Shown: piece after piece, positions 1-64,000 of the stretch
Numbering within the stretch: position 1 is the stretch's first letter
How the letters are laid out: every line of letters starts with the position of its first letter
From: Cyanidioschyzon merolae
Taxonomy: Eukaryota
Reading direction: 5' to 3' (one strand)
DNA: 64,000 nucleotides
Assembly (NCBI GenBank): GCA_000091205.1
Contig: AP006501.2
Program-made: the position numbers and the translations under genes
The notes under the pieces: generated by a model
Told to the model about the DNA's origin: nothing
Database searches by the model: none
The model's input: only the letters and a program-made list of their open reading frames with translations

Positions 1-528
1 CAGCAAGATCTGAATTCGCTCATGACATGTACATTTTTTACGCAAAACACCACGAAGAAATCGAATCACGAGGCACAGCAATCGAAAATGAAGCAGGCAA
101 TGACGTTAACCTGATTCAAGTGCATCCGCTGCGCTACATATGTACCAACATCCATACACTGGGCGTACCAACTCGGTGACCAGGCATACGCGACTACGCA
201 GCACTCTGTGCGTCTTATTCCTTCGTTCAGCTACGCGCGCTCATCTGATCGAAAATGATAGGCAGTGTTTGAGGCATTTCGCATGATGCACAGCGTCGGC
301 TTGATGCAGCCGTGGACAGCGCCACCTTTTGAACTTGGCTGTCCGATCCTCGTCGATACTTACTCAGTATCGTCTGCAAAAGACCGCATATGAACGACGT
401 GATCGCAGCGGCTCAAGTAAGACACAAGGGAAACCAGGCCCAGCGCATGGCCCGCGATATGCAGCGATGCTCGTATACGACCGGGTCGAGCACATGCGCC
501 CTGCTCCAAAGTCACATCCCAGCGATTG

Positions 529-1683
529 TCAGGAGGATTTAGGAGGTGGGTCTCGCTTCCCCACTTCCGCTTTCCTCATCTGATCGCGGCTGGCGCGCCG
601 CTGGCCCCCAGCCAAAAGTCGTTGGTACTCCACAGAGTGCGCCCAGCGATCGAGCTCGCGAGCGCGCACCACCGGCAACGGATGCGTCGCGCTGCGCTGC
701 ATCCGTTGTCGAACTTGGCGACCGAGACGAGTTCGACTCACCGAATCCAAGCGAGTAGCCTGTTGCAGAAATGCATCCGGATTCATTTCCGAAGCCCACG
801 TCGCCGAACCACCTGACAGCTTCATGAGCACACTGATAACGAGGCGAGGGTCCTGCATTACAAGCAGCGCGGCACGGTCACAGCTGAGCTCGGCAGCCTG
901 CAGCCAGCTGAAAATACGACGACCCAACATGGTTGCAAGTGATCGACCGAGTTCCCCCAGTTGTCCCAGAGCGAGTAGAAGCAGGTTCGCCGTCGTGATC
1001 CAGATTCCGTGCTCACACTTGAGATGGCCCAGCTCGTGCGCGATGACGGTCTGCAGTTCGGATGCCGTCAGTCCCATATCCAGCAACGCCGAGTGCAGCA
1101 CGATGAACGGACGCTGTCCATTAATAGCGAGGGTGTACGCGTTCGGTATCGGGTTTTGACGAATGTACAGGTCAGGAACGTCGATATGCAGAATCTCACA
1201 AGCCTCGGTGAGCAGAGCATACAACGAGGGTAGCTGCTCGGGGCCAACTAAAACACCTGACGAGATATTTTCTATTTCAAGCACCTGCTCCGCCACGGGG
1301 CCAATAACCCTCCGAATGAGTGCACCTAAACCGGTGATTCGTGTCAAAAAGTCCATTTGGCGCGTTGCAAGCGCATCCAGTGGGTGGCGAAAGTCGGCGG
1401 CCTCGAGACCGACCAACACAGCACGTTGCGAAGCCGCTTCCTGTCGCACTACCGCACAGCATCGTGTTCCGAGACGACTTGCACAGCCCGAATGCGTCAC
1501 GGAGTAGCGTCGGCAGGCTAGTTTCGAAAGCCGCCAAGCTGGTCGACTGCTCGGGATCGGCTGGTACTGAGGTCGAGTGCCCGCGGCAACTGTTCGCAAG
1601 GAGCTGTGGCTGCGGACACCCAGCGACGCGAACGCCAAGTACAGCCTCTGTTCACTACAACCGCACAGTCTGGAGTGAACCAT
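529..1683 (-). CDS. M48-family zinc metallopeptidase (Ste24/HtpX-like), probably organelle-targeted
   Basis: ATG-initiated 384-aa ORF. It has an HExxH site in 'VIAHELGHLKCEH' with the flanking M48 core. The S/R/A-rich N-terminal ~90 aa resembles a transit or presequence. Confidence 0.8.
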   Translation of the reverse strand: MVHSRLCGCSEQRLYLAFASLGVRSHSSLRTVAAGTRPQYQPIPSSRPAWRLSKLACRRYSVTHSGCASRLGTRCCAVVRQEAASQRAVLVGLEAADFRHPLDALATRQMDFLTRITGLGALIRRVIGPVAEQVLEIENISSGVLVGPEQLPSLYALLTEACEILHIDVPDLYIRQNPIPNAYTLAINGQRPFIVLHSALLDMGLTASELQTVIAHELGHLKCEHGIWITTANLLLLALGQLGELGRSLATMLGRRIFSWLQAAELSCDRAALLVMQDPRLVISVLMKLSGGSATWASEMNPDAFLQQATRLDSVSRTRLGRQVRQRMQRSATHPLPVVRARELDRWAHSVEYQRLLAGGQRRASRDQMRKAEVGKRDPPPKSS

Positions 1684-2551
1684 TATCCACGTGTAGCTTT
1701 ACGTGCTATTTCGATACGCTTGACACGAGTTTCAGATAAGATATACGCACAACAGAGCGCGTGTGTTGGAGAATCCACGCGCAGTGGCGAGCGCACGTTT
1801 CACGTTCCCGGGAGCGTTCATGAATCGCTACGCACACAGGCGCCTCCCAGTGTTTTCGAACCTGTCGCTTGTTCGCGCTTTCTGTTCATCCAGGCACAGT
1901 TTGAGCCTGAGAGACTGCCCCACAAAGTTGGATTGCATCAGCTTATTAGGTCCCGTGTCTTCAACATCACATATCGTCTGATATTGATACAGTCTCGGTT
2001 GGTGAACTCCTCGCGTTTGCAGCCTCTGGTTGAACCTAACTTTGCAGGGACTCCTCGAAGTTGTGGCCTCGATGCCGTCCAAGTCTCGTTTGCATCCCGT
2101 TGGGCAAACGCTTTTCATCGTCTGTCTCCCCTCTTCTCCGTCTTGTTCTTCCTATTCGTTAATCGCTCTTCTTTATTCGATGGTCGGTGAGAGAGGATTT
2201 TTTCGGTTTTTTTCCAGCAGCCGGCGATGGCATCCCTGCGGGATCTCCGACTACCACGTCCATGCTTCTCCCCTGGATTCTTTTTCTTCAAATGAGCGCA
2301 CTTCAAATGCATCAGCTACAAACCGCGAACATGCATTCGATGACAAGCACCTGGGTGTGAAACACAACTGAGATGAAAGACCACAAGGAGTATGCTCCTC
2401 ATTTGGCAATAGAGAGCTTGCCTTGGAACGCGAGTTGTCCCCGCAACGCCGTTCGTATTACCTGCCGTGTTGGGCTTACTGTTGAACGAGGCTTTTGTGC
2501 ATTCGTTGCGCAACTCGCGAGTGAGCAAACGCTGTCTAGCTGCCCGCTGCT

Positions 2552-4243
2552 ATGACGCTGGTTTGGAGCTCGCTCACTCGTGCGATCAAGCAAGACCTAT
2601 CTCGGGGGAGAGTCTTGTGCACCAGGTGCGTCTCTGTAGCGGCGGACGAACGCAGCTGTGGAGAGAGCCTCGCGTGCTCTCCGAGGCGGGGTACACTCTG
2701 GACTATGGACAGGTGCCTCCGACGTTGCCGGGAGCGCAATCTTTTGGCCTCTTTTCGTGGGACGAGTGCCGCTGCATTGAAACATTCGCTCTCTCAGCTG
2801 TGGAAAGCGTGCGCACACCAGCGTTACAGCGGTACGCGTGTCGTCAAACGGAGCTGCAGCTGCGGTGTGGACTACCCGGACGAGCGGCCTACCACTGACG
2901 TGCAGCACGCGAGCACCACAGAAACTTTGCAGTTGGCGGAGACAACAAGGCATGGGACTGGCGCATGTGCGGCTCTGGTGCACCAGCGAATACCGCCATA
3001 CGAAGCTAGTTATTCGGCATTGGCGGCCAGGTATGCCGAGCGGGCTCCTACTCTAGGCAGCGACTTGACGCCGGCAACTCGAGTGCTCCAGTTTCGATCA
3101 GCGCGTAAGCATGACCGGCGGTTAGAAACGCGACGTTACCTGGAGCACTTTACCAGGGGCTTTGCAGATGCACGCGTTTCTCCTTCGGTTCTCGTTTTAG
3201 CAGAGCATGCCCGCGGGAATGTCGCGCCTGCAACCTGGGCTGCATTACGAGCAGCCCAGCAGGTATGCGGGGGCACGTTGTCGAGCAACGGCAACGACGC
3301 CAAACAAACTGGACATATTGAGGTTCTCGTCTTCGATCGCGTGGATTCAGATATGGGGGCGGTTCTAAAACAGCTCGCTCAGGTTGACGGTGTATCGCGA
3401 CTCGTTCTCGTTTGTGATGGGCACTGCAGGTATCCCGTTGCCGAGATGCTGGCCCCTGTCATTGCCCGCTGGAGTGCAGAGCAAGGCTATTCGCACGTGT
3501 TCACTGGCGGGAGTACTTTTGGCAAAAATATTCTACCACGCGCAGCAGGTATCCTGGGCATCCAGCCGCTCTCAGATATCATGCAGGTGTGTTCGCCATG
3601 GGAATTCGTGCGTCCGTTGTATGCGGGGAGCATTCTGGCCCGCGTACGCTTGGTACCTCCCTCTGAACCGTCATCTAAGACTGGATGGCGTTGCTGGGCG
3701 ACTATTCGGGGTACCGCTTTCGAGGCCGCGCAACTTCGCCACGATGACGCCTGTCCAACTGAACTCGACATCACAGACAAGGCAAGGCAGTATCTCCAAG
3801 ACGCCGCACCGCCAGCCGTGGAGTGGTTGCAGCAGACGGGCGCTAACGCCGAAAGGCCGCGCTTGGAAAGCGCCCACATCGTTGTTACCGGTGGCCGTGG
3901 CCTCCGCGACGCCGAGCACTTTCAAGCCTTTGTGATGGAGCTTGCAGACCGTCTGGGGGCAGCCGTTGGCGCCACGCGGGCGGCTGTTGATGCCGGCATG
4001 TGTGCCAATGAACTTCAGGTCGGGCAGACAGGCAAGGTTGTTGCACCAGAGCTCTACATCGCCGTGGGCGTGAGTGGTGCCGTCCAGCACCTTGCGGGCA
4101 TGAAAGACAGCAAGGTCATCATCGCCATCAATAATGACCCAGAGGCCCCGATTTTCCAAGCAGCCGACTACGGCCTCGTCGGTGACCTGTTTGAGATCAT
4201 GCCCGCTCTTTTAGAGAAATTATCTAACTCGCATAAAAAATAG
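2552..4243 (+). CDS. ETFA: Electron transfer flavoprotein alpha subunit with a long N-terminal extension
   Basis: The C-terminal FAD domain matches ETF-alpha closely ('VVTGGRGL', '[63 protein letters not shown]'). The N-terminal ETF domain begins near '[12 protein letters not shown]' at about aa 213. The only in-frame ATGs upstream of the domain are at 2552 and 2705. Confidence 0.85.
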
Positions 4244-5109
4244 GCAGAGCGCCTCTTGTAAATGTCGTGTTTACCTGCTGCGGTGCCGCGCTGCACACCG
4301 AGCATCCAGGGCGTTTGTTCCGCGAGGCTGCTGCATGGCCCGCGTGTTCCAGGGGCCTGCGTGGGCCGTTTCGACGCCCCGGAGGCACCAGTCCATGCGG
4401 ACTGCTCGCCAAGGCCGTCATGAACGACCTACCAGCGACAAAGGTTTCGTGCGCTCGGCACCGATGTCAAAAACGGTGCCGCAAAAACTCGCTCCTCAGA
4501 TACTAGTTTAACGTCTCGCTTCTCGCCTATTTCAGAGAAGCGAGCCTCGGCGCTGTTGCACGCTGCACAACGAACGAGTATGAAAAGTGCAGCAGATCGT
4601 ACCTGTGATCTATCGAATATCATATTCAGCGCAAAACGACGCTGCTCAATCACGCCAAACTTTTGCGTTAGCGGTGCTGCACGACATATGCACGTTTGCA
4701 GCACGACGTGACGCGGAGTCGAAATACGCAACGAATTTACGGCTGCTGTCCCTGATTCATAGCAATAAATGCATACTGACAGTACAGTTCGTGTCGCAGT
4801 CACCAAGCGAAAGTCGCATTCGTCAGCGTTCGATCAGATCACGCAGGGAGCGCCTCTCTACCAAGCGCAAGTGACCCAACCTGCCCGCTCACTTGCAAAG
4901 AACAAAGGCTATGAACCTTGAACTCTGTCTCCAAGTTGTCTCTTATCAGGCTTTTTGTGCTTGTAAGGAACGCAACGCTACGCCCAGCCTTGCCTGTGCA
5001 GTCTTTGGTGCAGGCGCACCTGCGGAAACCTCCCCAGTAGCGTAAACTGGTCGTAGCGTTCAATACACGTCGACGTATCGGGATGCCCGACAAAGAGACA
5101 CACGCTACT

Positions 5110-5420
5110 GCGCAAACGTTTTGTGAAACTTGTTTTCAAGCGTACACAAACGTTTCTTTCTAGAGCACGTGTTCAGGTGAACAGATTCGCTTTGGTATTA
5201 AAACCGTTCTTTATAGAGCACGTGTTCAGGTGCTCACACAGGTGTCGGCAGGAACAATTCTCAAAGTGCGCAAGCAGGTTTCTCTGTGAAGCACGTGTCC
5301 AGGTGCACAGACGAGTTTCGGTACAAAGTGCGCACTTGCGTTTCTCTTCATATAAGACGTCTTCAGGTGAATAGACACGTTCTGGTATACACACACGTTT
5401 CGGTGTGCGCAAGTTTGTGT
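5110..5420. repeat. Degenerate 53-73 bp tandem array carrying G-box/E-box cores, directly upstream of the 5474 CDS
   Basis: Four spaced copies of 'AGAGCACGTGTTCAGGTG' or variants lie at 5162-5179, 5215-5232, 5288-5305 and 5354-5369. Each sits in a unit that starts with 'GTTTCT(C/T)T'. Confidence 0.6.
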
Positions 5421-5473
5421 TGGAACTTTGTGCATCAAGTGGACGCTCTATTGCCGCAAAAAACATCAAACTT

Positions 5474-6241
5474 ATGACGCAGCCACCTTCTGCCAGTGCG
5501 GGTGAGGCTGATGCCTTTCAGTCGCTTGTTCAGGAAGAGCTCGGAGAGAATGCGTTCTCCACAAGCACGCCGGTGAACGATGGCACCGGGGGCGGCGACG
5601 TTTTTCTGCCAAACGAAGGCGTCGAAAGTGACGCAATCACCACGCTTCCGGTTTCTACGGCAGGCACGGTGCGTACACCTTTTGATCAAGACGAAAAAGA
5701 GTTCCCTGTTGGAAGATCATCTGTCGATGGGAAGCTATGGAAGGGCGCTGGAGGTTCGACGTTTGCGATCGAGGGCGACTCAACCAGTGGACGCGACGCT
5801 GTACAGGAGGCATCTCGGGCGCGGGCACAGCGCATCCGCGAACGCGATGAAACTGAACGAGAAGTCCGTCAAAAGTCTCGCGAAGCAGCCGTGCAAGTGT
5901 GGGAAAAGATGCACCAGGCCTGGGAGAAAACATGCCAGGAGAAACGTGTCGAGACGAAGAAACGGCAAGACAAGCTTAGTGAAGAGCGTGATGCGCTTTA
6001 TCAGGCCATGCTTGAGAATGGTGACAACAATAAGCCAGCATGGCACCTCGTTCGGGCACTGATAGAGTCTAACAGTTCGGGATTGGGAGCGGGCCGATCA
6101 CTCGGGACACCTGGCGGCATGTCTGGACCCGGTGCTGCCAGTGCTGTTTCCGAGGAAGATGGCAGTTACCGTAGCCTCCGTACTCGCATGAAGGATGTAA
6201 TCTATAGCTCCGCCAGCGAAGCGAGCCCGAAGAGTCGTTGA
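5474..6241 (+). CDS. Clathrin light chain-like protein
   Basis: The ORF-track start at 5405 is GTG and the first ATG is at 5474. The N-terminal 'GEADAFQSLVQEELGE' resembles the CLC consensus 'EEDPAAAFLAQQESE'. A central charged heptad region ('RIRERDETEREVRQKSREAAVQVWEKMHQAWEK') follows. The C-terminal 'KPAWHLVRALIES...LRTRMKDVIYS' resembles CLC 'TEWERVARLCDF...VSRMRSVLISL'. Confidence 0.5.
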   Translation: MTQPPSASAGEADAFQSLVQEELGENAFSTSTPVNDGTGGGDVFLPNEGVESDAITTLPVSTAGTVRTPFDQDEKEFPVGRSSVDGKLWKGAGGSTFAIEGDSTSGRDAVQEASRARAQRIRERDETEREVRQKSREAAVQVWEKMHQAWEKTCQEKRVETKKRQDKLSEERDALYQAMLENGDNNKPAWHLVRALIESNSSGLGAGRSLGTPGGMSGPGAASAVSEEDGSYRSLRTRMKDVIYSSASEASPKSR

Positions 6242-6981
6242 TCTTACCATCGTATGTACGGTTACCGGCTGCCGCGGAAAGGTTCTCGCATAATACATGA
6301 TGGAGAGCGAGGAGAAACTCTGCGTCTGGTGTCGGTGTCGGTGTCGGTGTCGTCTGCGGCTGGAAGAGCACAACGTGCGTGGTCTTGTGTCGGGAGCAAA
6401 CGTCGGCGGACTAGCGTGTTCAAGGAACCTTTGGAATAAGGAGGCACGAGAGACGAAGCAGGTGCATTCCAAGGAATACTTCATTCTTTAGCACAGGCAA
6501 CGTATACGAGCTTGTTCTCAGATGGCACCTAGGCGGTGTCGTAAGCGTCAAACACGATCCTCCTGACAGCGACGATGCCAGTACTGTCTCTTGCAGAGCA
6601 CCTCTGACTTTGCAAGCACGTGGATTCTCTCGATAGCTCGTCCACGATCGCGACGCCTGTATATCTCTTCTCTGGGAACAGCCAGGTCAGGTCTGCTTGA
6701 GGCCGCTCTAGGACACCCCATTCTCGCAATGGCGGAGATTTCGTCACGAGTCCTGTACAACATTGCGCCATCGCTATACCGTCGACTAGTGCTATCGTAT
6801 GGGCCTCGTATCGTTAGCGAGCACTCCATCCGAACAGCCGCATGACAAGTGAAGCGACCGATCGAAAGCAGCCTTGCATGGAGCTACGAATCAGAGAAAC
6901 CCCGAGGAACACGTATACTTCCCGAAGATAACAGCACACGCCAGTTTGCCTGGTATCCTCCTTGCATGCGAAACACACGAC

Positions 6982-8463
6982 TCAGCACACACGAGATGAT
7001 GGTGCACTGCTTTTGGAAGGGCAAAGAACACAAGCAATGCGCTCGAATGCAACTTGTAGCGTTTGCGTATCCTCAACTGCCGAGAAGCAACATCTATACC
7101 ACCCGGGTTCAGGAGCATGGCAAACACGACCCGGATAGATCAACACTCGCGCTTCTCGAAAGAGTCGCTCAGCAAGTTCCAACTCCGCTTCCCAGGTCGC
7201 CTCGCGAAGAAATCTCTGCAAGCCAATCCATACGAAGAATCCAGCCTGGCTGGGATAGATGCGCACCTGCTCTGCCCCAAGACTGGTTTGAATCGCTTGA
7301 ACAGCCACCTGATACGCTTCCTCTAGTCGTCGTTGGTTTGCGACGAAAAACTTGTGCAACCATTGCTCGTCACTCAGCATTCGGCAAAGCACTGCCTGCG
7401 TATCCCGACTGGGCGACGAAAACAAACACGGTGCTCGAATCGCCTGCAACAGAGCCTGGTTCTCCGTAAAGAGAACCCCACATCGCATGCCACTCATACA
7501 GAGGTCCTTACTAAACGTCCATACGACATGCACATCGTTGCCGAGACCCTGGACGGCCAAAACGTCCGCTACGGAACGAAAACGCCCCGCATGGCTCTGG
7601 AAGACCGAGAGCGCGTACGCCTCGTCGCTCACCAGGTGCATGCCATGGGATCGACACCATTGAATGGAAAGCTCTAGTTCTTCTGTCGATAGAATATTGC
7701 CCGTTGGATTCCCGGGACTGTGCAGGAGCAACACTCGCGGTCGTTGCCCGCTCGCTCTACAGGTCCGGTCCGCAGTTTCAAGCGCATCCCTTGTCAGACG
7801 GTGGTGGTTATGGAGCGCTGTTTGTACAGGTACGGGTATGCACTTTGCACGGCAGCTCAGGTCAAAGTCAAATCCCGGATAATACGGTGCCGGAATCAAC
7901 ACGGCATCACCATCGTCACACAGGGCACTGAATACCAGGTCAAGTACAGCGCTTGCACCAACGGCACACAGGTAGTTATCGGGGTTGGCTGCACTTGCTG
8001 GGCCGCCTTTCGAAGCTGCAAATATATGCTCTCGAAAGAGTTGGCTAAGTGCCTTGCGAAAGCGTAACTCGCCGAACATGTAGTCGTACTGAAGGCACTC
8101 GTTGCGCGGCAATACGTCGCTGCGTTCCCGCTGAAACTGGGCTAAGACGGGTCCCGCACTGAGCGCGTTCTCGGCCACCAGCAGTGAGATATAACCATTA
8201 GGTTTTAATTGTGGATCGTATGCGTCCTGTTTCGCTGTAAAGGACCACTCAATCTGGCGTGGCGGTGCACGACTCGCAAGCGCCCTCCCCCGGTCTGAAA
8301 GCGTCTCTGCTGCGCTTTTCAGCACGCTACTCGTCTCTGGTTGTTGCATGCAGACACGTATACTTCGCTGTTGCTGCTGGGACGTAGCTGAACAGAGCAG
8401 CCGATCCCGACACTGAGCGCGAACGAACAAAGCTTCTCGGTAAACACCAGACTGGAGGAACAT
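6982..8463 (-). CDS. Class I/II PLP-dependent aminotransferase, ACC-synthase-like
   Basis: ATG-initiated 493-aa ORF. The PLP-lysine motif 'TFSKDLCMSGMRCGVL' matches ACC-synthase-type 'SLSKDxGxPGFRxG'. Other family blocks are 'NGYISLLVAENALS' and 'LLHSPGNPTGN'. Confidence 0.8.
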   Translation of the reverse strand: MFLQSGVYREALFVRAQCRDRLLCSATSQQQQRSIRVCMQQPETSSVLKSAAETLSDRGRALASRAPPRQIEWSFTAKQDAYDPQLKPNGYISLLVAENALSAGPVLAQFQRERSDVLPRNECLQYDYMFGELRFRKALSQLFREHIFAASKGGPASAANPDNYLCAVGASAVLDLVFSALCDDGDAVLIPAPYYPGFDFDLSCRAKCIPVPVQTALHNHHRLTRDALETADRTCRASGQRPRVLLLHSPGNPTGNILSTEELELSIQWCRSHGMHLVSDEAYALSVFQSHAGRFRSVADVLAVQGLGNDVHVVWTFSKDLCMSGMRCGVLFTENQALLQAIRAPCLFSSPSRDTQAVLCRMLSDEQWLHKFFVANQRRLEEAYQVAVQAIQTSLGAEQVRIYPSQAGFFVWIGLQRFLREATWEAELELAERLFREARVLIYPGRVCHAPEPGWYRCCFSAVEDTQTLQVAFERIACVLCPSKSSAPSSRVC

Positions 8464-8562
8464 CCAGACTCGGCATCTCGAAGCGGTGGATCACTGCGGC
8501 CGACACTACGGCATTCTCCCGAGACGCTTCCATTGCGGTATCGAGTACGCTGATGAAGCGGG

Positions 8563-9256
8563 GAACTTGGCGACTGAGACAAAGTCTTCAACGTAGAAGC
8601 CTCATGGTGCAAGGATCGGGTGTATAAAGGTACGAGATACTGCGAACTTGGCGACTGAGGCACAGTCTTCAACGTAGAAGCCTCATGGTGCAAGGATCGG
8701 GTGTATAGAGGTACGAGATACTGCGAACTTGGCGACTGAGGCACAGTCTTCAACGTAGAAGCCTCATGGTGCAAGGGTCGGGTGTATAGAGGTACGAGAT
8801 ACTGCGAACTTGGCGACTGAGGCACAGTCTTCAACGAAGAAGCCTCATGGTGCAAGGATCGGGTGTATAAAGGTACGAGATACTGCGAACTTGGCGACTG
8901 AGGCACAGTCTTCAACGAAGAAGCCTCATGGTGCAAGGATCGGGTGTATAAAGGTACGAGATACTGCGAACTTGGTGACTGAGACACAGTCTTCAACGAA
9001 GAAGCCTCATGGTGCAAGGATCGGGTGTATAAAGGTACGAGATACTGCGAACTTGGCGACTGAGACAAAGTCTTCAACGTAGAAGCCTCATGGTGCAAGG
9101 ATCGGGTGTATAGAGGTACGAGATACTGCGAACTTGGCGACTGAGGCACAGTCTTCAACGAAGAAGCCTCATGGTGCAAGGATCGGGTGTATAAAGGTAC
9201 GAGATACTGCGAACTTGGCGACTGAGACAAAGTCTTCAACGTAGAAGCCTCATGGT
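8563..9256. repeat. 81-bp minisatellite, 8 full units plus a 40-bp partial unit
   Basis: Units start at 8569, 8650, 8731, 8812, 8893, 8974, 9055, 9136 and 9217. The consensus is 'GGCGACTGAG(G/A)CA(C/A)AGTCTTCAACG(T/A)AGAAGCCTCATGGTGCAAGG(A/G)TCGGGTGTATA(A/G)AGGTACGAGATACTGCGAACTT'. The array lies between the 5' end of the aminotransferase gene and the 3' end of the permease gene. Confidence 0.95.
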
Positions 9257-9602
9257 ATATGCATGATATCTAAATCCAACGATACATAAACTAGACCCGC
9301 GCACGCAAACTGCTTGTACGTGACTGTTGCCCCCGGAGAGCAACTGCATACCCTGCCGAGTCCTCGTTGACTTGAAGCAGCGAAAGCGACTGCTTTCGCT
9401 ACTTCCATACCACATCGCTACAGCGCTATCCGCTCGTGAACGCTTTCCGTATGCACCACCGCTCTTGCTCGGGTTGTTCCCGGTACTGCTTCACCTAGAG
9501 CAGGTCCAGTGCACGCACGTGTTTGTTGCCGCAAACTTGTTTACGTTCTTGTTGGTTCTCATGTTCCACATCATGGGTTTTCTTCTGGGCTACCACTTTC
9601 GT

Positions 9603-10430
9603 TCAACTAGCACCAGATGTGTACGTTTCGCGCACAAGCCTCCAGGAGTTATGATCGAAAAACTTGCCGTACGTCAACAAAGCCAGTAAGGATGCAGAAA
9701 GCGTACTACCTGCTGTGATCATATAATACACAACGATTTGATAACGCGCTGCTGTGTCCGTGGAACCGTTACCGACAATCTGCCCCGTCATCATGCCTGG
9801 TAAAGAGACAAGGCCTACCGTCAGCATCGAGTTCACGACCGGAATCAGTGCCGAGCGCAAGGAGGCTCGAAGTGCCGGTGCGATCGCTTGTTTTGGACTG
9901 GCACCTATGCTGAGGAGTTCCTCGATCTCTTTCTCGTGCGAGGATACCTCGGACTGGAGTCGTTCGCCCAACAACGCTACTGTGTTCATGGCGTTCCCGA
10001 GAATCATACCGGAGAGCGGGATAAAGTAACGCGGCATCCAGAAAGGTTTCACTCCGATGACGGTCCAAGTTGTTTGCACGATCACGAAACCTGCACCACT
10101 GAGAAGCGAGACTAGCACGGCGACGAACATACCCGGTATTGGTCGGTGCATGCGCTGTGAAGCTGTCCAGGCAGCAACCAAAGTCATGATGCTTACTGCC
10201 AAGAACACAAGCAATGGTAGGTTTGCAGCGAAAATCCAGCGCAAGACGAGCCCTACGAGCAACAACTGGACTGCGGCACGAAGGGACGCCCAAACCATAT
10301 CCAGTTCGATGCCAATCTCAAACAGCCATATCGCCATAACTGACAGTAGCATGAAACCGTAAGCGACAGCAAGTTGACCAAGACTGACAGGCAGGGCGCC
10401 GGCCGTGTCGGCACTGCTCGTGGACTCCAT
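9603..10430 (-). CDS. fetB: FetB/YbbM (UPF0014; plant ALS3/STAR2-like) ABC-type permease
   Basis: The track start at 10454 is GTG and the first ATG is at 10430. The protein is polytopic, with the family block 'YFIPLSGMILGNAMNTVAL' and overall YbbM-like topology. Confidence 0.75.
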   Translation of the reverse strand: MESTSSADTAGALPVSLGQLAVAYGFMLLSVMAIWLFEIGIELDMVWASLRAAVQLLLVGLVLRWIFAANLPLLVFLAVSIMTLVAAWTASQRMHRPIPGMFVAVLVSLLSGAGFVIVQTTWTVIGVKPFWMPRYFIPLSGMILGNAMNTVALLGERLQSEVSSHEKEIEELLSIGASPKQAIAPALRASLRSALIPVVNSMLTVGLVSLPGMMTGQIVGNGSTDTAARYQIVVYYMITAGSTLSASLLALLTYGKFFDHNSWRLVRETYTSGAS

Positions 10431-10706
10431 GAATGGGCGACGGATGCAAAACACGAACGCTTCCGACCCCAGGTCTGAACAACGAAGTGAATGTCCAGGT
10501 CAGAGCGCGTTGACTGCCGCACGCCGTCGAACAAGGCAAGAATCCTCGACCAGGTACAAGTGCAGTCGTGCAGGCTCTCGTACGGCTTCTCAAGGCCCAG
10601 CAGCAGGAGCGCGCTGAGCTCTGGTGCTGTGCTCGTTCGTGCCGTGCGGCCTGCCTTCTCACCAAGACACCTTCGACTGTGAATGCTCGCTTCCCGATCT
10701 GCGGCT

Positions 10707-11996
10707 CTATTTTGTTGCTCCCAATGACTCCCCAGTCAAAAGCCGATGAATGCTGGCCGCTGTATCGGCGGTACCGAGCAGCGCACGCGCGTCACCGCGT
10801 AAGAACAGCTCCCCGTCCCGCACAAGAATGAGCTGGCCGTCGGTAACCTCCGAGAGTCTGTGCGTCACTATGAGTATTGTGGCCCGGATGCGTTCTTTCC
10901 AGTCCGATAAACGTTGCAATACTTGAGCCGCTGTTGCTGCGTCCAGACTTGAAGTGACCTCGTCCAGCAGTAGGATTCGTGGTTGCTGCAAAAGCACTCG
11001 CGTGAGGCCGAGGCGAGCTCGCTCACCCCCTGACAAGGCGGCTAGCGGTCGATCCAGAATCGTTCGCGATAAGCCAGCTATATGCAGTGCTTCCGGTAGT
11101 CGCTGTTCAAGCTCTGTCCGCGATACAACTCCCAAACGAACGAGCGTCTCGAGCGCCGACTTTGCTGGTTCCTCCGTGTTCGCGCTCGAGCGTTGTCGGC
11201 GTTTGCCGAGGACCAGCTCCCAAAGCGTTTCTCGCGTTACAAGTCGGCGGAGTGCCTCCAGCAAACCAGGCCTCCTATGTGCCAAACACGGCAATGCAGG
11301 TTGCTGGCTCAGAAAACCTACTAGTTTGCCCCGTAACTCGCCTGGAGGGTACGCTGGCACTGGTGTGCCCCACAGCCGGACTTGACCACCTGAAGGCTCC
11401 TCTAAGCGGTTCACCAGTCGAAGAAGTCGAGACTTGCCAGCTCCTGACGGGCCGATGATAAACACCGTCTCTCCGTCGCGTACTTCGAAACAGATATTCC
11501 GAAGTATGGGTCGAGTCGTCCCCGCCGCCTGGGTGCTCGCAGACAACGTCACTCCTTCGAAAGCGATTGCCACCTCCCGTGTTCCACTTGGATAGTTCTC
11601 GACGAATGCGCCAGAGTCTCGCGTCACTGGGCGAATAGGATCGATGTTCTCGTGGTGCCTCTCTGTCGCGGAGCCGTACTCGAGGTCCGTTGCCAGCGAA
11701 GCGGCTGCCGTCGAAAGCACAGCGTCCGCGTCTTCCCTGGTTGACTCCTGATTGCTCACCGAAAGAGTATCTGTGCCAGCTTTTGGACTTAAGCGGTTGC
11801 TGAATGACATGAAAGGGGGAAAATATCCCCCGGGAACAGATATACCTGAAACGGCTGCTGCAACTCCAGCGCAGAAGTCAAGCGCTGCAGAGACGGCCCT
11901 GGTGGCAGGCCTCGACGCCTGAAGCGTTTGCTCAGGTTTCGCTCTGAGCGTATTCGGAACGGAACCTGAGACGTTTCCCTGGGTGCTGATCACCAT
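10707..11996 (-). CDS. fetA: ABC transporter ATP-binding protein (FetA/YbbL, STAR1-like) with a ~170-aa N-terminal extension
   Basis: The track start at 12050 is GTG and the first ATG is at 11996. It has Walker A 'GPSGAGKS', signature 'LSGGERARLGL', Walker B 'ILLLDEVTSSLD' and an H-loop 'VTHRL'. Confidence 0.85.
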   Translation of the reverse strand: MVISTQGNVSGSVPNTLRAKPEQTLQASRPATRAVSAALDFCAGVAAAVSGISVPGGYFPPFMSFSNRLSPKAGTDTLSVSNQESTREDADAVLSTAAASLATDLEYGSATERHHENIDPIRPVTRDSGAFVENYPSGTREVAIAFEGVTLSASTQAAGTTRPILRNICFEVRDGETVFIIGPSGAGKSRLLRLVNRLEEPSGGQVRLWGTPVPAYPPGELRGKLVGFLSQQPALPCLAHRRPGLLEALRRLVTRETLWELVLGKRRQRSSANTEEPAKSALETLVRLGVVSRTELEQRLPEALHIAGLSRTILDRPLAALSGGERARLGLTRVLLQQPRILLLDEVTSSLDAATAAQVLQRLSDWKERIRATILIVTHRLSEVTDGQLILVRDGELFLRGDARALLGTADTAASIHRLLTGESLGATK

Positions 11997-12503
11997 CACA
12001 CTTCTTGAAGCATCTGGTTGGAATCGTTGATTGCATAGGATCAGAAACACACTGGAAGGCGCCTGGCTCGCGTTCGACGACCCCTAGCGCAGGGTAGAAG
12101 CTGCGATTTCACGCCGCTTCGTGCTTGCTCGTTCAAGGGCGTTTCTCGTATACCGTGTTCAAGTCCATAACTAAACCATCTGGTGACTTTGGACAACGGA
12201 GAACGCTGAGAGCGCTGGGCACTACCCAAAACGCCTCAGAGTCTGGAGCTGGCGCTCTCCGAACCAACCGCAGCAGCGACCTGGTGGTAGCCTGGAACGT
12301 GTCGGTTCACTGGAGGCTCTCCTGACGAGGCGTCCAGCACTGCCCGTTCTCTGTCGTTCTGTTTCTTTCTGTAGGCCTGTAGGAGTACGCAGGAACATCT
12401 GCGTTGTCTCACTTTGGATTTCCGGTTTCCTCGAGAGGAGACGTTGGCAGCCGCTGGACGAAACTTGTAAGCCGACCCGCAGCAGTGGGTTACGCTTCCG
12501 AGC

Positions 12504-15500
12504 ATGCCCTCCAGGGGTGCGCGTTCGAAGAAGCCCGCAAAGAAGACCGCCTCAGCTGAGGAGGCAGCACAACGACTGCCAGAGCATCTCGCGGCAGGCA
12601 AGTTCACCTCACTGGCCGACATCACAAGTATCGTGCTGGGTGCTCGCTCGTGGCAGTCCGAGGCAGAGGCCGAGACGAGGCCCCTCACGACTACCGCGTC
12701 TACTGCAGAGCTTCAAAATTGGGATGAACACGCTGCGCTGGTTGCCCAACGACTCTTAAAACGCGATGAAAGTACAAAACTACGAGCGTTGCAGGAGCTC
12801 AGCACCCTCTTGCAGGCACTGGAACAAGCTTCCTCGGAAAGAATCGCAGACCAAGCAGCCTACGGGGCCCAGTACGGCGCTTTTCTCGGAAACTTTGCCA
12901 CTGCATTCGTGAAACTGACACTGGATCCGAGTGTACGCGTTCGAGCAGAAGCCGTCGCGCTGGCGGGGCTTGTCGTTCGTCTTTACGGAAAACGGTCAAT
13001 AGCGCTCCTGCCGGGGATGCTTCCGGCATGGGTTGGGTTGCTGGGCGATCCCTCGGCACAGGTCGCTGAAGCTGCAGCTCGTAGTTTCCAGGACGCGTTT
13101 CCCACTGAGGTGAAACGTCGACGAGCGCTGTTGTTGGTACCGCATGCACTGATCCACCACGCAACCGCGCAGGTTCAGAGCAGTCTAGCGGGAAACGTGC
13201 CAGAGACGTTGCGTCAATCCGCAGACAAGGCCGAAATGCCCCTTCTCCACGCGCTGGTGTGCGTGGCGTCCACCGCGGAGGCTTTGGCAACGACACTAGC
13301 GACAAAGACAACCTTGTCGCCAGCAGACGACTCGGAACTGGTTGCATTTCTGGTCCACTGGCTCCAGCACTGGGTATCGGAGGAAGGCGTGCAGACGCTT
13401 GCGGTACCGCTTTTCCGCCGCTACCGGCAATCGCTCCGCGTCCATGAGGCCTTCTGGCGACTAGCCATTATTTCAGTGGACCTTTTCGGAGAGCTTCGGC
13501 AGACCAGAGACGAGCACCAGGGGCATAGCTTGATCGCTGCATTGGCAAACGCTTGTCCAGACTGGGAAAGCAAGGCGTCGGACGGTTTTTCCTATCTCGT
13601 TTCACGACTCGCTTGGGATGAGCTGCACGCTTCCTGCCAAGAACAGGTCTGGATCCTCCTCCATCGCTATGTTGTGCGGATTGAGCCTTCCAGCAGCAGC
13701 CTTGCACGATCGATCTCTGCAAAGACGCTCACAAGCTGGCTTCTCGGCGAGTCGATAGCAGGGGGCCGGCGTCAGGCCTCTGCAGCCGAACGTATCCAGT
13801 CTGGTCGGGTTTTCCGGGGGCTGCTACCCTTCTTGCAAGCGCTACGAATCAAGTGGCTGACCAGCGACGCTGTGCGTTCCGATCCAGTCGAGAGCGCTTC
13901 CCGTCATCATTGGCTCGAGTCGTTCGAGGGTATGCTGCTCGATGAGCTCACCACTGCCTTGCTCTGGCGAGCGCCTAAAACAAAGTTTCCTCCAGCGCTT
14001 GTGGGGAGCGCTTACCTGGACTGGTGGCAAGCAGCGCTGGTCGCTTTCCTGGAGAGTGCGCTCTGGGTCCAGCAGCTATCCTCGAGACGAGAGCGCAGCG
14101 ATGATAGGACTGCTCTGCGCGCTCGATGCCGCGCTGCACTACAGCGGTACCTTCTTGCAGCGGAGGCGTTTCAGCGTGCACCTGAAGCGTCGCAATCCGT
14201 GGTGCAATTCGGTGGTAGACCAGCCGATGCATCATTGCTTCATGAACGCTTTTTCGATGTGCTTTTCTATGCGAGCGTGGACGCTTGTCGAAGCGACTTG
14301 GATGCAACGCGCTCCAACTGGCAAATCGTTGGTGAGGAGCTCGCCGCGGGGCTCGTCGTCATCGTCGTCATCGAACGAGCACCTGCCTGGTATGCGAAGG
14401 CGGTGGTCGCTGCTTGCGAACGTGCCGTGCAGGGAACCTCGTTCGCGACGCTCGAGTCAGACCAGCAGCCCCGGTGGTCACTTCTAGGCCTCGATCCTGG
14501 CGTCATTCGTACCTGGAGTGTAGAAATTATGGGAGGTGCGTTCTGCTGGGCACTGAATCGTTTCCGTCGACGAAAGATTGGCAACGGAAACGCACAACAT
14601 GACGATAATCACCAGCAGGTACATGGTACTCCAGCGGAAGCAGAGGTTGCAACCACGCTGCTCCTGTTGGCATGGAGTCAGCGCGCCCCGGCTTCGATGC
14701 TGGAACGTGCTTTGCAGTATCCAGATCCGATTCAGGGCCGCCATCGACTCAACGACTTTTTCCACGACGCTGTGTCGCTGCTGGAGCATCCATCAGCGGA
14801 AAACGAGCATGACGATGACGATGACGACAACGAGGAGGAGGCGGTGGCGGTGGCAGCGCTCCCTGCTGCTTACAGTCACCAGCTCGTAGCGGTGCTGGGT
14901 GCACTGGCTGCATGCAGTCACTCCTCTGAGGCGCTGAGCGGTCCATCGAGCGTCTTGAACGCGCGTTTAGAGGAGTGTCCTGGCGCGGGTCGCTGGCTCA
15001 TCGAACTTGCTCAAGCAGCACGTATCCGAGCAGCTTCAATAGAGCAAGGTGTTCCAGCTGGTCTCTGGACAGCGACGGTGTTTCCCCGTCACCTGGCTGA
15101 CCAAGTGGAGCACCTGCAGTGCTACTGCGACCAACTGGACCCCGCCCGCTACTCCTATTACCGCCGTTCGGAGACAGACGCTTGGCCTTCCGTTGGGCTC
15201 CTGCTGGAATACGCCGCCTGGCCCGAGGCCTGGCTCTGGTCAACGTCCACTGACTGGTCTACACTGAGGAGCAGCATGGATGCCAGCGTGTGTCGGGCGC
15301 TGCGTCTCGGACTCTGGGACTGGCCCCAACTGGCCTCCTTTCAGCAGGGTGTTCATTCAGCAGCTGCTCCATGGACCGCAGAAACACGAGCTTGGCTGTA
15401 CGTGAGAGCGCTCCTGGCATTAGAGCAGCACCAGAGCCAAGAAGCAAGCGACGGGCATGTGTTTGCGGACGTCCGACCGTCGGCAGCGCTGGAGCGTGAA

Positions 15501-18500
15501 ACCCTGGAAAGAGTCGTGCTCGACGCACTCGCGTGGCTCCTTGAGGATATGGAACGCGTTCTGCTCGCAGAGTCGTGTGAAACGCAAGCTCCGGACATGC
15601 TCGAGGCTGTTCAACGCTTCCAGCGCGTGCTGCTAGAGCTCGCCGCCACCTCGAAACGCCCCTGGCAAGCTCTCCTGTACGACATATTGTACAAGTGCTG
15701 GGTATCGGATGCAGAGGACTCGAAGGCAATAGCAGCACAGCCTGGAGAGCGCGTGATAGAACCAGCATGGCGACCATTGCAAAGACTAGAGGAGCAACAA
15801 CGACAACAACGCTGGCGTTGTTCGCTGCTCGAGTCGCTGACACCCTCGCTGGACGATGCAGCAAGTCCGCTTGATGCTACGTTGTGGCACCTCTACCTGC
15901 AGTTTCCATGGACGCGTTCCTGGGCAACAGCACGATTTATCGGCTGGCTGCAGCGAACGGATGCTGCGACTGCTGCGTCCGCACTCGACGTGGCGGCAGC
16001 GGTACTTGCGCGCCTCCTGGACCCCGAAGCGAGCACTGCAGCCTGCTGCGACACGATCGTAACCGAGTTGGCAAAAGCCCCGCTGTACGCACCAGCGACA
16101 CCGACAGCGTTTCAGGTGCCGCTCGAGCAAAGCGCTGAGCGTCAACCGACGATGCTCATGAGACTGCTGATATGGTCGTCACTGGTACGAGAGCGTTTCT
16201 GGATACGTCTCCAGACGGATGCTGCGTATTTTGGACGAAGCGTCACCGCGGCCTCTTTCACACGATGCACGATGGCTGCTCTGGAAACCGGTCCGGTTAC
16301 CGGCCTGCAGGCATCTGGAGCCGTGGGAGAGTTTGCGTTGGAGCTCCTTCGGTATGCGGCAGCGAGTCTGGCGCAAACGCTGCCCGTATGGGTCCAGAGC
16401 GTTCTGAATGACACCTCAGCTGAGCGAATGCGCAGCGCTACCGGGCTGCAGCACGAGCCGTCTGTCCAAGTGGCCCCACAGGATGTACCGAAAACACTGT
16501 GTGCTTCTATGGAAATTCTCGGGCATGCGGCTGCGATTCCCGCCTCCTACGAACATCGTGCGGATTTGTTGACGTACCTGCGTTCCGCACTGGAACTGCT
16601 CATTGAGGTGCCGTTCACGAACCTGATCACAAGCCTCGAGCGAGCGCCACAGCAAACGAGTGAGGAGTTTCATCGAGGCTCCTCATTCGTTGGCAAACAT
16701 GCAACGCCGGACGCCAACACGACAAGGCCAGCAGCATCGGCAACGAGCGTGCGTCGCGTTTCGGACGCTCCATCGACACCGTCGTCATCGTCGAGCGCAG
16801 CGGAGGACTCGAATCGCCAGGTACTCGCGGTCCTGTTTGAACGGCTCGTGCGTCCGAGTCTGGACGTTTTCGCTACCGACCTGGGCGAAGAACACTGGAC
16901 CTGGATCGGCGAGACTGCTACGCAGGCGCTGGTGACCTCGCTGGGCTGGCCAGTGTACGCGGCAGCGCTTCGGTGTCTGTACGCATGGCATGTGCGGCTC
17001 GTAGAGCGTGCCTCTTCGACCCTGTTATCGGAACAGATGGTCAGCAGTATTGGACAGGCCCTCTGGATGACTTGTTATCGATTGGCAGAGGCGTATCGTG
17101 ACTCGCTCGTCACCGAGGCGCCATGTTCACCGGTTGCGGAGCTGAACCTACCCGTTCAAGATGCGCTGGGCTATTTGATTTGCGTTTTCAGACCTGAACT
17201 TGAGCGACTGGCGCTTCGCAGCGAGGATTCCGCACCCCAGATGATGACCGCGTTACCGTGCTGGCGCGAAGCTCGTGACCGCTGGGTAACGACGCGTTTT
17301 GGTGTCAAGTGTGAGTCGTTGCTTTCATCGATGCTGGGCCGCTTCTGGTGTCTCACCTGGCTTCCGTATCTCGTTGCAAGCAAAAGCACCGCTGTCCGCA
17401 GTGCCGTCATGCAGTTGCTGGGCACCCTGTGGGATGCGCTGGAAGCCTGGCTCGCGACGTCGACACTGGAGGGTGCACAGGCGTCCCTGGGTACCGGGCA
17501 CGCAGGTACAGGTGCCTCTCCTGCGGATACACGTCCAGGCTCGATTCGTTTCGAGTCCGATCAGCGTGGAGCGGCCACAGCCCTGGGCAGACGACCTGCA
17601 GAGCCCGAGCCGATGCCCTGTAGCAGCACCAGCGCTACATACGCTACCGAGACAACGCCACTGGAATACTCTGCGGATCGACGGGGCACCCAGCTGGACG
17701 GCAGCGTCGAGCATCACGACCCGTTACGCACGGAGGCATCGGAGCTCTCCGTCGCCGTCAGCGACTTGGGCATTGCAGAGAATACCGTGCATTTGGAGGC
17801 ACTCAAGGGATTGGCAACGCTCCACGATGCCCTGATTCAGAGCTGCAGTGAGGCGCTGTTTGCCCTGACGGCGAGGTTTCCGTCGCTGGACCCGACACCA
17901 GAGGCCGCGTCATGGGAACCTCTGCAGACCTATTTTTGCGCTTGGCTGGTGCTGCTTCGGCTCCAGGTCACGGGCTCCTATCCAGAAGCGTCGCTGGTAA
18001 CACCGTTGGGGTCGCGGTTGCCGAACACGTTGCGAGAAGGTGCGCTTTGGACGCTTCTAGACGGACTCGGGCGTTGCTGGATCCGAGCGGCAGCTACGAT
18101 AACGACGCGAACACCCGAAAGCAGTCACTCCACGAGCGATGCAGAGGCTCAATGCTTCCGAGAGCAACTGGAAATGCTTCTGGCTGGTCTCACCGAGCAA
18201 CTGGTGCTCGCTACCTCGGATCCGCAGTGGCTGGCGAGGGAGATCTTCTGGGAGCCAACAGACTGGCGACCAGCGGCTCTCGGAGCCCGCCTCCTCTTCC
18301 TGACGCTACTCGTGCAACCGCTTCTTGCACAACGCTGGTTTACCGATCATGTTGCGGATCGCTCGCTTCTTCAGCCGCTGGAGCTGTTGAGCCGCACGCT
18401 GCTCACTGGACCGTTGATTGCCCGCGAACTCGAGGCTATTCGGCAGTATGCCGCGCATGTGCACCAGACCCAGCACCGGGAGAACGGCGAAACCGTTCCC

Positions 18501-19133
18501 AATGCATCCCCTTCCCATACGGGTGTGTTATCCGTTCAGGGTAGTCTTGCAGCACGAGAGATTCTGGTTCGGTACCACTTTGAAGAGGTCCAATTACCCG
18601 TGTGTCTCCGACTGGCCGATACGCATCCGTGGCGAGCGCCGGAGCTTGTGCTTGCGCCCGCTGAACGCTCCGTAGTCTCGTTGGCGGGCATCGAACGTGA
18701 AACACGCGCTCGATCAGAGCTCGAAGCTCGCTACCGAAGACTCTTTCTCCATATGACCAGAATTTTACAACACGGAGTGGATCGGCACTCTGCCGACGCC
18801 GGTACCCTACTGCTACAACTGGGCGCATCGGCAACGTCCTCGTCGACATCGACGACATCGACGCTTGGGACGGCGTCCTGTGTGCCTCGTCAGTACTTTG
18901 CACCGAGTGCCCTCGCCAGTGCGGTGGTGTACTGGCATCAGCGTTTGGTTTCCCTATTGCGTGACGCACCCGAGTGTCCGATCTGTTATCAGGTGCTGCA
19001 TTCACGAACAGGTCAGGTTTCGCGTGTGCGCTGTCCGACCTGTCGGTATCGATTCCATGCAGCTTGTCTGTATCGGTGGTTCAGTAGTGCTGCGCACGGT
19101 GCCACGTGTCCGTTGTGTCGGTCACCGTTCTAA
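12504..19133 (+). CDS. LTN1: Listerin (LTN1/Rkr1) ribosome-quality-control E3 ubiquitin ligase
   Basis: 2209-aa uninterrupted ATG ORF with HEAT-like repeats throughout. The extreme C-terminal RING at 18972-19130 reads 'ECPICYQVLHSRTGQVSRVRCPTCRYRFHAACLYRWFSSAAHGATCPLCRSPF', which is typical of listerin. Confidence 0.85.
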   Translation: MPSRGARSKKPAKKTASAEEAAQRLPEHLAAGKFTSLADITSIVLGARSWQSEAEAETRPLTTTASTAELQNWDEHAALVAQRLLKRDESTKLRALQELSTLLQALEQASSERIADQAAYGAQYGAFLGNFATAFVKLTLDPSVRVRAEAVALAGLVVRLYGKRSIALLPGMLPAWVGLLGDPSAQVAEAAARSFQDAFPTEVKRRRALLLVPHALIHHATAQVQSSLAGNVPETLRQSADKAEMPLLHALVCVASTAEALATTLATKTTLSPADDSELVAFLVHWLQHWVSEEGVQTLAVPLFRRYRQSLRVHEAFWRLAIISVDLFGELRQTRDEHQGHSLIAALANACPDWESKASDGFSYLVSRLAWDELHASCQEQVWILLHRYVVRIEPSSSSLARSISAKTLTSWLLGESIAGGRRQASAAERIQSGRVFRGLLPFLQALRIKWLTSDAVRSDPVESASRHHWLESFEGMLLDELTTALLWRAPKTKFPPALVGSAYLDWWQAALVAFLESALWVQQLSSRRERSDDRTALRARCRAALQRYLLAAEAFQRAPEASQSVVQFGGRPADASLLHERFFDVLFYASVDACRSDLDATRSNWQIVGEELAAGLVVIVVIERAPAWYAKAVVAACERAVQGTSFATLESDQQPRWSLLGLDPGVIRTWSVEIMGGAFCWALNRFRRRKIGNGNAQHDDNHQQVHGTPAEAEVATTLLLLAWSQRAPASMLERALQYPDPIQGRHRLNDFFHDAVSLLEHPSAENEHDDDDDDNEEEAVAVAALPAAYSHQLVAVLGALAACSHSSEALSGPSSVLNARLEECPGAGRWLIELAQAARIRAASIEQGVPAGLWTATVFPRHLADQVEHLQCYCDQLDPARYSYYRRSETDAWPSVGLLLEYAAWPEAWLWSTSTDWSTLRSSMDASVCRALRLGLWDWPQLASFQQGVHSAAAPWTAETRAWLYVRALLALEQHQSQEASDGHVFADVRPSAALERETLERVVLDALAWLLEDMERVLLAESCETQAPDMLEAVQRFQRVLLELAATSKRPWQALLYDILYKCWVSDAEDSKAIAAQPGERVIEPAWRPLQRLEEQQRQQRWRCSLLESLTPSLDDAASPLDATLWHLYLQFPWTRSWATARFIGWLQRTDAATAASALDVAAAVLARLLDPEASTAACCDTIVTELAKAPLYAPATPTAFQVPLEQSAERQPTMLMRLLIWSSLVRERFWIRLQTDAAYFGRSVTAASFTRCTMAALETGPVTGLQASGAVGEFALELLRYAAASLAQTLPVWVQSVLNDTSAERMRSATGLQHEPSVQVAPQDVPKTLCASMEILGHAAAIPASYEHRADLLTYLRSALELLIEVPFTNLITSLERAPQQTSEEFHRGSSFVGKHATPDANTTRPAASATSVRRVSDAPSTPSSSSSAAEDSNRQVLAVLFERLVRPSLDVFATDLGEEHWTWIGETATQALVTSLGWPVYAAALRCLYAWHVRLVERASSTLLSEQMVSSIGQALWMTCYRLAEAYRDSLVTEAPCSPVAELNLPVQDALGYLICVFRPELERLALRSEDSAPQMMTALPCWREARDRWVTTRFGVKCESLLSSMLGRFWCLTWLPYLVASKSTAVRSAVMQLLGTLWDALEAWLATSTLEGAQASLGTGHAGTGASPADTRPGSIRFESDQRGAATALGRRPAEPEPMPCSSTSATYATETTPLEYSADRRGTQLDGSVEHHDPLRTEASELSVAVSDLGIAENTVHLEALKGLATLHDALIQSCSEALFALTARFPSLDPTPEAASWEPLQTYFCAWLVLLRLQVTGSYPEASLVTPLGSRLPNTLREGALWTLLDGLGRCWIRAAATITTRTPESSHSTSDAEAQCFREQLEMLLAGLTEQLVLATSDPQWLAREIFWEPTDWRPAALGARLLFLTLLVQPLLAQRWFTDHVADRSLLQPLELLSRTLLTGPLIARELEAIRQYAAHVHQTQHRENGETVPNASPSHTGVLSVQGSLAAREILVRYHFEEVQLPVCLRLADTHPWRAPELVLAPAERSVVSLAGIERETRARSELEARYRRLFLHMTRILQHGVDRHSADAGTLLLQLGASATSSSTSTTSTLGTASCVPRQYFAPSALASAVVYWHQRLVSLLRDAPECPICYQVLHSRTGQVSRVRCPTCRYRFHAACLYRWFSSAAHGATCPLCRSPF

Positions 19134-19238
19134 CCCAGAGCGCATCAACGCAACCTTGAAACACACGATCGATGCAGACGTGCTGCCTCTGAATCAACGC
19201 GTCCAGCATTGCATATTCTGGTCTGCGGAAGCGATGCC

Positions 19239-21491
19239 TCATCGCATTCGCGAGGCACTGGTGGAGAAAAGTTGACGCGCCAGGTCCGCCGAGAACGATG
19301 ACGACGATGGTGGTGGTGGTGGTGGTAGCGGCGATGGCGATGGCGACGATGATGATGATGATGATGATCGACGCAGTTCGTGTGCATCCAGCAACTCGGT
19401 GTCGGTGAGCAGCACCGAGGAGGCCGCATCCGCTACCGCCTCCATTGTGGCATGATCACTTGGACTGGTGCTCTCCGCGATGCCGGCAACGCGACCCGAT
19501 AATGATGGCGATAAAGACGACCGGATGTGATGATGGTTATTGGTGCTGTTGTTGCTATTGGTGCTGCTCATCTCGGATGCCATGTGCCGTCGATGGGTTG
19601 TCATAGCGTGTTCCGATGGTGCACGCCTTGCATCCCCGCTCACAGCGTCGGCAAGCTGGTCGTTGAACTGCATCGCTAGCGTCGACGCCTGCGAGCGATG
19701 ATTCATGGTTGACTGTTGTTGCAGTTGCTGTTGTTGCTGTAGTTGGTGCTGTCGTCGTCGCTTGCGCGCACAGAGACGGCAGTGATTGCCCCAATCACAG
19801 GTGCCTTGTCGTTGCATCATACGGCTGTGACGTTTGCGACAGTTGCCGCATACCTGTGTCGCGCAGCAAGCTTGACAGGTCCGATGTAGTTCTAAAGCAT
19901 CCGCGCTAGCGCGACTTCGCAGCGACTGGGAAGCTGAGCGTCGATCGAGTGCCCCCGACGAGGGCGAGTCAACGACAACCGCCTCGGGATCAGCCTCGCT
20001 CGTGGATCGATCCGCGTGCGGTTGGCTCCGACGCGTTCTCCTCGCAGTCGTTAGAAGCAAACCGTGATCGCTGAGGCCTTGCTCTGTGAGTACTCCGGCG
20101 GCCGCCTGGAATGCGGCATTTCTGGCACCGGCATCCAGGTTGGCTTGTCGACTAGCAGCGTCGCCTCCGAGCGCTGGTGTCTCCCACGGCGACGGCAGCG
20201 AGCTCCGCTGGCGAGCGCGTTGGCGCTGTCGACGAGTGCAGAGGCGACAGGCGTCGCCCCATTGGCATCGTCCATCAGGGGCATGTTTCATCATGCGATG
20301 ATGCCGTTGTCGACACGCCGGGCACACCGGTTTGTTCAGTCCGGGATCACTGCACTTGGGGCAGCGGATATGTCGCTCCAGGGGTGTCGTGCCTGTCGAC
20401 GGACCCAGCTGCCCTGCGCCGTCGTGCGCCACATACGGCGGAATATCATCCTGATCCCAGTTCAAGGCTTGGCTCTGTAGCGCCAGGGTGCTATGCTCGC
20501 CATCCTGGCCGGTTGGTCGTGCGCCCGACAAATAGCCTCGAAAGCTGGTACGGTCGCGTTCGCTGAGCAGGAGCATACCGCCACCAGTGGCGCCAGTACC
20601 CGTTCCAGTACCAGTTTCAGTACCCGTTCCAGTACCAGTTCCGATTCCGGTGCCGCGCTCGGACTCTGGATCCCTGAGCGGAGCAAAGAGCTTTGCTTGA
20701 GCGAGTTCATCATCTGTTTGCAGATGCACATTCTCGGGGATGTCTTCGGTGCCGGATTCTATCGGATTCGGCAGCCGCTCAGCCGGTATCAATACATCTC
20801 GGGCGGGGCGAAGCGCCGGTAGCACTCCTATTTTCACCGCCAAGTCCTGGGCGAAAGCCCGCGACGCGGATATCGGCGGCAGCGTCGGTGGCTCCATGGG
20901 CGACACCGAGGCCGCAGATACAACGCCGCACTCGGCACTGCCAGTGCCTTCGAGCCAGCCCTCAAAAATCTGCCGCTCTGGACTCTGCTTGTTTGGTAAA
21001 TCGGAGAGCATCGCATTCGCTGCCGTCACTGGGTTTCCATCGGCGCGAGTTGCGGACCCTGCACTGAAAGTGCGCCCAGCATCACGACGTACACCCAATG
21101 CAGTGCTTGCCGCTGTTGCAGTCGTTGAGGTCGGCGTATCCGGATCGTAGCGGGCGAAGTCGACGACGGCAAACAGGTAGTGGCTGGTGTCGGTGCTACG
21201 ACCCAGTGGACTAGGCGGTGGGCGCGGCTCGCTCTCCGCGAGTCGCTGGCGCGTCCGGCGGCCGATTCCTTCGCCCAGAGAGGAGTCTCCGGGTGACCCA
21301 TCCCTTGTTCCAAACGTCTCTGCAACGTGATCTGGAAAGTTATCGCTATTTACTGCGGAGTCGTCCCCGCCAAGACCCCAGTAGGCGTCCGACACCGCCA
21401 GATTACCTTCGTCGTCCACGTGCTCCGTCTGTGCACGCGAAGAAGCCGCAGCACTTCTCTTCGTCTGCCGCTCTCCTCGTCGCGGTGCCAT
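19239..21491 (-). CDS. Low-complexity protein with two copies of a Cys-rich (7 Cys + 1 His) module
   Basis: The track start at 21572 is GTG and the first ATG is at 21491. The modules lie at 20238-20363 and 19770-19877. A Gly-Thr repeat lies at 20586-20654. The C-terminal part has poly-Q, poly-S and poly-P tracts. No family was recognised. Confidence 0.55.
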   Translation of the reverse strand: MAPRRGERQTKRSAAASSRAQTEHVDDEGNLAVSDAYWGLGGDDSAVNSDNFPDHVAETFGTRDGSPGDSSLGEGIGRRTRQRLAESEPRPPPSPLGRSTDTSHYLFAVVDFARYDPDTPTSTTATAASTALGVRRDAGRTFSAGSATRADGNPVTAANAMLSDLPNKQSPERQIFEGWLEGTGSAECGVVSAASVSPMEPPTLPPISASRAFAQDLAVKIGVLPALRPARDVLIPAERLPNPIESGTEDIPENVHLQTDDELAQAKLFAPLRDPESERGTGIGTGTGTGTETGTGTGTGATGGGMLLLSERDRTSFRGYLSGARPTGQDGEHSTLALQSQALNWDQDDIPPYVAHDGAGQLGPSTGTTPLERHIRCPKCSDPGLNKPVCPACRQRHHRMMKHAPDGRCQWGDACRLCTRRQRQRARQRSSLPSPWETPALGGDAASRQANLDAGARNAAFQAAAGVLTEQGLSDHGLLLTTARRTRRSQPHADRSTSEADPEAVVVDSPSSGALDRRSASQSLRSRASADALELHRTCQACCATQVCGNCRKRHSRMMQRQGTCDWGNHCRLCARKRRRQHQLQQQQQLQQQSTMNHRSQASTLAMQFNDQLADAVSGDARRAPSEHAMTTHRRHMASEMSSTNSNNSTNNHHHIRSSLSPSLSGRVAGIAESTSPSDHATMEAVADAASSVLLTDTELLDAHELRRSSSSSSSSPSPSPLPPPPPPSSSSFSADLARQLFSTSASRMR

Positions 21492-21801
21492 GCCACCCAA
21501 ACCAGTCCAGAAACGCTTACTTTCCGTTCCGACTGTGCTGACTGAGGCGTGCGCTGACGGGCTCGTGAGCACGAGCCCTCGCCCTGCGCGAGCGTGCTTC
21601 TACGGTGGCAGCAACGCGCCTCTTTCCGGGTGTTTCGTGACCTTCCAGTGAGCTAGTCTGCAGGTGCTGACTATTGACCACACTGGACGCCTTGTCCAGC
21701 TGCTCTGGCACCGGTGTTTCTCGTAAGCGGCCAGAAGATATCACCGGCAGCGGGAGCGGGCCTCCGCTGCTGGGCGCCTCCTCTGGCGACGTTGGCTGGC
21801 G

Positions 21802-21816
21802 CCCCCCCCCCCCCCC
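21802..21816. repeat. Homopolymer C15 (G15 on the minus strand)
   Basis: Read directly from 'ggcg ccccccccccccccc ggtg'. It lies inside the 21517..21963 minus-strand ORF, where it encodes GGGGG. Confidence 0.95.
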
Positions 21817-22744
21817 GGTGACGACTGGAGCGATCATTCGCTGCCGTCGCTGCTGCAGCTGATTTTTTACCTCTGACGAGGGGTTTCTATTGTATTTGGA
21901 ATCGCGTATTGCGGGATGGATATTACGATTTATGTAAGTGTTCATCAGGATGCTGAACTTCAAGTTCCATGACAGATACTTCCTTGCGGATGTACTGGTC
22001 GTTTCGGACGTTCTATCATGAGTCTAGTGCCTGCAGTACGCATACGCGTTAGCGCCGAGACCGCTGGAGCGGATATTTCATAGAGCCCGAACGGCTTTGC
22101 CATACGACTGGGGCGGGGGGTGTTGGCCCAAGGCATGATTCACTGGACATCGGGGTCGGAGCGTAGAATCATTCTGGGAGCGTGCAAGCTGTGCAGACGC
22201 ACTGCCTGTGGCAGCAGCGCGAAGCGATATACAAGGAGTACACTGCGACCAGGGCGATGCCCAGACGCTGGCTAACTGCTCGAAATCCCAGAATAAGCGG
22301 CGTTTCTGACGAGTTGCCCAGGTCTCAATAAAGCTCCTGCAACTGGGGGCCTGAAGCACAAGCCTGGCAGGCTCGTGCGACTCGCGGGACCTTACGTCCA
22401 GAAGGTAAACTCTCGACGATACGGAAACCTTTGCCCCCTTTTATCGTTTGTCGTAGAGGGGCAAAGAAAATGTTATCTCGCTACTAGTTTGTAACTAGTC
22501 TCTGTCCTTTTGGGTATATCATGCGCTCGATACGCGCACCTCCATATCTGGCAGTCACAAGACCTGACGTGTATCGCGCCGATGAAGGGAAACGCGATCC
22601 TGATCATGAGCGTGTAGCTCCAACGTACAGGACGCATTTGCGTTGAGGTCATGCGAAAGTATAGTATTTCATCCCAGATGAGTTTCGACCCTCAATGGAG
22701 TGTATTCAAGTGATTTTTCGCGGTTTATAGTAGTAGCGTTCAAA

Positions 22745-23138
22745 GAGCATTCTTTTCCAAAAACAAAAAATCCAAGGGACAGGTATCGACCTGGATGTTG
22801 GGAATCCTTAAGGGCCATCATCGTCGAATTCGACGAAGAATAACCGAAGAAGAAATCCTCTTTTCGTCGACTATCGAGCGAACATGAGCGAACGATGCGG
22901 ACGAAGAAGACCGAGAATGGATGTAGGCGAGAAAGTGTGTGCCCGACGAGACGATGACGAGACTGTAGTGGCACAGAGGGCGCGGGTTCTGGGAATCCTT
23001 GGAAAATTGCGTTCAGCCAGAGGCAATAAACGTATGGTGCTCGTGAACCGAGACTTTAACGCCGTCATCAATATCAGACGATGGGCGGTGCTGAAGACGA
23101 GACACGAGGAGCTTACGCGATCTAGCTTTGTGGAGTAG
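22745..23138 (+). pseudogene. TnpB/Fanzor-like nuclease relic R1 (C-terminal fragment)
   Basis: In one frame it reads 'LFVDYRANMSERCG' (22860-22901) and then 'LVNRDFNAVINIRRW' (NRD... at 23046-23081). This matches the TnpB pattern of TSKxC plus Zn ribbon followed by RuvC-III 'RDxNAAxNIRR'. An in-frame stop lies upstream at 22809-22811. It is collinear with R6 at a constant offset of 19,692. Confidence 0.5.
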
Positions 23139-24125
23139 CCTCTCATGGGCGATGTGTACAGGGAGAAGCTGAAACCGATAGCAGGTCGCCTGTGTAGATA
23201 GGCTGGGAGGCGTCTGCACGTGGGTGTCAGTTTACGATCTCGAGGCGACGCCTCCAGTGGTGCGGAAAGGCCGTTCTGTCTGCGCTAATGCGAGACGCGT
23301 GGTGGTTACCTGGGCCCTGCTTTTCCCTTATAGGCTATTACGTGAGCCCTTGGGCACCTTCAGCACAGAAACGTTTCCAGTCTGCAACGTGGCGGGATAA
23401 GCGAGTCGAGCTCGGAGCGCTCCGTGTACAATCACGCTGTCTCCTTTCGCAAGTTACGATGCGTACCTGTTTCGCGGCTGGATTTTTGGCACCAAAAGCG
23501 CTGTAGGTACCGGGTTCAGGTACAGTTCCATCTCGCCAGATGCTGTTGGTGTCGAAGGATCGGCTTCAGGAGGAGGTAAGCGTCCGGCATTGCGTACCAA
23601 GAGGTCTGCGACGAGGCGTTCATCGCGCAGTTCGTCGCATCAGCAGGCGGGCACTGCTTGTAATCGACTGCCTGAGCGCTTCATTGAGACGATTCATAAA
23701 AGCCATCGTCGCCTTCAGATATCACTCTGAGAACTGTTTGGACGCTGCAGAACGATTCTCGGGATGCGCGAAACATGCCCAGAGTCGGCACCTGGCATGG
23801 GGTAGGGTCCTGGTCTGTTGTGGTGTAGGATCCTTAAATCTAACCAGGTTTCTGGCGATGCGCATCCGCTTCTGATGACCACGAAAGAGGCCTCGTTCGC
23901 TTCACTAGCGCATGTGTGTGTTCGGCAAGTCCCAGTCAAAATGCCCAACAGGTATAGAGGCTTGCTCATTCCAAAGGAACAGCGGTTATCGAGTCTACAG
24001 TGGGCGCTCGCGCCACCGCGGGCTCATTCTCACACGCTCACCGCAGAGGTTCGTTTCCTAACGAGCAACTCGCGCGTCTGCAGGCGCATTCTCCAACGAG
24101 ATGCCGACCCTGAAAACGTATATTT

Positions 24126-24282
24126 CGCTGTATTCCAAGTCTGGAATCATCCGAGGCACTAGATGCGAAGGCAGCCGGTTTCGGGAAGTGCTCGTCCCAG
24201 TCTGATACCGGAAATCCCGCTGTATTCCAGGTCTGGAATCATCCGAGGCACTAGATGCGAAGGCATCCGGTTTCGGGAAGTG
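24126..24282. repeat. Two direct copies of a 65-bp unit, 92 bp apart
   Basis: 'CGCTGTATTCCA(A/G)GTCTGGAATCATCCGAGGCACTAGATGCGAAGGCA(G/T)CCGGTTTCGGGAAGTG' occurs at 24126-24190 and 24218-24282, upstream of the YggS-like gene. Confidence 0.85.
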
Positions 24283-24562
24283 GTAGTGCCTCCATCCGAT
24301 CGTATATCTCGTTGTACCCCAGGTCTGTAATCATCCAGATCACGACATACATAGGCATTATGTGTCGGGTACTCGACATTCCGCCTTGCTCGTGCTTCGC
24401 GCTGGCATACGATACAAATGAAGCACAGCCGCAGTTGCGCAGTCGCGGTTGCCAGGCCCGCGTTGCGTACGGCTGCGATGCCCGCCGGAGGACACAGCCT
24501 TGTGCTACGCTGGGCTCGTGCGGCGTTGCGCCCGTATACTGTTGGGCTCCGTTGGAGACGGT

Positions 24563-25372
24563 ATGTCGGTTAGGTGGAAGCGGCTTCAAGCACAGCTCGG
24601 TTTCCTGTCTAGTGGACTGCGCATGCAGCATACAATTTCGGAAAGCAAAGCACAAGGTGAACGAGCGCAAACTATAGCAGAACGACTGTGCAAGGTACGG
24701 GAGCGAATTCAAGTCGCTGCGCTTGCCGCAAAACGCGACCCTGCACGGGTTCGCCTAGTTGCTGTGAGCAAAACGCACGCTGCCGGTACCGTGCGGGAGG
24801 CGTATGACGCAGGTCAACGCCACTTTGGGGAGAACTACGTCCAGGAGCTGGTTGAGAAAGCGGAACAGCTACCGACAGACATAAACTGGCACTTTATCGG
24901 ACACCTGCAGAGCAATAAAGTGAGGACGCTGTTGAGTGTCCCGAACCTCTGGTGCGTTGAGACTGTCGATCGACCCAAGCTTGCGAATACACTGAACCGC
25001 CTCATGGACGAGTTGCGTCCCGACGGAGGTCCGATACCTGTGATGGTGCAGGTGAATGTCAGCGGGGAAGCGAGCAAGGCCGGGATAGAACCCGCTGCCG
25101 CTCCCGAACTCGTCGAGCACATCCTGCAGGCTTGCCCGCGGCTGAAGCTCCTCGGTTTAATGACGATAGGCTCGCCGGACCCGAGTCCAGAGCCTGTGGC
25201 GTTCCAAAGGCTCTCGCACTTACGAGACCAAATACAGGACCGGTTTAGGTTTCAAGAGCCGCTCGAGCTCAGCATGGGTATGAGTGATGACTTTGAGGCG
25301 GCGGTACGCATGGGTAGCACCAATGTACGCATCGGATCCACTATATTCGGGCCGCGTGTCTATCCGCAATGA
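24563..25372 (+). CDS. PLPBP: YggS/PROSC-family pyridoxal-phosphate homeostasis protein
   Basis: The track start at 24449 is TTG. In-frame ATGs lie at 24563 and 24623. The family blocks are 'LVAVSKTHAAGTVREAYDAGQRHFGENYVQEL' (PLP lysine) and 'WHFIGHLQSNKV', followed by 'LSMGMSDDFEAAVRMGSTNVRIGSTIFG'. Confidence 0.85.
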   Translation: MSVRWKRLQAQLGFLSSGLRMQHTISESKAQGERAQTIAERLCKVRERIQVAALAAKRDPARVRLVAVSKTHAAGTVREAYDAGQRHFGENYVQELVEKAEQLPTDINWHFIGHLQSNKVRTLLSVPNLWCVETVDRPKLANTLNRLMDELRPDGGPIPVMVQVNVSGEASKAGIEPAAAPELVEHILQACPRLKLLGLMTIGSPDPSPEPVAFQRLSHLRDQIQDRFRFQEPLELSMGMSDDFEAAVRMGSTNVRIGSTIFGPRVYPQ

Positions 25373-25993
25373 ACAGATCAATGCTGCAGACGTTTTCAGG
25401 CGTTCTCTCCGGAGCTGGTTTGCGGCACGAATACGCAGCGACACCAGGTGCTCAGCAGTCCGCTCATACTCGATACCGGAACGCACCTGCACCTGAACGA
25501 TACCGATCAGCTTGCCCGTAACCCTCTCGTCAAGAAAGCGTGCGACTGGCGTAGCCCGTGAGCGTTGCGCCTGTGCGTAGCTATGAAGAAACGCACCGGC
25601 GGGGGCTTTAGCTGGGCGGCGAACCATATAGAATACACTGTTTAGGGTCTCTCATATCAGCTATCGGACGAGACGGCCTCGTATTCCAACCCCTGCTGGT
25701 GCGCAACTCGTTTCCAACTTCGTTCATTTGCGTTGTTCATGGAAGAGAAACCAGCTTGCGCTCTAAACAACTCGCTGCCGAAATGTTCAGGTTCACAGTG
25801 TTATACAGGAAACCGGGACAGCATGGCAAGCGTCTACGCTGTTGTCGTGTCATCACCACGAGCCCGAACCGACGTTGCGTGACGCCCTGGCCGTTGCTGA
25901 AGCCGTCCGACTCGCCAGAACGCTCTCCTCACCACTATGGCAGCCGCTGCTCTCGTATCGGGGAAATCCAAAATTGCACCCTCTGGTTTCAAA

Positions 25994-26464
25994 TCAACGC
26001 CGCAGTGCCAGTGCGACCCAGCCCAGAATAAACGCAGTTCCGCCGAGCGGCGCTACTGCACCGAGCCTCCGTTTACCCGTCAGCGTCAGCGCATAGAGAG
26101 AGCCCGAGAATAAAGCGATCCCAGTGGCGAAACACAAGCTTGCAACTTTGGCGGGTCGGTTTTCAAACGCACCACCTCGTGCAGCCAGCGCTAGTGCCAA
26201 CGAGTGCACCAGGTGGTAGGTTGCGCCGGTCTCCCAGATGCGTAGCAGCTTCGGGTCACTCACCCGGCGTGGCAATGCGTGGGAGCCAAACGCTCCCAAC
26301 GCAACCGCGAGTGCTCCCGAAAAGCCGGCGACACGCTGAACCGCGCTGGAACTCTCCCAAAACCCGGGCGTCTTCATCATGGTATCCACCAGGCCTGACG
26401 AGCGCGCATGCGAGAAGTCATCGCGAAGAATCGCGGCGCGCACGCCGCCCGAAAGCGAAATCAT
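25994..26464 (-). CDS. DUF423 (YgdD/TMEM256-like) small membrane protein
   Basis: ATG ORF of 156 aa. Family blocks are 'ALAVALGAFGSHAL', 'WETGATYHLVHSLAL' and 'LFSGSLYALTL'. Confidence 0.75.
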   Translation of the reverse strand: MISLSGGVRAAILRDDFSHARSSGLVDTMMKTPGFWESSSAVQRVAGFSGALAVALGAFGSHALPRRVSDPKLLRIWETGATYHLVHSLALALAARGGAFENRPAKVASLCFATGIALFSGSLYALTLTGKRRLGAVAPLGGTAFILGWVALALRR

Positions 26465-26600
26465 TCATGTGGGAATTTTAGCGGGAAAACGCTGGCTTTG
26501 GCGCTGAAACATATGATCGCGCTCGCTGCACCCGTGCTGGAATCGGAGGCGCGCGGCTCACAGCGGAAGCGATCTGGTGGTGCCGTCCATCCAGTGCGTG

Positions 26601-26664
26601 CTTATGCGCGTTTATGCGTGTTTATGCGTGTTTATGCGTGTATGCGTGTATGCGTGTATGCGTG
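26601..26664. repeat. Compound microsatellite of four 10-mers followed by three 8-mers
   Basis: Four copies of '(C/T)TTATGCG(C/T)G' at 26601-26640 are followed by three copies of 'TATGCGTG' at 26641-26664. Confidence 0.95.
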
Positions 26665-26739
26665 AACCTCATAGACTCAGTTGCAGCTCTGTAGGCATTG
26701 GTGCTCAAACGACGGGTTTCGGGTCTATCAGCCATCGAA

Positions 26740-27783
26740 ATGAATGCCGAGGCGGCGCAGGAGAGTCAGGATCTTTACGCGAAAGATTTGCGGCATGTTG
26801 CGCAAGACTATTTCGTGGTGAGGACTCTCTGCAAAAGACTCGTTGTGGTGGAGTTAGAACTCTACCGAGCTCGGCGCCTGTGTAGAGCTTGGGCTCAGGC
26901 GCTAACTGCACAACGCCAACACACACCGCCGTGCATGCACGAGCAGCAGACGAGCAGCGAACTTATATCTGCTGCGGCTCATGGCACTTGTCCTTATCGC
27001 GAAGCAATGCTCTATCTATTCCGTCAGGTAGCGGAAACAGGTTCCGTGTCGGAGTATTTACGTGACGTTGAGCACAGGGGCGCTCGTGCGTCCTCTTTGA
27101 AGGCTCTGCTGGAAAGCCGATCGCCACCCACGCAGTGGACTCGTCACGAAAGCGCCTCGGCGGACTCTTCTGCAGCCTCTGGTCTGGCACATGGGAACCG
27201 AGTCCAGAGTCAGAGGGCACAAGCGCGGAGCGCAAACGTCAGCGACGGCGCCGAGCGGGCGTCCGCGCAACGGGTGCCGGCTCCGTCATCCTCGGAACCG
27301 GCGATCATGCAGGGCCAGCAGCTACCAGCTAACGTCGGTACCGATTTGAGCCAAGCCGGGCATTCGAAGCGACCATTGCAGTTCCAAACGCGTGGTACCA
27401 CGGGCCCCGAAATGGGCCCGTCTCGAACGACGACGCTCGCTGGATTCCGAGCAGCGCAAATGCCAACGAATGCTAGTGCATCTCAACAGAACCGGTGGCC
27501 GCCCTGGAACGAGCAGTTCATGGAAGCGCTCATGGAGAGCGAACGCGACACCGTTGCTGGGCTTATCGAACAAGAACGACTACAGACGCAGCTCAACCTT
27601 CTGCGCGGTGTCATGATGGATCTTGAGGTTCTGCTCGAACGATGTCCTTGCGAGGACGCAGACGGAGCGATTGATTGCATCGACAGTGCAGATGACGACG
27701 AGAATTCGTTACCACCTCTGGCTGAGAATGGCCATATCCGCAGCAACAAGGCCGAGATGTCGACCAATACCTTCGCATGCTAG
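26740..27783 (+). CDS. Hypothetical protein (347 aa), predicted coiled-coil ends with a Q/S/A-rich centre
   Basis: The track start at 26698 is TTG and the first ATG is at 26740. It is the longest ORF at the locus and has no competing gene. No family was recognised. Confidence 0.5.
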   Translation: MNAEAAQESQDLYAKDLRHVAQDYFVVRTLCKRLVVVELELYRARRLCRAWAQALTAQRQHTPPCMHEQQTSSELISAAAHGTCPYREAMLYLFRQVAETGSVSEYLRDVEHRGARASSLKALLESRSPPTQWTRHESASADSSAASGLAHGNRVQSQRAQARSANVSDGAERASAQRVPAPSSSEPAIMQGQQLPANVGTDLSQAGHSKRPLQFQTRGTTGPEMGPSRTTTLAGFRAAQMPTNASASQQNRWPPWNEQFMEALMESERDTVAGLIEQERLQTQLNLLRGVMMDLEVLLERCPCEDADGAIDCIDSADDDENSLPPLAENGHIRSNKAEMSTNTFAC

Positions 27784-28924
27784 CAGGGCCAAACCCGATG
27801 GACACTGCGGTATCGTGATCAAGATGGTCACATCAGACTGCGTATTGTCATTCATTGAACAAGTGCTCCCAGTGCAGCCGTCCCAGGCCAGTCTTTTTTT
27901 CGTTTGGTCGCTGTATTGGGACGCGTTCAAACGAATTTGCCGAACAAATTTTATGGCCAGCTTTCAGACGCTTTGCAGACCGCGCTACAGCGTTCTAGGC
28001 CTTTCTGAGCTACGATGCATCTCCCGTGCGCATGAGCTGAGGCGCGTTTGAATCGATATTCAACGCAGAGGCGCTGGACGTTTGTGCATACGCGATCTGC
28101 AATGCCAGTCATTACCGGTCTAGAGTCCTGCTGCGTCGTCGTCGTTGCCATCGACATCGCCGTAGACTGGAAACTGCGTCCTCGGGTATGAGATCCATGA
28201 ATTCGCCCGCGACGCGTCGACAGACGACCTGTACGTCCGGACAGCCCCTGGCAATCATTGTTCGGGTCAGACAAGTATCGCAATGCACTGCATGGATAGA
28301 GCAGCTGCTGTGTGTGCGTTGTCGCAGCCAATCCAGCTGAGCGTCATGGCGTGCACTATAGAGCAGAACGGTATATGCGGGCGCCGGTCTGGCGAAACAT
28401 CGTAGCAGGCCATTCCACAGATGCTCACGCCCATGGACAGCGGGGCGGCGTACGCCACATGACCATGGAAGCGAAGAAAATGCGCCCCCAGAAAACTTTG
28501 CTCCAAAAAGAATCAAACGGATACATGATACCAAACAGAGCCGCATCGGTCGCAGTGGCTATCCTGCTGGCGAGCGCTGGCTGCGCGTCAAGCTGCAAGT
28601 TGAGGCGCTCACTGCTGACATCGTTCCGCCCCGTTCTTCGGCACAAATTCGAACGCTCCACAAAGATGACCACATGGTGCTGGAGGAGCGCGCGCATGCG
28701 CCCGTCCTCATACACTTGGCCGGTTACCGCGAGTTTTCAAACCATCTGGTTCAATGTTTGGAGTGGCTGTCTATGCGGGATGCCACCTCACGCATGCTGC
28801 GTTCTCAGACGGTGGCATCGCTCGCTGGCATGCAACCAACGCGCGCGTCGTTTCAAGCTCGCCAGCAGCAGCAGCAGCACCAGCAGCGATCGCAAAATGC
28901 CGCACACGACGACTGCTCATGCAT

Positions 28925-30487
28925 CTATCGCCCGCGCCCGAGTTCCTGCGGTGACACGCGAAGCGTGATCCAGGCGGGAAGCCCCCACTGCGGATCCGAG
29001 ACTGCCATCGCTTCCACAATTCGCTCATTTGCCTGAAGTGGATGACTCTCGGGCCAGGTCTGGAGCGTCGTCACGCTCGCGTAGCCCTCTCGGATGGCGA
29101 CCAGGTCGGAGTTCACGAAGCCGTACAGCGGCTCTGGGCGCCCTTCTGCGCCAATGATGACCATTTCGGCAGAGTCTGGTTTCTGTCCAGCACCACTTCG
29201 AAAGACATCACGATAAAAAATCGCTCCTAAATGCGTTGTACGCCATCGTCCCCAATGCCAACGGGCAGGGAAGTTCACATTCAGTACCAAGTCGCCATAA
29301 CAGAACGCACTCCACACCAGATCCAAAGCATCCTCTGATGCAGCATCTTCGTCTGCTGCGACGGATCTGTTTACCTCTGTGGCAGGAGCCAGTGCTTTGC
29401 CACAGACATCACAGTGCCGCCGAGGCGTGCACCGCACACTGCTTGCGGTACCGGATGCCGTAGAGGTCTGCAGGCCAGGTCTCGGTCCATGTTCCGAGCG
29501 CCCGTGCAGGTGCAAACTCCTACACGGATCGAGACGTCCAGCGTTGGGTGGCGTTAACGGTAATCGTTCCACGAGCAGGGATACCAGAAACGCAGCGCCT
29601 TGAACGCACGCCTCCTGCGAGTCGCGTTGCAACGGTTCGCCTGCGAGACTGAAGGCTACCGCTGGGAGACCATAGAATCCGGCTTGTCGTGCACCGGAGA
29701 ATGTGCCGCTATGCAAGATATCTTGAGCGAGATTCGCGCCCAAGTTCGGCCCAGAGACGACTACGCGTGCGCATTTACCGAGGCGGGCGAGCAGTCCGTT
29801 CGGCTCGATAGCCGTGATCACACAGTCAGCCGGCGAGCCTGCCAGCGAGTACACACCTGTCTTGAGATCCGCTCGGTGCACCAGCTCCATAGGCGTCGCA
29901 AGTGTCAGTCGGTGGCTGCACGCTGATTGGTTTGTTTTGGGTGCGATCACTACCACGTCGAGTGCGTACTGTTCCTCCAGCGCCGCGGCCAAGCGCAGCA
30001 GCAGCACGGACTCAACACCGTCATCGTTCGTTAAGAGAACACAGGGTTTCAATTCAGTTGTTGTCGTGGGGTGCTGCATTTTCCAAAGCGCACCCCGCTT
30101 TGTACACGGGCCGCCAGGCAGACACTTGAGAAGCACTCGGCTGGTACCTTGGTCGCGTTGCGTGCACCAGTGCCTAAGACGCTGGGCTCGAGTGCGGAAA
30201 CGCCAGGGAGTGGACCTATTTTTCCAAGTTGCTTGCAGCGCAACGTACATCAAGTCATCCAGCACTACAAGTCGTTTGAATACCACCTGGATAACCTGTT
30301 CTATGCACTCGAATAGACAGCAGCATACAGTCGCGACACCTCGACGAATTTGCGTGCTGGGGCGCTCTCTGTGGAGCTGGCGATAATGTTCCTTGAAATG
30401 AATGCCTCCGCATGGCGGTGCTTCAACGAGCGTTTTCCCGGAAAGGCGGCGGCGGCGGCACGGTTGCGGACTTCTGGGAATACTCAT
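28925..30487 (-). CDS. surE: SurE-family 5'/3'-nucleotidase with N- and C-terminal extensions
   Basis: SurE core 'VLLTNDDGVESVLLLRLAAAL...VVVIAPKTNQSACSHRLT'. There is an ATG at 30487. An alternative ATG at 30079 ('MQHPTTTTELKPCVLLTNDDG') would give a conventional N-terminus. Confidence 0.8.
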   Translation of the reverse strand: MSIPRSPQPCRRRRLSGKTLVEAPPCGGIHFKEHYRQLHRERPSTQIRRGVATVCCCLFECIEQVIQVVFKRLVVLDDLMYVALQATWKNRSTPWRFRTRAQRLRHWCTQRDQGTSRVLLKCLPGGPCTKRGALWKMQHPTTTTELKPCVLLTNDDGVESVLLLRLAAALEEQYALDVVVIAPKTNQSACSHRLTLATPMELVHRADLKTGVYSLAGSPADCVITAIEPNGLLARLGKCARVVVSGPNLGANLAQDILHSGTFSGARQAGFYGLPAVAFSLAGEPLQRDSQEACVQGAAFLVSLLVERLPLTPPNAGRLDPCRSLHLHGRSEHGPRPGLQTSTASGTASSVRCTPRRHCDVCGKALAPATEVNRSVAADEDAASEDALDLVWSAFCYGDLVLNVNFPARWHWGRWRTTHLGAIFYRDVFRSGAGQKPDSAEMVIIGAEGRPEPLYGFVNSDLVAIREGYASVTTLQTWPESHPLQANERIVEAMAVSDPQWGLPAWITLRVSPQELGRGR

Positions 30488-30514
30488 GTGCGGTTGACAT
30501 GGACTATCGAACGT

Positions 30515-31845
30515 CTCGCTCTGTTCCTGCTTTTCGGGGGCTTCCGAAGTTGTTTTAGATGCACATCATCGATTGAGGACCTGCAGCAAAGAGTGCTGAC
30601 AGGTTCATACGTAGTTCAAAGACGCTCAGCGGGTCTTTTCGGAGTGGCTGTTTCGATGCGGTGCAGCTGGGCGGATTCGCTCCGTCTCGGGGATCGAGAT
30701 GATTCGCGACGCTCGCGAACCAGGAATCGTGAAATCACGGATAGCATGATCCAGTTCGTACGGCCAAGGCTCTACGTTTCACTTTTCCTCAGGTCTAGCA
30801 CGCTTCGAGATTAAGATCTTGATGTTTCATGGCAAAGATTTGGCGCAGGTTTTCGCGCTGCTGGATGCATAAGGAGAAATGCTCGACATCTTCCATGGAT
30901 GACTTGTTCGCGAGTGCGTACCAAAAGTTGGCTGTATTTGTCGCATTCAATCATGGATTATTTTCGAAATATGAACCCTCAGTTTGTGGCCGTTGGCGAA
31001 ACGGATTCCACGGTAGCACGATATCTCTCACAGGATCTGCCACCAGACGCTCCCATCTATCGTGCTTTTCATAGCTAGGTATCTTGGACTGGGGTTTGAG
31101 GTATCGCATCGACCTCATTCAATGGAGAATGCGTCGTCGCTTTGCACGAAGGAGGCCTGAACGGATCGAAACTTTTCGACTTGTTCTCCAGGCGGGATTT
31201 TCATTCCGATGCTTGTTTCATGACGGACGACATCGCTTGCCGCAGATTCTCCTATCGAATGGAAGAGCGTGCGCCTGCTTGTGCATCTGCCAGAGCAGTC
31301 GTCAATGGGATCGCCCAGGTAATGCCAGTGCTCGTCTGGTGCGGTACTGGGCGCGGAAACGAATTAGGGTATCGGCAGGAGCGCTCTGTAACCGTCCAGG
31401 GCATCTGGTGAGCTATGGAGTGCGCCTCGACGCAATACGGGGCGGTCCACAGGGTAGCAGGTGTGATGTACGGATCGAAACGCCTGACAACCGCCATGCA
31501 TGACCGTTGGGAAAGGAGCACTCGGGCCATAAACAGAGAGAATGACAATGACGAGCGAGGCGTAGACTGCAACCACCGCCTGTGCATGACGTGCGTAGAC
31601 GACAACCCGAAGCAGTGCCATCGAGACCCAAACGCTGACATTCACATTACAAGGGTGCTGACAACGGAGCTGCCGGGAAACGAGACACCGGGCATAAATG
31701 GAACCGCAAGTCAGAGAGAGGAATACGAAGCAATCGCTTAAAGAAGCCCGTGAACACTGACGATAATCACCCTGAGAACAGACACAAACTTTACTGCCAA
31801 CGACCGCGTTGGACGACTTGCTTCCTTCTTGACTGATATTCATGC
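30515..31845 (+). pseudogene. TnpB/Fanzor-like nuclease relic R2 (near full length, multiple stops and frameshifts)
   Basis: The ordered motifs are 'ALLDA*GEMLD' (Asp codon 30864-30866), 'AMECASTQYG' (from 31415) and 'CNHRLCMTCVDDNPKQCHRDPNADIHITRVL' (HRD... at 31619-31654). It is collinear with R8 at offsets of 17,836-17,889. Confidence 0.5.
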
Positions 31846-31860
31846 ACCATCCAAATGATC

Positions 31861-32952
31861 CTACACCCGAAGGAGGAAATCGTGTTGGCAATATCTGAAA
31901 TCCCTGTTTTGCTGGAACGATTCGAAACCTGTAGGAAATCGGGCCGCGAACACTGCCTGTCCGCACTTGTTTTTCTTTTTTCGTATGACGCAGCGTCGCG
32001 CATCTTGTCGCGGGTCACCGAATACGCGATCGCGATCAGCATCAAAACGAGCATCTATGATACTGCACCGGATTTTCAAATAACACGGCTCACATTGCAG
32101 TCTTCGCTTGGGCATAATGGTTCCCTGGAACGACCATCCGCGTGCCGAGCGTACCATGGGTGCCCAGAGCGGCGCTTAGAATGCTGGTTCGTATGCTGCA
32201 CCAAGACGAAACGACTTTGGCGTACTCTTGAGGTCCTCGGCTCGAGGGCGAACCCCCGGGTACCTCGTCGTCAGGCAACGGAGCCATGACCACTCGATTT
32301 GCGACGCGGTCGTAGCTGCTCTGACACGCTGACGCATCGAACGGAGCGTATGGTAGCGATCCCAGTGCCAATGGAACCGAAGCTGCTCGAGTGCCGCGCG
32401 ACTACGCGAGCTTTCATGGTGGACCACGGGCTGCTGGTGCGCGCTGTTGTTTTCGGGCCCGAAGAGAATTCATTGATTGGTGCATTGCGTTCCTTTTTAA
32501 CAACGAGTCCGTTCCTCTATATTTCCAGCGAGAATTGGCGCTGCGAGATGGTTTCTTTTGAACAGCTCTCTTGAATCAGGCCGAGCTCGGTTGGCCCAAT
32601 CGCTCCCCGGAAAATGAAGGACGCTTCGATGCGGCCCCCGGTTCTGGTGCTGCGGTGAAATCGTCTGCGGCTGCAGAACCGGCCGTAGACACCATTGTGA
32701 AGCCCAGTAACCAGCGCTGGCGTCGTTCAAAACTCAATGGACATAAAGATACAGGGTCGTGTCACCGGTCTGATGGTAGTGCTTTCCAAAATGCGTCGCG
32801 AGGTCGAGACTCACCTGTAGCAACTCCTTGGCATCACGAGAAGCATGGATCTCGCGGAGCGTCTGGCCTCGGGTGACGGCTGTAACGGACGCACATCCAT
32901 CGCAACTGGTGCAGATGGATCCAGCGGACGCGTATCCTTGGCCTGAGGCCAT
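31861..32952 (-). pseudogene. TnpB/Fanzor-like nuclease relic R3, tail-to-tail with R2
   Basis: The minus-sense fragments appear in this order. 'SICTSCDGCASVTAV' (Asp codon at 32899-32901) comes first. 'VSLDLATHFG' follows about 32 aa later. Then come 'TIMPKRRLQCEPC' and 'KCGQAVF...FQQNRDFRYCQHDF' (31876-31908). The fragments lie in three different frames. Confidence 0.35.
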
Positions 32953-33062
32953 CGGCGCGCGCCTCGCACTGTTGCCGAGTCATCCTCGGCATCGGTATGC
33001 ATGTCCACTGACGTCCGGGTCTTGAGGGCGAACCTGTGCGGCAGTACGCGCAGCACAACCGC

Positions 33063-33584
33063 TCAAGTAGCCGGCTGAAGCCGGATACAGTGATCCAGAC
33101 TCCCGTCGCAACCGCTGTAGTAGTAGCGTATCGCTTGTCTGCCCGTTGCATACGCACACGATACGCGTCCGTCAAAACAGAAGAAATACTCGCTTCCCGA
33201 GCGCAGCACCGACACCGTCAAGTTGTACTGCCGCGTATCGGGTAAATCAATAGCTTCTTCCAGCCCCAGTACGAGCAAGTTGCATCCCCCGGAGGCTGTG
33301 TATGAACAGTTCCGAAACTCCGCCGAGCTAGAGCTTTCCGCTGCACACGCGAGCTCCGTCTTCGTGCAGTGCAGGTCCCAGGTGTCAAAGTTCAGGTGCG
33401 AGTCGGGTAAGGCAAACGTCGTGACGTTCGCGTCCGACAGACGCAAAAGCGTCAAGTCCTGTTCCGTCAGGGAATCAAAAAAAGGCAACACTGGGCGCGC
33501 TCCTTCAATATGAGTACATAAAAAGCTCAGAAAAAACACCAAGTAAACCGTAATTATCGCAAAGCGTCCAATATGCCTATGCAT
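33063..33584 (-). CDS. Hypothetical Cys-rich protein with a predicted N-terminal signal or anchor
   Basis: ATG ORF of 173 aa. It has a hydrophobic N-terminus ('FAIITVYLVFFLSFLC') and eight Cys residues. No family was recognised, and it could instead belong to decayed sequence upstream of R3. Confidence 0.3.
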   Translation of the reverse strand: MHRHIGRFAIITVYLVFFLSFLCTHIEGARPVLPFFDSLTEQDLTLLRLSDANVTTFALPDSHLNFDTWDLHCTKTELACAAESSSSAEFRNCSYTASGGCNLLVLGLEEAIDLPDTRQYNLTVSVLRSGSEYFFCFDGRVSCAYATGRQAIRYYYSGCDGSLDHCIRLQPAT

Positions 33585-34419
33585 GATACGCTATACGTGC
33601 ACAAGTCAAATGAATTCGATCGTCAAGACCAATATCGTGTACGCAATGGATCCGAAACAATGCACCACGAAAGGCGCTCTCGATACATGGCACGCTCAGG
33701 CGCCCAATTTGGTACCACGCGATCCGAGCACGCGCGGAGGCGTCCCCCACGGATCGGCGTCCTGCATTTGTCGAGACGCCACGAAACGAATGGGCGCACT
33801 CGTTGCAGGACAATTTTGTGATCGTGGACACGGGCGAGGCGTGCGTCGCGGATCGCCTGGGACCCTCAGTCGAATGCGTGCGTGTGGTGTGTGGGTTCAG
33901 GTTGTGATCGTCGACACGGGCGATTTTTGGAGCGAGAATTTATACGCACCAGGGATCCCTGATTGCGCGATAGAACGTCAGCGATCGGGAACGCGTCCGT
34001 CGATCCGCCAGCCCCCGAGTTCCAGTGTCCCTAGTAGACCGCGCGGGGTTTCTGATCATTTCGTTGATTCCTCTGTGCGCCGAGTCTGCGATGAGTGCCC
34101 GTGATGGCAGGTGTAGCGTCGGTGCGGACGCTGCACGGAGATGCAGTCGTTTTTTGCCATGCCCGTTAGGGCATCGTCTTGAGGTGTCGTGCACTCGAAA
34201 AGGGAGTCGGGTCTCTCTCCTTCGAACTGTTATCGAAGCGTGTGCGTGTGCAGACCTGATTTCGCGGGACAAGACGTGGGAGACAACTCGTTCGTTCACG
34301 TAAATGCATGGCGGAAACGAGTTACGCCTCTGCAGTCGTGTGTGGAATGAGTTGACGGCACGTGATGCGGGCCCATACGGCGCATTCGACCTGTGTGAAG
34401 CTACACGGTTCGCTGGACT

Positions 34420-35830
34420 TGCGTTCTGATGCGTTTCGCTGGACTCCGCACCTAAAAGGCAGAATATGAGTTTGGTGGCCACCAGCGAGCGTTGCGACTC
34501 GGTTGGAGACCCGCGAGCGGCCAGGGCTACACCAGGCGTGAGCGGTCACCCGTCATCCTCGAAAGGAACATCCAGAAGCTGCAGTCCCTCGAAGAAGCAG
34601 CTGCCTTCCCTATGTTAACACAGGCACTGTAAGCGTGCCAGCGTTTCAGTGTTCCTGTCCCTACAGTAGGACCAGTGTGATTTCCCGTGTGCATGCAGCG
34701 TTCCGATACGGCATGAAGGCGGTGCTAGCCAGAACGCACCGACGCGCATGCTGGCGAGCCAGTGGCTAGCTCGAGCATGCTCCGGGGATTCCAGCACCTC
34801 CCACAAGCACTTGCGGGTCCATGCTAGGCCCTAGTCCCGGTACAGAGTCCAACTAGCGCTGAAGACTCGAATTTTTTTCTTCTTTGGTGTTCCCACTGTT
34901 TTTCTTGGACCATACATTGGAGTCGTCGTGAGCCTTCCCTGTTCATGAGAGAACGATTGGAGGCTATCCTCGGCGAGGAGCCGCTTCGTTCAAACCTGCA
35001 TCGATCTTGCCCAGGTACTCTTGTAATGCTTTGGAGCAGATATAGTGATTCGGTCGAAGCAGATGCGCGTGCTGGGGTGGTATAGTCCAAATGCACACTC
35101 GGCACTTGGTCGCCATCGCATCTATCTAAGGTCCATTTAGTTCACGTCCAAGCGCTAGGGAACCGGGCGTTGGGCTCTGTACCGAGCATCCTGCCATGAT
35201 TCGTATCGTCCTGCTGGCAGCGGTCTGTATACACGAAGCGATTGCGGGGTTCAGGGCGGACCACGAGGCGCCCCAGGTCGCTGCCTGTACGTTACACGTC
35301 CCGAATGCCGTGGTACAGCTGCATGCGGACACCGCGAGGTCCGGCAGGATGTACGATACACGTCCTGAATACCCTGGTACAGCTGAATACGGACATCGCG
35401 GGGTCAGACAGCAGCATGCGCGCGAGCGCTATGCACCTCTTCATCTTGATGATCATCTCGCCCAGATGCTCGATAGCAACCGGCGTCGATACTAGGCAAA
35501 CTCTCCGGTTACAGGCGGCTTTCGGAATTTCCTTCCCATAGGCAAGCGCCACGAGCGGTCGCGGAAACGCTGTGAATGGCCGTGAGTGACCATGACCCGG
35601 AACTTGGATGCATCGATATCCATCTCTCGACGATCTGCCTAGGCACTGACTTGTTGCATTCTTTCAGCGAATGCTTCCGGGCACGGCGCCAGCAATACGA
35701 CAGCATCAATGAGTACGAGCCTCGCGATGCAGTCTTCATAACGATGCCCCTCTTGATCCCTGTATTATGGATCTCCGAGGTCCATCCACTGAAGCTCCGT
35801 TCCGCATTGCCAGCACCGATCTCGATGACT
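34420..35830 (-). pseudogene. TnpB/Fanzor-like nuclease relic R4
   Basis: The minus-sense motifs are 'VIEIGAGNAE' (35800-35829), 'VAIEHL' (35463-35480, RuvC-II-like) and 'SHWSYCRDRNTETLARL' (CRD... at 34630-34665). It is collinear with R5 at offsets of about 5,064-5,073 from at least 34420 to 34960. Confidence 0.5.
35287..35405. repeat. Tandem duplication of a 64-bp unit (two copies)
   Basis: 'GTACG(T/A)TACACGTCC(C/T)GAAT(G/A)CC(G/C)TGGTACAGCTG(C/A)AT(G/A)CGGACA(C/T)CGCG(A/G)GGTC' occurs at 35287-35341 and 35351-35405, inside R4. Confidence 0.85.
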
Positions 35831-36023
35831 GGCCTTGAAGGTATTTTGAAAAAGCGCGGGGGTGCCGGACCGCCCTCAAACATTCCTCGACAAGCGCGCG
35901 CTCCCGATGCGCACGATCGCTCCAAAGCCGAAACGACGATGTGCGTACTCGCGTTTCTCCTTCGAAACCGGCTGGGACTTGCATGTGCGCTCCCAATCGC
36001 TTGAGCGGCATCATCCCCAGCAT

Positions 36024-37181
36024 ATGATAAGCGACAAACCCGCAGCAGTGGTAGACTTTGGTACAGGCTATGTGAAAGCTGGCTTCGCAGGCGACACGAA
36101 GCCTCGGGTTGTCCTCCCGAACTGTGTCGGACGTCCGTTCGCAAAGGCCGCAGCCGAGCCTTTTGTTGCCCGGAGCGGCGGCAGTGCGCTCGTCGTTGGA
36201 GACCAGGCGCTCAATAAGCGAGCGACAGGCCTCGCCCTCACATACCCGCTGCAGAATGGAATCGTCCAGGACTGGGAAGCCGCAGAAGCCGTATGGTCGC
36301 ATCTCTTCAGCGTGGAACTTGGGATAGACCCGCAACAGCACCCGGTGCTCTGTACCGAGGCTCCACTCAACCCGCGACGCAATCGAGAACAACTCGCAAC
36401 ACTTGTCTTTGAAGCGTTTGGTGTACCTGCTTTCTTCATGGTCGTTCAGGCGGTGCTCGCGCTTTACGCAACCGGTCGAACCACGGGTGCTGTGTTGGAC
36501 CTCGGCGACGGGGTCACCCATGTCGTTCCGGTTTACGACGGATACTGTCTACCACACGCGGTGCGGCGTTTGAACCTCGCCGGACGCGACCTAACAGACT
36601 TGGCAGCAAAGCTTCTCAATAGCGAGTGCGGTTTATCGACGCATAGTCGACCTTCTGTGGTGCGAGAGATCGCACGACAAGTCAAAGAGCAGCATTGTTA
36701 TGTTGCTCCCGATTGGGAAGCCGAGAACCACCGCTTTCAGCAGGATCCAGACGCATTTCTCCGTCGCTATCTCCTTCCTGATGGGCAAGAGTTAGCGTTC
36801 AAAGAGTTGAGGTTTACGGTTCCGGAGTGTTTGTTTCAGCCGGCGCTCATGGGTATGGATGCGCCTGGCATTCACGAGCTGCTCTTGGACGCCATCCAGA
36901 AATGCGACGTCGATCTGCGACGCAGCCTCTACGGCGGTATTGTGCTGAGTGGTGGTTCCAGCCTGTTTCCCGGCTTACCGGAGCGCCTCCACGCTGAGCT
37001 TGCAAAGCAGATTCCCGGCGCTGGGGTCCAAACCAAGATCGTAGCAGGGCCTGATCGCCGGTTTGCGGTGTTTCAGGGTGGTGCAGTGCTTGCCGGACTC
37101 GATACTTTCGAGCAGATGTGGATTACACGTGCCGAATACGATGAATTCGGGCCGCAGATTGTTCATCGAAAATGCCTGTAG
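36024..37181 (+). CDS. Actin-family protein (divergent actin or Arp1-like)
   Basis: The track start at 35862 is GTG. ATG 36024 gives 385 aa aligned end to end with actin. Matching blocks include 'VVDFGTGYVKAGFAGD', 'EAPLNPRRNRE', 'GRTTGAVLDLGDGVTHVVPVYDGY..PHA..RL.LAGRDLT' and 'LSGGSSLFPGL'. The C-terminus is 'EYDEFGPQIVHRKCL'. Confidence 0.85.
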   Translation: MISDKPAAVVDFGTGYVKAGFAGDTKPRVVLPNCVGRPFAKAAAEPFVARSGGSALVVGDQALNKRATGLALTYPLQNGIVQDWEAAEAVWSHLFSVELGIDPQQHPVLCTEAPLNPRRNREQLATLVFEAFGVPAFFMVVQAVLALYATGRTTGAVLDLGDGVTHVVPVYDGYCLPHAVRRLNLAGRDLTDLAAKLLNSECGLSTHSRPSVVREIARQVKEQHCYVAPDWEAENHRFQQDPDAFLRRYLLPDGQELAFKELRFTVPECLFQPALMGMDAPGIHELLLDAIQKCDVDLRRSLYGGIVLSGGSSLFPGLPERLHAELAKQIPGAGVQTKIVAGPDRRFAVFQGGAVLAGLDTFEQMWITRAEYDEFGPQIVHRKCL

Positions 37182-37799
37182 AAGAGCCTGTCTTGAAGTT
37201 TCCGCTATTGCTTCATACCGGGAGCGGGCATCTTTGAACAAGCGTTTCGATACCAGTCAACATGCGGAGACCTCGATGAAGCGCACCGCACGCTGAACGG
37301 TGCTTCTGACGACGAATCCTCGCTTCGACGTGGAGCGCTGCTGCAGGCTGCTGCATGTCGACAAGTGGTGCAATCTATCGGACGTTGTGTGCAGAGGCGC
37401 GTCACGAGCCCAGTGCGCAACTGCACGCGCCTAGCAAGATGCGCATTCGCGTGCTCGAAAGCTTTCCTCCCAGAAGCGTTTCATCCAGGATCTTGTCAGG
37501 CAACTGGAACATCAGAAGCGCAGCGTCGGATTCGTCATCGAGAGTTCGGCACAGAAATCAGGCTCCAGCAGCCGGGTACTTTGGGTGATTCGCCTACGTG
37601 AGTGCCTGTCAGCGTTCGTGCCTACCAGCTCATCTGCGTGTCTATCTAGCCTACGTGTCTAGCCTACGTGTCTGTCTTCATGCGTGCACGCATGCACGCT
37701 TATTATGGAATGCAACATCCATACCTGTGGTCCAAATTCTAGTCAGACTTGCGCAAACAATTGCCATGGACATGAATGTCAGATTCAAGCAGGTTCTCT

Positions 37800-39104
37800 C
37801 TAGATGAAGATATACAGCAAAAACTCAAGGTAGAATACGTTCCATATTCCCTTGTAGTACGTTCGCAACGCTTCGAGGTTCTCTGGTCCCAGGCGCATCA
37901 AGCGCCCATGAACCTGCGTTAAAAAGTACCAGCTCAATGCTAAATGTCCGAAACCGAAAACCCAGACGCGAAAGTGAAACCGAGCCTCCGGCATTAAGGA
38001 TATAGCTGCAACGCCTACGAGCATGGAAGAGAGCGTTGCTGACGCCATACGCGCCACCTTGGCGACGCCCAGCCTACTCGCAAACGTCGGCACCTGATGC
38101 AGTCGGTCACCGTGCACGTCCGGTAGGTCTTTGGTGACCGCGATGACCCCCGCAAACACCGACATGATCATAATGAACAGACGCAGCGCTGGTGTCCAGG
38201 AAAGATTCAGACGGAGCGCCTCTTTGGTGGCGACGTAGACTCCGATGTTCAACAAAAGACCACGGACACAGGCAATGGTGAGCGCAGCCAACAACGGCAC
38301 GTTACGCCATCGAAAGGGAGGTACGCTGTACAGCGCGCCTATCGTCGTACCGACTAGATAAAGACCTAGAATCGTGCGAGAGAAATGGCGGTAAACGATC
38401 CACACGCCCAGCGCGATGGATGCGATACAGAGCATCCATGCTTGCTTGGTCGTCATCATCCCAGCCGCCAGCGGTAAAAAAGGTTTATTGACGCGGTCCA
38501 CGTCACGGTCATAGATTTGATTGATGCCAACAATAAACGCGTTGCCGAGCACGAGAGCAAAGATTCCCCAGAGAGCCTTGGGCACCAGCGTCCAGTCCAG
38601 ACTCACTAGGATACCCGTAAGCGTTCCGAGAAACTCGGACCCCAGCCTCCCTGCCGGAACGAGACTTCCAGCTGATGATTTCGACCGTGCCAACAGCTGT
38701 TCCCTAGAGTCTATAATAGCGCGAATGCAGCCGGTTAACGCAGCGAGAAAGGTCCCTCGCACGGTGTGCGGTCGAGTGAACGCGTACAACGCTGCGAACC
38801 GTCGTTCAAACGAAAGCCACAGCTGCGCAGATCCGTTTTTATCCCCTACTTGGTCAATGTGTCCCTCTCGTGCTACACTAAGACCGGCACTGGCACCGGT
38901 TCCGGCACTCGCGTTGCCAGACTCGGACGCGGGCGCACTTGCGTAGAGCCGACGCAGTACGTCTCCGCTCCGTTTTGGTGTAGTGCGACACGCGAACCTC
39001 ACTTGGTCGCCACAGAAACCTGCCCGTCGATGCAACTTAAGACCAACATGCTTCAGACCCGCTCGCTCGACCTGGAGGCAACGTCCGCTCACGGCAAGGA
39101 ACAT
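37800..39104 (-). CDS. UbiA-family homogentisate prenyltransferase (tocopherol/plastoquinone type)
   Basis: ATG ORF of 434 aa. It has 'NQIYDRDVDRVNKPFLPLAAG' and a second Asp-rich motif 'KDLPDVHGDR', both diagnostic of homogentisate phytyl/solanesyl transferases. It has about nine TM segments and an N-terminal transit-like region. Confidence 0.85.
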   Translation of the reverse strand: MFLAVSGRCLQVERAGLKHVGLKLHRRAGFCGDQVRFACRTTPKRSGDVLRRLYASAPASESGNASAGTGASAGLSVAREGHIDQVGDKNGSAQLWLSFERRFAALYAFTRPHTVRGTFLAALTGCIRAIIDSREQLLARSKSSAGSLVPAGRLGSEFLGTLTGILVSLDWTLVPKALWGIFALVLGNAFIVGINQIYDRDVDRVNKPFLPLAAGMMTTKQAWMLCIASIALGVWIVYRHFSRTILGLYLVGTTIGALYSVPPFRWRNVPLLAALTIACVRGLLLNIGVYVATKEALRLNLSWTPALRLFIMIMSVFAGVIAVTKDLPDVHGDRLHQVPTFASRLGVAKVARMASATLSSMLVGVAAISLMPEARFHFRVWVFGFGHLALSWYFLTQVHGRLMRLGPENLEALRTYYKGIWNVFYLEFLLYIFI

Positions 39105-39479
39105 GAGCTTGACAAGCTCGTGTTCCCAGCGTCCCAGGGTATGCTGGCTGCGGGATCACGGTGAGCGCAGCGCGCCGCGCAGCGTCGGTGCGGGCGCTGC
39201 ATGTAGACAGAACGGCTTTTCTAGACTGCAGAGGGCGTTGGCTCGAGGGGTGCTTCACCCGACGTAGAGTCGGAATTCATCATCATGATACGATCAGAAA
39301 GTCTGCGGATGCAGGCTTGTCTTCGCTGCACGGCACGCTGGAGAAACTTGGTTGTTAGGATGAATTCTGGGAGCCGCCTCTCTCCTTCGTGCTCCTGCAA
39401 GGAATGCGTTGTTGTTGGTTGGCAATGCGGGTTTGTGGTTGACACCCACCCACAGTGGGTAGGCGCAGAAAGCGCACTG

Positions 39480-40494
39480 TGCCCGTGTACGCATCCGCTT
39501 CGCTGGACCTGCTGCCTAGAAGGTAGCATGTGAGTTTGTTCGCCACTCATGAGCGCTGAGACTCGGTTAGCGGACCATCAGTTGCCAGTGCTACACTCAA
39601 AGTGATTGTCCGGCCTTCGCCTATCACGGTGATGCCCAGCTGCTGGTGTCCTTCAAGCAGCTCGCTGCGCTCCTGCTTCCAGCGCGGGCACTGTAAGCCT
39701 AACTATGTCAGCGTGTCGGGGATCTCGTTTCCACAGCAGGGACAGTGTGATTCCCAGAGTGATTCCAGTGTTCCTATGCGGCTTAGAGCCGGTGCTGCTA
39801 GTCAGAAGCCACCAACGCGGATTTTCGCGAGCCACTGAGTACCTCGAGCAAGTCCCGGGAATTCCAGCGCCTCCCACCAGTACTTGCATGTGTATGCGAG
39901 GTTGTAGTTCCGGTATAGAGTCAAGCCAGCGTCTCGACGCTTGCGCTTATCCGCGTCTGCTGTAGACCACGGATGCGATTTCTGGACACAAAATTATGGC
40001 TTGGAGGCAAGTGCTCTAGCTTTGGACATGGCTATGTACGCACAGACGCCGCCCCTTGTCATGAATTGCAGGATTCTTTGTGTTCCGGGTAAGCGCGATC
40101 CTCACCATAACGTACCGGTCACTCCACTCCCGGGTTCAGCGGTATCTGCAATGACGCGGATACCGGGACAGCACGCTGCACAACAATGCGACGCATCGCT
40201 GTTGGTATCTGTCGACAGCCAGTGCTGCGCATGCACTACTTGTATGAGCGCTCGCAAAATGAAAGCCACCCCCTGCGTCAGCCGGATACGGCCACGGGAT
40301 GTACTGTTTAGGAAAAGAGGTCGTTCGTATCCGGTTATGGTTCTCCATCCGATCTGGGTCGCGATCGCAGCTTCCAGAATTCCGCGCCCTACAAAGCTAT
40401 GATGTCCTGGAATCGCTGGAATGAATTTCGTCAATTGGCTCCACAGCACAAAACCAATCGTTTTTTTCAGCATCCCGCAGCACGATCGAACCAT
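39480..40494 (-). pseudogene. TnpB/Fanzor-like nuclease relic R5
   Basis: The minus sense reads 'SHCPCCGN', then a 1-nt frameshift, then 'WKRDPRHADIVRL' (39695-39733). This compares with the TnpB pattern 'CPxCG...RDxNAAxNIxR'. An upstream 'STDTNSDASHCCAACCPG' lies at about 40185. It is collinear with R4. Confidence 0.5.
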
Positions 40495-40552
40495 TCGAAG
40501 ATACCGTACAGATACACCTGTCTGGTGCCGAACGTGTCCGAGACGTTACGCC

Positions 40553-41284
40553 TCAGACCAGTGCGTAGAGTACTGTGAGGTTTTCGAGTGCGGCCCTCAT
40601 GCCTGGCGGGATCGACTCATGATGCGAGACGTCAGAATACGTCCATACCGAACTCAGCACTGACAGCGTGATCAGCAGCGCGACCCAGAAGCGCCAATCA
40701 CGAGAAACCTCTCTCCAGGTAGGTGTTCTCGCTCTAAACTGCGACCATAGTTGGCGCACTCGGGCAGAGCTGCGTGTCCAGACGGTTGGCGCCGGCCGTT
40801 CCCGGGGCAGCTGGCTCCAGTCGATTTTTCCCTCACTCACGAACGCCTTCCATTCTTCGTTCCAGTCGATCAAGCTTTTTGGTACTTGATGTTGTGGATT
40901 GCGCTGTGGTATGCTTCCGCCGGTATTGCCGGTTTTATCGGCAGGCGCACCGCCTGCGTTCGAGTTGTCCTCGGACTCGTGCCGCGCTCTATCCGGCTGT
41001 CCAGCCAGGCACGTGAGCAGTCGTCTTCGTTCTTGCACACCGTGACAGGCGACTCTGCGGGGCAACGCAAAGCGTGCTCCAGACGTTGAGCGAGTAGCGC
41101 TGCGGTTGCGGGCCCGCTGCGCCAGCGCAGGCGCTGGTGGTGAAGGGCGCGCGACCAGGAACCGCACGCTCGAGCTCGCTCCCGTCGTAAACGCAACCGA
41201 GCGCTCCGGGTTCCGCGAACACTCCTGCCCAAACGTTACCTCTTGACCCTGAGTACTCATCCGCCGAAACGTGTGCAACTTCAT
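40553..41284 (-). CDS. Hypothetical protein with a single C-terminal TM segment
   Basis: ATG ORF of 243 aa. It has a basic N-terminus, the segment 'DWNEEWKAFVSEGKIDWSQLPRE' and then the TM segment 'FWVALLITLSVLSSVW'. No family was recognised. Confidence 0.45.
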   Translation of the reverse strand: MKLHTFRRMSTQGQEVTFGQECSRNPERSVAFTTGASSSVRFLVARPSPPAPALAQRARNRSATRSTSGARFALPRRVACHGVQERRRLLTCLAGQPDRARHESEDNSNAGGAPADKTGNTGGSIPQRNPQHQVPKSLIDWNEEWKAFVSEGKIDWSQLPRERPAPTVWTRSSARVRQLWSQFRARTPTWREVSRDWRFWVALLITLSVLSSVWTYSDVSHHESIPPGMRAALENLTVLYALV

Positions 41285-41739
41285 CGATAAGCAGTTGCTG
41301 CGTGCGATCGCTGCAACGCTACACCAACGTACAGAGGTGAACGTCTATCATAGAATCTGACGCTACACACCAGTGCAGAGACTGATGCGTCCCAGGCGTT
41401 CGCGCGTTCGATCTCGAAAACGATGACTGTTATGTGCTGTTATATCCGTAGATGTCCAGCCAAAATTTTTTCAACTCGAGACTGCTCCACCCATTCTGTG
41501 GTGGATGGCAGGCGATCGACTCCACAATGCAATGTATCGTACAGATCATAGACGAAATCTCTCTAGGATGTATTCTGTGCGAAACTGTGCAAGGAGGACT
41601 GTATTTCTTGTTCAGGTGAGTCATATCATAGTGCTTAGATGGTTGAGGATTACTGAAAGGCACATGTAGATGCGCTTTGCGCAAAAAATATTATGAAAGA
41701 CTGCTCATCGTCAATGATAGAAAACGAACCGTTGATCAG

Positions 41740-42840
41740 CATATGGAAAGTAAAACCAACGATCGTAGACACAGCAAGTGTCTCTGTTTCTCAACAGCTT
41801 GTTCACGTGGTACTCAAAACACTGGGGTACAGTCACAACAAAGTCCGCGTTCACGCACGACTCTCTTCCACAGAAATCGCAGCGACAGCGTTCCTGAAAC
41901 GTCGCGATCGCTATGATACAGAGAAACGTCGGTTATTTTTTTCAGTGTATGAGACTTGCTTCAGAGGATACGGTCGGAACGTCCATGGGTATTTGCAGAG
42001 AGGGAGCCCGTTGTGTCTATGACCGAACTCGAAGAGATACAGGTTATCATCTTCTATTCTAGCAGCAGTGGATCCATTTGGTGGCCTCAGTTTCGCTTGT
42101 AAAGAAGTCTCGTAGAACAGCAGCAATGCTGTCGACTCGTTAAAGACTTTTCCCCGGACCTCTGGCGACGTTCTTCTACTGTACAACGTAGAATTTCAGC
42201 ATTCACTTTGCGTTTGGGCTTTTCCGGATTCTATCGGGGTGCAGCTGCTTTTCACTCTTCCGTCCTCTCCGAGATTCAACGCTATAAAGAGGAGTGGTTT
42301 CTATGGTGAAACGCGTTGATCGGTCCATTGTACGAATCGCCGAGGCGTTCAGGACACGGTGACGCCAGGGCACATTTTGTCTGTCTGCCGCGAGTGCCTC
42401 TCCCGCTGCGAAATTCCTCACCCGAGTGCTTAAAGAGGTGCATTCATTTTCAAAAATAAAAATCCAAGAGAAGGCTATACACATGCAAACTGGGTATTCA
42501 GGAGTGCCATCATCACTGGATTTGACGAAGAAAACAGTAAACAAGGCCAATCCCAGAGGAACAGGAGAAGACCAAGAAGCACAAGCCGGAGGCCTGACGT
42601 CAATGGCCGCAAGAAGGACCACAGTACAACGAGATCGTAGTGAAAACCTGTCTTTTCGGGTATTTCGAGGATCCGTGCAAACAAAAGTTGCGAAATGGCC
42701 ATCAGAAACCGTGTCGAGTCGTGCGCCATGAGTTTTATGGACGCCTCTTCAGGCCGAATGCATTTGGTTAAGGTCATGCAACGCGACGTGACGGGCATCA
42801 AAATGGGCGAGGTTCCAGTGGAGTCTCTCGACCAGATCTT
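41740..42840 (+). pseudogene. TnpB/Fanzor-like nuclease relic R6 (heavily decayed)
   Basis: It has an N-terminal 'IVDTASVSVS' (41762-41791). Its C-terminal part is collinear with R1, with anchors 42440/22747, 42506/22814 and 42524/22832. The RuvC-III position has decayed to 'NRVESCAMSFMDASSG' (42707-42754). Confidence 0.35.
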
Positions 42841-43344
42841 CATTCGCCACTTGATGTTTCGCACAGGGCAAACGTCGAGGAGAAATGAACGAGTGCATGC
42901 CATTCACGAAAATGACGCCGAATATCGCTTCGACGGTGCTCGACACAAGCTTGACTCGTGTATTTAAGAATACGGGGCGATCAAGTACCTCATGAACCCG
43001 AAGAACCATTTGACTATGACCCTTGAACGCATCATCATACGCTTCATGTTTGCACTCTACCCGGGCCACTCTCGCATCGGGACATGGGCCATCATCATCG
43101 GCATTACGAACGATCGCCAGCATGAACGGGAGATCGAATTCATCGACAAGAAGACACCGCGCAGGAGAAAGAATGAGGACTCTGTGATCTGTGCCGCTAT
43201 TCAAGAGCACCGTGCGGTCTTGGGGCTGGTCAATCCAGCAGAATAGGTATCCGATATGAAAAAGAAAGATGTTATCCTCTCATCCTGCGTTATTTCGTGT
43301 TTCTGAGTCGAGAACTCGAATGCAAAGCCGAAATATAGCAGAGT

Positions 43345-44250
43345 GTGGGAAAAATAGTGACGGGGAAACGGAAGGCTGCGCTTCTGGGGAAACGCTTCAA
43401 CGTGGTTCCAATGTGCAACATCAAGTCACATATCGTGACTATCTACTCCAGAGTCCTGCACGGCATCATGAGGCAGCTCTACCCGGAGTTCAATCGACGG
43501 AAGATAGAGCTCACCGGTGAAAACCGGGAGACTCATTGGAAGAGTATCTTCGATTGCAAACGTCTGAAAACGAGCAAGAAAAAGGTATTCGCGGGCAGGA
43601 TCGAGACCGATGGGGTCTCCATACGTGTACACTACCAGCGGTTGAAGGCGGGTCGTCCTATTGTGTCCACGGCTTCGCCGTGGCGAACCATGAAGATGAG
43701 AAGGAGGTGGATCCTGCGACGCAGTGACCTATCCCTGGATAGGTCACTGCGTCACTATCAACCCGAAGCACAAACCGAACACGAATATCCATGCACACAG
43801 ACGTCGCCAACGTTGCATTCTAACAGCAAGCATCCGAAGCGCAACCTCTTCATCATCATCGTAACACCCCGCGGTGTCTCGATTCGACACAGACCAGGCG
43901 TCGTTTTCATACTGGCGGTTGAGCGCAGCGACAGAGGCTTTTATGTTGCGTGCGAGACGCACCGAGGCCCGCAGCACCCATCCCCAGGGCGTGTACTGCA
44001 AAGCGAACTGTAAACCGCGCTGCGAGGCATCCGATGCGAAGCACCCGAACACAGGCCCCCGGCACCTGAGCACCCTGGAATCCGCTCAAATATGTCCAGT
44101 TCGAATCGGTACCTCTGGGTGCGCTCGCACCGACACCATGTACCCGTTGGGCAGCAGGATCCCCGCAGACACTCGTTTACGACCAGTATCTACGATAAAC
44201 GCGCCATCGACGAAAAAAAGCAGTTTCAGAGATACAGTGTGTTCCGCTGT
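43345..44250 (+). pseudogene. TnpB/Fanzor-like nuclease relic R7 (N-terminal half best preserved)
   Basis: '[29 protein letters not shown]' (TDGVS at 43606-43620) is followed after a frameshift by '[12 protein letters not shown]' (Asp codon 43710-43712). A possible 'INAPSTKKSSF' lies at 44195-44227. Beyond 43760 the assignment is weak. Confidence 0.4.
43718..43753. repeat. Perfect 36-bp palindrome (17-bp arms, 2-nt centre)
   Basis: 'GACGCAGTGACCTATCC CT GGATAGGTCACTGCGTC', read directly from the sequence. It starts 6 nt after the RuvC-I-like Asp codon of R7. Confidence 0.95.
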
Positions 44251-44728
44251 TGAACGTTGCAGCGACAAGCAGGATGCACAGTGCGGAGATAGCGCGGATG
44301 CCTCGTCGTCATCGTCGTCGTCGCCGTCGCCGTTACCTGCCCTATGCAGACAACAACAAGCACCGTACAACATCGAGACTCGCACACACCAGCGAGCGGT
44401 GTGTCTTCTGGTTTCACACACCCATACGCGCGCTGTGCTGCACGGTCATCGCCTTCGCGCCGTTCGCCAGGGACCCCAGACAAGCCGCGGTTGCTGCGGG
44501 AGCGCTCCCGTGTCCGCTGCAGTGGGTCAGCGTCCGCCAATCGTCCCGCAAGCATCCGCTTTTGGCGGTTTTTTCGATGCTCCCCTGCTGTCCGTTTAAG
44601 CAGGGGCCTCCAATGCATCATCCATTCCACCCAGTTACACTCTTTTCGTGAAAACGAGGTGTTCTTCATTATACCTGCATCCAGGGCACGTGCAACGGCC
44701 GCTCGACACCTTGTAGCTACGCAGATAC

Positions 44729-46876
44729 CTATGACACAAACTGACGGCGATCTTGTTCGTCACGCTTCCCATGCGGGTTGCTCGCCCGAAATCGTTGCCC
44801 TGAAGCAAGCCGTTTCCGAATGAGGTCTTTCAGGCGATCGCGATTCTTCCACTCATCTCCAAATCCGCCACCGCCTCCGCGTCGTCGAATTTTCTTCGCT
44901 CTCTCGAGGACGTCGAGACAGATGCGCGGCGGTGCACTGAAGCCGAAGCTTTTCGCCACCGCCGCAATGTCGAGCTCGTGCACATTGAATACATCTTTCA
45001 TGGAGTGACTCGCATACGCTTGGAGGTAGGAACGGAATCCGTCCCGCGCAGATTTCTGAAGATAGTAATTGCCTTCAACTAATTTTTCCAGCTGGGTCTG
45101 AATATCAGCAAGTTTCTCTTTGGGAAACTCGTACTCGTTCAGAGGCACTTTGGCATCGCGCAGATGCTGCAGAAACCCGACTTCCGATGGCAACAGAAAG
45201 AGAATCGCCCGTCCGCGACCATGAACGCCTCGAGCGGTGCGCCCCACCCGGTGGATGTACTCTTTCGGCTCGTCCGGTGGGTCGTACTGCACAATCCAGT
45301 CGACGGCGGGAATATCGAGACCACGCGCAGCTACGTCCGTGCATAAGAGTGTGGCGTGCTCACGCCGAGCGAACTCGAAGAACGTCGATGTTCGCTTGCT
45401 CTGTTTCTGTTTCCCGTGCAGATCCAGAACAGGGACGTCTATATAGTTCAAAAGCTCGGCATAGAATTTCACTCCGTTGCAGGAAGACATGAAGACGATG
45501 ATCTTCTTGCGCTGATTGCGCTTCAAGAACGTGAACAGCAAGCGGAAACGCTGCTCGCTGGGCACAATCGTGAAGCCCTGCTGCAGGCCCTCAACGGTGG
45601 CAACAGGCTGTTCTGCGTCGATACCCAGATGAAGCGGTTTCTGCTGAAAACTTACTTTGGCCAGATCCTCCACTTTGGTTGTTTGAGTTGCGGAAAAGAG
45701 CATTGTCTGCCGGGTCTTTGGCAGTATTCGCAGAATTTCATGCATCTCCTCTTCAAATCCGATTTCCAAGCAGCGATCCGCTTCATCAATCACGAGAAAG
45801 CGAAGGTGCTCAAAAACAAAGCCCCGTGTGGACTGTAGATGGTCCAGCAAACGCCCAGGCGTCGCAACGAGAATATTTGTACCGTTGATGAGCTTTTCAG
45901 CTTCGGTTCGGCGGTTTGCACCACCCATGACGATCGCTCGGGTCTGGTGATGATGTGAAGCAAGATCGTGAAGCACCCCAAAGATCTGCATCGCCAGCTC
46001 GCGGGTAGGCGCGATGATGATCGCACCAGTGCCATTACGCGGCATCCACTTGGCCTTGTACAGCAATTCAACAATGGGGATCAGAAATGCGAGCGTCTTA
46101 CCGGAACCTGTTCGCGCAGAAGCGAGAATATCTCGACCAGACAGCGCTAGCGGGATCGCTCGCGCCTGAATCTCTGTCATCCTTGCGAAACCCATTTCCT
46201 CAATGCCTCGTAGCGTCGGCTCGGATAGCGGCAGTGAATCGAAACGATGAGGTGTCAGAAGGCCTGAACTCGGTTTCGGTTGCTCCTGTTCCGAGGCGTG
46301 CTCCGACGATAAGCTCTGTAACGCAGGAGACGACTTCTGTGTCACCTCTGGGCAGGGTCTGGCCAGAGGCTCCATCTCGTGCACTGTTGCTCGCGAGGAT
46401 GCAACCTCTTCATCTGCGGGCGTTCTTGCTGCAGCGTTCTGAAGCTCGGTTTCCATCACCGGAGCTGGCGTCCGCAACTCTGCACGTTGTAACTCACATA
46501 TCGAAACCCCCGCGTCTTCATTCGGGTTCCCAGCAGCTGCGTTGGTTGACGCGGAGGCCGACTTCACCGACTCGGAGCAGCGTTCGCGCTTGGCGTGCAA
46601 CTGATCGGTGAAAGTCGCAGCCTGCGTGCGCGTTCTGGATGAACCGTAAGCGCCAGCGTTCCTCGCGACGACTTGTGCCGCACCAGAAGCAGGCCTGCTC
46701 GCGGTGCTCGTCAAGCGCTCCGTCGCGCTAACAGAAGATACGTCAGCGTCGCGAGCGAGCAAGTCGCTGTGACAAGCACGAGGGCGCTCTCGCGCCGATC
46801 GCTTCCGGCTCGCGACTACGTCCGCCTGCTGCTTCCGTTTGCTGTTCTCGCTTGCGTGCCGGATCCGACTTTTCAT
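44729..46876 (-). CDS. HAS1: DEAD-box ATP-dependent RNA helicase, HAS1/DDX18 subfamily
   Basis: The track start at 46960 is GTG and the first ATG is at 46876. It aligns near-continuously with DDX18. Matching blocks include '[10 protein letters not shown]', '[14 protein letters not shown]', 'PTRELAMQ', 'VIDEADR', 'SAT', '[39 protein letters not shown]' and '[17 protein letters not shown]'. Confidence 0.9.
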
Positions 46877-47240
46877 ACCTATAGAGGAGCGATCCTCCGG
46901 TTCGCTGCTGAGTTCTGTCGATAGATCCACAAAAGAGGTTGACTCCGAAGGCGCACACACTCCACACTACACCGCAAGCTCGCTACGAAACGTGCAGTAC
47001 CGTTGCCTTGGACAACAATGCTCGTATGCAACGAACAAAAGAACACCTGGATACCCACGACGCTGCTCGATCTCGTGAAATGAAACACGCCTTGTTGGCA
47101 CTTCGTGAACGTGTACCCCAGGAACTAGGCCTATCGCTCGACTTGTTGTACCAGGTGTGTAGACGCACTGCGCCAGCAGCAGCGGCAGCAGCAGTCGGCG
47201 CTCCTGGCAGATGATGCAGCGCGTCCGATCGTGGCATAAC

Positions 47241-47272
<32 letters not shown>
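47241..47272. repeat. (GCA)10 microsatellite
   Basis: Read directly from the sequence. A shorter interrupted (GCA/GCG) tract lies at about 47173-47195. It sits in the divergent spacer between the HAS1 and uL22 genes. Confidence 0.95.
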
Positions 47273-47273
<1 letters not shown>

Positions 47274-47395
47274 GTACAGGTCGTACTCGTGTTTGTACTA
47301 GTCGTGTGTTACCAGGGTAGGCCACACCCAAGACGCTGTGGGGTAGGTACACTTGCACTGCAGTTCGAGGTATGGTAAACAGGAGCTAGGTCACA

Positions 47396-48142
47396 ATGCT
47401 GGCGTGCTTTCGCTGTCTGGTATGGTTTCGAGTTTGTTCTGCGTCTGGCGTACTGCGGCGAACGCTGCGTCAGCGCTTTTGCGCAACAACGTCCGGTACG
47501 ATCGGCAGTAGTAGTAGTGCTGGTCAAGTGACAACGGAGCCAGCTGCGTCCACCAATGTCCAACGCTCTGGGTCTAGTCAAATCGAGGGAACGCAGCAGA
47601 CAGCTCCGCGAACTGCATCTGCAGTTGCGCGTCAAGTGAAGATATCCCATCGCAAACTGAACGTCGTCTGCAGCTTGGTCCGTCGACTCTCGGTATCCGA
47701 GGCGGAGCGACAGTTGGCGGTTTGTAGGAAGAAGGGTGCGCGAATCCTCCTCAAGCTGCTGCACCAGGCAATGGCGAACGCGCGGAACAACCACCAGATG
47801 GACCTGGCTCGCACGTTTGTCCGTGAGAGCTTCGTCGGCAAAGGGCAGTGTTTTAAGATTCTGCGGCCGTGGCACGGGAAAGGCCGATTTGCGTTTCACG
47901 AGAAAAAATACAGCCACGCGACCATCATTCTGGAGGAAGCTAATGCAGCGCAGGACTCTAGTCGATCAAGAGATACCCGGGATACAGGACGGGGATTCAG
48001 TTGGAGCGCTCACCGGAAGGCCGTCAAAGGAGAGCGTCCTCTGCCGCCGCTGCCTGCCGTATGGAATCTGACTGTAGATCCGTCAGGAATCTACCGAAAC
48101 ACGCATCGCGAGCCCGATGATACGAATCAATCCCGTGGATAG
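47396..48142 (+). CDS. Organellar (mitochondrial-type) ribosomal protein uL22
   Basis: ATG ORF of 248 aa. The uL22 core reads 'KISHRKLNVVCSLVRRLSVSEAERQL...KGARILLKLLHQAMANA...FVGKGQCFKILRPWHGKGRFAFHEKKYSHATIIL'. A presequence-like N-terminus is present. Confidence 0.8.
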   Translation: MLACFRCLVWFRVCSASGVLRRTLRQRFCATTSGTIGSSSSAGQVTTEPAASTNVQRSGSSQIEGTQQTAPRTASAVARQVKISHRKLNVVCSLVRRLSVSEAERQLAVCRKKGARILLKLLHQAMANARNNHQMDLARTFVRESFVGKGQCFKILRPWHGKGRFAFHEKKYSHATIILEEANAAQDSSRSRDTRDTGRGFSWSAHRKAVKGERPLPPLPAVWNLTVDPSGIYRNTHREPDDTNQSRG

Positions 48143-48403
48143 CGTCCGAGCTAGGCACAACTTGACGCGCACGGTACGGAACAGTGATTGCGTTCCAGGC
48201 TGCAATCAGATGAGGCTGCTCGTTTAGCCACACCTGGCGAAGAATTGGGTTGAGGTTGCTCTGCGGGATCTTTTAACGCTACTTTCAATCCGTGGGCTTC
48301 CTGTATCACGAAACATTACCGACCATCCGCGAAGCGCTGGTCGGCATCGTGTGTGCGAACGATGCGCGACACGCGTATGAGACGAAAATGGAACACTGAA
48401 TAG

Positions 48404-49675
48404 CTCGCTCTGTTCCTGCCTTTCAATTTTTTGGCTTTCTTAGATGTGCAGCAATAGGTGCTTATGGATGCATATCTAGTTTAAGGATGCTCGCTGCTCT
48501 ATTCGTAGTGGCGCCGTCCACTCGGTGGCGCTGGAATTCGTTACGTCACCGGAATCAAGATGATTCGCAACGCCTTTGAATGAGGGTTCGTAAAAGTACC
48601 GATATCTTTATACAATGCATACATATGAGACTCCGATACTCAACTTAACTCTCGAGTAGTGTGCTCAGATCGCGCATTCTGCGAGTTTTCGATCTATCTG
48701 TTTCAAGCAACTCGCGGGCGGGGGATTTCGTGCTGCTAGACGGAAGGGGAAATGTGCTCGAGGTTGTCCCTAGACAACATGTTGAAAAACTCCTTCTTAA
48801 GGTTCACTGAACTTGTCACATCAGAAAATCGATTTCATTCGAAAGAGAAAATGTCCTCCGGTCATAGGCCATGAGCGAGACGGCGTTCCATAGCAGCACT
48901 ACGTATATAACAGAATACGCTCGGAGAAGCCCACGGGTCTTCTGTTCTGTACGATAGGGGATGGTGGACTCGGACTTTAGCCACCACAACGATCGCTTGG
49001 AATGGAATGTGCGAAACTGCTATGCACGAGGGCGGCCTAGACGCATCCAAATTAGTCGTCTTGTTCTCTAGCCTGGATATTCCACCGGGTGCTTGTTTCA
49101 TCGAGAACAGCATCACTTGCTACAAATCCCTTATCAAATGGAACAGATTGCGCTTCATCATAGGGTACTAGACTGAATGCGGAAACCAAGCAGAGCATTC
49201 GCGGGTGCCTGCGGTGGTCTTCAAAGGCATCTGGCGAGCAATGAGGGACACGTTTCCGCGGCACGTTCGAGTTCTCGGAGGAGGACGAGGAGGAGGAGGA
49301 CGATGAGGAGGGCATGCGACGAAAACGCGGGAATATATGACAACACCCAGGTGTCATAGCTCTGAAGCGCGTCCCCGAGTTGTCCACAAAGGAGTTTGTA
49401 GATCGCAGCTTCCGCCTATGCATGACATGCGTTGACAACAGCCGGAAGCGACTTTATCGAGAATTTCACACTGTCATCAGCATCTTGCGACGGATGACTA
49501 CAGAGCTGGGGGTAAACGAGCGAGGGTCGTACTGAAAACCGGAAATGAGCGTGAGGAGATGAAGCCAGTGCGGGGAAAAAATCGCAAATGCTGATGCTGG
49601 TATCAGTGAGAAGAGACCCAGACTTTTACATACGCGCCCGTTTCAACAAAGCGGACCTTTTCATCTCTATACTGA
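48404..49675 (+). pseudogene. TnpB/Fanzor-like nuclease relic R8 (near full length)
   Basis: The motifs are 'VLLDGRGNVLEVV' (48730-48768, RuvC-I-like), 'RVPELSTKEF' (49368-49397) and 'RLCMTCVDNSRKRLYREFHTVISILRR' (LYRE... at 49452-49493). A frameshift separates the RuvC-I and C-terminal parts. An (GAG/GAC)n insertion lies at about 49270-49310. Confidence 0.5.
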
Positions 49676-50252
49676 CACAGGTTTAGATCCGCGCATATGA
49701 GGCCGCGGAGCAGGTTGCTGACTTTGTTGCTGACTCGTCCACGCTACGGCTTGTGGAGGCAGCATAAACGATCCGCTCTGCGAAACGATCCGCGACGCCA
49801 CCTGTGCGTCTCAGGCACCAAGTAGCAGGTTCACAACACGGTGCCGAGCCCGTGGGGCATCTGCGGCTTGCCACTCGGCCAATGTATGACGCCAACTGTA
49901 CGTTCAACGAGTGATGCCAAACGTATCCGACATCGGATGTCTGCGCACCGGTAGTTCTCTTTGATAGGGCAGCGCAACACGGGTCGCACCAGCGAGCGGA
50001 CGTTCATCCGGTGTACATATGCAAGTGCGCGAATGTGGAGGTTGCAGTTAGAGGCACGTTCATTTCACAAGCCACGGAGCTATGCGCACAGATGGTGTAA
50101 TTCTCCTGGTACAAAAGATACGGACCGGAACTGTCCGTAACATATCCTTCAGATGCATGCAATTACACGACAAACGAAGCGCCGTCATCCGTCGTGATTC
50201 ATCTTCATTCATGCACAAGGTCTTCGCGCTCTTTTCGCGCTTTCGTAGGCGC

Positions 50253-51362
50253 TCACGCGGTAGGTTCACCATTTGGCCCCGGGCCCTGAGTTCCCCCGTC
50301 TGACCAAGGACGAATTGCTTCCTGAGTGTTGTCTTCGTTGGTTCCTGGCTCATTCGCTTCTTCCTCTTGCCACAAGTATACGGATCCTTCCAGCGCAGGC
50401 ACCGTTTGCAGAGCCATCTGTGCACGAAGGTACGCCATGAACCATTCAACACCGCTGCGGAGACGCTCCAGATGAAGAGCCGGCTGGCGCCCGCGTAGAG
50501 GCTGGAGCGTCCCTAGTCCCAGGATCGACTCGACGAGCGGGCGCAAGCGCAGGCGCGTGTGTTGGATGTTATCCAACGCGTGCTGCTCAACCCACCCGTC
50601 CAAGTTTAAATAGTACATCGAATATCCCTCAAGCTGGCGGATTCTCGTTTCCTCCTCCCAGGAGGTGCTCTCCTGCCACCCGGGGGCGTCCTGCTCGGGT
50701 CGGAGCCGGAAAGCGCCCAAACCCAGAAGAGGGACCCAGCGCCGTAAACGCCCACGCATGATCCATCGAATGTAAACGGTTCCCTCGCGCTCGTCATGGA
50801 AGAGTGATGTAATTTCAATGGAGCGCTCCGAAAATAGAAGCTTCCCGTGTAAACGAAGCACCCAGAAAACGGCTTTGTATGCACCGAGTCCTTGCAGGAC
50901 GTTTCCTGAAGTGCGGTCCACCAGCGTGATTGTCGGCGAGTATACTTCAAAGTTTGGATCTCGTTCAAAAAGGTGGGGATAGTCCGAACGTAAGGTCTCT
51001 ATTACAGTGCCAGCGTTCGCTGCGTAGTCTGGGGAGCGCTTGTTCCGCTGGTCCCTCTGGGTGTCACGATCCTCTGACAGCCCCGGAAACGGGAACCACT
51101 TGCTGCACACAAGACTCCGTGTCCCCTTCGGTTGCCGCTTTCCATTTACCGAAAAACGGGGTCTGTTTGTCGGTCGCTGACGGCTGCCTTGGTCGTTCAC
51201 CGAGTGTCCCAGCCAGTCGGAGACGCCCGCGCAGGTGACGTCGCGACGCACCCATCGAACGCTCGGCGACAGAGAAGTTTTTCCTGTGGCTGCTCCTCGT
51301 TCCAGGCCCCACCACGCAGGATATGCGCAAAAATTCAGACCTCTGTAGTCCAAAGGATTCAT
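50253..51362 (-). CDS. DUF2358-like (NTF2/SnoaL-fold) protein, plastid/cyanobacterial type
   Basis: The track start at 51383 is GTG and the first ATG is at 51362. The core 'IETLRSDYPHLFERDPNFEVYSPTITLVD..G..LQGLGAYKAVFWVLRLHGKLLF....IEITSLFH.....VYIRWIMRG' matches my memory of DUF2358. Confidence 0.6.
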   Translation of the reverse strand: MNPLDYRGLNFCAYPAWWGLERGAATGKTSLSPSVRWVRRDVTCAGVSDWLGHSVNDQGSRQRPTNRPRFSVNGKRQPKGTRSLVCSKWFPFPGLSEDRDTQRDQRNKRSPDYAANAGTVIETLRSDYPHLFERDPNFEVYSPTITLVDRTSGNVLQGLGAYKAVFWVLRLHGKLLFSERSIEITSLFHDEREGTVYIRWIMRGRLRRWVPLLGLGAFRLRPEQDAPGWQESTSWEEETRIRQLEGYSMYYLNLDGWVEQHALDNIQHTRLRLRPLVESILGLGTLQPLRGRQPALHLERLRSGVEWFMAYLRAQMALQTVPALEGSVYLWQEEEANEPGTNEDNTQEAIRPWSDGGTQGPGPNGEPTA

Positions 51363-51642
51363 ATTGGTGTTCGAAACGAGCACACAGCGCAGTCACTCTT
51401 TTCCGGGTGGCACTCGTGCGCAATCCCAACAGTAGTCTAATTGCGCGAGTGCTCTCCTGCTGCGAAACACGTAGAGGTTCACAAAGAGCGTGCAGGAATC
51501 AGGTGAATCTGGCAGCAAAGTGTCAAATTATTCCATGGTTATACATTAAAGTCCAGAACGTTTTGCGGCATGGTGTAGAGGCGGCGCAGTGGCATCTATC
51601 TGCGTAACGGCACCTAATTGAATATCTAGGGCTCAAACTATA

Positions 51643-52584
51643 TTAAATGGACAGTATGGGTACACATGTGGCGAGACGCTCGTAGACGGCATCCGAGCAA
51701 TGGAACGAGCTCAGGACGCTGACTCCTCGCTAGACACGAAAAATTTAGGTCGCTTTCCCCTGTGATCAATACCAGCCTATGCTGGTCTTTTCTGCGGCTG
51801 CATCCTTTGCTACGCTCTTACATCCGGTTTTCAATACCCTGGGTGGTACGTTCCCTTCAGACAGTTGTGAGCAGATGAAGGATGATCACGGCAGTGTCGT
51901 AGTCCCGAAATCGCTGCTCTTCGCTGTTGTCGTCGAATGTCATGTACACGTGCAAGTTGCGATCTGCACTGTGCTTGCCATATTCGTCTCCTTTGGACAC
52001 AGCCTCGGTGCGCTGTTCGATGCGGTGACACGCGATTTTGGCCAAATGGTCTAATACGTTCGCAACGCAAACGTCCTCCTTTGAATGCCACTCTGTTTCA
52101 CGTGCACGCTTGCTGCATCGCTTGGTACATGCCTCTGGTGGATACAGGAGGCCGCTCTCGAAACCGTTCTCGGTTTCCACGCCCGGCGCCGCACGCTACC
52201 GTCACGAGCTTCTTCTGCGCAATCCAATCGAAGGGTACGCTGGCTGCCGCACACCCAAGCGCACGCTGTCCCGTTCGATAACGCACGATCCGCTTGCCTC
52301 AACGGCCCTGATGACGCTCTAGATAGCGCTAAACCATTGAGAACAGACTGGATTTTGTAGGATTATCTGTATTCTTTTGTCTGCGGTTTTCCTAATAGAT
52401 GAAAATCAATGGAACGTCCACTGTCCGTGATGAAACATGCACCAGTGCGATCATCCAGGATGGAGAGCAAGTCGACACACTTCGATTCGTCTACGCTCCA
52501 TTCTTGGAAAGCAGTGACGTACTCTCCACTGGAAGCGATTGATGCGAAGGCTGATATCCGAGTCCAAGACGCTTTCCGCTGCAA
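51643..52584 (-). pseudogene. TnpB/Fanzor-like nuclease relic R9
   Basis: The minus-sense motifs run in order. 'ACFITDSGRSIDFHLL' (TDSGRS at 52411-52428) is first. 'VTVACGAGRGNRERF' (about 52170-52195) is second. 'TFDDNSEEQRF' (about 51908-51937) is third. 'FHCSDAVYERLATCVPILSI*' (51643-51687) is last and parallels R8 'LYREFHTVISILRR'. Confidence 0.4.
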
Positions 52585-54914
52585 ACAGGCAGCACGAGCG
52601 CCTTAGAGACCGAATCCCACGAAAGGCGGCATCCTGTTTTGGATTGCTATTTTGGCGATGGACACAGCGAAAGGTTTTTTTATGTTTCAGTCGGAATCGA
52701 TGATTTGACGTGACCGATTCAGTGAACTTTCCGCGTGCGCTGTTGCACAAGTCTTCGAGAGACAAAGCAGCGTTTCTTGTTTTGTCGTCAGTCCAGCGAT
52801 GCGAAATGCTGCGCCCGCGAATTTCCATGAAACAGAAAGATCGATAACTTGAAGAATGCGTGCAGTGAGCATGCTACTCGTAAAAAGAGGAGAAGCGTGG
52901 AGGCTTCTACGAACACATTTGATAATGCTATCGATTATTTTATGAATAGTCTCTCGGGGCCGCGCAGTTCCGCTGGAGGTGAGAGAAGACAACTCATATT
53001 TCTCTACCTGTTCTACAGTGCAAATCTCCAAACGATGCCAATTTCATCACAGACAATATAGCGTTCCACAACTCCTATATGGAAAGGGATTGCGTGTGCA
53101 TGCGCGGGCACCGGACGGAAGAACTGCCGCAGGAATCGCCTAGAAGAAGCCTGTGAACGTCGGGTCCGGCCCCGGGTGCGGCAATGGTGCAGGGCATCAA
53201 GAGTAGGATCCTATATCTGTCTAGGGCATATGTAGACGAACGAAGAGAGTGTACACATGCAACAGGCCAGTCTAAGTCGGAGGATAAGGTGTCATGGAAG
53301 CATGGGAATACCCGATTAGAGCCAATTGTCACCGCTATGAAGGGCGCACCCAGGCTGTATACAAAGAAGATGAAAATGGTAAGCAAAGCGTAGCTCGTAA
53401 CTTTTCTATCTTCATGAAATGCTTGCTAAGCAGCCGGACGCAGCGATCCCGGACTTGAACACAAGGCAATCAACGTGCTTCAACTGCTGGCATGGGCACT
53501 GGAGGGACTGAAGAAATCACCACGTTTGAAGCAGGATACAACGGCCAGGGAAAAGCAGTCGCATAGGCAGGCGTTGATGCCAGTGTGAGGGGATACAAGC
53601 TTTGGCGTACGGGCATCAGCCTGGAGACCCGCCCCATTCTATGCCACCACTGGTGCCGACAGCACATGCGTCACTGCGAAGCGCCCGATCATTTCCCTGT
53701 GAAGCAAATCGAAAGCATCTAACCAAGTAGACATGTTCCCGAAAGCATCAGAAGATCATATGTTGGATTCGCGAGTTCCATCGTCTGTGCATAGACGAAT
53801 GCAGCGACAGCGACATCGCCCAAAAGCCTCCTATCCAACGCTACCGGATATGAGGACTCGTACCATGCGCGGCAACAGCAGCACTGTCCTACAAACGGTT
53901 TCCCATGGTATGAACCAAATCCAACGAGACCCCTCCTGCACGTGTCCGTGAGAACAAGCTTGTCTCGCCAGGGAACCGTGGTCCGTACGAGGCATTCCTT
54001 GACAGAGGTCTGGGACGATTGCGTGCGTGCTGGTCCAAGTGCTGCCGACACCGCCGCTTTTCTGTGTCCATATTTGACATGGTTCGGGCGAGTGGGTCAC
54101 GGGTTGGAGTCGGCTGCGCTCCTCACAAAACGGCCTCAGACCACGTACTGGTTACACCGTGTGCAGACGTTCAGCTCCCGATGAACGCTGCAGGCAGGCC
54201 ACCAGCAGCGCTTTCTGGGGTGTGTAGCCCTGCTCGAGCGAAAACACGTCACCTCCCGGGAAGGCCGCTAATCTTTCGCGCAAGCACTCCGTACCTCAGC
54301 GCACTACCAGGGGTCTTTTTTTGACGTCAAGTATACCGCCCAGTCCAGCGCCTTCAACCCGACGGCGAGCGTACCCTGGCGATATTGCGAAAGCCTCGTC
54401 CTACCGTTGCACTCGAGACCTGGAGCGGTTGAGTTGCGTCCCAGCCAAAGTTCTCTCCGTACGACGTCTCAGCACGATGCTGCCACTGAAAGCAGCAGTC
54501 AATCAAACAGCAAGTCCAGGTCCGATGCGACACCTGTGCTATCCGCAACAGCAACGTACTCGGCACATCCCAACAATGTCGACACGTACTCTGAGCACTA
54601 GCACGCTCAACTTTACCATATACAATAGATCTCGCTCGTACACAAGTCCTAGTGATGCGTCCCAGAGTGAAACGCCCTTCACACGAGCGTCAGCAGCAAC
54701 GCGGACTCGCCTTCTGCGGTGCCTGCGCTCGGCGGCGAAGGGGTACCCTCAACTCAACGCCTGGTGGCATCTTCCGTTTCCATACGCATTCAAAGCGAGT
54801 GTTCTTGTCTACAAGCGTACTCGCTTGGACGTTGTTCTTTTGCTTTGGAAGCTGCGTCTCTACAAAGCACTTTGTGAGCACCAGGGGCGCAAGATCTGCA
54901 CTCGGTACCGACTC

Positions 54915-57851
54915 ATGGACGACCAAGACAACGTCCCGCGGAAGGCACGGCGAACTGCGGCAGCGAGTGCTGACGACCGAGCCCAACCCAGCGGGAGCGT
55001 TGCAATCACAGATACGGACAACACCGGAAACACTACACCCAGCGCTCAAAGCGTAGATCTCTCAGAGAATCTCATGGACTCGATTCCTCGGCGAGAGAAA
55101 CAGCATATGGAAAAGCAGTCTGCTCCGGGTACCGCGGGTGCAGAAACGCTCGACTACGAGGTGCCGTTGGATAGCCCGTCGCTGCGCTGGCCAGAGAAGA
55201 CGCTCTCCAGCACACGAGCTCAAGAGCTAGAACGAACACTGGCGGCGGAGCCCTGGAACGCAGACGCCTGGATAGCGCTGGTAGAGGAGGCCCAGCGTCA
55301 CCCGCTGACGGAGGCCAAGGCGGTCTACGAACGCGCACTTCACCGGTTCCCGACAGGTGCACGCCTCTGGAAACTCTACCTTGAGCACCTCATTCGGGAA
55401 CAAGCCTTTCCTGAAGCCGAGAAGCGATTCGCTTACGCGCTTCCTCGCTGTTACAGTGTTGAGTTGTGCCAGCTCTATCTGCACTATCTGCGCACCGTAA
55501 AAAAGGCGCCTATCAGCGTTCTCATCGACGCGTTCGAGTATGTGACTGCGCTTTTGCCATACGAACCAGCAAGCGCAAGTCTCTGGAACGACTACATCGC
55601 GCTGCTAATGGCGGTGCCCATACGCAACGCTCATGATGGTGCACAGAGAAACCGCTTGTTGCGAAGCGTGTTGCAGCGAGCTGTGACCCTTCCGTTGCAC
55701 AACCTGGATGCGTTCTGGCGACAATTCGAGCAGTTTGAATCAAGTCAGGGAAAAAGCGGCTCCAGTCATGCATCCGTGGCGACACAACCTTTCCATGGGG
55801 CCTTTCTTCGGGCCCGAGCTGAGGCCCGTGGCCGACGAGCTCGCCGCGAGCACCTCCAGCTCCAGGCGCTGGCGGTTCCTCCGCGACGCGGAGCCGGCAT
55901 CATGGAACAAGCAAAGCGCTGGGCAAAGTACATCCGGGGCGAAGAGGCGAATCCGCACGAGCTCTCCGCTGCTGAACTAGAAGCGCGACTTCGATTCGCC
56001 CATGAGCAGCGGCTTGTCTACATGTATCGCATGCCGGACGCCTGGTTGGAGTATGCGCTCTATCTCGCACATCGCGATGACGGCAACCTGGTGCGCAGCT
56101 ACCCAGAGGCTATTGCGGTGCTGGAGCGAGCAGAACGTGCGCTTCCCGATTGCCTCCTAGTCTATTTCACCCTTGCCCGCCTTTACGAGGAGCTGGATGT
56201 TGAAATTGCTCGTATCGCCGGACAGCAGAAACGCAAGCGCGAGTATTTGCAGGAGGAAATAGAGAGACTCGGGGGATCTCGTCTCTCGAATGATGACGAA
56301 GCTGTGGGCGCTCCCGACGAGCGACCCAGTGACGCTGACCCCGACCAGAGCAACGGTGACGACACCGGCAGCGGCAGCCGCGAGTCGCACATAGCTTCCG
56401 CTCGGCAGTCTGGGTCGCCAAAGCATGGAAGCGGCGCCTCATTGGCGCCCAGCACCGATACAAAAACAGCAGCGACAGAGGCTCAGTCGGAAAGAGACGC
56501 ACCAGCAGCGTCCAAGTCTAGCGGTGCACCAGCGAGCACTGAAGCTGCCGCTACCGGCACCAAGGCGGATACGCACAGTGAAGGCATCGGCAGTCGAGCA
56601 ACCGCCGTCTACGAACGATTGCTTGCACGTGAAAATCTGGATGCAGTCCAACGCACTCATGCCTACATAGAGTACATGTGGTTTAGTCGACGTGTTCTCG
56701 GGGTGTCGGCTGCTCGGTCTATCTTCCGACGGGCGCGCCACGACCCTCGCTGTGCAGATATCGACGCGCTGCCCAACCTCTACCTCGCAGCAGCGACTCT
56801 AGAGACGTATTGCAATCACGAGTCGGGTGTTGCCAAACGTATTTTTGAGCTTGGACTGCGTCACTTGCCGGATTCGACGGAGATGGCGCTGTGCTATTTC
56901 GATTACCTGTGGCAGCGAAACGATGGCAATGAACTGCGCATGTTGATTGGGCGGCTCCTGCAGACAACGCTCCCAGACGATGCCAAGCTGCTGCTCTGTG
57001 ATCGCTGGTTGTCCTTTGAGGCACGCTACGGGAGCGGTGGACTGCAAGGTCTGCGCCTCGCTGAAGCCGAGCGAAAACGCCTGTTCAGCGAGCGGCAACC
57101 GTCGCGCCTCAATGACCTCCTGTTCTATACCTCGTTCCTGCAAAATGTTCCATTGAATGACGACGAACGGGCCCTCATCGAGCAAAACACCAGTGATTCC
57201 AAGTCGGGTTCGCTGGCGGAAGCGCCTCAACGGGACGCAGGTTTCGTCCCCGGCGGCATCATTCCATCCAGTGCGCTGCTCTACGCGCTCGGTTCGAATA
57301 GGCCACAGGCATCGTCCGCGCGTCGACCAGATGACGCAGTTATCGAAGCAGGGCAACCTGTACGCAAGGGAGCCGCTCGTGCCGAGCGAAAAGCACCATC
57401 GCCGGCTGTGGAGAACATCCCGGAGAAGCTGACGCTCGAGGAGGGTCTCGCACGCCTCGTGGGAGCACTGCCACCAGCGCTATTGCAGAGCGCCCCACCG
57501 AACCCCGACTTTGTAATCAGACATTTATTGCGGTTACCAGCGAGCTTTCAAGATCTTGCAGTCTTCAACGGCGGTCGCGAGCTCGACTCGAATGCCGCTG
57601 GACGTCGTCCAGGGCGGGACAAGGAGCGTCCAAGTCGCTCCAGTGGCGACACCTATCCGAGTCGCACTGCTGATGCGAGTCCTGTGCCATTCGCTGAAAG
57701 TCGCCTGTTTCAGCGGTTGCAGCGTGCTCGACAACAAACAAGTCGTGCTCCTCGACCGGACGCTTACGGCTCCGGGACAGACGCAGCGCCTGCTTCGATG
57801 CAAGCACCACCACCGACCCGCGATATCTATCGCAGTCGTCACCGGGGCTGA
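54915..57851 (+). CDS. RNA14: Cleavage stimulation factor subunit 3 (CstF-77/Rna14), HAT-repeat protein
   Basis: 'AEPWNADAWIALVEEAQRHPLTEAKAVYERALHRFPTGARLWKLYLEHLIRE' parallels CSTF3 '[51 protein letters not shown]', and further HAT repeats follow. The track start at 54321 is TTG. In-frame ATGs lie at 54477, 54915 and 55074, so the start is uncertain. Acidic and Ser-rich inserts occur in the middle and at the C-terminus. Confidence 0.8.
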   Translation: MDDQDNVPRKARRTAAASADDRAQPSGSVAITDTDNTGNTTPSAQSVDLSENLMDSIPRREKQHMEKQSAPGTAGAETLDYEVPLDSPSLRWPEKTLSSTRAQELERTLAAEPWNADAWIALVEEAQRHPLTEAKAVYERALHRFPTGARLWKLYLEHLIREQAFPEAEKRFAYALPRCYSVELCQLYLHYLRTVKKAPISVLIDAFEYVTALLPYEPASASLWNDYIALLMAVPIRNAHDGAQRNRLLRSVLQRAVTLPLHNLDAFWRQFEQFESSQGKSGSSHASVATQPFHGAFLRARAEARGRRARREHLQLQALAVPPRRGAGIMEQAKRWAKYIRGEEANPHELSAAELEARLRFAHEQRLVYMYRMPDAWLEYALYLAHRDDGNLVRSYPEAIAVLERAERALPDCLLVYFTLARLYEELDVEIARIAGQQKRKREYLQEEIERLGGSRLSNDDEAVGAPDERPSDADPDQSNGDDTGSGSRESHIASARQSGSPKHGSGASLAPSTDTKTAATEAQSERDAPAASKSSGAPASTEAAATGTKADTHSEGIGSRATAVYERLLARENLDAVQRTHAYIEYMWFSRRVLGVSAARSIFRRARHDPRCADIDALPNLYLAAATLETYCNHESGVAKRIFELGLRHLPDSTEMALCYFDYLWQRNDGNELRMLIGRLLQTTLPDDAKLLLCDRWLSFEARYGSGGLQGLRLAEAERKRLFSERQPSRLNDLLFYTSFLQNVPLNDDERALIEQNTSDSKSGSLAEAPQRDAGFVPGGIIPSSALLYALGSNRPQASSARRPDDAVIEAGQPVRKGAARAERKAPSPAVENIPEKLTLEEGLARLVGALPPALLQSAPPNPDFVIRHLLRLPASFQDLAVFNGGRELDSNAAGRRPGRDKERPSRSSGDTYPSRTADASPVPFAESRLFQRLQRARQQTSRAPRPDAYGSGTDAAPASMQAPPPTRDIYRSRHRG

Positions 57852-59007
57852 TGTCGTGCTTCGACCAGGGACCCGCTATGCTTGCTATCTTGTTGCTGGG
57901 GACATTTTACTGGGGCGCACACACACGCCCACACACAAACATATAGGTTCACCAAAGGACCCTGGGTGCCGGAAGCTGTGCGCCAACAAGCTGGTCACAG
58001 CACCAACAACATCAATATCAAAAATAGCTGCTGCTTTTGCTCGTTCCATTGACACGTTCGACAAAAGCGCGAGCAAGGTCCGCAGCATGTCGCCCGTAGC
58101 AACGAGAACACCCGAGAAAAGCCGTACGACGCACGGTGTTGCAGAGCGGCACGAAAACTGGTAAACGAGCCAACCGAAAGGCAGCGCTCTCTGACTCGAG
58201 CGTTGAACACGTAGACCTCTGCTCGGTTTCAGATGGCAGTAGTCGAACTCGTCAGAGACTCTGATCTCTTCTGAGTTTCCAGCTGCGACCTCAGTCGACG
58301 CGCCAGCCTCACATAGGGCTCGGTGGGGCTCGCACGCTGCTCCAAGCACTGCGCTTGGCACTGGAGCGCACCGGTCACTTCTGGTGTGCAGACGGCGTTA
58401 CCAGCCGGTGTCCGCCAAAGTTACAGACTGACCCTCTGAACCAGTCTCGTTTGATGGATGAGCACTCTAGATGTCAACAAACCTACGAGTTGCATACGAT
58501 CGTGCAGCACGGGAACGCCAACACTCACTGAACGCACCTCCGTCACTTGTTGCGAGCAGCAGTGCCGAGTGTACTCCAGATTCTTAACCTCATCAAAGTG
58601 CACAAGACCTTTCACCCAATCTAAACCAGTGTCTCTGTTATGGGACTCAAACACCGTTCAGGTCGCTAGCAGCGTGTCCTTGGACAGCGTCCCGCAGCAC
58701 CTCCTTCTTCCAACCCTGGACGGGCGTTATGGCTTGCTGCCCAACGCTAGCCGATACACGACTGACCAGAAGCAGCGCACCTGTTGTTGCACCGCTGGCT
58801 TTGGCTAGTGAGCGCAGATCCCAGGTCAGGAGGTTTGTGCGAGCTTCATCTAGATAGCTGGTGACGTGTACGTGACCTGTCCTAGTCGCAAGTTCCCGCC
58901 GTTTTGGAGCAGAGGTTCCAGTCGCTGTGTGCAGGCGTCCAGGACGTCGACCTGCAGTGCAGGCGCCAGGAGCAGCGAGCGCTCCAAAAGAACTACGGGA
59001 AGCGTTG

Positions 59008-59880
59008 ATGGAGCTTGCATCACCAACGTACTTGCCGGAAGAAGACACCAGGAATGAGGATGATGACCTTGATGGTGACGAAGGAACAACCCTTGAACGG
59101 GGCGTCGATTTACCGGCACCGCCACTTCCTCGTGCGACGTACTGGCTTCGTGGCTCTTGGCGATCGGTGCTGGGAGATGCGCCCTTCGGGGACGCGTGGC
59201 TTGCTGAGTGGAGTGCCTGGGCCGCAGCTCCCACAGCAGCGACACCGGCTCCACCGGGAACTTCAGCAGCACTGCCAGCGCAACCGCCCTCGACAGAGGA
59301 AAAGCCGCCTGCCGCTGGAGCATCGGCGTCGGCATTGGCAGCAGCAGCAGCAGCAGCAGTGGACGCTACCAGCCCGGAACGACTGGTCCAAGAGGCACGT
59401 TCGCTGTTGCGAGCGTGGTTTCAAGAGTATCGACACGGCCTTGAGCTTTTAGAAGAGACGCGTACTCCATCACCGGACGCTCGCCAGGCGCTGCACCAGA
59501 CATGGACTTTATGCGACGGCATGCTTCGGGCTCTCGTGCAGCGCTTGAACGCGCTTCGTGCCTGGCAGGCAGCGCTCCAGCTCGTATACCTGTCCATGGA
59601 TCAAGTCGAGGCTATGCGTCACCAAGTGGAAAAGATTCGATACGAGCGTGCGCAAAGAGCTGCATCCACATGCGCCGGGGACCAGCAAGTCTCCATAGCA
59701 GCCGCCGCTGACGAAGCACAGACAACGTGCGCAAACGTCTGCCAGCAGCAAGCCGTGCTCCATGAGCAAGCACCAGTGGCGAAAAACGCGGCAACAGAGG
59801 CGTTGCTCGCAACCGCCGAGTTGCGAATGATCGAGAAGCTGCAAGAGATTGCTCGTCAGTTTCCAGATGTAACCGAATGA
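59008..59880 (+). CDS. Hypothetical protein (290 aa), Ala/Pro-rich N-terminal half and helical C-terminal half
   Basis: The track start at 58927 is GTG and the first ATG is at 59008. It is the longest ORF at the locus. Its 3' end overlaps the condensin CDS by 25 bp on the opposite strand. No family was recognised. Confidence 0.45.
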   Translation: MELASPTYLPEEDTRNEDDDLDGDEGTTLERGVDLPAPPLPRATYWLRGSWRSVLGDAPFGDAWLAEWSAWAAAPTAATPAPPGTSAALPAQPPSTEEKPPAAGASASALAAAAAAAVDATSPERLVQEARSLLRAWFQEYRHGLELLEETRTPSPDARQALHQTWTLCDGMLRALVQRLNALRAWQAALQLVYLSMDQVEAMRHQVEKIRYERAQRAASTCAGDQQVSIAAAADEAQTTCANVCQQQAVLHEQAPVAKNAATEALLATAELRMIEKLQEIARQFPDVTE

Positions 59881-62849
59881 CCAGAATAGGGCGAGCAAGA
59901 GCCAGCACGCGGTATGGATGCAGTTTCGTTTGAGGCGACATTCCCCGCACAGACACTAGATGCGGAACAGTCGTGAGGGGTATCGTCCAGCGATTCACTG
60001 CATCCAGCGGTTGCCAAGAGCTCCCGAATTCGGTTCTCAAAGCGGTCCAAGAGTCGCCTGAGCAGAGCGCTCACCGGCTCTGTCATGGCACTCTGCACGA
60101 GACGTTCCACGGTCGCCACGGTCTGTAACGAATCAGTGTCGGATAGGACCTGTGGTAGCACCAGATGCTGCAGCAGCCGAGCACAAGCGATGGCAAACTC
60201 GGAACGAGGCTCCACGAGGATCTCGTTCAGCATTGCGATTGCTAGTCGGAGGTGGACGTTTCCGTCACCAGCAACGGTGGCTGTTTGACCCTGCGCTCCA
60301 GCGTGGATGCGTTGTTCGGATTCAGTGCTCAGCGCCCGATACGGATCGAGCAGAAACAGCAGGTACTGGCCAGCCTGCACTGGCGAAACAGTGGCCAGCG
60401 GATTGTCTTTGGGACTTTTCACGAGCACGCGCAAAGTCGGTAGGAACGCGTGCTCGAAGGCGTAGCGATGCTCTGGGTCACCTGTGAGGCAGATAGCTGG
60501 GAAGAAGACTGCTAGACACTGTCTTAGAGCGACGTTATCCGCTGTGGATGGTGTGAAGAACAAAAGGAGGAGCCGCTTGATGAGCTCCGCATCGGGCGCG
60601 AGACGCCGCAAAAAGATAAGCTTTGCAAAGCCCTCGACCACCGTTCCCTGGAGGGCGTCTGTATCCGCTGCAGTGAGCAGGCTGCACAGCCTATCCAGGA
60701 GCACTTGGCGGGGACTCGTCGTCGTCGTCGTCTCGAGGACGGCAGTGCTGGATTCTCCTGAGATTTCGGAGCAGTCTGGTGCTGTGCCCTCTTCGGAAGC
60801 GTGGGTGCACAGCCAATCGAAGAGCGCTCGCAAGGCAGCCAGACGCACCGCCTCGACGTCATGTTCAGCGACGTGGAGCAGGAGCAGCGAATGCTGCATC
60901 GACAGCTGACCGCTTCGGTCTATGAGCCCCGCCAGACCGAGGACGCGCATAGCGGTTAAGCGTTGGGAACTGTCCTCACTCGTGACATGGTGCAAGGTGC
61001 AAACCGACAGAAGCGTTACCAGCAGGGGCATGAACGTCTGCACAATGGCATTCAAGTCCCTGGACAAGACGCTGCGGGCGTTTGCGGCCTGGGAATGGCG
61101 AAGCAGGTGTCGTTGCTCGAGGCCGCTCTGATACCGGAGCAGTGCCTGTAGAAGCGCTTCAGAGAGCGCCAAGCAGGAGTGTTTTCCGGTGACATCGGGG
61201 TCCTCGTCGGCCTCGGCGGTGCTATGCAGCCCCGCTACAAGTTCTGTCACCAGACGAGTCGTTTCCTGAACGTTTGCTTGCGCACGAAACAGAACTTCGA
61301 GCGCCAACTGGAGCTCCTCTGGACCGAGTCTTGGCGAGCGAATCAGGGCTTCCATCGTTCGTAAGAGCAAGCGGCGCCCTGCTTCATCGCTCATGTCCAG
61401 GGTCCGAAGCACCTTCAACAGCATTCGCACGACGAAGGCGTACGACCGAGGCTCCGCAGCATCGCGCGCTGTTTCAGAAGCACGGCAGACACTCGTTGAG
61501 CAGGGCGAATGCGCAGCGTGCATCCCCAAAGGACTAGTGTCGACAACCTCCGTACGGGCATGTTGGTGGTAGTAGTCCAGTGCTGCGCAGAGATCGGTGA
61601 TGCACGGCAACAAGCTGGCTGCCAACTGGGGCCAGAGGGAGCGCTCCAGGTTGCGTGCTTTCCAGGCAGTGATCTGTGCACAGACGTAGGCGACTGCTGC
61701 TCGTTCTGCGTTCAACTCATTCAGATCTATCTGCGACACGGATTGCTCGATCTGTTCTTCAGTACTTTGGCAACTAGACTGCACTTCGGCTGCGAAACGA
61801 CGAACCAGTCGGAAACAGTCGGCATCCGGACAACTGACAAGCATCTGAACAAGCGCTGGTAAAACCGGCGTCTCGTGTACCTCGACATCGAGGAGCTGCA
61901 GCAGGTCGGTTAAGCGGCCTTTGCAGACGCATTCCAGCCATGATTTCCGCAGCATCTCTTCGAGACACGCTTTCTTCACTTCCATGCTGCGATCGGAGAG
62001 GCCACAGCGGAGCAGTTCCACCCGCTGCGCAATGCTCAACATCTTTGGGTTGACACGCTGCGCGAAAATCTTCTGGTATACCAAGAGCCGGATACTAGCG
62101 TCTACATCCCTGGCCCGCGATACGACTGCGTCTACCAGCGATGGATGCAATGCGGTCGCGAGCTGGAGAAGCGCTGCTTTGCGTACCGAAGCGCTCGGGT
62201 CACGACTGACGAGCCGTTCGAACACACCAAGCAACTCTTCATCCAATGTTTGTACCTGACGGAGGTGCAGGGTGTGCAACGCAATCAAAGCCTGGGCTCG
62301 CACGACGGGGACACGGTCACGTGTACGCTCGAGCAGCGCCCGCGAGACCTTGGTCATGCTGGCGCGGTCGTGGGAAAGCCACTCGCCCACGTGCTGTACG
62401 ATAGAGATAATGGCTTGGCAGCTTCTATATCGCACTGCCTTATCTTGAGCTGCAAGTAAACGAGTGAAGAACGTGAGCATTTCTTTAACAAAGTCCACGC
62501 CGCCCGGGATATTCTCCTTGTCTCGGGGTTCATCCGTTGGACGTTCCTTCGACGTTTGAAGAGCTAGCGTTCCGATCAAGTCGAAAATCCGCTCAACCCT
62601 GGTATCCTTGTTGTAGACGACCAGGCACCGCTTCAAGAGCTCAAACAATACACATAAACTGCCTGTTGCGTCCACGTCCCAGACCGCCTTCAAAGCCTGG
62701 GAGCTGTCTCGTGTACTGCTATCACTGAGGGTCACCGTCTCCAGAACCTGGATGATGCGCTCCCTCAAGGCCTCATTAGCAGCACGCTCCGTAGGCGCCG
62801 ATGTCGAGCGCGCAGCGGTTGCCGCAACCCGCGAGCTTAGGCGAGCCAT
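59856..62849 (-). CDS. YCG1: Condensin complex subunit 3 (CAP-G/Cnd3/Ycg1)
   Basis: ATG ORF of 997 aa with HEAT repeats. Family blocks are 'LLAAQDKAVRYRSCQAIISIVQHV', 'RTRDRVPVVRAQALIALHTL' and 'DPSASVRKAALLQL', followed by a Cnd3-type C-terminal domain. Confidence 0.85.
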   Translation of the reverse strand: MARLSSRVAATAARSTSAPTERAANEALRERIIQVLETVTLSDSSTRDSSQALKAVWDVDATGSLCVLFELLKRCLVVYNKDTRVERIFDLIGTLALQTSKERPTDEPRDKENIPGGVDFVKEMLTFFTRLLAAQDKAVRYRSCQAIISIVQHVGEWLSHDRASMTKVSRALLERTRDRVPVVRAQALIALHTLHLRQVQTLDEELLGVFERLVSRDPSASVRKAALLQLATALHPSLVDAVVSRARDVDASIRLLVYQKIFAQRVNPKMLSIAQRVELLRCGLSDRSMEVKKACLEEMLRKSWLECVCKGRLTDLLQLLDVEVHETPVLPALVQMLVSCPDADCFRLVRRFAAEVQSSCQSTEEQIEQSVSQIDLNELNAERAAVAYVCAQITAWKARNLERSLWPQLAASLLPCITDLCAALDYYHQHARTEVVDTSPLGMHAAHSPCSTSVCRASETARDAAEPRSYAFVVRMLLKVLRTLDMSDEAGRRLLLRTMEALIRSPRLGPEELQLALEVLFRAQANVQETTRLVTELVAGLHSTAEADEDPDVTGKHSCLALSEALLQALLRYQSGLEQRHLLRHSQAANARSVLSRDLNAIVQTFMPLLVTLLSVCTLHHVTSEDSSQRLTAMRVLGLAGLIDRSGQLSMQHSLLLLHVAEHDVEAVRLAALRALFDWLCTHASEEGTAPDCSEISGESSTAVLETTTTTSPRQVLLDRLCSLLTAADTDALQGTVVEGFAKLIFLRRLAPDAELIKRLLLLFFTPSTADNVALRQCLAVFFPAICLTGDPEHRYAFEHAFLPTLRVLVKSPKDNPLATVSPVQAGQYLLFLLDPYRALSTESEQRIHAGAQGQTATVAGDGNVHLRLAIAMLNEILVEPRSEFAIACARLLQHLVLPQVLSDTDSLQTVATVERLVQSAMTEPVSALLRRLLDRFENRIRELLATAGCSESLDDTPHDCSASSVCAGNVASNETASIPRAGSCSPYSGHSVTSGN

Positions 62850-63824
62850 CGGTACGCAATGTGTCGCTCACTGGCACTTCTGGGTGTCCGGAACTAGTGT
62901 GCAACTTTGACAGCAAGCCGCGCCCCGAGACTCTCGGTACCCTGCTCTCGAACAGTGACAAGTCCGAGAAGCGCTGTAGCTGTTCTAGGTCACGCGATGC
63001 GAAGTGTACGGTGGCTCGGTGCTGCTGCACCCTAACGCGCGTCAGCGTCATCCGGCGGCAGGCACCGCGTAGCGCTTCCGTCGATCTCGAGCGGGAATTC
63101 AAATCGACGTGGTCGACATGGGAGCATCCGATCACTTGTAGAAATATATGGAAATCTTTGAACTAATCGTAACGCTCGATGCGCCCGTCGATCTTCCTGT
63201 CGTGCGTGCGTCTGGGGCGCATCGCTGGGGCGAGCGCCGCGCGTGCTGTCTGAAAAACCGTGGAATGCGCCACGTAACACTTTGGACGATTTTAGGTTTC
63301 GGCTGTACGGCCAGTCTGGAACGCTCCTCCTAAGAAGGAGAGGCTCGCTGTATTCAGCGACTTGTGTATTCGTGCGTCGAACGTGCCGCAGGCGCCTCAA
63401 GGGGGCAAGGAGTTGCGTATAATACACCCAGCGGGTGTCTATGTGAGGTGTGATGCAGCGCTAATGAGCCTTGGTAGCGCGTCGGCATGACGTACGGGCC
63501 TTGGTGCCTTCGGAAGTTGCCCGCTTGGTCGCTCCGTGCGCCGTTTCGGTACCGTGTGTCGGGCATGCCGCGCTCGCTTCCAAACCGACACAGGCGCGTC
63601 GCTATCGGGATTCACGCACCGTGTGGTCGATTGGGCATCGGGTCGATCTATGATGATGCTAGGTGCGTTTCCAGGGAGCCTAGCGATTTGATCGCGACCT
63701 AATCTAGCCAGACGTTCGATTGTCCGCTGATTCTACGCAAGCTTGTATACGCAGCATGGATTGGCACATCATCGTAGGTGCGGTCGCAGCCGCGTTGCTG
63801 TCCCTGTGCAGGGTCCGTGTCCTC

Positions 63825-64000
63825 TCAGGTTGTGTATTCGGCATTGATTCGCACGTAATCGTAGCTGAGGTCGCATCCCCATGCTAGCCCCATGCCGGGT
63901 CCTTGTCCGACCCGGATTTCGAACGTCACCGTATCAGCAGCGGTGTTGTAGGTTTCGGCGTTCTTGCCAGCGGCCGCGGCATCAGCAAGGTATCTACGCG
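63825..64000 (-). CDS. argJ: Glutamate N-acetyltransferase / ornithine acetyltransferase ArgJ, C-terminal end (5'-partial at the window edge)
   Basis: My own reverse-strand translation gives '...[35 protein letters not shown]' with the stop at 63825-63827. It matches the invariant ArgJ terminus '[18 protein letters not shown]'. The ORF track omits it because the start lies outside the window. Confidence 0.85.

Follow-up and report, generated by a model that had tools for sequence, protein, structure and literature searches.

A bacterial-type FetA-FetB gene pair in the nuclear genome of the red alga Cyanidioschyzon merolae with an ATG-free first cistron and spacer: a candidate leaky-scanning bicistron

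We have described here an unusual pair of adjacent genes in a 64,000-nucleotide stretch of DNA (the window) from the red alga Cyanidioschyzon merolae, both of which the existing annotation lists as subunits of an "unknown ABC transporter". The minus strand carries both, the ATPase gene (ORF1) first, and exactly 276 bp separate its stop codon from the start codon of the permease gene (ORF2). A first-pass annotation had given this strand, order and gap, which we reproduce exactly, and it had also placed a UPF0014/FetB permease at 9603-10430(-) and an ABC ATPase domain within the ORF at 10707-11996(-), identities that our searches bear out. Pfam PF03649 matches ORF2 (257.4 bits; cut-off 22.6) over 240 of the 242 profile positions, alignment with bacterial FetB relatives gives 71 invariant columns with the invariant FetB residues kept, and an AF2 model (pLDDT 82.5) has eight helices. 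ORF1 scores 80.4 bits with Pfam ABC_tran and all five catalytic motifs are intact (Walker A GPSGAGKS, Q-loop SQQP, signature LSGGE, Walker B ILLLDE, and H-loop VTHR). The names FetA and FetB are valid at the family level only, as judged from profile scores. ORF2 does not reach the NCBIfam equivalog for the iron efflux permease (TIGR00245; 162.5 bits, cut-off 410), nor does ORF1 reach the FetA equivalog (NF007601; 106.7 bits against 292), which ranks third after CydD and LssB, and because both proteins miss these cut-offs iron cannot be assumed as the substrate. A PDB sequence search with FetB gave no match and Foldseek against the PDB gave nothing under E = 0.3, so the transporter type is not assignable from solved structures. 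Literature searches with the accession number, with "unknown ABC transporter", and for leaky scanning in Cyanidiophyceae returned no earlier description of the locus.

Table 1. Coordinates of the features at the ATPase-permease locus, numbered from the first base of the window.
Feature	Coordinates	Strand	Basis
ORF2, UPF0014/FetB-type permease, 275 aa	9603..10430	(-)	Pfam PF03649 (1.5e-76), alignment, ATG counts, AF2 model
ORF1, FetA-like ABC ATPase, 367 aa	10707..11810	(-)	Pfam ABC_tran, motifs, dN/dS, ATG counts
ATG-free interval delimited exactly by the two start codons, 1379 nt	10431..11809	(-)	ATG scan in all three frames
Inter-ORF spacer, ATG-free, 276 nt	10431..10706	(-)	ATG scan, folding, alignment
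Start context of ORF1, TTC ATG T (T at -3, T at +4)	11805..11816	(-)	Four-lineage comparison
Putative 5' leader of the bicistron, ATG-free; codons 1-62 of the ATPase (429 aa) in the existing annotation	11811..11995	(-)	Strain indel, start codons of relatives
N-terminal extension of the ATPase over bacterial FetA, 79 aa, acidic, poorly conserved	11574..11810	(-)	Alignment
Insertion in the ATPase helical subdomain, ~43 aa, Cyanidiales-specific, absent in bacterial FetA	11166..11294	(-)	Alignment
Divergent intergenic region, common with a Listerin-like gene (12504-19133, +); presumed promoter region of the bicistron	11811..12503	(.)	Synteny with relatives

The position of the ATPase start codon matters for everything that follows. 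Both the existing annotation (429 aa) and the first-pass annotation begin the gene at 11996, which is the closest ATG upstream of 11810. Natural C. merolae strains differ at 11823 by an indel of 1 bp, which would fall within the first 62 codons of the longer gene, and in Cyanidiococcus and a third relative (GCA_041825655) the ATPase begins at a methionine aligned with the ATG at 11810 (MSF.../MSI...). For these two reasons the start at 11996 is probably wrong, and 11810, giving a protein of 367 aa, is most likely the true start. The N-terminal extension, previously put at ~170 aa and thought to be a possible targeting sequence, shrinks accordingly to 79 aa (48 aa in Cyanidium). Its composition is net acidic (13 D+E and 7 K+R) and it is variable, and the permease has no N-terminal extension at all; a targeting peptide is disfavored on these grounds.

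The pair and its neighborhood are conserved in Cyanidiococcus, GCA_041825655, and Cyanidium, with inter-ORF spacers of 214, 180, and 54 bp in these relatives, the shortest being that of Cyanidium. All four lineages share a eukaryotic gene order that runs from Listerin, divergent from the ATPase, through FetB and an aminotransferase to ETF-alpha and an M48 peptidase further along. The Listerin, aminotransferase, and ETF-alpha flanks, present in the four lineages and in 13 C. merolae strain contigs, speak for a locus integrated in the host chromosome and against contamination. Between the lineages synonymous sites are saturated (pS 0.65-0.84), and the dN/dS of ORF1 relative to its counterparts is 0.15-0.21; ORF1 is under purifying selection and is therefore translated. 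The suggestion that the cassette is relatively recent does not fit these observations, since the arrangement is older than the split between Cyanidium and Cyanidioschyzon and synonymous sites have had time to saturate.

Both proteins have their closest relatives among bacteria. FetB is 47-57% identical to the members of one bacterial clade (P0005-P0022) and 36-43% identical to the other sampled prokaryotes, cyanobacteria included; in a 50%-identity representative library only one FetB match exceeds 182 bits, and it belongs to this clade (242 bits). A neighbor-joining tree groups the red algal permeases with the clade (bootstrap 94), and the corresponding ATPase tree, in which three bacterial partners were sampled, groups the red algal ATPases with the FetA partners from the same clade (bootstrap 87); Cyanidiales were the only algae in the two trees, and ALS3 represented the plant subunits. 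In the closest bacteria the gene order is that of C. merolae, fetA overlapping fetB by 1-4 bp, and ATPase directly upstream of permease on the same strand is the arrangement in 75 of the 83 prokaryotic loci fetched, again usually with a 1-4 bp overlap. A scan of GTDB genomes with generic motifs gave, among the matches listed, a best FetB identity of 43%, and the clade was absent from them. As to the identity of the donor clade, its position in the tree beside Polyangia and one neighboring gene matching the sce4755 family hint at a possible link to Myxococcota.

The congruent sister clades fit one horizontal transfer of a bacterial operon, a single event being suggested because both proteins are sister to one bacterial clade with identical gene order. 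The earlier proposal of a prokaryote-derived cassette in operon order is thereby strengthened, and neither gene was placed with linked eukaryotic paralogues. An alternative is that the pair has a vertical or endosymbiotic origin, going back to the cyanobacterial ancestor of plastids or to a gene pair of early archaeplastids, and is orthologous to STAR1/STAR2, with adjacency lost in plants. Plants do have homologues of both subunits (we retrieved ALS3 sequences, and STAR1 is known from the literature), and fetAB-like operons are common in cyanobacteria. However, plant ALS3 is only 34% identical to the Cyanidiales FetB and ranks below more than 100 bacterial clusters, a clade of red algae plus plants appears in one of 100 neighbor-joining bootstraps, and cyanobacteria fall apart from the Cyanidiales pair in both trees. 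Beyond the lineages compared above, no red alga, Galdieria included, and no green alga is among the 120 best FetB matches. We consider this origin highly improbable, and at this level of comparison the pair is unrelated to plant ALS3/STAR2. Cyanidiales are known recipients of horizontally transferred genes (Rossoni et al. 2019), and the main text of that study makes no mention of an ABC transporter among its 96 HGT orthogroups.

The newly observed property of the locus is that ATG is missing in every frame between the start codon of the ATPase and the start codon of FetB. No other ATG-free stretch in the window, whichever the strand, is as long as these 1379 nt, the next being 694, 591, and 536 nt. 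ATG is the sole trinucleotide missing from the interval, with 18.2 occurrences expected. The frequency of its reverse complement, CAT, is normal (14-18 occurrences). Beyond its start codon ORF1 has no ATG in any frame and hence no internal methionine, whereas other genes of the window have 9.9-16.9 ATG per kb and ORF2 has a normal content (14 ATG, 13 methionines). The interval has no ATG in any of the 13 C. merolae strain contigs, nor in Cyanidiococcus (1302 nt) or GCA_041825655 (1298 nt), and it has one or two in Cyanidium against 12.5 expected. At each locus the longest ATG-free stretch is this interval, beginning exactly at the ORF1 AUG. Absence of methionine from the protein does not account for the pattern, as codon shuffles that keep the protein Met-free predict four to five out-of-frame ATGs (P = 0.0005-0.003 per lineage). 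Because synonymous sites are saturated between lineages, the absence of ATG is taken to be maintained independently.

The spacer taken by itself is not diagnostic. The spacers of the relatives are likewise ATG-free, with a seemingly significant probability of about 0.03-0.09 per lineage, but we dropped this as separate evidence because the 276 nt upstream are ATG-free in 7 of the 19 window ORFs. Folding showed no significant RNA structure in the spacer relative to shuffles (z = -0.14), and no conserved spacer element was found between genera, the sequences being unalignable with a mean column identity of 45%.

These properties bear on whether the two genes might be ordinary monocistronic units, with a compact FetB promoter in the spacer or in the 3' end of the ATPase gene, the adjacency merely inherited and the lack of ATGs due to chance or some other cause. 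The growth of the spacer from a bacterial overlap to 54-276 bp is what insertion of eukaryotic signals would produce, and, as noted, it is frequent in this genome for upstream regions to lack ATG over 276 nt or more. However, an internal promoter cannot account for an ATG-free zone that spans the 1.1-kb ORF1, begins exactly at its start codon, and extends to three frames in three lineages at saturated divergence; moreover, the 54-bp spacer of Cyanidium is too small for a terminator plus a promoter, and the spacers share no element. We therefore regard separate transcription as unlikely.

A possible second component of the signal is the context of the ORF1 start codon. The T residues at -3 and +4 of the ATPase AUG are common to all four lineages, and T at -3 occurs in two of the 16 window genes from which we judged the C. 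merolae consensus. By the general eukaryotic rule, which is not specific to C. merolae, the context would be a weak one. That of the FetB AUG is not strong throughout, being TTC AUG G in C. merolae and CTC AUG U in Cyanidium. For green algal bicistrons with leaky scanning and for Drosophila stoned/Snapin, the published criteria are a weak ORF1 Kozak context and depletion of start codons before ORF2 (PMC11291117), and the ATG-free interval together with the ORF1 context has the appearance of this hallmark signature. The option of a dicistronic transcript, raised in the first-pass annotation, thus gains strong support at the sequence level, with the ATPase ORF and spacer ATG-free in three genera and the presumably weak ORF1 context present in four lineages.

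A bicistronic mRNA could also yield FetB by termination and reinitiation, or from an IRES in the spacer. Reinitiation after an ORF of 367 codons is inefficient, and neither mechanism selects against AUGs within ORF1, although ATG-free spacers would suit reinitiation equally well. Stop and start codons that overlap or abut, as in translational coupling, are absent both in C. merolae (spacer 276 bp) and in its relatives (54-214 bp). The spacer also speaks against both mechanisms, since it is no more structured than its shuffles, is unconserved, and varies from 54 to 276 nt. Cyanidiales do have polycistronic transcripts, Iso-Seq having revealed hundreds, mostly bicistronic, in Cyanidium and Cyanidiococcus (PMC9812998, Suppl. 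Note 8); that study, which could not settle on a translation mechanism, predicted no IRES in them (Cho et al.; PMC9812998). We judge both routes to FetB to be quite improbable, more so than separate transcription.

Assembled public reads are of no help in choosing among these models. The short Logan contigs L101-L105 all begin at 10623, which might be read as a FetB transcription start, but SNPs lie at 10624 and 10628 and the ends are de Bruijn bubble breaks; as assembly breaks beside a SNP they say nothing on where transcription starts. The 3' contig ends near 9550 and 9228 adjoin a SNP or an 81-bp repeat and were rejected as RNA ends, and a 2917-bp contig of the same run series (L106) is equally uninformative as RNA evidence.

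We favor a model in which the last shared ancestor of Cyanidium, Cyanidiococcus, and Cyanidioschyzon acquired, in one transfer into its nuclear genome, a bacterial operon of a fetA-like and a fetB-like gene that has stayed intact since. Rather than splitting into two independent eukaryotic genes, the operon would be expressed as one capped mRNA with its 5' end in the 185 nt preceding 11810. A share of the scanning 43S complexes would initiate at the weak-context ATPase AUG (TTC AUG U), and the remainder would pass through 1.38 kb cleared of AUGs by selection and initiate at the FetB AUG. The products would assemble as an ABC exporter of the FetAB/STAR1-STAR2 type, probably with two ATPase and two permease subunits; this stoichiometry, like the substrate and the cellular location of the transporter, we infer. 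The explanation as a whole, from single operon transfer through one mRNA and leaky scanning to the exporter, we hold to be likely and advance with fair confidence. That the captured operon has become a eukaryotic bicistron, a single nuclear mRNA from which leaky scanning gives ATPase and permease in coupled stoichiometry, with the purge of AUG and methionine from a 367-codon gene kept through saturating divergence, we consider probable.

Several known systems resemble parts of this model. The E. coli fetA-fetB (ybbL-ybbM) operon and other prokaryotic UPF0014 operons have the same two families, the ATPase-then-permease order, the catalytic motifs, and the invariant FetB residues, but there the stop and start codons overlap, whereas the Cyanidiales pair is nuclear, sits in eukaryotic synteny, and has a spacer of 54-276 bp; its ATPase also adds to bacterial FetA the acidic extension and a 43-aa insertion. 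Plant STAR1 and STAR2 (ALS3) are likewise a nuclear-encoded UPF0014 permease with a separate ATPase, but in Arabidopsis and rice the genes are generally described as unlinked and monocistronic, and the Cyanidiales permease, lying in a separate clade, is not orthologous to ALS3. The literature links the plant proteins with tolerance of aluminium on acid substrates, a suggestive ecological parallel for algae of acid springs, and by analogy a role in tolerance of iron or aluminium stress in these acid-hot-spring algae is plausible. The bicistrons of Chlamydomonas, Auxenochlorella, and Drosophila stoned/Snapin share with the C. merolae locus a short leader free of AUG and the depletion of AUGs ahead of ORF2, and probably also the weak context of the ORF1 start (PMC11291117). 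The C. merolae case differs in that it is found in a red alga, where the single transcript is predicted from sequence, its ORF1 is a full-length 367-codon enzyme wholly free of AUG and methionine, and its two cistrons, which would encode subunits of one complex, derive from a bacterial operon. We also note, as a counterpoint, that an ORF1 of this length is far longer than typical leaky-scanning ORF1s.

The polycistrons of Cyanidiophyceae (Cho et al. 2023, PMC9812998) come from the same organisms and are mostly bicistronic, with a few co-transcribed genes functionally related. Their evidence is transcriptomic, whereas that at the C. merolae locus is evolutionary, namely the AUG purge. The names CDCA06G1821/1822, FetB, and UPF0014 do not occur in those of the Cho et al. 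supplements that were searched, and the locus is unnamed in the searched portion of the text. Identical modules are coupled in another way in stramenopiles (Seminavis, Epipyxis), where UPF0014 and ABC_tran are fused in one gene with the permease first, whereas in Cyanidiales they are two cistrons. Yeasts of the Wickerhamiella/Starmerella group reportedly acquired a siderophore operon from bacteria and kept it together, a further case of a bacterial multi-gene cluster moved into a eukaryotic nucleus and maintained as a unit.

If the model is correct, leaky scanning to the second cistron would let an operon stay functional in a nucleus without a second promoter or a gene fusion, and so would offer a way for an operon to persist as such once it has moved into a eukaryote. 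It would also provide a first mechanistic handle on the translation of red algal polycistrons, and the evolution of a whole methionine-free ABC ATPase would illustrate how strong such selection can be. An ATG-free ORF1 plus spacer between two start codons could then serve as a genome-only test separating functional bicistrons from read-through among the hundreds reported in Cyanidiophyceae, and C. merolae, in which homologous recombination works, allows the model to be tested directly. The same features suggest rules for designing cassettes that express two genes in red algae, and the annotated 429-aa ATPase gets a probable new start codon. For the algae themselves, the acquired exporter, of a type associated with metal stress, is a candidate adaptation to life in acidic, metal-rich springs.

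We have examined here an ATPase-permease gene pair of Cyanidioschyzon merolae that lies in a eukaryotic window with few introns and 52-61% GC. The first-pass annotation placed the ATPase gene and the UPF0014 permease gene side by side on one strand, ATPase first, with a 276-bp gap, and the ORFs, Pfam match and coordinates agree with this. The permease (FetB) is identical to BAM82966.1 ('unknown ABC transporter permease subunit') by exact-sequence look-up, and the ATPase falls into one cluster with BAM82967.1 ('unknown ABC transporter ATP-binding subunit'), so that public annotation already shows the two genes as neighbours. Both proteins miss the NCBIfam equivalog cut-offs for FetB and FetA, and 'FetA/FetB' is therefore a label at family level only; a solved structure related to FetB turned up in neither the sequence search nor Foldseek. 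The region from FetB to the aminotransferase gene contains an 81-bp tandem repeat, an open frame encoding 27-aa repeats, at which several assemblies break; its copy number differs between C. merolae strains, the FetB-aminotransferase distance varying by multiples of 81 bp (contigs L006-L014).

Features of the gene pair and its surroundings
Feature	Position	Strand	Remarks
UPF0014/FetB-family permease, full length	9603-10430	-	Pfam PF03649, 257 bits
ORF with ABC ATPase domain, annotated extent	10707-11996	-	all catalytic motifs present
Class I/II aminotransferase gene, flanking pair	6982-8463
Listerin-like RING E3 ligase gene, flanking pair	12504-19133		2209 aa
81-bp tandem repeat	8563-9256		8.6 copies, 96% matches

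Spacers, and ATGs between the ATPase and FetB start codons (sense strand, any frame)
Lineage	Locus	Spacer (bp)	Interval (nt)	ATG observed	ATG expected
C. merolae	window	276	1379	0	~18
Cyanidiococcus yangmingshanensis	L001	214	1302	0	~18
Assembly GCA_041825655	L002	180	1298	0	~20
Cyanidium caldarium	L005, L004	54-55	1089	1 (in frame)	12.5
Cyanidium ENA relative			~1090	2	12.4

Gene order and neighbourhood are kept in four lineages (divergent Listerin-like gene, ATPase, FetB, aminotransferase and, further on, ETF-alpha and an M48 peptidase), and the synteny of the aminotransferase and Listerin-like genes with the pair extends from Cyanidium to Cyanidioschyzon. Synonymous sites are saturated between the lineages (pS 0.65-0.84) and dN/dS is low (0.15-0.21 for the ATPase, ~0.05 for FetB where estimable), and both genes are therefore old, translated and constrained. 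We also note a 575-aa EukProt gene model from a Cyanidium-like alga (P0125) that joins the ATPase to a frame-shifted reading of the neighbouring FetB, an annotation artefact produced by the 54-bp spacer.

Screening of the spacer for upstream ATGs revealed a depletion that runs through the whole ATPase gene. No other ATG-free run in the 64-kb window, on either strand, is as long as 10431-11809(-), the runners-up being 694, 591 and 536 nt, and the homologous interval likewise ranks first in L001, L002 and L005. ATG is the sole trinucleotide absent from the interval, and the reverse complement CAT is present 14-18 times. Twelve other window genes have 9.9-16.9 ATGs per kb, and FetB has 14 ATGs. 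Internal Met is missing from the ATPases of all three Cyanidioschyzon-type lineages, and the alignment shows it in the three ATPase partners sampled from the close bacterial clade. Codon-order shuffles of the Met-free protein predict 4.4-4.9 out-of-frame ATGs (P(0) = 0.0005-0.003 per lineage), synonymous resampling of ORF1, the ATPase frame, gives P(0 ATG) = 0.0025-0.01, and Markov-1 simulations yield means of 6-13. ATG is likewise missing from each of the 13 C. merolae strain contigs although the CDS has 10 SNPs, and with synonymous sites saturated between genera, the lack of ATG must be actively maintained. The second-longest such run in the window is the entire 694-nt divergent intergenic region (11810-12503, + strand, in the Listerin sense); it is borderline (P ~0.08 after correction for ~1800 intervals) and may therefore be no more than a long leader.

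In all four lineages the ORF1 AUG is flanked by T at both -3 and +4 (TTC/TTG/TTT/TGC ATG T), T at -3 being found in only two of 16 other window genes. At the FetB start, two lineages read GTC ATG G, C. merolae TTC ATG G and Cyanidium CTC ATG T, and the nearest ATG upstream of ORF1 is 68-186 nt away. The spacers are not alignable across genera, and the predicted fold of the spacer RNA is no more stable than that of shuffles (z = -0.14). Short Logan contigs show apparent 5' ends, but these are SNP-bubble artefacts (SNPs at 10624 and 10628) and were rejected as transcript starts.

Most economically read, the transferred operon would still be expressed as a single mRNA. This mRNA would carry both ORFs, and part of the ribosomes would pass over the ATPase AUG, with its apparently weak context, and scan on through 1.38 kb of RNA lacking AUG before translating FetB. 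FetB could alternatively be expressed from an independent promoter, or be translated by reinitiation or via an IRES, but none of these would select against AUGs in all ORF1 frames. Published criteria for green-algal leaky-scanning bicistrons are a weak ORF1 context and start-codon depletion before ORF2, and both also occur in Drosophila stoned/Snapin (PMC11291117). Iso-Seq identified 334-470 transcripts, mostly bicistronic, in Cyanidiococcus and Cyanidium; these had no predicted IRES, and according to the authors neither leaky scanning nor reinitiation could be demonstrated (PMC9812998, Suppl. Note 8). The dicistronic transcript, initially raised as one possibility, thus gains strong sequence evidence from the AUG-free ORF1 and spacer and the apparently weak ORF1 context; this evidence appears to be previously unreported, a literature search having found no paper describing the locus. 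The single transcript and its translation mechanism, like stoichiometry, substrate and location, are what we infer.

The public ATPase model (BAM82967.1, 429 aa) probably begins too far upstream, as implied by a 1-bp deletion at 11823, within its first 62 codons, in five of 12 other C. merolae strain contigs; the indel is polymorphic among natural strains, and in those carrying the deletion gene callers report a 367-aa product. In Cyanidiococcus and in a third relative the ATPase begins (MSFTDSS... and MSIDNN..., respectively) at a Met aligned with the 11810 ATG (MSFSNRL...), and on both grounds the gene most likely spans 10707-11810 (367 aa). The gene first placed at 11996-10707 thus stands with its start probably at 11810, and its supposed ~170-aa N-terminal extension shrinks to 79 aa beyond bacterial FetA (48 aa in Cyanidium). 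The proposed targeting role is not supported by the sequences, the extension being net acidic (D+E 13 vs K+R 7) and weakly conserved, and the permease having no extension. All Cyanidiales ATPases share a ~43-aa insertion in the helical subdomain.

The closest FetB matches outside Cyanidiales are a clade of metagenomic and MAG proteins (P0005-P0022; 47-57% identity), other sampled prokaryotes including cyanobacteria reaching 31-43% among the matches listed. Among 1.84 billion representatives clustered at 50% identity, the best FetB match is a member of this clade (242 bits; next 182 bits). The trees are neighbour-joining; algae are represented in them by Cyanidiales alone, and plants by ALS3 in the FetB tree. 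For FetB (96 taxa), the Cyanidiales form one clade (bootstrap 100) whose sister is the close clade (94), with a Polyangia group next and cyanobacteria elsewhere; for the ATPase (57 taxa), they group with three partners of the close clade (87). In three genomes of that clade (L096-L098) the ABC ATPase gene overlaps the fetB start by 1-4 bp. Congruent placement and matching donor gene order support one operon transfer before the Cyanidium/Cyanidioschyzon split; the prokaryote-derived cassette suggested earlier is thus supported, as an ancient transfer and not a 'relatively recent' one. An L097 neighbour gene matching the Sorangium-named sce4755 family, together with the tree, hints weakly at a Myxococcota-like donor. 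L096-L098 share a divergent sigma-70 gene, a PAE-family gene and two unknown ORFs directly 5' of fetA-fetB, the latter two without counterpart in the algae. Galdieria and any other alga are absent from the best 120 FetB matches, and the main text of Rossoni et al. 2019 names no ABC transporter among its HGT orthogroups.

Plant ALS3, retrieved with an Arabidopsis query that matches the A. lyrata entry at 94% identity, is only 34% identical to algal FetB, and a red plus plant clade appears in 1/100 replicates; these data support the view that the algal pair is not orthologous to the plant genes. Unlike the two algal genes, UPF0014-ABC ATPase fusions in other eukaryotes (permease then ATPase, 650-720 aa; P0499 from Seminavis robusta, P0504 from Epipyxis, and P0490) couple both subunits in another way, and a fungal protein (P0384, Coemansia) has two UPF0014 stretches.

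By analogy with FetAB in iron export and STAR1/STAR2 in aluminium tolerance, a metal-stress role of the pair in these acid-spring algae is plausible. The ATPase-FetB locus would join two known kinds, the retention of a horizontally transferred operon and the leaky-scanning bicistron.

What the first reader, a model, noticed from the sequence alone, without database searches (positions are those of the whole stretch)
19770..20363. Duplicated 7-Cys/1-His module of unrecognised type in a low-complexity protein
Two copies about 160 aa apart share a strict pattern. It is C-x2-C-x(5-8)-C-x2-C-R-x-R-H-x-R-M-M-x(4-7)-C-x-W-G-x2-C-R-L-C-x-R-(R/K)-x-R-Q. The first copy reads 'CPKCSDPGLNKPVCPACRQRHHRMMKHAPDGRCQWGDACRLCTRRQRQ'. 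The second reads 'CQACCATQVCGNCRKRHSRMMQRQGTCDWGNHCRLCARKRRRQ'. Eight potential ligands would fit a two-zinc cross-brace or treble clef, followed by a basic tail. I could not match the module to RING, PHD, CXXC, MYND, ZZ or HIT spacings. The rest of the protein is low complexity, with a (GT)n repeat and poly-Q, poly-S and poly-P tracts.
Basis: seen in the sequence. Interest (0 to 1): 0.55.

Follow-up and report, generated by a model that had tools for sequence, protein, structure and literature searches.

The report
Orphan double zinc-module protein, red alga
A hypothetical protein of the hot-spring red alga Cyanidioschyzon merolae carries two copies of a small, strongly conserved cysteine/histidine module that matches no known zinc-finger family or solved fold and occurs only in three related algal lineages; it is probably a lineage-specific nucleic-acid-binding regulator, but its function is untested.

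Summary
The gene is on the minus strand (CDS 19239-21491). Its product is 100% identical to C. merolae 10D CMS403C, a 750-aa "hypothetical protein". It holds two homologous modules (BLASTP E 3e-10).

Orthologues exist in an uncultured relative (MAG GCA_041825655.1, syntenic next to Listerin) and in Cyanidium caldarium. Both have both modules. An exhaustive phmmer search of 1.84 billion representative proteins found nothing else.

Across the six modules, 7 Cys and 2 His are invariant, not 1 His. So are R27, R29, R32, M33, W44, G45 and R49. The pattern is H-x2-C-x2-C-x5/9-C-x2-C-x3-H-x9-11-C-x5-C-x2-C.

The modules are islands of purifying selection (pN 0.095 against 0.43 for the rest; pS saturated). 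They are also the only confidently folded parts in AlphaFold2, which predicts three helices per module.

No known family fits:
- Pfam and PDB sequence searches gave nothing significant.
- hhalign against SBP and DM sequences gave nothing.

Best reading: a Cyanidiales-restricted, undescribed zinc-binding module with basic helices, in a disordered, Q/S/P-rich protein. That suggests a nuclear nucleic-acid-binding regulator. Zinc binding and function are inferred, not shown.

The parts
19239..21491 (-). Single-exon CDS (750 aa plus stop) of C. merolae 10D CMS403C, annotated 'hypothetical protein'
   Evidence: ORF list. Translation from the ATG at 21491 is 750/750 identical to P0018 = BAM82969.1 / XP_005539005.1. 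The ORF is intact in two metagenome strains.
20238..20384 (-). Module 1 core, aa P370-C418: PLERHIRCPKCSDPGLNKPVCPACRQRHHRMMKHAPDGRCQWGDACRLC. Spacing H-x2-C-x2-C-x9-C-x2-C-x3-H-x11-C-x5-C-x2-C.
   Evidence: Regex; six-module alignment A2; spacing; 88% identical to the MAG module 1 with saturated synonymous change; AF2 pLDDT 80-87.
20205..20237 (-). Basic tail of module 1 (TRRQRQRARQR), predicted as a continuation of helix 3
   Evidence: helix 416-431. Basic in all three module-1 orthologues.
19770..19898 (-). Module 2 core, aa A532-C574: ALELHRTCQACCATQVCGNCRKRHSRMMQRQGTCDWGNHCRLC. Spacing H-x2-C-x2-C-x5-C-x2-C-x3-H-x9-C-x5-C-x2-C.
   Evidence: 81% identical to the MAG module 2. AF2 pLDDT 77-93.
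19749..19769 (-). Basic tail of module 2 (ARKRRRQ)
   Evidence: Kept in the MAG (ARKRRKQ) but not in Cyanidium (QGERGRR).
19713..19745 (-). Gln-rich tract (QLQQQQQLQQQ) directly after module 2
   Evidence: Not conserved in the orthologues.
20577..20654 (-). Gly-Thr repeat (GTGIGTGTGTGTETGTGTGTGATGGG). Its length differs between strains.
   Evidence: TRF period 6/12/24 at 20593-20642. Shorter allele in metagenome cluster members.
19296..19367 (-). Ser/Pro tract (S8-PSPSPL-P6-S4) near the C-terminus. Its length differs between strains.

Best explanation
CMS403C is a lineage-specific regulator found in Cyanidioschyzon, an uncultured relative and Cyanidium.

Its only folded parts are two ancient tandem copies of an undescribed module of about 50 aa. 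Each module is predicted as three short helices joined by loops that carry nine invariant ligand-type residues. I infer that each module is held together by zinc, most simply two ions. One possible arrangement is an outer site C10/C13 + C48/C51 and an inner site C23/C26/H30/C42, with H7 spare or alternative. This grouping is a guess.

The invariant arginines on helix 2 (C-R-x-R-H-x-R-M) and the basic helix 3 (C-R-L-C-x-R-R...) would form a strongly cationic surface (net +5 to +12 per module) that contacts nucleic acid. The long disordered, acidic-motif, Q-rich and S/P-rich remainder would act as effector or recruitment regions. The most likely role is therefore a nuclear DNA-binding transcription factor with two DNA-reading heads.

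Shown: the duplication, the conservation, the purifying selection, the restricted distribution, the lack of any match to known families or folds, and expression of the Cyanidium orthologue.

Inferred: metal binding, stoichiometry, nuclear location, nucleic-acid binding, and DNA rather than RNA.
For: - The duplication is real: BLASTP E 3e-10.
- Three orthologues each have both modules. The module-1 and module-2 indel signatures (x9/x11 against x5/x9-10) are kept in all three genera, so the duplication predates their split.
- 16 invariant columns include 7 Cys, 2 His, 4 Arg, Met, Trp and Gly.
- In the modules pN is 0.095 and pS 0.77. In the rest of the gene pN is 0.43 and pS 0.69.
- Population variants in more than 12 metagenome alleles touch the modules at one non-ligand site only, P/S.
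- AF2 on the module alignment gives pLDDT 79.9, pTM 0.60 and helices 3-8, 24-36 and 49-63. In the full-length model only aa ~370-431 and ~530-617 exceed pLDDT 70.
- Net charge is +5 to +12 per module.
- The Cyanidium orthologue has no signal peptide and no TM segment. It is expressed at about 116-127 TPM in both diploid and haploid cells (PMC13353863, Suppl. Dataset 9).
- Synteny Listerin / this gene / YggS-like is kept in the MAG, and by gene order in Cyanidium.
Against: - There is no experimental datum on metal content, localisation or binding.
- iTAK did not class the Cyanidium orthologue as a TF or TR. That is expected for an unknown domain, but it gives no support.
- The basic tail after module 2 is lost in Cyanidium.
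- Nine invariant ligands do not fit two tetrahedral sites neatly.
- The AF2 model rests on six sequences. Its coordinates could not be inspected, so the ligand grouping is a guess.
- The weak CCCH-like similarity (E 0.02) would point to RNA rather than DNA.
Confidence: 0.45

Rival explanations
1. It is an RNA-binding post-transcriptional regulator. The C-x-W-G-x2-C-R-L-C knuckle would act like the C-x5-C-x3-H core of CCCH fingers, with the invariant Trp stacking on bases and the Arg-rich helices gripping the RNA backbone.
For: The only Pfam model that repeatedly touches the module is zf-CCCH_4 (E 0.017-0.023, 15 bits), aligned on the C-x-W-G-x2-C stretch. There is an invariant aromatic-Gly pair between two Cys. 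The modules are highly basic.
Against: The score is below the gathering cut-off (24.6). Only 1 of 6 modules hits when scanned separately. The ligand spacing differs: C-x5-C-x2-C with an upstream His at 9-11, against C-x7-8-C-x5-C-x3-H. The module is larger, with nine ligands. There is no fold match to solved CCCH fingers.
Confidence: 0.2
2. It is a protein-protein interaction or ubiquitin-ligase-like scaffold. The N-terminal half of the module (H-x2-C-x2-C-x5-9-C-P-x-C-R) would be a RING-derived half-site that docks partner proteins. The disordered regions would carry short linear motifs.
For: The profile's best PDB sequence hit is the second half of the TRIM21 RING (E 0.095), aligned H..C..C......C..CR. 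There are weak hits to Prok-RING_4 and zf-C3HC4_3. Conserved short acidic/hydrophobic motifs lie outside the modules.
Confidence: 0.12
3. The conserved Cys/His set is not a structural zinc site. It could instead be a sensor or ligand site for another metal or for redox state (Cu, Cd, As, Hg, an Fe-S cluster or reversible disulfides). This would fit life in acidic, metal-rich hot springs and could couple metal status to regulation.
For: An odd number of invariant ligands (nine) does not fit two Zn(Cys/His)4 sites. The family is confined to thermoacidophilic Cyanidiales.
Against: There is no similarity to known Fe-S, copper-fist or metallothionein motifs in Pfam. The CxxC pairs sit at helix N-termini, as is usual for structural zinc sites. 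Expression is constitutive in the one data set seen.
Confidence: 0.1
4. The module is a very divergent member of an existing zinc-finger family that sequence and fold searches here were too insensitive to detect.
Against: Every test run was negative. The ligand pattern fits none of RING, PHD, CCCH, DM, SBP, MYND, HIT, ZZ or CXXC by spacing.
Confidence: 0.13

Closest known systems
RING finger (C3HC4 / RING-HC, e.g. TRIM21)
   Same: The first half of the module reads H-x2-C-x2-C-x5-9-(V)C-P-x-C-R. This is the pattern of RING ligands 4-8. It gives the best, but non-significant, PDB sequence hit (E 0.095).
   Different: RING ligands 1-3 are absent. Four further invariant ligands follow instead (H, C, C-x2-C). 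The predicted fold is three helices rather than a beta-beta-alpha cross-brace. Pfam RING models score 10-14 bits against a cut-off of 27. No structural match was found.
CCCH zinc finger (Pfam zf-CCCH_4, tristetraprolin type)
   Same: It has a C-x-aromatic-G-x2-C knuckle with C-x5-C spacing. It is basic. It occurs as two copies in one protein.
   Different: The last ligand is C at +3 rather than H at +4. The upstream ligand is a His 9-11 residues away rather than a Cys 7-8 away. It is embedded in a larger nine-ligand module. The score is 15 bits against a cut-off of 24.6.
DM domain (Doublesex/MAB-3)
   Same: The design is analogous: a small Cys/His module with two presumed metal sites, followed directly by a basic alpha-helix. 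In DM proteins that helix binds DNA (my own knowledge of the family).
   Different: The ligand set and spacing differ. DM is C-x2-C-x2-H-x8-H-x3-C-x4-C-x-C-x2-C. hhalign probability is 2% against a DSX sequence written from memory. There is no Pfam DM hit. DM is a metazoan family.
SBP domain (SQUAMOSA-promoter-binding, incl. algal copper sensor CRR1)
   Same: The inner four ligands of module 1 (C-x2-C-x3-H-x11-C) have the same spacing as the second SBP zinc site, and a basic stretch follows (my own knowledge of SBP; spacing).
   Different: Module 2 has x9/x10 instead of x11. The first SBP site is absent. hhalign probability is 0.3%. There is no Pfam or PDB hit. SBP is a green-lineage family.

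Membership tests
RING finger | Eight ligands spaced C-x2-C-x9-39-C-x1-3-H-x2-3-C-x2-C-x4-48-C-x2-C | tested here: not met
   Only the H-x2-C-x2-C-xn-C-x2-C half is present. No C-x2-C...C lies upstream in any of the six modules.
RING finger | Score above the Pfam gathering threshold for a RING model | tested here: not met
   zf-C3HC4_3 scores 10.5-10.7 bits and Prok-RING_4 13.9 bits, against cut-offs of 27.
RING finger | Cross-brace beta-beta-alpha fold superposable on solved RINGs | tested here: not met
CCCH zinc finger | C-x7-8-C-x5-C-x3-H ligand pattern and a Pfam score above cut-off | tested here: not met
   The pattern is H-x9-11-C-x5-C-x2-C. zf-CCCH_4 scores 15 bits against 24.6, in one module of six.
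DM domain | Intertwined CCHC + HCCC sites with DM spacing; profile similarity | tested here: not met
   The spacing differs. hhalign probability is 2%. No Pfam DM hit at E <= 10.
SBP domain | Two sequential sites, C-x4-C-x16-C-x2-H/C and C-x2-C-x3-H-x11-C; profile similarity | tested here: not met
   Only the second-site spacing is matched, and only in module 1. hhalign probability is 0.3%. No Pfam or PDB hit.
   None appears in hmmscan of the six modules at E <= 10 or of the whole protein at E <= 1. HMMER filters can drop very weak matches.
Zinc-binding structural module (generic) | Stoichiometric Zn bound by the conserved Cys/His; folding depends on the metal | not testable with these tools
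   Only inferred, from 7 Cys + 2 His being invariant, CxxC pairs at helix starts and the intracellular context.
Sequence-specific transcription factor (generic) | Nuclear localisation and specific DNA binding | not testable with these tools
   The basic helices, NLS-like tails and disordered Q/S/P-rich regions are only suggestive. iTAK gives no TF call for the orthologue.

The most novel reading that the evidence does not exclude
The module founds a new DNA-binding domain class that arose in the common ancestor of Cyanidium and Cyanidioschyzon. It would have a zinc topology not seen in any solved structure. Nine invariant ligands would allow, for example, a Zn3(Cys7His2) cluster with bridging thiolates, or two sites plus a regulatory ligand. 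It would define a red-algal-extremophile-specific transcription factor in one of the smallest eukaryotic regulatory repertoires.
Probability: 0.3. Interest if true: 0.6.

Novelty: new variant of a known kind. Interest (0 to 1): 0.42.

Why it matters
C. merolae is a minimal, genetically tractable model eukaryote with about 4,800 genes, and many of them are still annotated 'hypothetical'. This work turns one orphan into a defined object:
- two copies of a conserved, probably metal-binding, probably nucleic-acid-binding domain;
- no detectable relative outside three thermoacidophilic red-algal lineages;
- no match to a solved fold.

If the domain binds DNA, it would add a lineage-specific transcription-factor class that standard classifiers such as iTAK and Pfam miss. 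If its nine-ligand site is unusual, it would be a new small zinc fold. Both ideas can be tested directly by gene targeting in C. merolae and by expressing peptides of about 60 aa. It does not bear on a long-standing open question, so its interest is moderate.

Tried and rejected
- The search for homologous proteins with the two-module segment and with the six-module alignment returned nothing. The exact cluster is in that collection. I treat these as false negatives of the tool's word index, not as evidence.
- The look-up of encoding contigs with the GTG-start and ATG-start products found nothing, although the ATG product equals the NCBI protein.
- The metagenome scan with the two-module alignment gave only the same species at 99.2-99.5% identity. 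It added no diversity.
- A bacterial/archaeal genome scan found no relative, so nothing suggests a prokaryotic origin.
- P0008, the fourth phmmer hit, is a bacterial repeat protein that matches only the linker. I rejected it as spurious.
- The SBP and DM leads from memory were tested by hhalign and rejected.
BFVD gave nothing.
- Plus-strand ORFs that overlap the region (66-138 aa) were rejected as coding. Substitutions against the orthologue are concentrated at minus-frame synonymous positions.
- No Rfam family or tRNA lies in the window.
- Literature: no paper text mentions CMS403C or its accessions. The supplements of two C. merolae expression papers and one transcription-factor survey held nothing.
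Full report
**What is there**

The finding lies inside a minus-strand ORF, 19239-21572. Translated from the ATG at 21491 it gives 750 aa. These are 750/750 identical to CYME_CMS403C of Cyanidioschyzon merolae 10D (BAM82969.1 / XP_005539005.1 / UniProt M1VC22), annotated 'hypothetical protein'. The window is therefore C. merolae nuclear DNA. By the CM+letter gene-naming convention it is chromosome 19 (my own knowledge).

The window has the features of that genome:
- about 57% GC and long uninterrupted ORFs;
- housekeeping genes including an M48 peptidase, ETF-alpha, an aminotransferase, an ABC ATPase, SurE, UbiA, a DEAD/SPB4 helicase, CstF77/Suf and condensin Cnd3.

The convergent neighbour at 12504-19133 (+) is Listerin, with the Ltn1 N-terminal domain and a C-terminal RING.

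**Check of the observation**

A six-frame regex scan finds the composite Cys pattern and 'C.WG..C..C' exactly twice in 64 kb, at 20238-20363 and 19770-19877, in the same minus frame. The two copies align at 44% identity with BLASTP E 3e-10.

**Relatives**

The word-indexed protein search returned nothing. This is a tool false negative, because the exact cluster is in that collection.

The exhaustive phmmer search of aa 391-610 against 1.84 billion representative proteins returned four hits with E <= 0.001:
- the query's own cluster, P0005;
- P0006, 670 aa, 59% identity over the segment;
- P0007, 489 aa, 38% identity, E 1.8e-22;
- a bacterial repeat protein that matches only the linker, rejected as spurious.

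P0007 is Cyanidium caldarium KAK4535794.1, annotated 'hypothetical protein'.

P0006 comes from an uncultured relative: MAG GCA_041825655.1, also assembled from run SRR17356570, a Los Azufres fumarole metagenome (PMC9583776 found). There it lies convergent to the Listerin orthologue, which is 42% identical. The local gene order is ABC ATPase, Listerin, this gene, then a YggS-like gene, the same as in the window.

In C. caldarium the gene order g1946 = CMS402C, g1947 = CMS403C, g1948 = CMS406C shows the same synteny (PMC13353863, Suppl. Dataset 9).

A scan of one genome for each of 185,579 bacterial and archaeal species found no relative. A JGI metagenome scan found only the same species at 99.2-99.5% identity.

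At phmmer sensitivity the family is therefore confined to Cyanidioschyzon, one relative and Cyanidium. Nothing was detected in Galdieria or any other organism. A single diverged module scoring below about 45 bits would have been missed.

**Anatomy of the module**

All three orthologues have both modules. In the six-module alignment A2 there are 16 invariant columns, numbered as in module 1:
- potential ligands: H7, C10, C13, C23, C26, H30, C42, C48, C51;
- others: R27, R29, R32, M33, W44, G45, R49.

That makes seven Cys plus two His.

The spacing is H-x2-C-x2-C-x9-C-x2-C-x3-H-x11-C-x5-C-x2-C in every module 1. In every module 2 the x9 becomes x5 and the x11 becomes x9 or x10. The duplication therefore predates the split of the three genera, and both copies have been kept.

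Net charge is +5 to +12 per module of about 60 aa.

**Selection**

I compared the window gene with the MAG gene using the Nei-Gojobori method.

| Region | Codons | pN | pS |
|---|---|---|---|
| Modules | 92 | 0.095 | 0.77 (saturated) |
| Rest of the gene (aligned) | 576 | 0.43 | 0.69 |

Sliding-window identity peaks at 0.83-0.90 over the modules and is 0.1-0.5 elsewhere.

More than a dozen metagenome alleles differ from 10D by scattered substitutions and by the length of the Gly-Thr and Ser/Pro tracts. Within the modules they differ only at one non-ligand loop site, P/S.

**Structure prediction**

AlphaFold2 on A2 gives mean pLDDT 79.9 and pTM 0.60, with three helices at residues 3-8, 24-36 and 49-63.
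- H7 ends helix 1.
- C10/C13 lie in a loop.
- C23/C26/H30 sit at the start of helix 2.
- C42 lies in the next loop.
- C48/C51 sit at the start of helix 3, which continues through the basic tail.

In the full-length model (three-sequence alignment) only aa ~370-431 and ~530-617 exceed pLDDT 70. All the rest is below 50. The protein is two small folded beads on a disordered chain. I could not read the model coordinates, so the ligand grouping is not determined.

**Comparison with known families**

- Pfam: nothing reaches a gathering threshold. The best hits are zf-CCCH_4 (E 0.017-0.023, 15 bits against 24.6, on the C-x-W-G-x2-C stretch), Prok-RING_4 (13.9 bits against 27) and zf-C3HC4_3 (10.5 bits against 27).
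- PDB sequences with the six-module profile: the best hit is E 0.095, to the second half of the TRIM21 RING (H..C..C......C.CRQR).
- Two resemblances recalled from memory were tested by hhalign and failed. These were the second SBP zinc site (C-x2-C-x3-H-x11-C followed by a basic tail), at 0.3% probability, and the DM domain (zinc module followed by a basic recognition helix), at 2%.
- No paper text in the searchable library mentions the gene or its accessions.
- iTAK, as run by the authors of PMC13353863, does not class the Cyanidium orthologue as a transcription factor, transcriptional regulator or kinase. SignalP and Phobius give no signal peptide or TM segment. It is expressed at about 116-127 TPM in both diploid and haploid cells.

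**Interpretation**

Shown:
- a real, anciently duplicated, strongly constrained module;
- restriction to a small clade of thermoacidophilic red algae;
- no match to any curated family or solved fold;
- a position as the only ordered part of an otherwise disordered, expressed, intracellular protein.

Inferred:
- The invariant Cys/His bind zinc. The CxxC pairs sit at helix N-termini, the conserved Cys count is odd, and the protein is cytosolic or nuclear.
- The Arg-rich helix 2 and the basic helix 3 contact nucleic acid.
- The disordered regions act as effector regions. They contain conserved acidic/hydrophobic motifs such as 'HTDDEL..AK(L/I)F' (shared with the MAG only), plus Q-rich and S/P-rich tracts.

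I favour a nuclear DNA-binding transcription factor (about 0.45). The rivals are:
- an RNA-binding CCCH-like regulator (about 0.2);
- a RING-half-like protein-interaction scaffold (about 0.12);
- a non-zinc metal or redox sensor (about 0.1);
- a very divergent member of a known family that was missed here (about 0.13).

The nine invariant ligands are unexplained. They fit two Zn sites plus one spare residue. In principle they also fit a three-zinc cluster with bridging thiolates.

**Verdict**

The ligand count is corrected to 7 Cys + 2 His, and the organism and gene are now identified.

This is a new family within the broad class of small Cys/His metal modules. It is not a new kind of system. 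Its function is untested. Interest is moderate (0.42).

Noticed in passing
window 8563-9256: An 81-bp tandem repeat, 8.6 copies with 96% matches, lies between the aminotransferase gene (6982-8463, -) and the UPF0014 gene (9603-10454, -). It is also present in metagenome contigs of the same species. A 306-aa ORF (8319-9239, -) runs through it and is probably an artefact of the repeat.
   Followed up: partly
window 22884-23138 (+), in the ORF-poor gap 21600-24400: An 84-aa ORF ends '...KRMVLVNRDFNAVINIRRW...'. From memory this resembles the RuvC-III 'DRDxNAAxNI' motif of TnpB/Fanzor nucleases. It has no Pfam hit at E <= 1. It could be a decayed transposon-nuclease remnant or chance.
   Followed up: partly
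window ~24126-24336: Direct repeats of about 92 bp at about 85% identity lie just upstream of the YggS-like gene (24449-25372, +). They are seen as secondary BLAST hits and as two short ORFs that begin MRRQPVSGS / MRRHPVSGS.
   Followed up: no
window 20577-20654 and 19296-19367 (within the CDS): The Gly-Thr repeat and the Ser/Pro tract vary in length among environmental alleles of the same species (738-774 aa in the cluster members shown, with differing start calls). The zinc modules stay fixed.
   Followed up: yes
window 12504-19133 (+): The Listerin (Ltn1/RNF160) orthologue is 2209 aa in a single exon. Its stop codon lies only about 105 bp from the stop of the convergent CMS403C gene. It is 42% identical to the MAG orthologue. 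The next-best hits in the search were plant Listerins at 26% identity over 12-13% of the query.
   Followed up: partly
tools: the search for homologous proteins and the look-up of encoding contigs returned nothing for sequences whose exact cluster or identical NCBI protein is in the collection. Negative results from these two tools on this Cys-rich, low-complexity protein should not be trusted.
   Followed up: yes
L005 (GCA_041825655.1 contig JBBELT010001258.1) and L006 (SRR17356570): An uncultured relative of C. merolae from a Mexican fumarole metagenome keeps local synteny: UPF0014, ABC ATPase, Listerin, the CMS403C orthologue, a YggS-like gene and, further on, SurE. Protein identity is only about 42-43%.
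   Followed up: partly

Follow-up and report, generated by a model that had tools for sequence, protein, structure and literature searches.

Decayed Fanzor1 and LINE-like relics in the long intergenic spacers of a Cyanidioschyzon merolae locus

The window analysed here, a 64,000-nucleotide stretch of the compact nuclear genome of Cyanidioschyzon merolae 10D, raises the question of what makes some of its intergenic spacers so long. Fanzor1 proteins are eukaryotic RNA-guided RuvC nucleases of the TnpB type, and a first-pass annotation had placed nine decayed relics of such nucleases (R1 to R9), all with the same ordered motif set, in the long spacers of positions 22745-52584. Seven spacers in this interval exceed 1.4 kb, and we found transposon relics in every one of them; with the same probes, none were detectable in the shorter spacers, in line with that annotation. 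The relics are also decayed as it described, with stops and frameshifts. Because diverged repeats are common to the long spacers (58-65% pairwise identity by blastn), the signal they share is not due to chance. Relics occupy 49-80% of each long spacer and leave ~20-50% of it uncovered; the residual of 316-1464 bp is like the lengths of the short spacers, and relic insertions account for the excess length. Within 22745-52584 we count two CMe-1 copies, three copies of a repeat that we call family B, two relics of a LINE and two small tail fragments, with a fourth family-B copy just beyond 52584 (Table 1). Copies differ by 19-29% from their consensus and by 35-42% among themselves.

The block identities, the decay and the share of spacer length were observed directly, and we regard it as very probable that the long spacers have been filled by dead CMe-1 Fanzor1, family B and LINE insertions. 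Each long spacer would then owe its length to one or two dead transposons. Three insertions in the window are decayed, deleted or truncated CMe-1/CMe-1A copies; four belong to family B (~1.3 kb), whose 3' half probably descends from a very different Fanzor1-like gene; two are 5'-truncated copies of a LINE-like retroelement encoding a reverse transcriptase (RT); and two short pieces are fragments of the LINE 3' tail (TE-N2_CMe). The relics may survive where they do because a compact genome would tolerate insertions solely in intergenic DNA.

Table 1. Transposon relics located in the 64,000-nucleotide window
Feature	Coordinates	Strand	Basis and remarks
CMe-1A relic, internally deleted	1834..2385	-	consensus 786-985 joined to 2832-3086; outside the interval of the first-pass annotation
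CMe-1A relic, internally deleted (R1)	21875..23225	+	consensus 5-1071 joined to 2830-3092
TE-N2/LINE-tail fragment, small	23225..23286	-	consensus 208-272; weak match
Family B element (R2)	30541..31845	+	repeat family; hhalign against Fanzor1
TE-N2_CMe/LINE-tail fragment	32011..32247	+	consensus 27-256; nhmmer E 9e-11
5'-truncated RT-encoding non-LTR (LINE-like) relic (contains R4 'VAIEHL')	33938..35764	-	tblastn, blastn
3'-part relic of the same LINE as 33938-35764 (R5)	39167..39969	-	tblastn, DNA identity
CMe-1 variant relic (TDGVS locus)	41457..43724	+	consensus 864-2162 = Fanzor1 residues 1-419
Family B element (R8 peptide inside)	48406..49683	+	repeat family; nhmmer
Family B element	51683..52989	-	repeat family; nhmmer; 52584, where the first-pass annotation ended, falls within
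Family B element, partial (profile 628-1285)	52992..53638	+	nhmmer E 1e-132; beyond the interval of the first-pass annotation

CMe-1A was described by Bao and Jurka in 2013 (Mob DNA 4:12; PMC3627910) as the Fanzor1 element of C. merolae, present in ~150 copies that are ~80% identical to their consensus and that have neither terminal inverted repeats (TIRs) nor target-site duplications (TSDs). Its element class was left unknown, and the survey listed one Fanzor family for this alga (PMC3627910). Using the CMe-1A consensus and CMe-1 protein sequences from that work, we found that three loci in the window align to the 3169-bp consensus with 63-81% identity and also to the 734-aa protein. In the R1 copy (nhmmer E 2e-177 and 8e-32), the first consensus segment takes in an antisense LINE tail/TE-N2 module together with the 5' leader and ~55 initial codons, and the second is the RuvC-III region with NRDFNAVINIRR; by tblastn, residues 625-729 align at 45% identity (E 7e-17) with two stops. 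The relic at 1834-2385 (nhmmer E 5e-19 and 6e-17; tblastn to residues 646-726, E 3e-7) has its deletion in common with R1, and is 64.7% identical to 22664-23216 over 564 bp. At the TDGVS locus, an alternative 970-bp 5' module at 41457-42427, also found in L034, precedes the consensus-derived part, which is matched by nhmmer (E 3e-267), by stop-containing tblastn alignments (E 1e-85 and 4e-55) and by the family HMMs.

None of the three CMe-1 copies in the window has an intact ORF or all of RuvC-I, II and III, and each contains stops: R1 and 1834-2385 retain RuvC-III only, and the TDGVS locus is truncated at residue 419, before RuvC-I. A working nuclease from any copy in the window is impossible, given stops, frameshifts or the loss of two or more of the three RuvC motifs. 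The TnpB/Fanzor ancestry that the first-pass annotation assigned to its relics thus stands for R1 and the TDGVS locus on the tblastn matches above. The past burst that it suggested, whose intact copies would lie elsewhere, fits the 2013 description (PMC3627910) and the intact 752-aa ORFs present in related hot-spring metagenomes. Its view that the relic density is unusual finds no support, the family and its copies having been in print since 2013. The finding as a whole is largely real but mostly ordinary and for the greater part already known.

The peptides quoted for the nine loci do exist, at 23040-23084(+) for R1, 31616-31660(+) for R2, 35463-35480(-) for 'VAIEHL', 39695-39747(-) for R5, 48730-48768(+) for R8 and 43603-43620(+) for 'ETDGVS', and R1, R2 and the TDGVS locus are, or in the case of R2 probably are, Fanzor-derived. 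That all nine loci represent a single TnpB/Fanzor-type family with full ordered motifs is nevertheless scarcely credible. The full set occurs at no locus, R1 and the TDGVS locus holding one end of the protein each. In six-frame translation the strict RuvC-III pattern RD.NA..NI appears once, and a relaxed form twice, at R1 and R2 alone. The 'VLLDGRGN' peptide of R8, read as RuvC-I, lies inside a family-B element and is unsupported there (hhalign E 0.12). R4 and R5 align with an ORF for a reverse transcriptase (E 1e-35 to 1e-87), and at least two unrelated Fanzor1 lineages appear to be present. With R4 and R5 being relics of an RT ORF and the motif series incomplete, a count of nine nucleases is too high.

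Homology to the reverse-transcriptase ORF rules out R4 and R5 as nucleases. The relic at 33938-35764 starts at a decayed RT FADD box ('LIDAVVLLAP'), continues with the C-terminal ORF and ends in the 3' tail; both P0307 (E 5e-35) and P0285 (E 3e-45) match it by tblastn, the L007 ORF matches it at E 7e-37, and its DNA is 61% identical to L007 over 1984 bp by blastn. At 39167-39969, the CCHC knuckle HCPCCGNEIPDTLT*LGLQCPRWKQER is the peptide reported as R5; this copy shows 84% identity to P0285 by tblastn (E 7e-87) and its DNA is 86-88% identical to the L001 and L007 copies. Homologs of the 255-aa ORF with the CCHC motif extend into RVT_1 with its FADD box, and L007:1981-2562 passes the RVT_1 cutoff with E 9e-18. 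No endonuclease domain of the APE or REL type was found, the upstream 376-aa ORF of L007 having no Pfam match, and no target-site duplications were visible on inspection by eye around L089. Motif-spotting here took the CCHC knuckle of a LINE for the zinc ribbon of TnpB, a caution for similar readings.

Family B, to which R2, R8 and R9 belong, is probably also of TnpB/Fanzor ancestry, as judged from profile-profile comparison. Its consensus, built from five copies only, is free of stops for ~215 codons in one frame of the 3' half, with three stops further upstream. This open frame matches the RuvC-II/Zn/RuvC-III region of Fanzor1 with hhalign E-values of 5e-6 and 1.3e-6 (Prob 86-91%), the match being limited to the C-terminal ~130 columns and detected by this method only. 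The aligned segments VVAYGAG, DEFRTS and NRDxNAAxNI occur in the correct order, with a 105-residue spacing equal to that of CMe-1, and 'CMTC...CHRDPNADIHI' of R2 is the RuvC-III equivalent. The partial copy at 52992-53638 adjoins 51683-52989 head-to-head.

Family B could instead be an unrelated repeat, non-coding or derived from another gene, that resembles Fanzor1 RuvC-II/III by chance. Neither hmmsearch (E >= 2) nor tblastn gave a significant match to Fanzor1; the N-terminal half is unmatched, a search of its 245 columns for RuvC-I and the WED/REC region giving E 0.12 at an unrelated position by hhalign; 5.8 billion clusters contained only 90-108-aa ORFs and no intact member; and the PDB returned no match. 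We nonetheless judge chance resemblance unlikely. The hhalign match falls in the single frame that the consensus reopens, all 47 of 47 controls gave E >= 0.09 (the other five frames 0.3-0.7, the reversed alignment 0.34, a minimum of 0.09 over 40 column shuffles), segment order and spacing are conserved, and the family-B DNA profile faintly matches the RuvC-III codons of R1 (E 0.06). If family B is indeed Fanzor-derived, Cyanidioschyzon would harbour a second, very diverged Fanzor1-like family, known as fossils only and new relative to the 2013 survey.

The LINE also bears on CMe-1A itself. By sequence comparison, the non-coding 5' module of CMe-1A (TE-N2_CMe, its first 635 bp) is an antisense, A-tailed LINE 3' end, which is new here: the first ~535 bp of CMe-1A are the reverse complement of the LINE 3' end, with weaker similarity up to ~780. 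At least four independent composite copies show the similarity breaking off exactly at the LINE 3' terminus, where a short A-run and then unrelated flanks follow. A-runs follow this terminus in every copy examined (~10 independent loci), and inner ends vary; those of the tail-anchored copies, at 256, 494, 566, 636, 680, 1071, 3081 and 3168, resemble 5' truncation. In the window, the LINE tail of R1 is homologous to L007 4015-4343 and the T-run at 21862-21869 beside it is an A-tail on the opposite strand; an A-rich tail at 31970-31981, also on the opposite strand, adjoins the fragment at 32011-32247. The small fragment at 23225-23286 is matched at nhmmer E 0.003 and by blastn at 77% over 71 bp.

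This origin of the 5' module suggests that retroposition spread the Fanzor element, and we tentatively propose that CMe-1A may be a LINE-dependent retroposon carrying an antisense Fanzor1 gene, not a DNA transposon of unknown class. Alternatively, consensus 648-3169 may be a separate 2.5-kb Fanzor unit into whose left end the LINE inserts repeatedly; L001, L007 and L042/L065 show this boundary in both orientations. A 2026 review found no evidence for Fanzor spread by retrotransposition and no expected advantage in it (PMC13565253). If the retroposon proposal is right, a Fanzor nuclease gene would have been dispersed by retrotransposition. Because the unclassified CMe-1A/TE-N2_CMe elements end in a LINE 3' tail with an A-run, a genome of 16.5 Mb allows a direct test of whether retroposons can carry a Fanzor gene.

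The relics of the window would now be inert fossils without present function, and by analogy with published Fanzor1 work their ancestral Fanzor-type proteins would have acted as RNA-guided nucleases. Some relics do lie close to gene starts, the LINE relic at 33938-35764 ending ~100 bp from position 35862, where the ARP gene starts, and that at 39167-39969 lying ~60 bp from the start of gene 37800-39104, and the S0 relic is kept in L002, a metagenome contig encoding an ACC synthase identical in protein sequence to that of the window. Co-option of some of them by the host as promoters, UTRs or small ORFs is improbable all the same, in view of the divergence of the copies from the consensus and from one another and of their stops and frameshifts. 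The overall weight of the locus is small, as it is ordinary for dead transposons to add length to intergenic spacers.

Comparison with known systems was made with a Fanzor1 profile of 99 sequences seeded from the CMe-1 family, in which D484, E656 and D725 show little or no variation. Searched against the PDB, it matched 9CF0 (E 9e-27), 8GKH (1e-19) and 9CER (8e-15), and the TDG, DPGR, DEFRTS and NRDxNAAxNI segments align with the solved Fanzor1 structures. Pfam, OrfB_IS605 and OrfB_Zn_ribbon included, gave no matches on the window fragments. Even an intact CMe-1 family member fails, with PF07282 at E 0.23 as its best match and OrfB/Cas12f-TNB below threshold; the Pfam OrfB search that the first-pass annotation had named as a refutation is therefore misleading, giving a false negative, and would wrongly reject true Fanzor relics.

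The window copies agree with published CMe-1A in lacking TIRs and TSDs and in level of divergence, and differ in being deletion derivatives or halves, with a different 970-bp 5' module at 41457-43724. In the CMe-1A consensus, positions 2871-3169, where the scaffold of a 3'-end guide RNA (fRNA/omega RNA) might lie, have a predicted RNA fold with z = -2.6, and a GCCGCCA/TGGCGGC hairpin lies close to the end. The relics at 33938-35764 and 39167-39969 are like non-LTR (LINE) retrotransposons in their FADD-box RT, CCHC motif, A-rich 3' tail and 5' truncation. They differ from a typical LINE in their short A-tails (5-12 nt) and in that neither an endonuclease domain nor target-site duplications were seen. 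TE-N2_CMe and the CMe-1A 5' module carry the LINE 3' end and A-tail as tail-sharing partners such as SINEs and HAL1-type elements do. Unlike the characterised Fanzor1 proteins of S. punctatus (8GKH), P. parasitica (9CF0) and G. theta (9CER), CMe-1 proteins have no obvious CxxC...CxxC zinc ribbon, and the window copies are dead; the aligned TDG strand is common to both, and the CMe-1 profile matches their DPGR (RuvC-I), relocated DEFRTS glutamate (RuvC-II) and NRDxNAAxNI (RuvC-III). Compared with prokaryotic IS200/IS605 TnpB such as that of ISDra2, CMe-1 is ~730 aa rather than ~400 aa, its RuvC-II glutamate is relocated and its host genome is eukaryotic and nuclear, but the two are ancestrally related and have the RuvC-III motif 'RDxNAAxNI' in common.

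The first-pass annotation had described nine decayed nuclease relics of TnpB/Fanzor type (R1-R9), each with the same ordered set of motifs. All of the peptides that it quoted occur at definite positions in a six-frame translation of the window. An ordered motif set at nine loci is not borne out by that translation, in which strict motifs are scarce: RD.NA..NI appears a single time, at R1, its relaxed form twice, at R1 and R2, and TDG[VT] twice. Loose motifs are ubiquitous (249 matches to C..C and 29 to TS..C). We regard the observation as partly confirmed and its interpretation as partly supported, two of the claimed relics being misassigned. The core of the finding is the presence of Fanzor1 fossils in C. 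merolae, which the literature already contains, one Fanzor1 family, CMe-1, having been described (Bao & Jurka 2013, PMC3627910). The CMe-1A element has a 3169-bp consensus and ~150 copies that are roughly 80% identical to it, and an intact protein is still encoded by some CMe-1 copies (PMC3627910). CMe-1A is without TIRs, its TSDs are undetermined and its class is unknown; its first 635 bp are the repeat TE-N2_CMe, present in ~70 copies (PMC3627910).

When the CMe-1A consensus and the 734-aa CMe-1 protein, both from the supplements of PMC3627910, were mapped onto the window, three coding-bearing CMe-1 copies were found, here called (a), (b) and (c), all mere fragments of the Fanzor1 family. 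With narrow and broad Fanzor1 HMMs, hmmsearch on all six-frame fragments found these three CMe-1 loci and no others. Copy (b), which is R1, matches CMe-1 residues 625-729 with 45% identity, two stops and an E-value of 7e-17. Copy (c), the locus with the 'TDGVS' strand, covers residues 1-419 with stops present (E 1e-85) and ends immediately ahead of the RuvC-I 'DPG'; the Fanzor-type ancestry proposed for these two loci is thereby upheld. Copies (a) and (b) have an internal deletion in common, spanned by their mutual alignment, and so are members of a deletion-derivative subfamily. The 5' module of copy (c) is different, 970 bp long and also present in a paralogous copy in the metagenome locus L034, which points to a CMe-1 subfamily whose upstream region differs.

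Coordinates of repeat copies, junctions and genes (window positions unless a metagenome locus, L, is named)
Feature	Location	Strand	Remarks
CMe-1 copy (a)	1834-2385	-	consensus 786-985 joined to 2832-3086
CMe-1 copy (b) = R1	21875-23225	+	consensus 5-1071 joined to 2830-3092
CMe-1 copy (c), whole	41457-43724		'TDGVS' locus
copy (c), alternative 5' module	41457-42427		L034:7484-8453, 68% identity
copy (c), consensus-matching part	42428-43724	+	consensus 864-2162, 81% identity
LINE-tail module	21875-22510		CMe-1A consensus 1-635; L007:3806-4345; L001:4440-4963
Fanzor unit left end (consensus ~648), junctions	L001:5669/5675, L007:4345/4355, L042:1771/1784, L065:1696/1709		LINE or TE-N2 adjacent
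LINE-like blocks	33938-35764, 39167-39969		resemble L001:4440-5669
family B	30541-31845	+	DNA repeat family
family B	48406-49683	+	DNA repeat family
family B	51683-52989	-	DNA repeat family
family B, partial	52992-53638	+	head-to-head with 51683-52989 copy
genes in the range of R1-R9, first five	24449-25372, 26698-27783, 28925-30487, 33063-33584, 35862-37181
genes in the range of R1-R9, last five	37800-39104, 40553-41284, 44729-46960, 47396-48142, 50253-51383

In many copies, among them those ending at window 23221-23225 and 1834-1837 and others in L002, L034 and L083, similarity to CMe-1A is lost at consensus ~3083-3092, ~80 bp short of the 3' end, and other copies reach 3169. This suggests CMe-1A subfamilies with different right ends, differences that may be relevant to a guide-RNA scaffold. 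The RNA fold at the CMe-1A 3' end (z = -2.6) is too weak for an fRNA to be called there.

R4 and R5, which had been read as nuclease relics, are not nucleases; both match the ORFs of an RT-encoding, non-LTR-like retroelement (LINE). The two LINE-like blocks of the window, both on the minus strand, are alike, and both resemble a segment of the metagenome locus L001, whose minus strand carries a 255-aa ORF with 'HCPCYRDEIPETLTYVGVQCPRWKQER'; the R5 peptide 'HCPCCGNEIPDTLT*LGLQCPRWKQER' matches that part of the ORF. Homologs of the 255-aa ORF (P0307 and P0310) continue upstream into a reverse transcriptase with a FADD box, a longer copy in L007 matches RVT_1 (E 9e-18), and the R4 peptide 'VAIEHLGEMIIKMKRCIALARMLLSDP' corresponds to 'DEKAHIDEMIAKMHRGTAIARPFLSDP' of the ORF that contains the RT. 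With tblastn, the RT-element proteins align to both blocks at E 1e-35 to 1e-87. Judged by these alignments, the blocks are 5'-truncated LINE-like retroelement relics.

LINE sequence also forms part of CMe-1A. Inside the non-coding TE-N2_CMe module of 635 bp, the first ~535 bp of the consensus correspond to the LINE 3' end in reverse complement (69% identity to L007 over 540 bp; E 9e-27 by tblastn), and a fainter similarity reaches position ~780. At all ~10 independent loci examined, of which the window has three, a short A-run comes after the terminus '...GTTTTGTCATCG' and separates it from unrelated flank, and the inner ends of the tail-anchored copies vary (256, 494, 566, 636, 680, 1071, 3081 and 3168). 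A fixed, A-tailed terminus combined with variable inner ends is the signature of non-LTR retroposition, and suggests that the composite CMe-1A spread by LINE-type retroposition, as an antisense, LINE-tailed RNA. The flanks of the full-length L089 copy showed no clear target-site duplication. A 16-mer metagenome scan returned mostly unrelated contigs, with only ~13 of 120 loci being real. Alternatively, the left end of a discrete Fanzor unit (consensus 648-3169) could be a hot spot for LINE insertion, since in L001, L007 and L042/L065 the unit also adjoins LINE sequence, differently arranged and in either orientation. The repeated junctions at ~648 could instead show how the composite CMe-1A formed.

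A second repeat family, family B, has an element length of ~1.3 kb and is represented in the window by four blocks, one of them partial, and further copies are found in L001 and L034. R2 and R8 lie inside family B and, judging from the end coordinate of the first-pass annotation, so does R9. The copies meeting at the 52989/52992 junction begin at profile positions 127 (minus copy) and 628 (plus copy); this head-to-head pair may derive from inverted duplication or nested insertion. Family B was not detected by tblastn with Fanzor queries, and the narrow and broad HMMs gave hmmsearch E-values of at least 2. The majority consensus of five copies possesses ~215 stop-free codons in one frame of its 3' half, with three stops left further upstream in the same frame. 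Each copy was projected on the open frame via the DNA alignment and compared with the Fanzor1 alignment, giving Prob 86% and E 5e-6 over 131 columns; hhalign on independently assembled family-B fragments gave Prob 90.7% and E 1.3e-6. Family-B 'VIVGxGTG' is aligned to Fanzor1 'VVAYGAG', 'WExLTT..CH' to 'VDEFRTS' and 'YRDxNxAIxI' to 'NRDxNAAxNI', with a 105-residue spacing identical to that of CMe-1. The controls were clean, with E 0.3-0.7 for the five remaining frames, 0.34 for the alignment in reverse and no value under 0.09 in 40 column shuffles.

The N-terminal half of family B, including the previously quoted 'VLLDGRGNVLEVV', had a best E of 0.12 against Fanzor1, which is not significant; the reading of the R8 segment 'VLLDGRGN' as RuvC-I was rejected at this value. 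Among 5.8 billion clusters there was no intact family-B protein, just ORFs of 90-108 aa. By the profile-profile match, the Fanzor ancestry claimed for R2, R8 and R9 is probably right. On these comparisons family B is very probably the fossil of a distinct Fanzor1-like lineage, a new addition beyond the published C. merolae Fanzor1 fossils.

The C. merolae genome is compact and nearly without introns. Five window ORFs are identical to annotated C. merolae 10D proteins (BAM82963-BAM82982; chromosome of 1,282,939 bp), and the gene map contains seven spacers longer than 1.4 kb in the range, the number first reported. In the short spacers none of the probes matched, in line with the first-pass annotation. 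Comparison of the window with itself revealed diverged repeats common to the long spacers (58-65% identity, at the DNA and protein levels), so real repeated sequence is present in them. Relics take up 49-80% of each long spacer, and without them the long spacers would measure 316-1464 bp, similar to the short ones. The burst is old, given that the divergence of copies is 19-29% relative to the CMe-1A consensus (0.22-0.37 as Jukes-Cantor distance) and 35-42% between one copy and another. Scans of the whole window for tRNAs and Rfam families found nothing, and exact look-up of two window proteins yielded no orthologous contigs. Elsewhere in the window, a tandem array at 8563-9256 (81-bp unit, at least seven units, 96-97% identical) encodes the 27-aa repeat 'SQSPSSQYLVPLYTRSLHHEASxLKTV' in the ORF 8319-9239 (-), and a 92-bp direct repeat at 24110-24369 (78% identical over ~170 bp) lies directly upstream of gene 24449-25372.

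The Pfam check proposed for the relics gave no match for ten relic fragments. Intact CMe-1 homologs also lack a significant match (best PF07282, E 0.23), and Pfam is therefore uninformative for this family. With CMe-1 as query, homology searching gave 43 relatives, every one from hot-spring metagenomes, including P0076, an intact 752-aa CMe-1-type Fanzor1 ORF on a 49-kb contig (L001:6001-8259). Relatives of strain 10D may therefore still have an active family. Relative to the consensus, P0076 has an internal tandem expansion of the 'KHEE..ATQEVQDND' segment. Searching 1.8 billion representatives with a profile retrieved 3700 relatives. Among the profiles tried against the PDB, only the 99-sequence profile of these relatives found Fanzor1 structures; neither A2, the narrow profile of the family, nor A3, the profile of family B, had a relevant match. 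The structures found are those of P. parasitica (9CF0, E 9e-27), S. punctatus (8GKH, 1e-19) and G. theta (9CER, 8e-15), and these matches place CMe-1, at the level of sequence, within Fanzor1. The TDG strand, DPGR, DEFRTS and NRDxNAAxNI all fall within the alignment to the solved structures.

Follow-up and report, generated by a model that had tools for sequence, protein, structure and literature searches.

The window, a 64,000-nucleotide stretch of Cyanidioschyzon merolae DNA (contig AP006501.2), is compact, nearly intronless eukaryotic DNA with ∼56% G+C. Its genes include those for a 2209-amino acid Listerin-type E3 ligase, an SPB4-type DEAD-box helicase, ETF-alpha, and an M48 peptidase. The window also holds three remnants of one transposon family, termed R0, R1, and R6 (Table 1). 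R1 is a 1.4-kb intergenic block that can now be labeled as a relic of a published Fanzor1 family.

The C. merolae Fanzor1 family CMe-1A was described with a 3169-bp consensus that encodes a 734-amino acid protein (Bao and Jurka 2013, Mob DNA 4:12; PMC3627910). About 150 copies exist that are ∼80% identical to the consensus; TIRs are absent, and no TSDs were found (PMC3627910). A separate 635-bp non-autonomous repeat of C. merolae with ∼70 copies, TE-N2_CMe, is identical to bp 1-635 of CMe-1A (PMC3627910). We compared the CMe-1A consensus, as given in Additional file 2 of PMC3627910, with the window by blastn, and we supplemented this comparison with local alignments and profile searches.

Table 1. 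Coordinates of R1, its segments, and the two other family remnants in the window (consensus numbering refers to CMe-1A)
Feature	Position	Strand	Evidence or setting
R1 element, whole	∼21874-23291	+	CMe-1A similarity
5' segment, equivalent of TE-N2_CMe (consensus 4 to ∼636)	21874-22510	+	blastn, local alignment
CMe-1A-specific upstream noncoding region (consensus ∼637-905)	22511-22784	+	one contiguous alignment
Decayed first ∼50 codons, basic N terminus (consensus 906-1070)	22785-22945	+	six-copy alignment, consensus vs CMe-1A
Internal-deletion breakpoint zone (consensus ∼1046-1070 joined to ∼2809-2833)	22946-22970	+	overlapping alignments
C-terminal coding remnant (consensus ∼2834-3088)	22971-23221	+	blastn, hmmsearch
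Inverted TE-N2 piece (consensus 273-204)	23224-23291	-	local alignment to reverse complement
R0, second and more decayed deletion-derivative copy	1836-2381	-	between M48 peptidase and ETF-alpha genes
R6, N-terminal ORF half with frameshifts (consensus ∼860-2162)	42440-43724	+	blastn, profile

Two blocks of R1 align with the consensus by blastn. Consensus 37-896 corresponds to 21908-22770 (79% over 873 nt, E 0), and consensus 2840-3088 corresponds to 22976-23221 (71%, E 8e-31). Local alignment extends the left block to consensus 4 at position 21874. The part of R1 that corresponds to TE-N2_CMe (21874-22510, with consensus 510-636 at 22383-22510) differs from that repeat in forming one uninterrupted stretch with more 5' sequence of the CMe-1A type. 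A 70-nt piece of TE-N2 recurs in inverted orientation as the 3' end of the R1 lineage; in R1, this piece (consensus 210-255 at 23284-23239, 83% by blastn) takes the place of the last 81 nt of the CMe-1A consensus.

The original prediction, made from the letters of the window alone, had described R1 as truncated on its 5' side. R1 is not 5'-truncated, because the complete 5' noncoding region of the element (consensus 4-905, 21874-22784) and the ORF start, which lies at consensus 906 in CMe-1A, directly adjoin upstream. R1 thus shares the 5' region, the ORF start, and the ORF end with CMe-1A, and TIRs are evident in neither. It differs from CMe-1A in that it lacks consensus ∼1066-2825, carries an insertion after the KKRK codons, and has another 3' end. 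R1 and R6 match the consensus at 71-82%, which equals the divergence reported for the ∼150 published copies (PMC3627910). R1 is very probably a pseudogenized, non-autonomous, internally deleted copy of the known Fanzor1 transposon family CMe-1. As a decayed member of a family known since 2013, it is ordinary genomic debris and matters little for biology at large.

CMe-1 as a Fanzor1 family

A protein search with the CMe-1A consensus protein returned 43 homologues, all of them metagenomic. A phmmer search of Pfam and the PDB with one intact CMe-1 homologue gave no match. A profile built from 10 homologues has SpuFz1 (8GKH) as its sole match in the PDB (E 4e-6, profile positions 283-653). In the profile alignment, the CMe-1 motifs GADPGN, VDEFRTS, and NRDF line up with Asp-383 (D383), Glu-541 (E541), and Asp-606 (D606) of SpuFz1, respectively. 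The numbering was calculated by subtracting a 394-residue MBP offset from the 8GKH chain and is consistent for E541 and D606. All three residues coordinate the metal in SpuFz1 (Saito et al. 2023, Nature 620:660; PMC10432273). Judged by its sequences, CMe-1 is a Fanzor1 family, because its profile matches SpuFz1 alone in the PDB and the catalytic motifs align. The original proposal of a catalytic Glu in the VDE motif of this lineage is right in general, given its alignment with E541.

SpuFz1 and the ISDra2 TnpB possess a CCCC zinc finger in the NUC domain (PMC10432273). In an alignment of 10 homologues, no CxxC...CxxC zinc ribbon was found in intact CMe-1 members, and the region reads SYTHHELGCTLQRVEMEKCQRS. 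Distant CMe-1 relatives have zero cysteines in the aligned zinc-finger region. The CCCC finger is missing family-wide, including in relatives of 31-43% identity from other metagenomes (P0042-P0045). Several CMe-1 proteins feature a variable ∼20-amino acid tandem repeat (..KHEE.KEA.PA.QEV.DND.VV..) immediately before RuvC-I.

The internal deletion of R1

The general identification of R1 as the relic of a TnpB-like (Fanzor1) gene is right, and profile searches of the region agree far beyond chance. In a six-frame hmmsearch of the window, the CMe-1 family profile matches R1 at 22962-23162 (E 3e-12), and the C-terminal CMe-1 profile scores 83 bits on R1 (E 8e-28). A single plus-strand frame reads ...NPLFVDYRANMSERCGRRRPRMDVGEKVCARRDDDETVVAQRARVLGILGKLRSARGNKRMVLVNRDFNAVINIRRWAVLKTRHEELTRSSFVE* and is open from 22812 to the TAG at 23136-23138, as originally described; its end lies 14 codons past ...WAVL, with the stop as the 15th, and not 19 codons past it. 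This frame contains the RuvC-III motif NRDFNAVINI (23046-23075), which reads NRDFNAAINI in the CMe-1 family. The predicted retention of the catalytic-type Asp holds: GAC at 23052-23054 encodes the RuvC-III Asp, which aligns with D606 of SpuFz1 via the family profile.

The other catalytic elements are absent from R1. The deletion covers consensus ∼1066-2825 (∼1.76 kb), a stretch that encoded the REC/WED part, the NUC region, and two catalytic residues, the RuvC-I Asp and the Glu of VDEFRTS. The RuvC-I Asp lies inside the deleted interval and has no profile match in R1, the catalytic Glu lies in that interval as well, and the zinc-finger region of NUC is deleted. R1 is unable to make a nuclease, because its start codon is lost, stops and frameshifts interrupt its frame, and the deletion took away two of the three catalytic residues.

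The left part of a majority consensus of six copies aligns to CMe-1A 851-1070, and its right part aligns to 2809-3088. The two alignments overlap by 25 nt, over which the parental sequences are similar. Because of this overlap, the breakpoint is placed at R1 22946-22970, and its exact position is ambiguous within these 25 nt. One metagenomic copy (C4) runs collinear back to consensus 2737 and is a relative without the deletion; its alignment with R1 begins at 22969.

The ∼95 nt before the breakpoint can be traced in the multi-copy consensus only. In pairwise DNA alignments with shuffled controls, R1 22850-22945 alone is too decayed to be placed, and in the per-copy scoring R1 alone reaches z 1.5. 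From the KKRK codons to the breakpoint, the family consensus has ...PSSEEEQVTKTKKKKKKGCRREKVFARRDDDETVV, which is collinear with CMe-1 PSPEEQEKTKKQKREARRQRLQERRQYDEMVV (RR-x5-RR-x2-DE-x-VV). The ancestral frame over 22854-22935 differs from the frame that the original prediction quoted, and R1 has a 2-nt deletion near 22935. After the KKRK codons, R1 also carries an insertion of 12-18 nt that is absent from CMe-1A; for the R1 lineage, a 12-nt insertion is seen there.

The same ∼95 nt are central to another explanation, according to which R1 is a 5'-truncated TnpB/Fanzor pseudogene whose C-terminal third keeps VDE in the form of VDY, half of a zinc ribbon, and RuvC-III. By eye, VDYRANMSERC(13)C fits over VDEFRTSYTHHELGC(9)C with the second Cys as residue 25 in both, and an alignment to the C-terminal profile can be extended as far back as 'DVGEKVCARRDDD' in R1. 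However, extending the C-terminal match over this NPLFVDY...C...C stretch adds 1.8 bits, whereas the N-terminal profile scores 7.7 bits there. The 120 nt upstream of the breakpoint display no DNA similarity to consensus 2701-2835 in any of the seven deletion-type copies (z -1.3 to 1.4), whereas the non-deleted C4 reaches z 17 as a positive control. Against truncation stand also the collinearity of the multi-copy consensus with CMe-1A 851-1070, the ancestral frame in 22854-22935, which is not the quoted one, the 5' end of the element upstream of the R1 remnant, and the lack of a Cys-pair ribbon in the CMe-1 family. We consider a truncated pseudogene of this kind highly unlikely. As a placement of 22850-22945, the VDE-NUC region was rejected by shuffled DNA alignment, three-copy nhmmer, protein profiles, the six-copy consensus, and per-copy z-scores.

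With an internal deletion as the preferred reading, several features of R1 described in the original prediction take on another meaning. The N-terminal two thirds had been reported as gone or unrecognizable, and most of the protein is indeed lost, but the first ∼50 and the last ∼90 codons remain and the middle is deleted. Of the Zn-ribbon/RuvC-III signature, the RuvC-III part is genuine and the zinc ribbon is not real. The VDY (22866-22874) that had been equated with the Glu position belongs to the basic N terminus and lies partly out of the ancestral frame. The Cys pair does not represent the rest of a zinc ribbon, because one Cys lies in an out-of-frame stretch, the other is a substitution found in R1 only, and the intact family has no Cys pairs. 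A false lead, the partly preserved Glu/zinc-ribbon signature, is thereby removed.

The in-frame stop codon (TAA at 22809-22811) is present as described, and no plus-strand ORF of ≥50 amino acids occurs between 22275 and 22884. The ungapped similarity of R1 to R6 at an offset of 19,692 is also confirmed: 63 of 100 positions are identical (22755-22854), compared with 24.5 +/- 4.4 identities (maximum 42) for the same 100-nt block at 2000 random offsets. Pairwise blastn of R1 and R6 gives 72% over 94 nt (E 9e-8). R1 and R6 had been called copies of one element; they do belong to one repeat family, but R6 is a different kind of remnant. Consensus 955-2162 corresponds to R6 42527-43724 (82% over 1209 nt by blastn), and the profile matches R6 over positions 3-377 (E 1e-55 and 1e-53); the remnant ends before RuvC-I.

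A better paralogue of R1 than R6, overlooked in the original prediction, is R0 on the minus strand. By blastn, R1 22664-23145 aligns with R0 2381-1908 (minus strand) at 65.6% over 492 nt (E 1.7e-23), and consensus 790-969 corresponds to R0 2381-2199 (minus strand, 69%). R0 is collinear with R1 across the breakpoint, and a profile match covers R0 1947-2096 (E 1.6e-4).

Distribution and decay of the short form

Further copies were collected by searching metagenomes with the R1-lineage-specific 23-base exact pattern ATCAATATCAGACGATNNNNNNTGNTGAAG. This pattern matched 29 metagenome contigs, which together with the window represent 8 loci (R1, R0, C2, C3, C4, C5, C6, and C8); the copy number obtained in this way is a lower bound, and the conservation of the 23-base block is by construction. 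R1, R0, C2, C3, C5, and C8 follow the consensus to position 969, continue with ∼118 nt, and then follow consensus 2833-3090. The alignment of C6 with R1 starts at 22929 and crosses the breakpoint. The deletion junction is therefore found at at least seven loci, namely R1, R0, and five metagenome-only loci (C2, C3, C5, C6, and C8). Flanks and neighboring genes differ among these deletion-type loci. The R1 insertion itself occurs with ∼99% identity in 9 metagenome contigs (JGI, ENA).

The recurrence of one breakpoint at six or more other unrelated loci indicates that the deletion arose once, and the architecture shared by at least seven loci indicates that the derivative spread after it had formed. 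A single internal deletion, probably between short similar sequences, created the short element, which would then have been copied to new sites, presumably in trans by the machinery of full-length CMe-1 elements. A nearly full-length CMe-1A copy (consensus 243-3169, 83%) is located at 10292-13226 on the minus strand of contig Ga0080006_1131325 (L023), 6.5 kb from the short copy C8, and is a candidate source of such trans-acting functions. The R1-type sub-lineage is not mentioned in the main text or the supplementary files of PMC3627910, and a search of these supplements yielded no other non-autonomous C. merolae elements.

Internally deleted, MITE-like derivatives of DNA transposons are known, as are ORF-less derivatives of bacterial IS200/IS605 elements (PATEs). 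The R1 lineage resembles both in that one deletion was followed by amplification of the short form, presumably relying on functions provided in trans. It differs from them in that the 3' end is common to its copies and the 5' end varies.

The remaining coding sequence of R1 is heavily decayed. The ancestral ATG now reads ATC (22785-22787), and the TAA at 22809-22811 replaces a sense codon as codon 9. The TAG at 23136-23138 is premature, as it replaces the Gln codon of FVGQPL; family homology continues in frame beyond it to about 23221, and a second TAG follows at 23199-23201. Compared with the 8-copy consensus, substitutions in R1-lineage copies amount to 26.5, 24.3, and 25.3% at the first, second, and third codon positions, respectively (chi-square p 0.58). 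Stops are found in six of the eight R1-lineage copies and frame-breaking indels in most, and R1-type copies have diverged by 20-37% from their consensus. The equal substitution rates at the three codon positions, together with the stops and frameshifts, indicate that R1-type copies are noncoding relics under neutral decay. R1 is very probably a fixed, neutrally decaying insertion in the C. merolae nuclear genome, and today it probably does no more than fill the 2.9-kb spacer that separates two genes. We considered whether the family consensus holds an intact in-frame fusion mini-ORF and rejected this idea: read from the native ATG, the consensus meets a stop after 34 codons, and its C-terminal part is in a different frame.

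The decay also bears on the idea that a small peptide was domesticated from the Fanzor C terminus, encoded by the 84-codon ORF at 22884-23138 (gene-called as the 73-amino acid hypothetical protein P0001). Gene callers predict the R1 ORF in several metagenomes, and a 92-amino acid counterpart (P0002) is predicted at another locus. However, the starts of P0001 and P0002 are non-homologous, the R1 ORF ends at a stop that is premature relative to the family, the paralogues contain stops and frameshifts, codon-position bias is absent, and Pfam and the PDB offer no similarity. A protein search with the R1 fragment retrieved only the same locus (P0001) and one ORF of 69% identity (P0002, at the C2 locus, L007), and neither the 108-amino acid R1 fragment nor P0002 gave anything meaningful in Pfam or the PDB. 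Domestication has next to no probability in our view, and neutral decay is the reading that we retain.

Element ends and comparison with ghost loci

R1 is the only deletion-type copy with a long 5' region. In consensus coordinates, the 5' starts are 4 for R1, ∼786 for C2, ∼790 for R0, ∼800 for C3, ∼815-868 for C8 and C5, and ∼1030 for C6, and the 3' end is common to all deletion-type copies. Such variation in 5' truncation is not usual among DNA transposons of the cut-and-paste type, and it may be relevant to how CMe-1 transposes.

At the 3' end, the inverted TE-N2 piece is longer in C2 (L016/L012), where it extends to position 65. In the eight-copy alignment, it is shortened in the other R1-lineage copies, leaving the hairpin-like motif GCGAAA-CG(T)-TTTCGC. 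A repeat search of 21700-23500 found no terminal inverted repeats, and the inverted TE-N2 fragment is the only IR candidate of the R1 type.

Two hairpins are located near the 3' end of the TE-N2 part of R1, at 22389-22406 and 22428-22464 (consensus ∼516-533 and ∼556-591). The stem of the second is formed by CTTTCCCCC/GGGGGAAAG in the consensus and by CTTTGCCCC/GGGGCAAAG in R1, which amounts to a compensatory C>G/G>C change. In the copies on L023 and L031, a stem is kept at the site of the second hairpin with different sequences. These hairpins may represent a structured RNA or a single-stranded DNA signal of TE-N2_CMe. Free-standing TE-N2 copies (consensus 5-635) occur on metagenome contigs L010, L027, and L031.

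The closest functional parallel of the R1-type copies, by analogy, would be the ghost Spu-1 loci of Spizellomyces punctatus, which number 134, lack the ORF, measure ∼550 nt, and provide active guide RNAs (PMC10432273). Like these, the R1 type comprises multi-copy Fanzor1 derivatives of ∼0.55-0.6 kb that lack the nuclease ORF and keep both element ends. CMe-1 has produced a ghost-like, ORF-less sub-lineage at at least seven loci, as reported for Spizellomyces. The ghost Spu-1 loci possess well-conserved 30-nt IRs and a demonstrated guide RNA, whereas the R1 type has no clear IRs. R1-type copies also differ in keeping ∼140 codons of ORF remnants, decayed by 20-37%.

Given this parallel, R1-type copies could be ghost-like carriers of a guide RNA (omega/reRNA) that were kept or spread for their right end and served the CMe-1 Fanzor1 in trans. 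ORF-less ghost loci with active guides exist for SpuFz1 (PMC10432273), and the guide RNAs of Fanzor and TnpB come from the right end, where they may overlap with the ORF at its 3' end. What the short copies retain is exactly the 3' ∼260 nt together with the terminal hairpin-like motif, and a predicted long-range helix GCCTCTCA/TGGGAGGC (23138-23146 with 23203-23211) is found in most copies with a few double changes. However, RNAalifold on 8 copies yields no net covariation support (term +1.81 kcal/mol), substitutions are frequent and evenly spread (20-37% divergence from the consensus), and an Rfam scan returned no match. In addition, the inverted TE-N2 piece takes the place of the final 81 nt of the CMe-1A consensus in this lineage, which is where a right-end RNA would end. 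We regard a guide-RNA role as unlikely. It is similarly improbable that R1-type elements are the red-algal counterpart of ghost Fanzor loci, a sub-lineage propagated for its right-end guide module, which would include the helix 23138-23146/23203-23211 and the terminal hairpin.

If the ghost reading were true, the CMe-1 Fanzor1 nuclease would in the past have been programmed in trans by R1-type loci, and it may still be so today. The common 3' end and the varying 5' ends would then suggest that this unclassified transposon is copied by an unusual, 3'-anchored mechanism. Should guide RNAs be made from R1-type copies, Cyanidioschyzon would be a convenient host to study the native role of Fanzor, owing to its genetic tractability and tiny genome. 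The reading that we prefer for R1 remains that of an internally deleted, neutrally decaying CMe-1 relic.

Several other repeats are present in the window. TE-N2-like fragments at 32183-32247 and 39187-39286 are 74-76% identical to consensus 192-294. Further dispersed repeats pair 30582-31274 with 48447-49153, 34429-34858 with 39493-39931, 48653-48730 with 52880-52802 (minus strand), and 51954-52030 with 53403-53327 (minus strand), and 31082-31228 recurs at 52569-52423 (minus strand) and 48965-49110. These other dispersed repeats are 63-78% identical among themselves, have no match to CMe-1A or the Fanzor profiles, and contain no long open frames. They probably represent further repeat families of old age and may correspond to R2-R5 of the original prediction. 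Just upstream of an Ala_racemase_N-type gene, a direct duplication with a 92-nt period (24110-24277 vs 24202-24369) is 78% identical. An 81-bp tandem unit is present in ∼8.5 copies of ∼96-97% identity at 8563-9256, inside the minus-strand ORF 8319-9239.

Follow-up and report, generated by a model that had tools for sequence, protein, structure and literature searches.

A decayed Tc1/IS630-like element with a Fanzor1 tail, very probably a non-autonomous transposon copy, upstream of SurE in Cyanidioschyzon merolae

The window analyzed here, a 64,000-nt stretch of C. merolae contig AP006501.2, has a G+C content of 56% and nearly intron-free genes. The decayed repeat R2 occupies the 5' flank of the SurE gene, as an earlier reading made from the sequence alone (the sequence-only reading) had proposed. 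The positions that define this part of the locus are as follows.

28925..30250, minus strand: SurE coding sequence, annotated in C. merolae 10D (441 aa, BAM82973.1)
30370..30371: TG dinucleotide deleted in natural strains L024 and L026; this 2-bp deletion puts the ATG at 30487 out of frame
30481..30482: TA directly outside the R2 5' end, putatively one half of a target-site duplication
30483..31844, plus strand: R2, read here as a non-autonomous Tc1/IS630-like element, now decayed, that carries a Fanzor1 tail (profile match 30515-31793, termini from multi-copy end alignments)
30485..30487, minus strand: fortuitous ATG of a 520-aa ORF, formed by nt 3-5 of the transposon end; not the SurE start

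The longest SurE ORF (28925-30487, minus strand; 520 aa), whose closest relatives all come from Cyanidiophyceae red algae, contains the SurE domain from residue 150, with the domain beginning after Met137 (30079). R2 had been said to lie about 28 bp from the SurE ATG, a distance that is right for the ATG of this longest ORF at 30487, but that ATG is not where SurE starts. The annotated protein, BAM82973.1, equals residues 80-520 of the window ORF (441/441 identical) and starts at Met80 (ATG 30248-30250). In the SurE homologue alignment, three sister-lineage proteins begin (MF[IL]V...) in line with Met80 (MYVAL...), the 79 codons upstream of it have no match, and for L024 and L026 gene callers report SurE products of 441 or 453 aa. 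Annotation and conservation agree on 30250 as the true start. This leaves 232 bp between the start codon and the end of R2, which lies upstream and is oriented divergently; the view that R2 abuts the SurE start codon is wrong. Between Met80 and the conserved Met137 (30080-30250), about 57 codons encode a basic, acid-poor stretch that has a similar length in the three sister lineages and no SNPs among seven strains, consistent with an organelle-targeting presequence. One 3.9-kb metagenome contig, L025, matches 28651-28556 at 100% over its nt 1-96 rather than the SurE upstream region. The likeliest explanation for these 96 nt is chimeric assembly, with a rearranged haplotype as a less likely one.

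The homology between R2 and R8, a second repeat in the window, proved robust. The four anchors on which it was first proposed (30515/48404, 30697/48558, 31211/49091, and 31577/49413) are all exact, and each string occurs once. In a BLASTN comparison, one of the checks that had been suggested, a continuous diagonal joined 30582-31274 to 48447-49153 (63.5% over 718 nt, blastn E 2e-16), and a second collinear piece joined 31562-31613 to 49398-49449, lengthening to 31562-31792 and 49398-49626 under softer scoring. Global alignment gave 64% identity in ungapped columns, collinear over approximately 1.3 kb and within the 60-70% estimated by eye, and the Smith-Waterman local score was 148, compared with a shuffle maximum of 17 (n=30). 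This collinear alignment, together with a family profile, supports the description of R2 as a decayed repeat paralogous to R8.

The family profile, built from the first three copies and used to scan the window, spans 30515-31793 of R2 end to end, and R2 is full length by the standard of its family. The limits first given for R2, 30515-31845, were close to those found here: the left edge moves outward by approximately 32 nt to 30483, and the right edge lies at 31844 or possibly 31869. The window contains 3.5 copies of this dispersed, approximately 1.4-kb family, hereafter family A (R2, R8, R9, R9b, and relatives). The copies other than R2 are these.

48372..49683, plus strand: R8, full-length paralogous copy (profile match 48404-49627)
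51690..53056, minus strand: R9, third copy (profile match 53056-51739)
53056..53655, plus strand: R9b, 3' half of the element only (profile match 52996-53603)

R9 and R9b stand head to head with a common junction near 53056, an inverted pair that may derive from nested insertion or from inversion. R9 itself carries an insertion of approximately 115 nt directly past the second Asp motif of the transposase relic described below and is missing approximately 150 nt near its 5' end.

Outside the window we found at least eight further family A copies: R10 and R11 (one locus), R12, R13, and four decayed ORFs. A pattern scan of metagenome contigs chiefly recovered the three window loci again, at approximately 99% identity, from natural strains of C. 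merolae, plus a single new locus, the one bearing R10 and R11; when conceptual translations served as queries at the protein level, decayed ORFs of at least six additional copies came to light. Copies are approximately 70-78% identical to the consensus and 51-61% identical to one another. None of the individual copies has a usable ORF, and tblastx between copies found similarity in every frame, with stops, which leaves no present-day coding frame. Mismatches between copies gave no signal of 3-nt (lag-3) periodicity, Pfam searches of R2's own ORFs and of guided single-copy translations returned only noise, as did PHROGs, and neither a PDB profile search nor an Rfam scan of the whole 64-kb window produced a match.

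Copies that lack intact ORFs and are collinear, differing by small indels only, are also what would be expected if R2 and R8 were pseudogenes of a duplicated cellular gene. However, at least 12 dispersed copies share common termini beyond which their flanks are unrelated, truncated and head-to-head copies occur, and the ORF restored by the consensus is that of a transposase. We consider an origin by cellular gene duplication extremely improbable.

The transposase ancestry of family A emerges from a consensus that is a plain majority of eight copies, with no manual editing and no more than those eight copies beneath it; an earlier consensus query with hand-edited motifs was excluded from the evidence in its favor. 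The unedited consensus contains a 254-codon open frame at nt 104-866, which matches Pfam DDE_3 (PF13358; 6.3e-8, 33.0 bits, cutoff 28.6), HTH_33 (1.6e-3), and the NCBIfam IS630 family transposase profile (NF033545; 7.8e-11), the last collinearly over profile positions 49-260 of 299. For a search of a 5.8-billion-protein database, a single residue of the consensus protein, the G of AIGET, was changed to D. This edited protein matched two intact transposases: P0035 (261 aa, DDE_3; E 1.4e-36, 38% identity over the full P0035 length) and P0038 (342 aa, HTH_Tnp_Tc3_2 plus DDE_3; E 4e-17, 28% identity), the latter with a D141/D219/E254 triad, that is, DD34E with Tc1 spacing. The corresponding features of R2 are listed here.

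30580..31328, plus strand: transposase relic (HTH plus DDE_3), corresponding to consensus nt 104-866 and interrupted in R2 by stops and frameshifts
30989..31003, plus strand: first catalytic Asp motif, AVGET (AIDET in relatives), D replaced by G in R2
31220..31237, plus strand: second catalytic Asp motif, MTDDIA (DNIAFH in relatives), under the anchor GCTTGTTTCAT

P0035 also matched window copies directly (R9, 3.5e-9; R8, 1.5e-4). Its match to R2 was not significant (E 0.17), and Pfam found nothing in R2, so the assignment of R2 rests on its nucleotide homology to family A; the consensus protein matched R2 at E 4.5e-42 (tblastn). The HTH plus DDE_3-type transposase by which Tc1/mariner-IS630 membership is judged is present in the consensus; R2 alone gives no significant match at the protein level. 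The first catalytic Asp is retained in R10 (AIDEM), in P0032 (PIDETE), and in P0035 and P0038 (AIDE), and the second is present both in the consensus and in R2, where the anchor that marks it belongs to the best-conserved nucleotide block. Alignment of the consensus with the intact transposases also shows a decayed PPYSP motif. A complete DD34E triad is absent from family A: the first D survives in some copies only, and the third residue, E, is missing because the transposase homology ends at the YSP motif, where a Fanzor frame begins. An incomplete catalytic triad fits a non-autonomous derivative.

This second frame, at consensus nt ~859-1255, starts exactly where the transposase homology stops. 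Read through one consensus stop, it encodes KKPVIVGYGTGRGN...WEHLTTARCHRC...FHLCMKC...YRDFNAAINIL. The C-terminal signature of Fanzor/TnpB proteins consists of E, [TS][TS]xx, a C4 zinc ribbon, x(5,50), and RD (Bao & Jurka, PMC3627910); it is present in the consensus and partly decayed in R2. Against an HMM built from eight Fanzor1 C-termini (supplement of PMC3627910), the consensus frame scored 47 bits, versus a shuffle maximum of 7.9 (n=500), and it also matched PF07282 (8.2e-5) and positions 344-388 of 389 in the NCBIfam guided_TnpB profile. Single copies scored weakly against the same HMM: 22 bits for R10 and, in guided translation, 8.7 bits for R2 (R2 shuffle maximum, 4.3). In R2 the tail comprises the following.

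31322..31715, plus strand: Fanzor1/TnpB C-terminus relic (consensus HMM score, PF07282, guided translation)
31340, plus strand: GxG motif, CGTGRGN
31481, plus strand: decayed TSxxCxxC, RLTTAMH
31577, plus strand: second CxxC, RLCMTC
31619, plus strand: RuvC-III RD, HRDPNAD

Only approximately 130 C-terminal residues are present, and the RuvC-I Asp and N-terminal half that mark a full-length Fanzor are absent. The Fanzor part of family A is a gene fragment rather than a Fanzor gene, and what precedes it is the transposase relic.

An antisense ORF (275-304 codons) was first favored as the main frame of the family. It was dropped, since the antisense frame gave no matches whereas the sense frames did: the 304-codon antisense open stretch (consensus nt 454-1366) had no database match, and the 200-aa antisense ORF of R2 (31364-31966) had no Pfam match. 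This open stretch probably follows from the codon structure of the sense strand.

The termini of family A are better defined on the 5' side. In five of six copies the aligned 5' end is directly flanked by TA, which fits Tc1/IS630 targeting; at the 3' junction TA occurs in two of five, and R2 has CA there (31845-31846). The 3' boundary of R2 is uncertain by approximately 25 nt, lying at 31844 or, following weak inter-copy similarity, extending to ~31869. The latter was the first choice, on account of a CACGAGTG-like motif present in both R10 and R9; 31844 fits the decay of the alignment better. An inverted-repeat scan found no terminal inverted repeats (TIRs), and local tests on single copies did not exceed shuffles; in fixed register, the two ends of the consensus agree at only 13 positions out of 26 (P ~0.014).

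Composite mariner/Tc1-Fanzor1 elements have been described: PUl-1 of Pythium ultimum and PGv-1 are approximately 3.4-4.4 kb long with TA duplications, and in them Fanzor1 follows the transposase in the same orientation (Bao & Jurka 2013, PMC3627910). Family A shares with them the order of transposase then Fanzor1 on one strand, a TA at the 5' end of most copies, and a tail with RuvC-II E, TSxxC4 zinc ribbon, and RD motifs. It differs in its length (approximately 1.4 kb versus approximately 3.6 kb), in having neither the C-terminal part of the transposase, catalytic E included, nor the first ~75-85% of Fanzor1, and in that TIRs are not demonstrable; its relationship to PUl-1 is only distant (pairwise E 1e-3 and 8e-4). 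Compared with Tc1-like DD34E/IS630 transposons generally, among which P0035 and P0038 are its closest intact relatives, family A has the same HTH plus DDE_3 layout and the motifs AIDET, DNIAFH, and (decayed) PPYSP, but all of its copies are dead, and its founder already lacked the third catalytic residue.

Within C. merolae, Nozaki et al. 2007 reported 26 non-LTR elements, eight transposase-related elements nearest to bacterial transposases, and a ~3.2-kb repeat in 253 copies with a truncated ORF like WSV486 of WSSV (PMC1955436). Bao & Jurka reported Fanzor1 in the WSSV genome and described CMe-1A, a C. merolae Fanzor1 element of 3,169 bp and ~150 copies without TIRs, left unclassified (PMC3627910). 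Taken together, these descriptions imply that the WSV486 repeat is most likely CMe-1A.

R2 could in principle belong to CMe-1A, the ~3.2-kb WSV486-like Fanzor1 repeat of 150-253 copies (PMC1955436, PMC3627910). Both have a Fanzor-type C-terminus with an identical RuvC-III motif (RDFNAAINI), CMe-1A fragments are abundant in the window, and both families consist of dispersed decayed copies of similar age (~75-80% identical to their consensus) in the same genome. Nevertheless, blastn of the CMe-1A 5' 910 nt and 3' 159 nt against the family A consensus found no similarity, and the CMe-1 protein, through which alone the central CMe-1A DNA was compared, matches the consensus over only the 11 residues of the RuvC-III motif (E 0.016). 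A transposase relic, and a TA next to the 5' end of most copies, distinguish family A from CMe-1A, which is unclassified, with neither a transposase nor TIRs; both CxxC pairs survive in family A but are lost from CMe-1; and the family A profile gives no match on the CMe-1A copies of the window. Membership of R2 in CMe-1A is therefore very unlikely.

CMe-1A/TE-N2_CMe fragments lie at 21874-22770 with 22938-23225, 1837-2381 (minus strand), 33939-34211, 39176-39525, and 32183-32247. With such fragments frequent in the window, the repeats that the sequence-only reading numbered R1-R8 as one series mix at least two unrelated families, family A (R2 and R8) and CMe-1A. One of the fragments is an internally deleted CMe-1A copy, with the 5' 900 nt at 78.5% identity and Fanzor residues 625-729. 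Beside CMe-1A 5' fragments, and upstream of actin-like and UbiA genes, a further repeat pair (34429-34858 and 39493-39931) shows 67-69% identity. A tandem array of 81-bp units (8563-9256; ~8.5 copies, ~96-97% identical) lies inside long minus-strand ORFs (6982-8463 and 8319-9239).

Variation among natural strains and comparison with a sister species bear on whether R2 has acquired a function. R2 is present in all 11 natural-strain contigs that reach the locus. Across seven strain contigs, R2 had 13.2 SNP columns per kb, within the range of 12-19 seen in the rest of the intergenic DNA, whereas the SurE core had 4.3; on these small counts, R2 polymorphism is neutral-like, with no sign of constraint. 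In the sister species (SurE 66% identity), the gene order of a 170-aa gene followed by SurE is retained, its syntenic 21-kb locus contains no detectable family A sequence, and its spacer is 0.65-0.9 kb shorter. R2 would either have inserted after the split from the sister species or have been lost there later.

Alternatively, R2 may have been co-opted, as a SurE promoter, enhancer, or 5'-UTR or as a functional non-coding RNA gene. Its fixation in 11/11 strain contigs, its end 232 bp from the SurE ATG, and reports that C. merolae repeats are transcribed and marked with H3K27me3 (PMC1955436, PMC5405695) would be compatible with such a role. On the other hand, its SNP density equals that of other intergenic DNA, the SurE gene of the sister species runs without the element, no Rfam family matches, three other copies reside in unrelated contexts, and the argument from proximity was built on a false start codon. 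Co-option is improbable, and the promoter idea draws no support from polymorphism or from the species comparison.

R2 is, very probably, a fixed inactive copy of an approximately 1.4-kb non-autonomous C. merolae DNA transposon that arose as an internally deleted Tc1-Fanzor1 composite. The junction of a truncated transposase with a Fanzor1 C-terminus is what points to an internally deleted, non-autonomous relic. The ancestor would have been a composite Tc1/IS630-type (DD34E) transposon with a Fanzor1 gene downstream of its transposase, in which an internal deletion cut the transposase immediately ahead of its third catalytic residue and fused it to the final ~130 codons of Fanzor1, creating the founder of family A. 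An intact transposase presumably mobilized the copies in trans, with TA sites as the apparent targets, and the copies would then have decayed neutrally to ~25% divergence from the consensus. One of them, R2, oriented divergently from SurE, would have landed 232 bp upstream of that gene's start codon, later than the sister-species split unless it was lost there. The existence of the family, its coding ancestry, the true SurE start, and the neutral-like polymorphism are shown, while the deletion origin, trans-mobilization, and TA targeting are steps that we infer; a full-length progenitor with the same nucleotide sequence was not recovered.

A second, distantly related transposase-Fanzor arrangement lies elsewhere in the window. 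At 41693-42289 a Tc1-like transposase relic was detected by tblastn with P0035 (E 4.8e-12) and with the family A consensus (E 6.5e-9), and it is followed on the same strand (42529-43724) by a CMe-1 Fanzor1 ORF fragment (residues 18-419, ~70% identity) that ends at a 36-nt palindrome (43718-43753). Across 41532-43753, the usual CMe-1A 5' region is absent save for its last ~90 nt (42440-42532), and G+C falls to 45-50%. This stretch may represent a form of the unclassified CMe-1A element that carries a transposase.

For SurE function, R2 offers nothing new, and R2 itself is, by all appearances, an ordinary dead non-autonomous DNA transposon of known architecture. Its analysis nonetheless corrects a tempting mis-annotation, in which the longest SurE ORF takes its ATG from a transposon end, and separates the intergenic relics of a very compact genome into at least two unrelated families, one of which receives a superfamily (Tc1/IS630 with a Fanzor1 remnant). 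The C. merolae literature consulted names only eight bacterial-like class II elements and the unclassified CMe-1A (PMC1955436, PMC3627910); family A may already be deposited in Repbase. For Fanzor biology, family A adds a red-algal example of transposase-Fanzor association, a second one in the C. merolae genome beside the arrangement at 41.7-43.7 kb. Family A and this arrangement raise the tentative possibility, which we regard as rather doubtful, that the Fanzor1 (WSV486) repeats of C. merolae, which make up ~5% of the genome and have been reported as TIR-less and of unknown class, are carried and mobilized by Tc1-like DD34E transposons. If this is true, the main repeat class of the C. merolae model genome would gain a superfamily.
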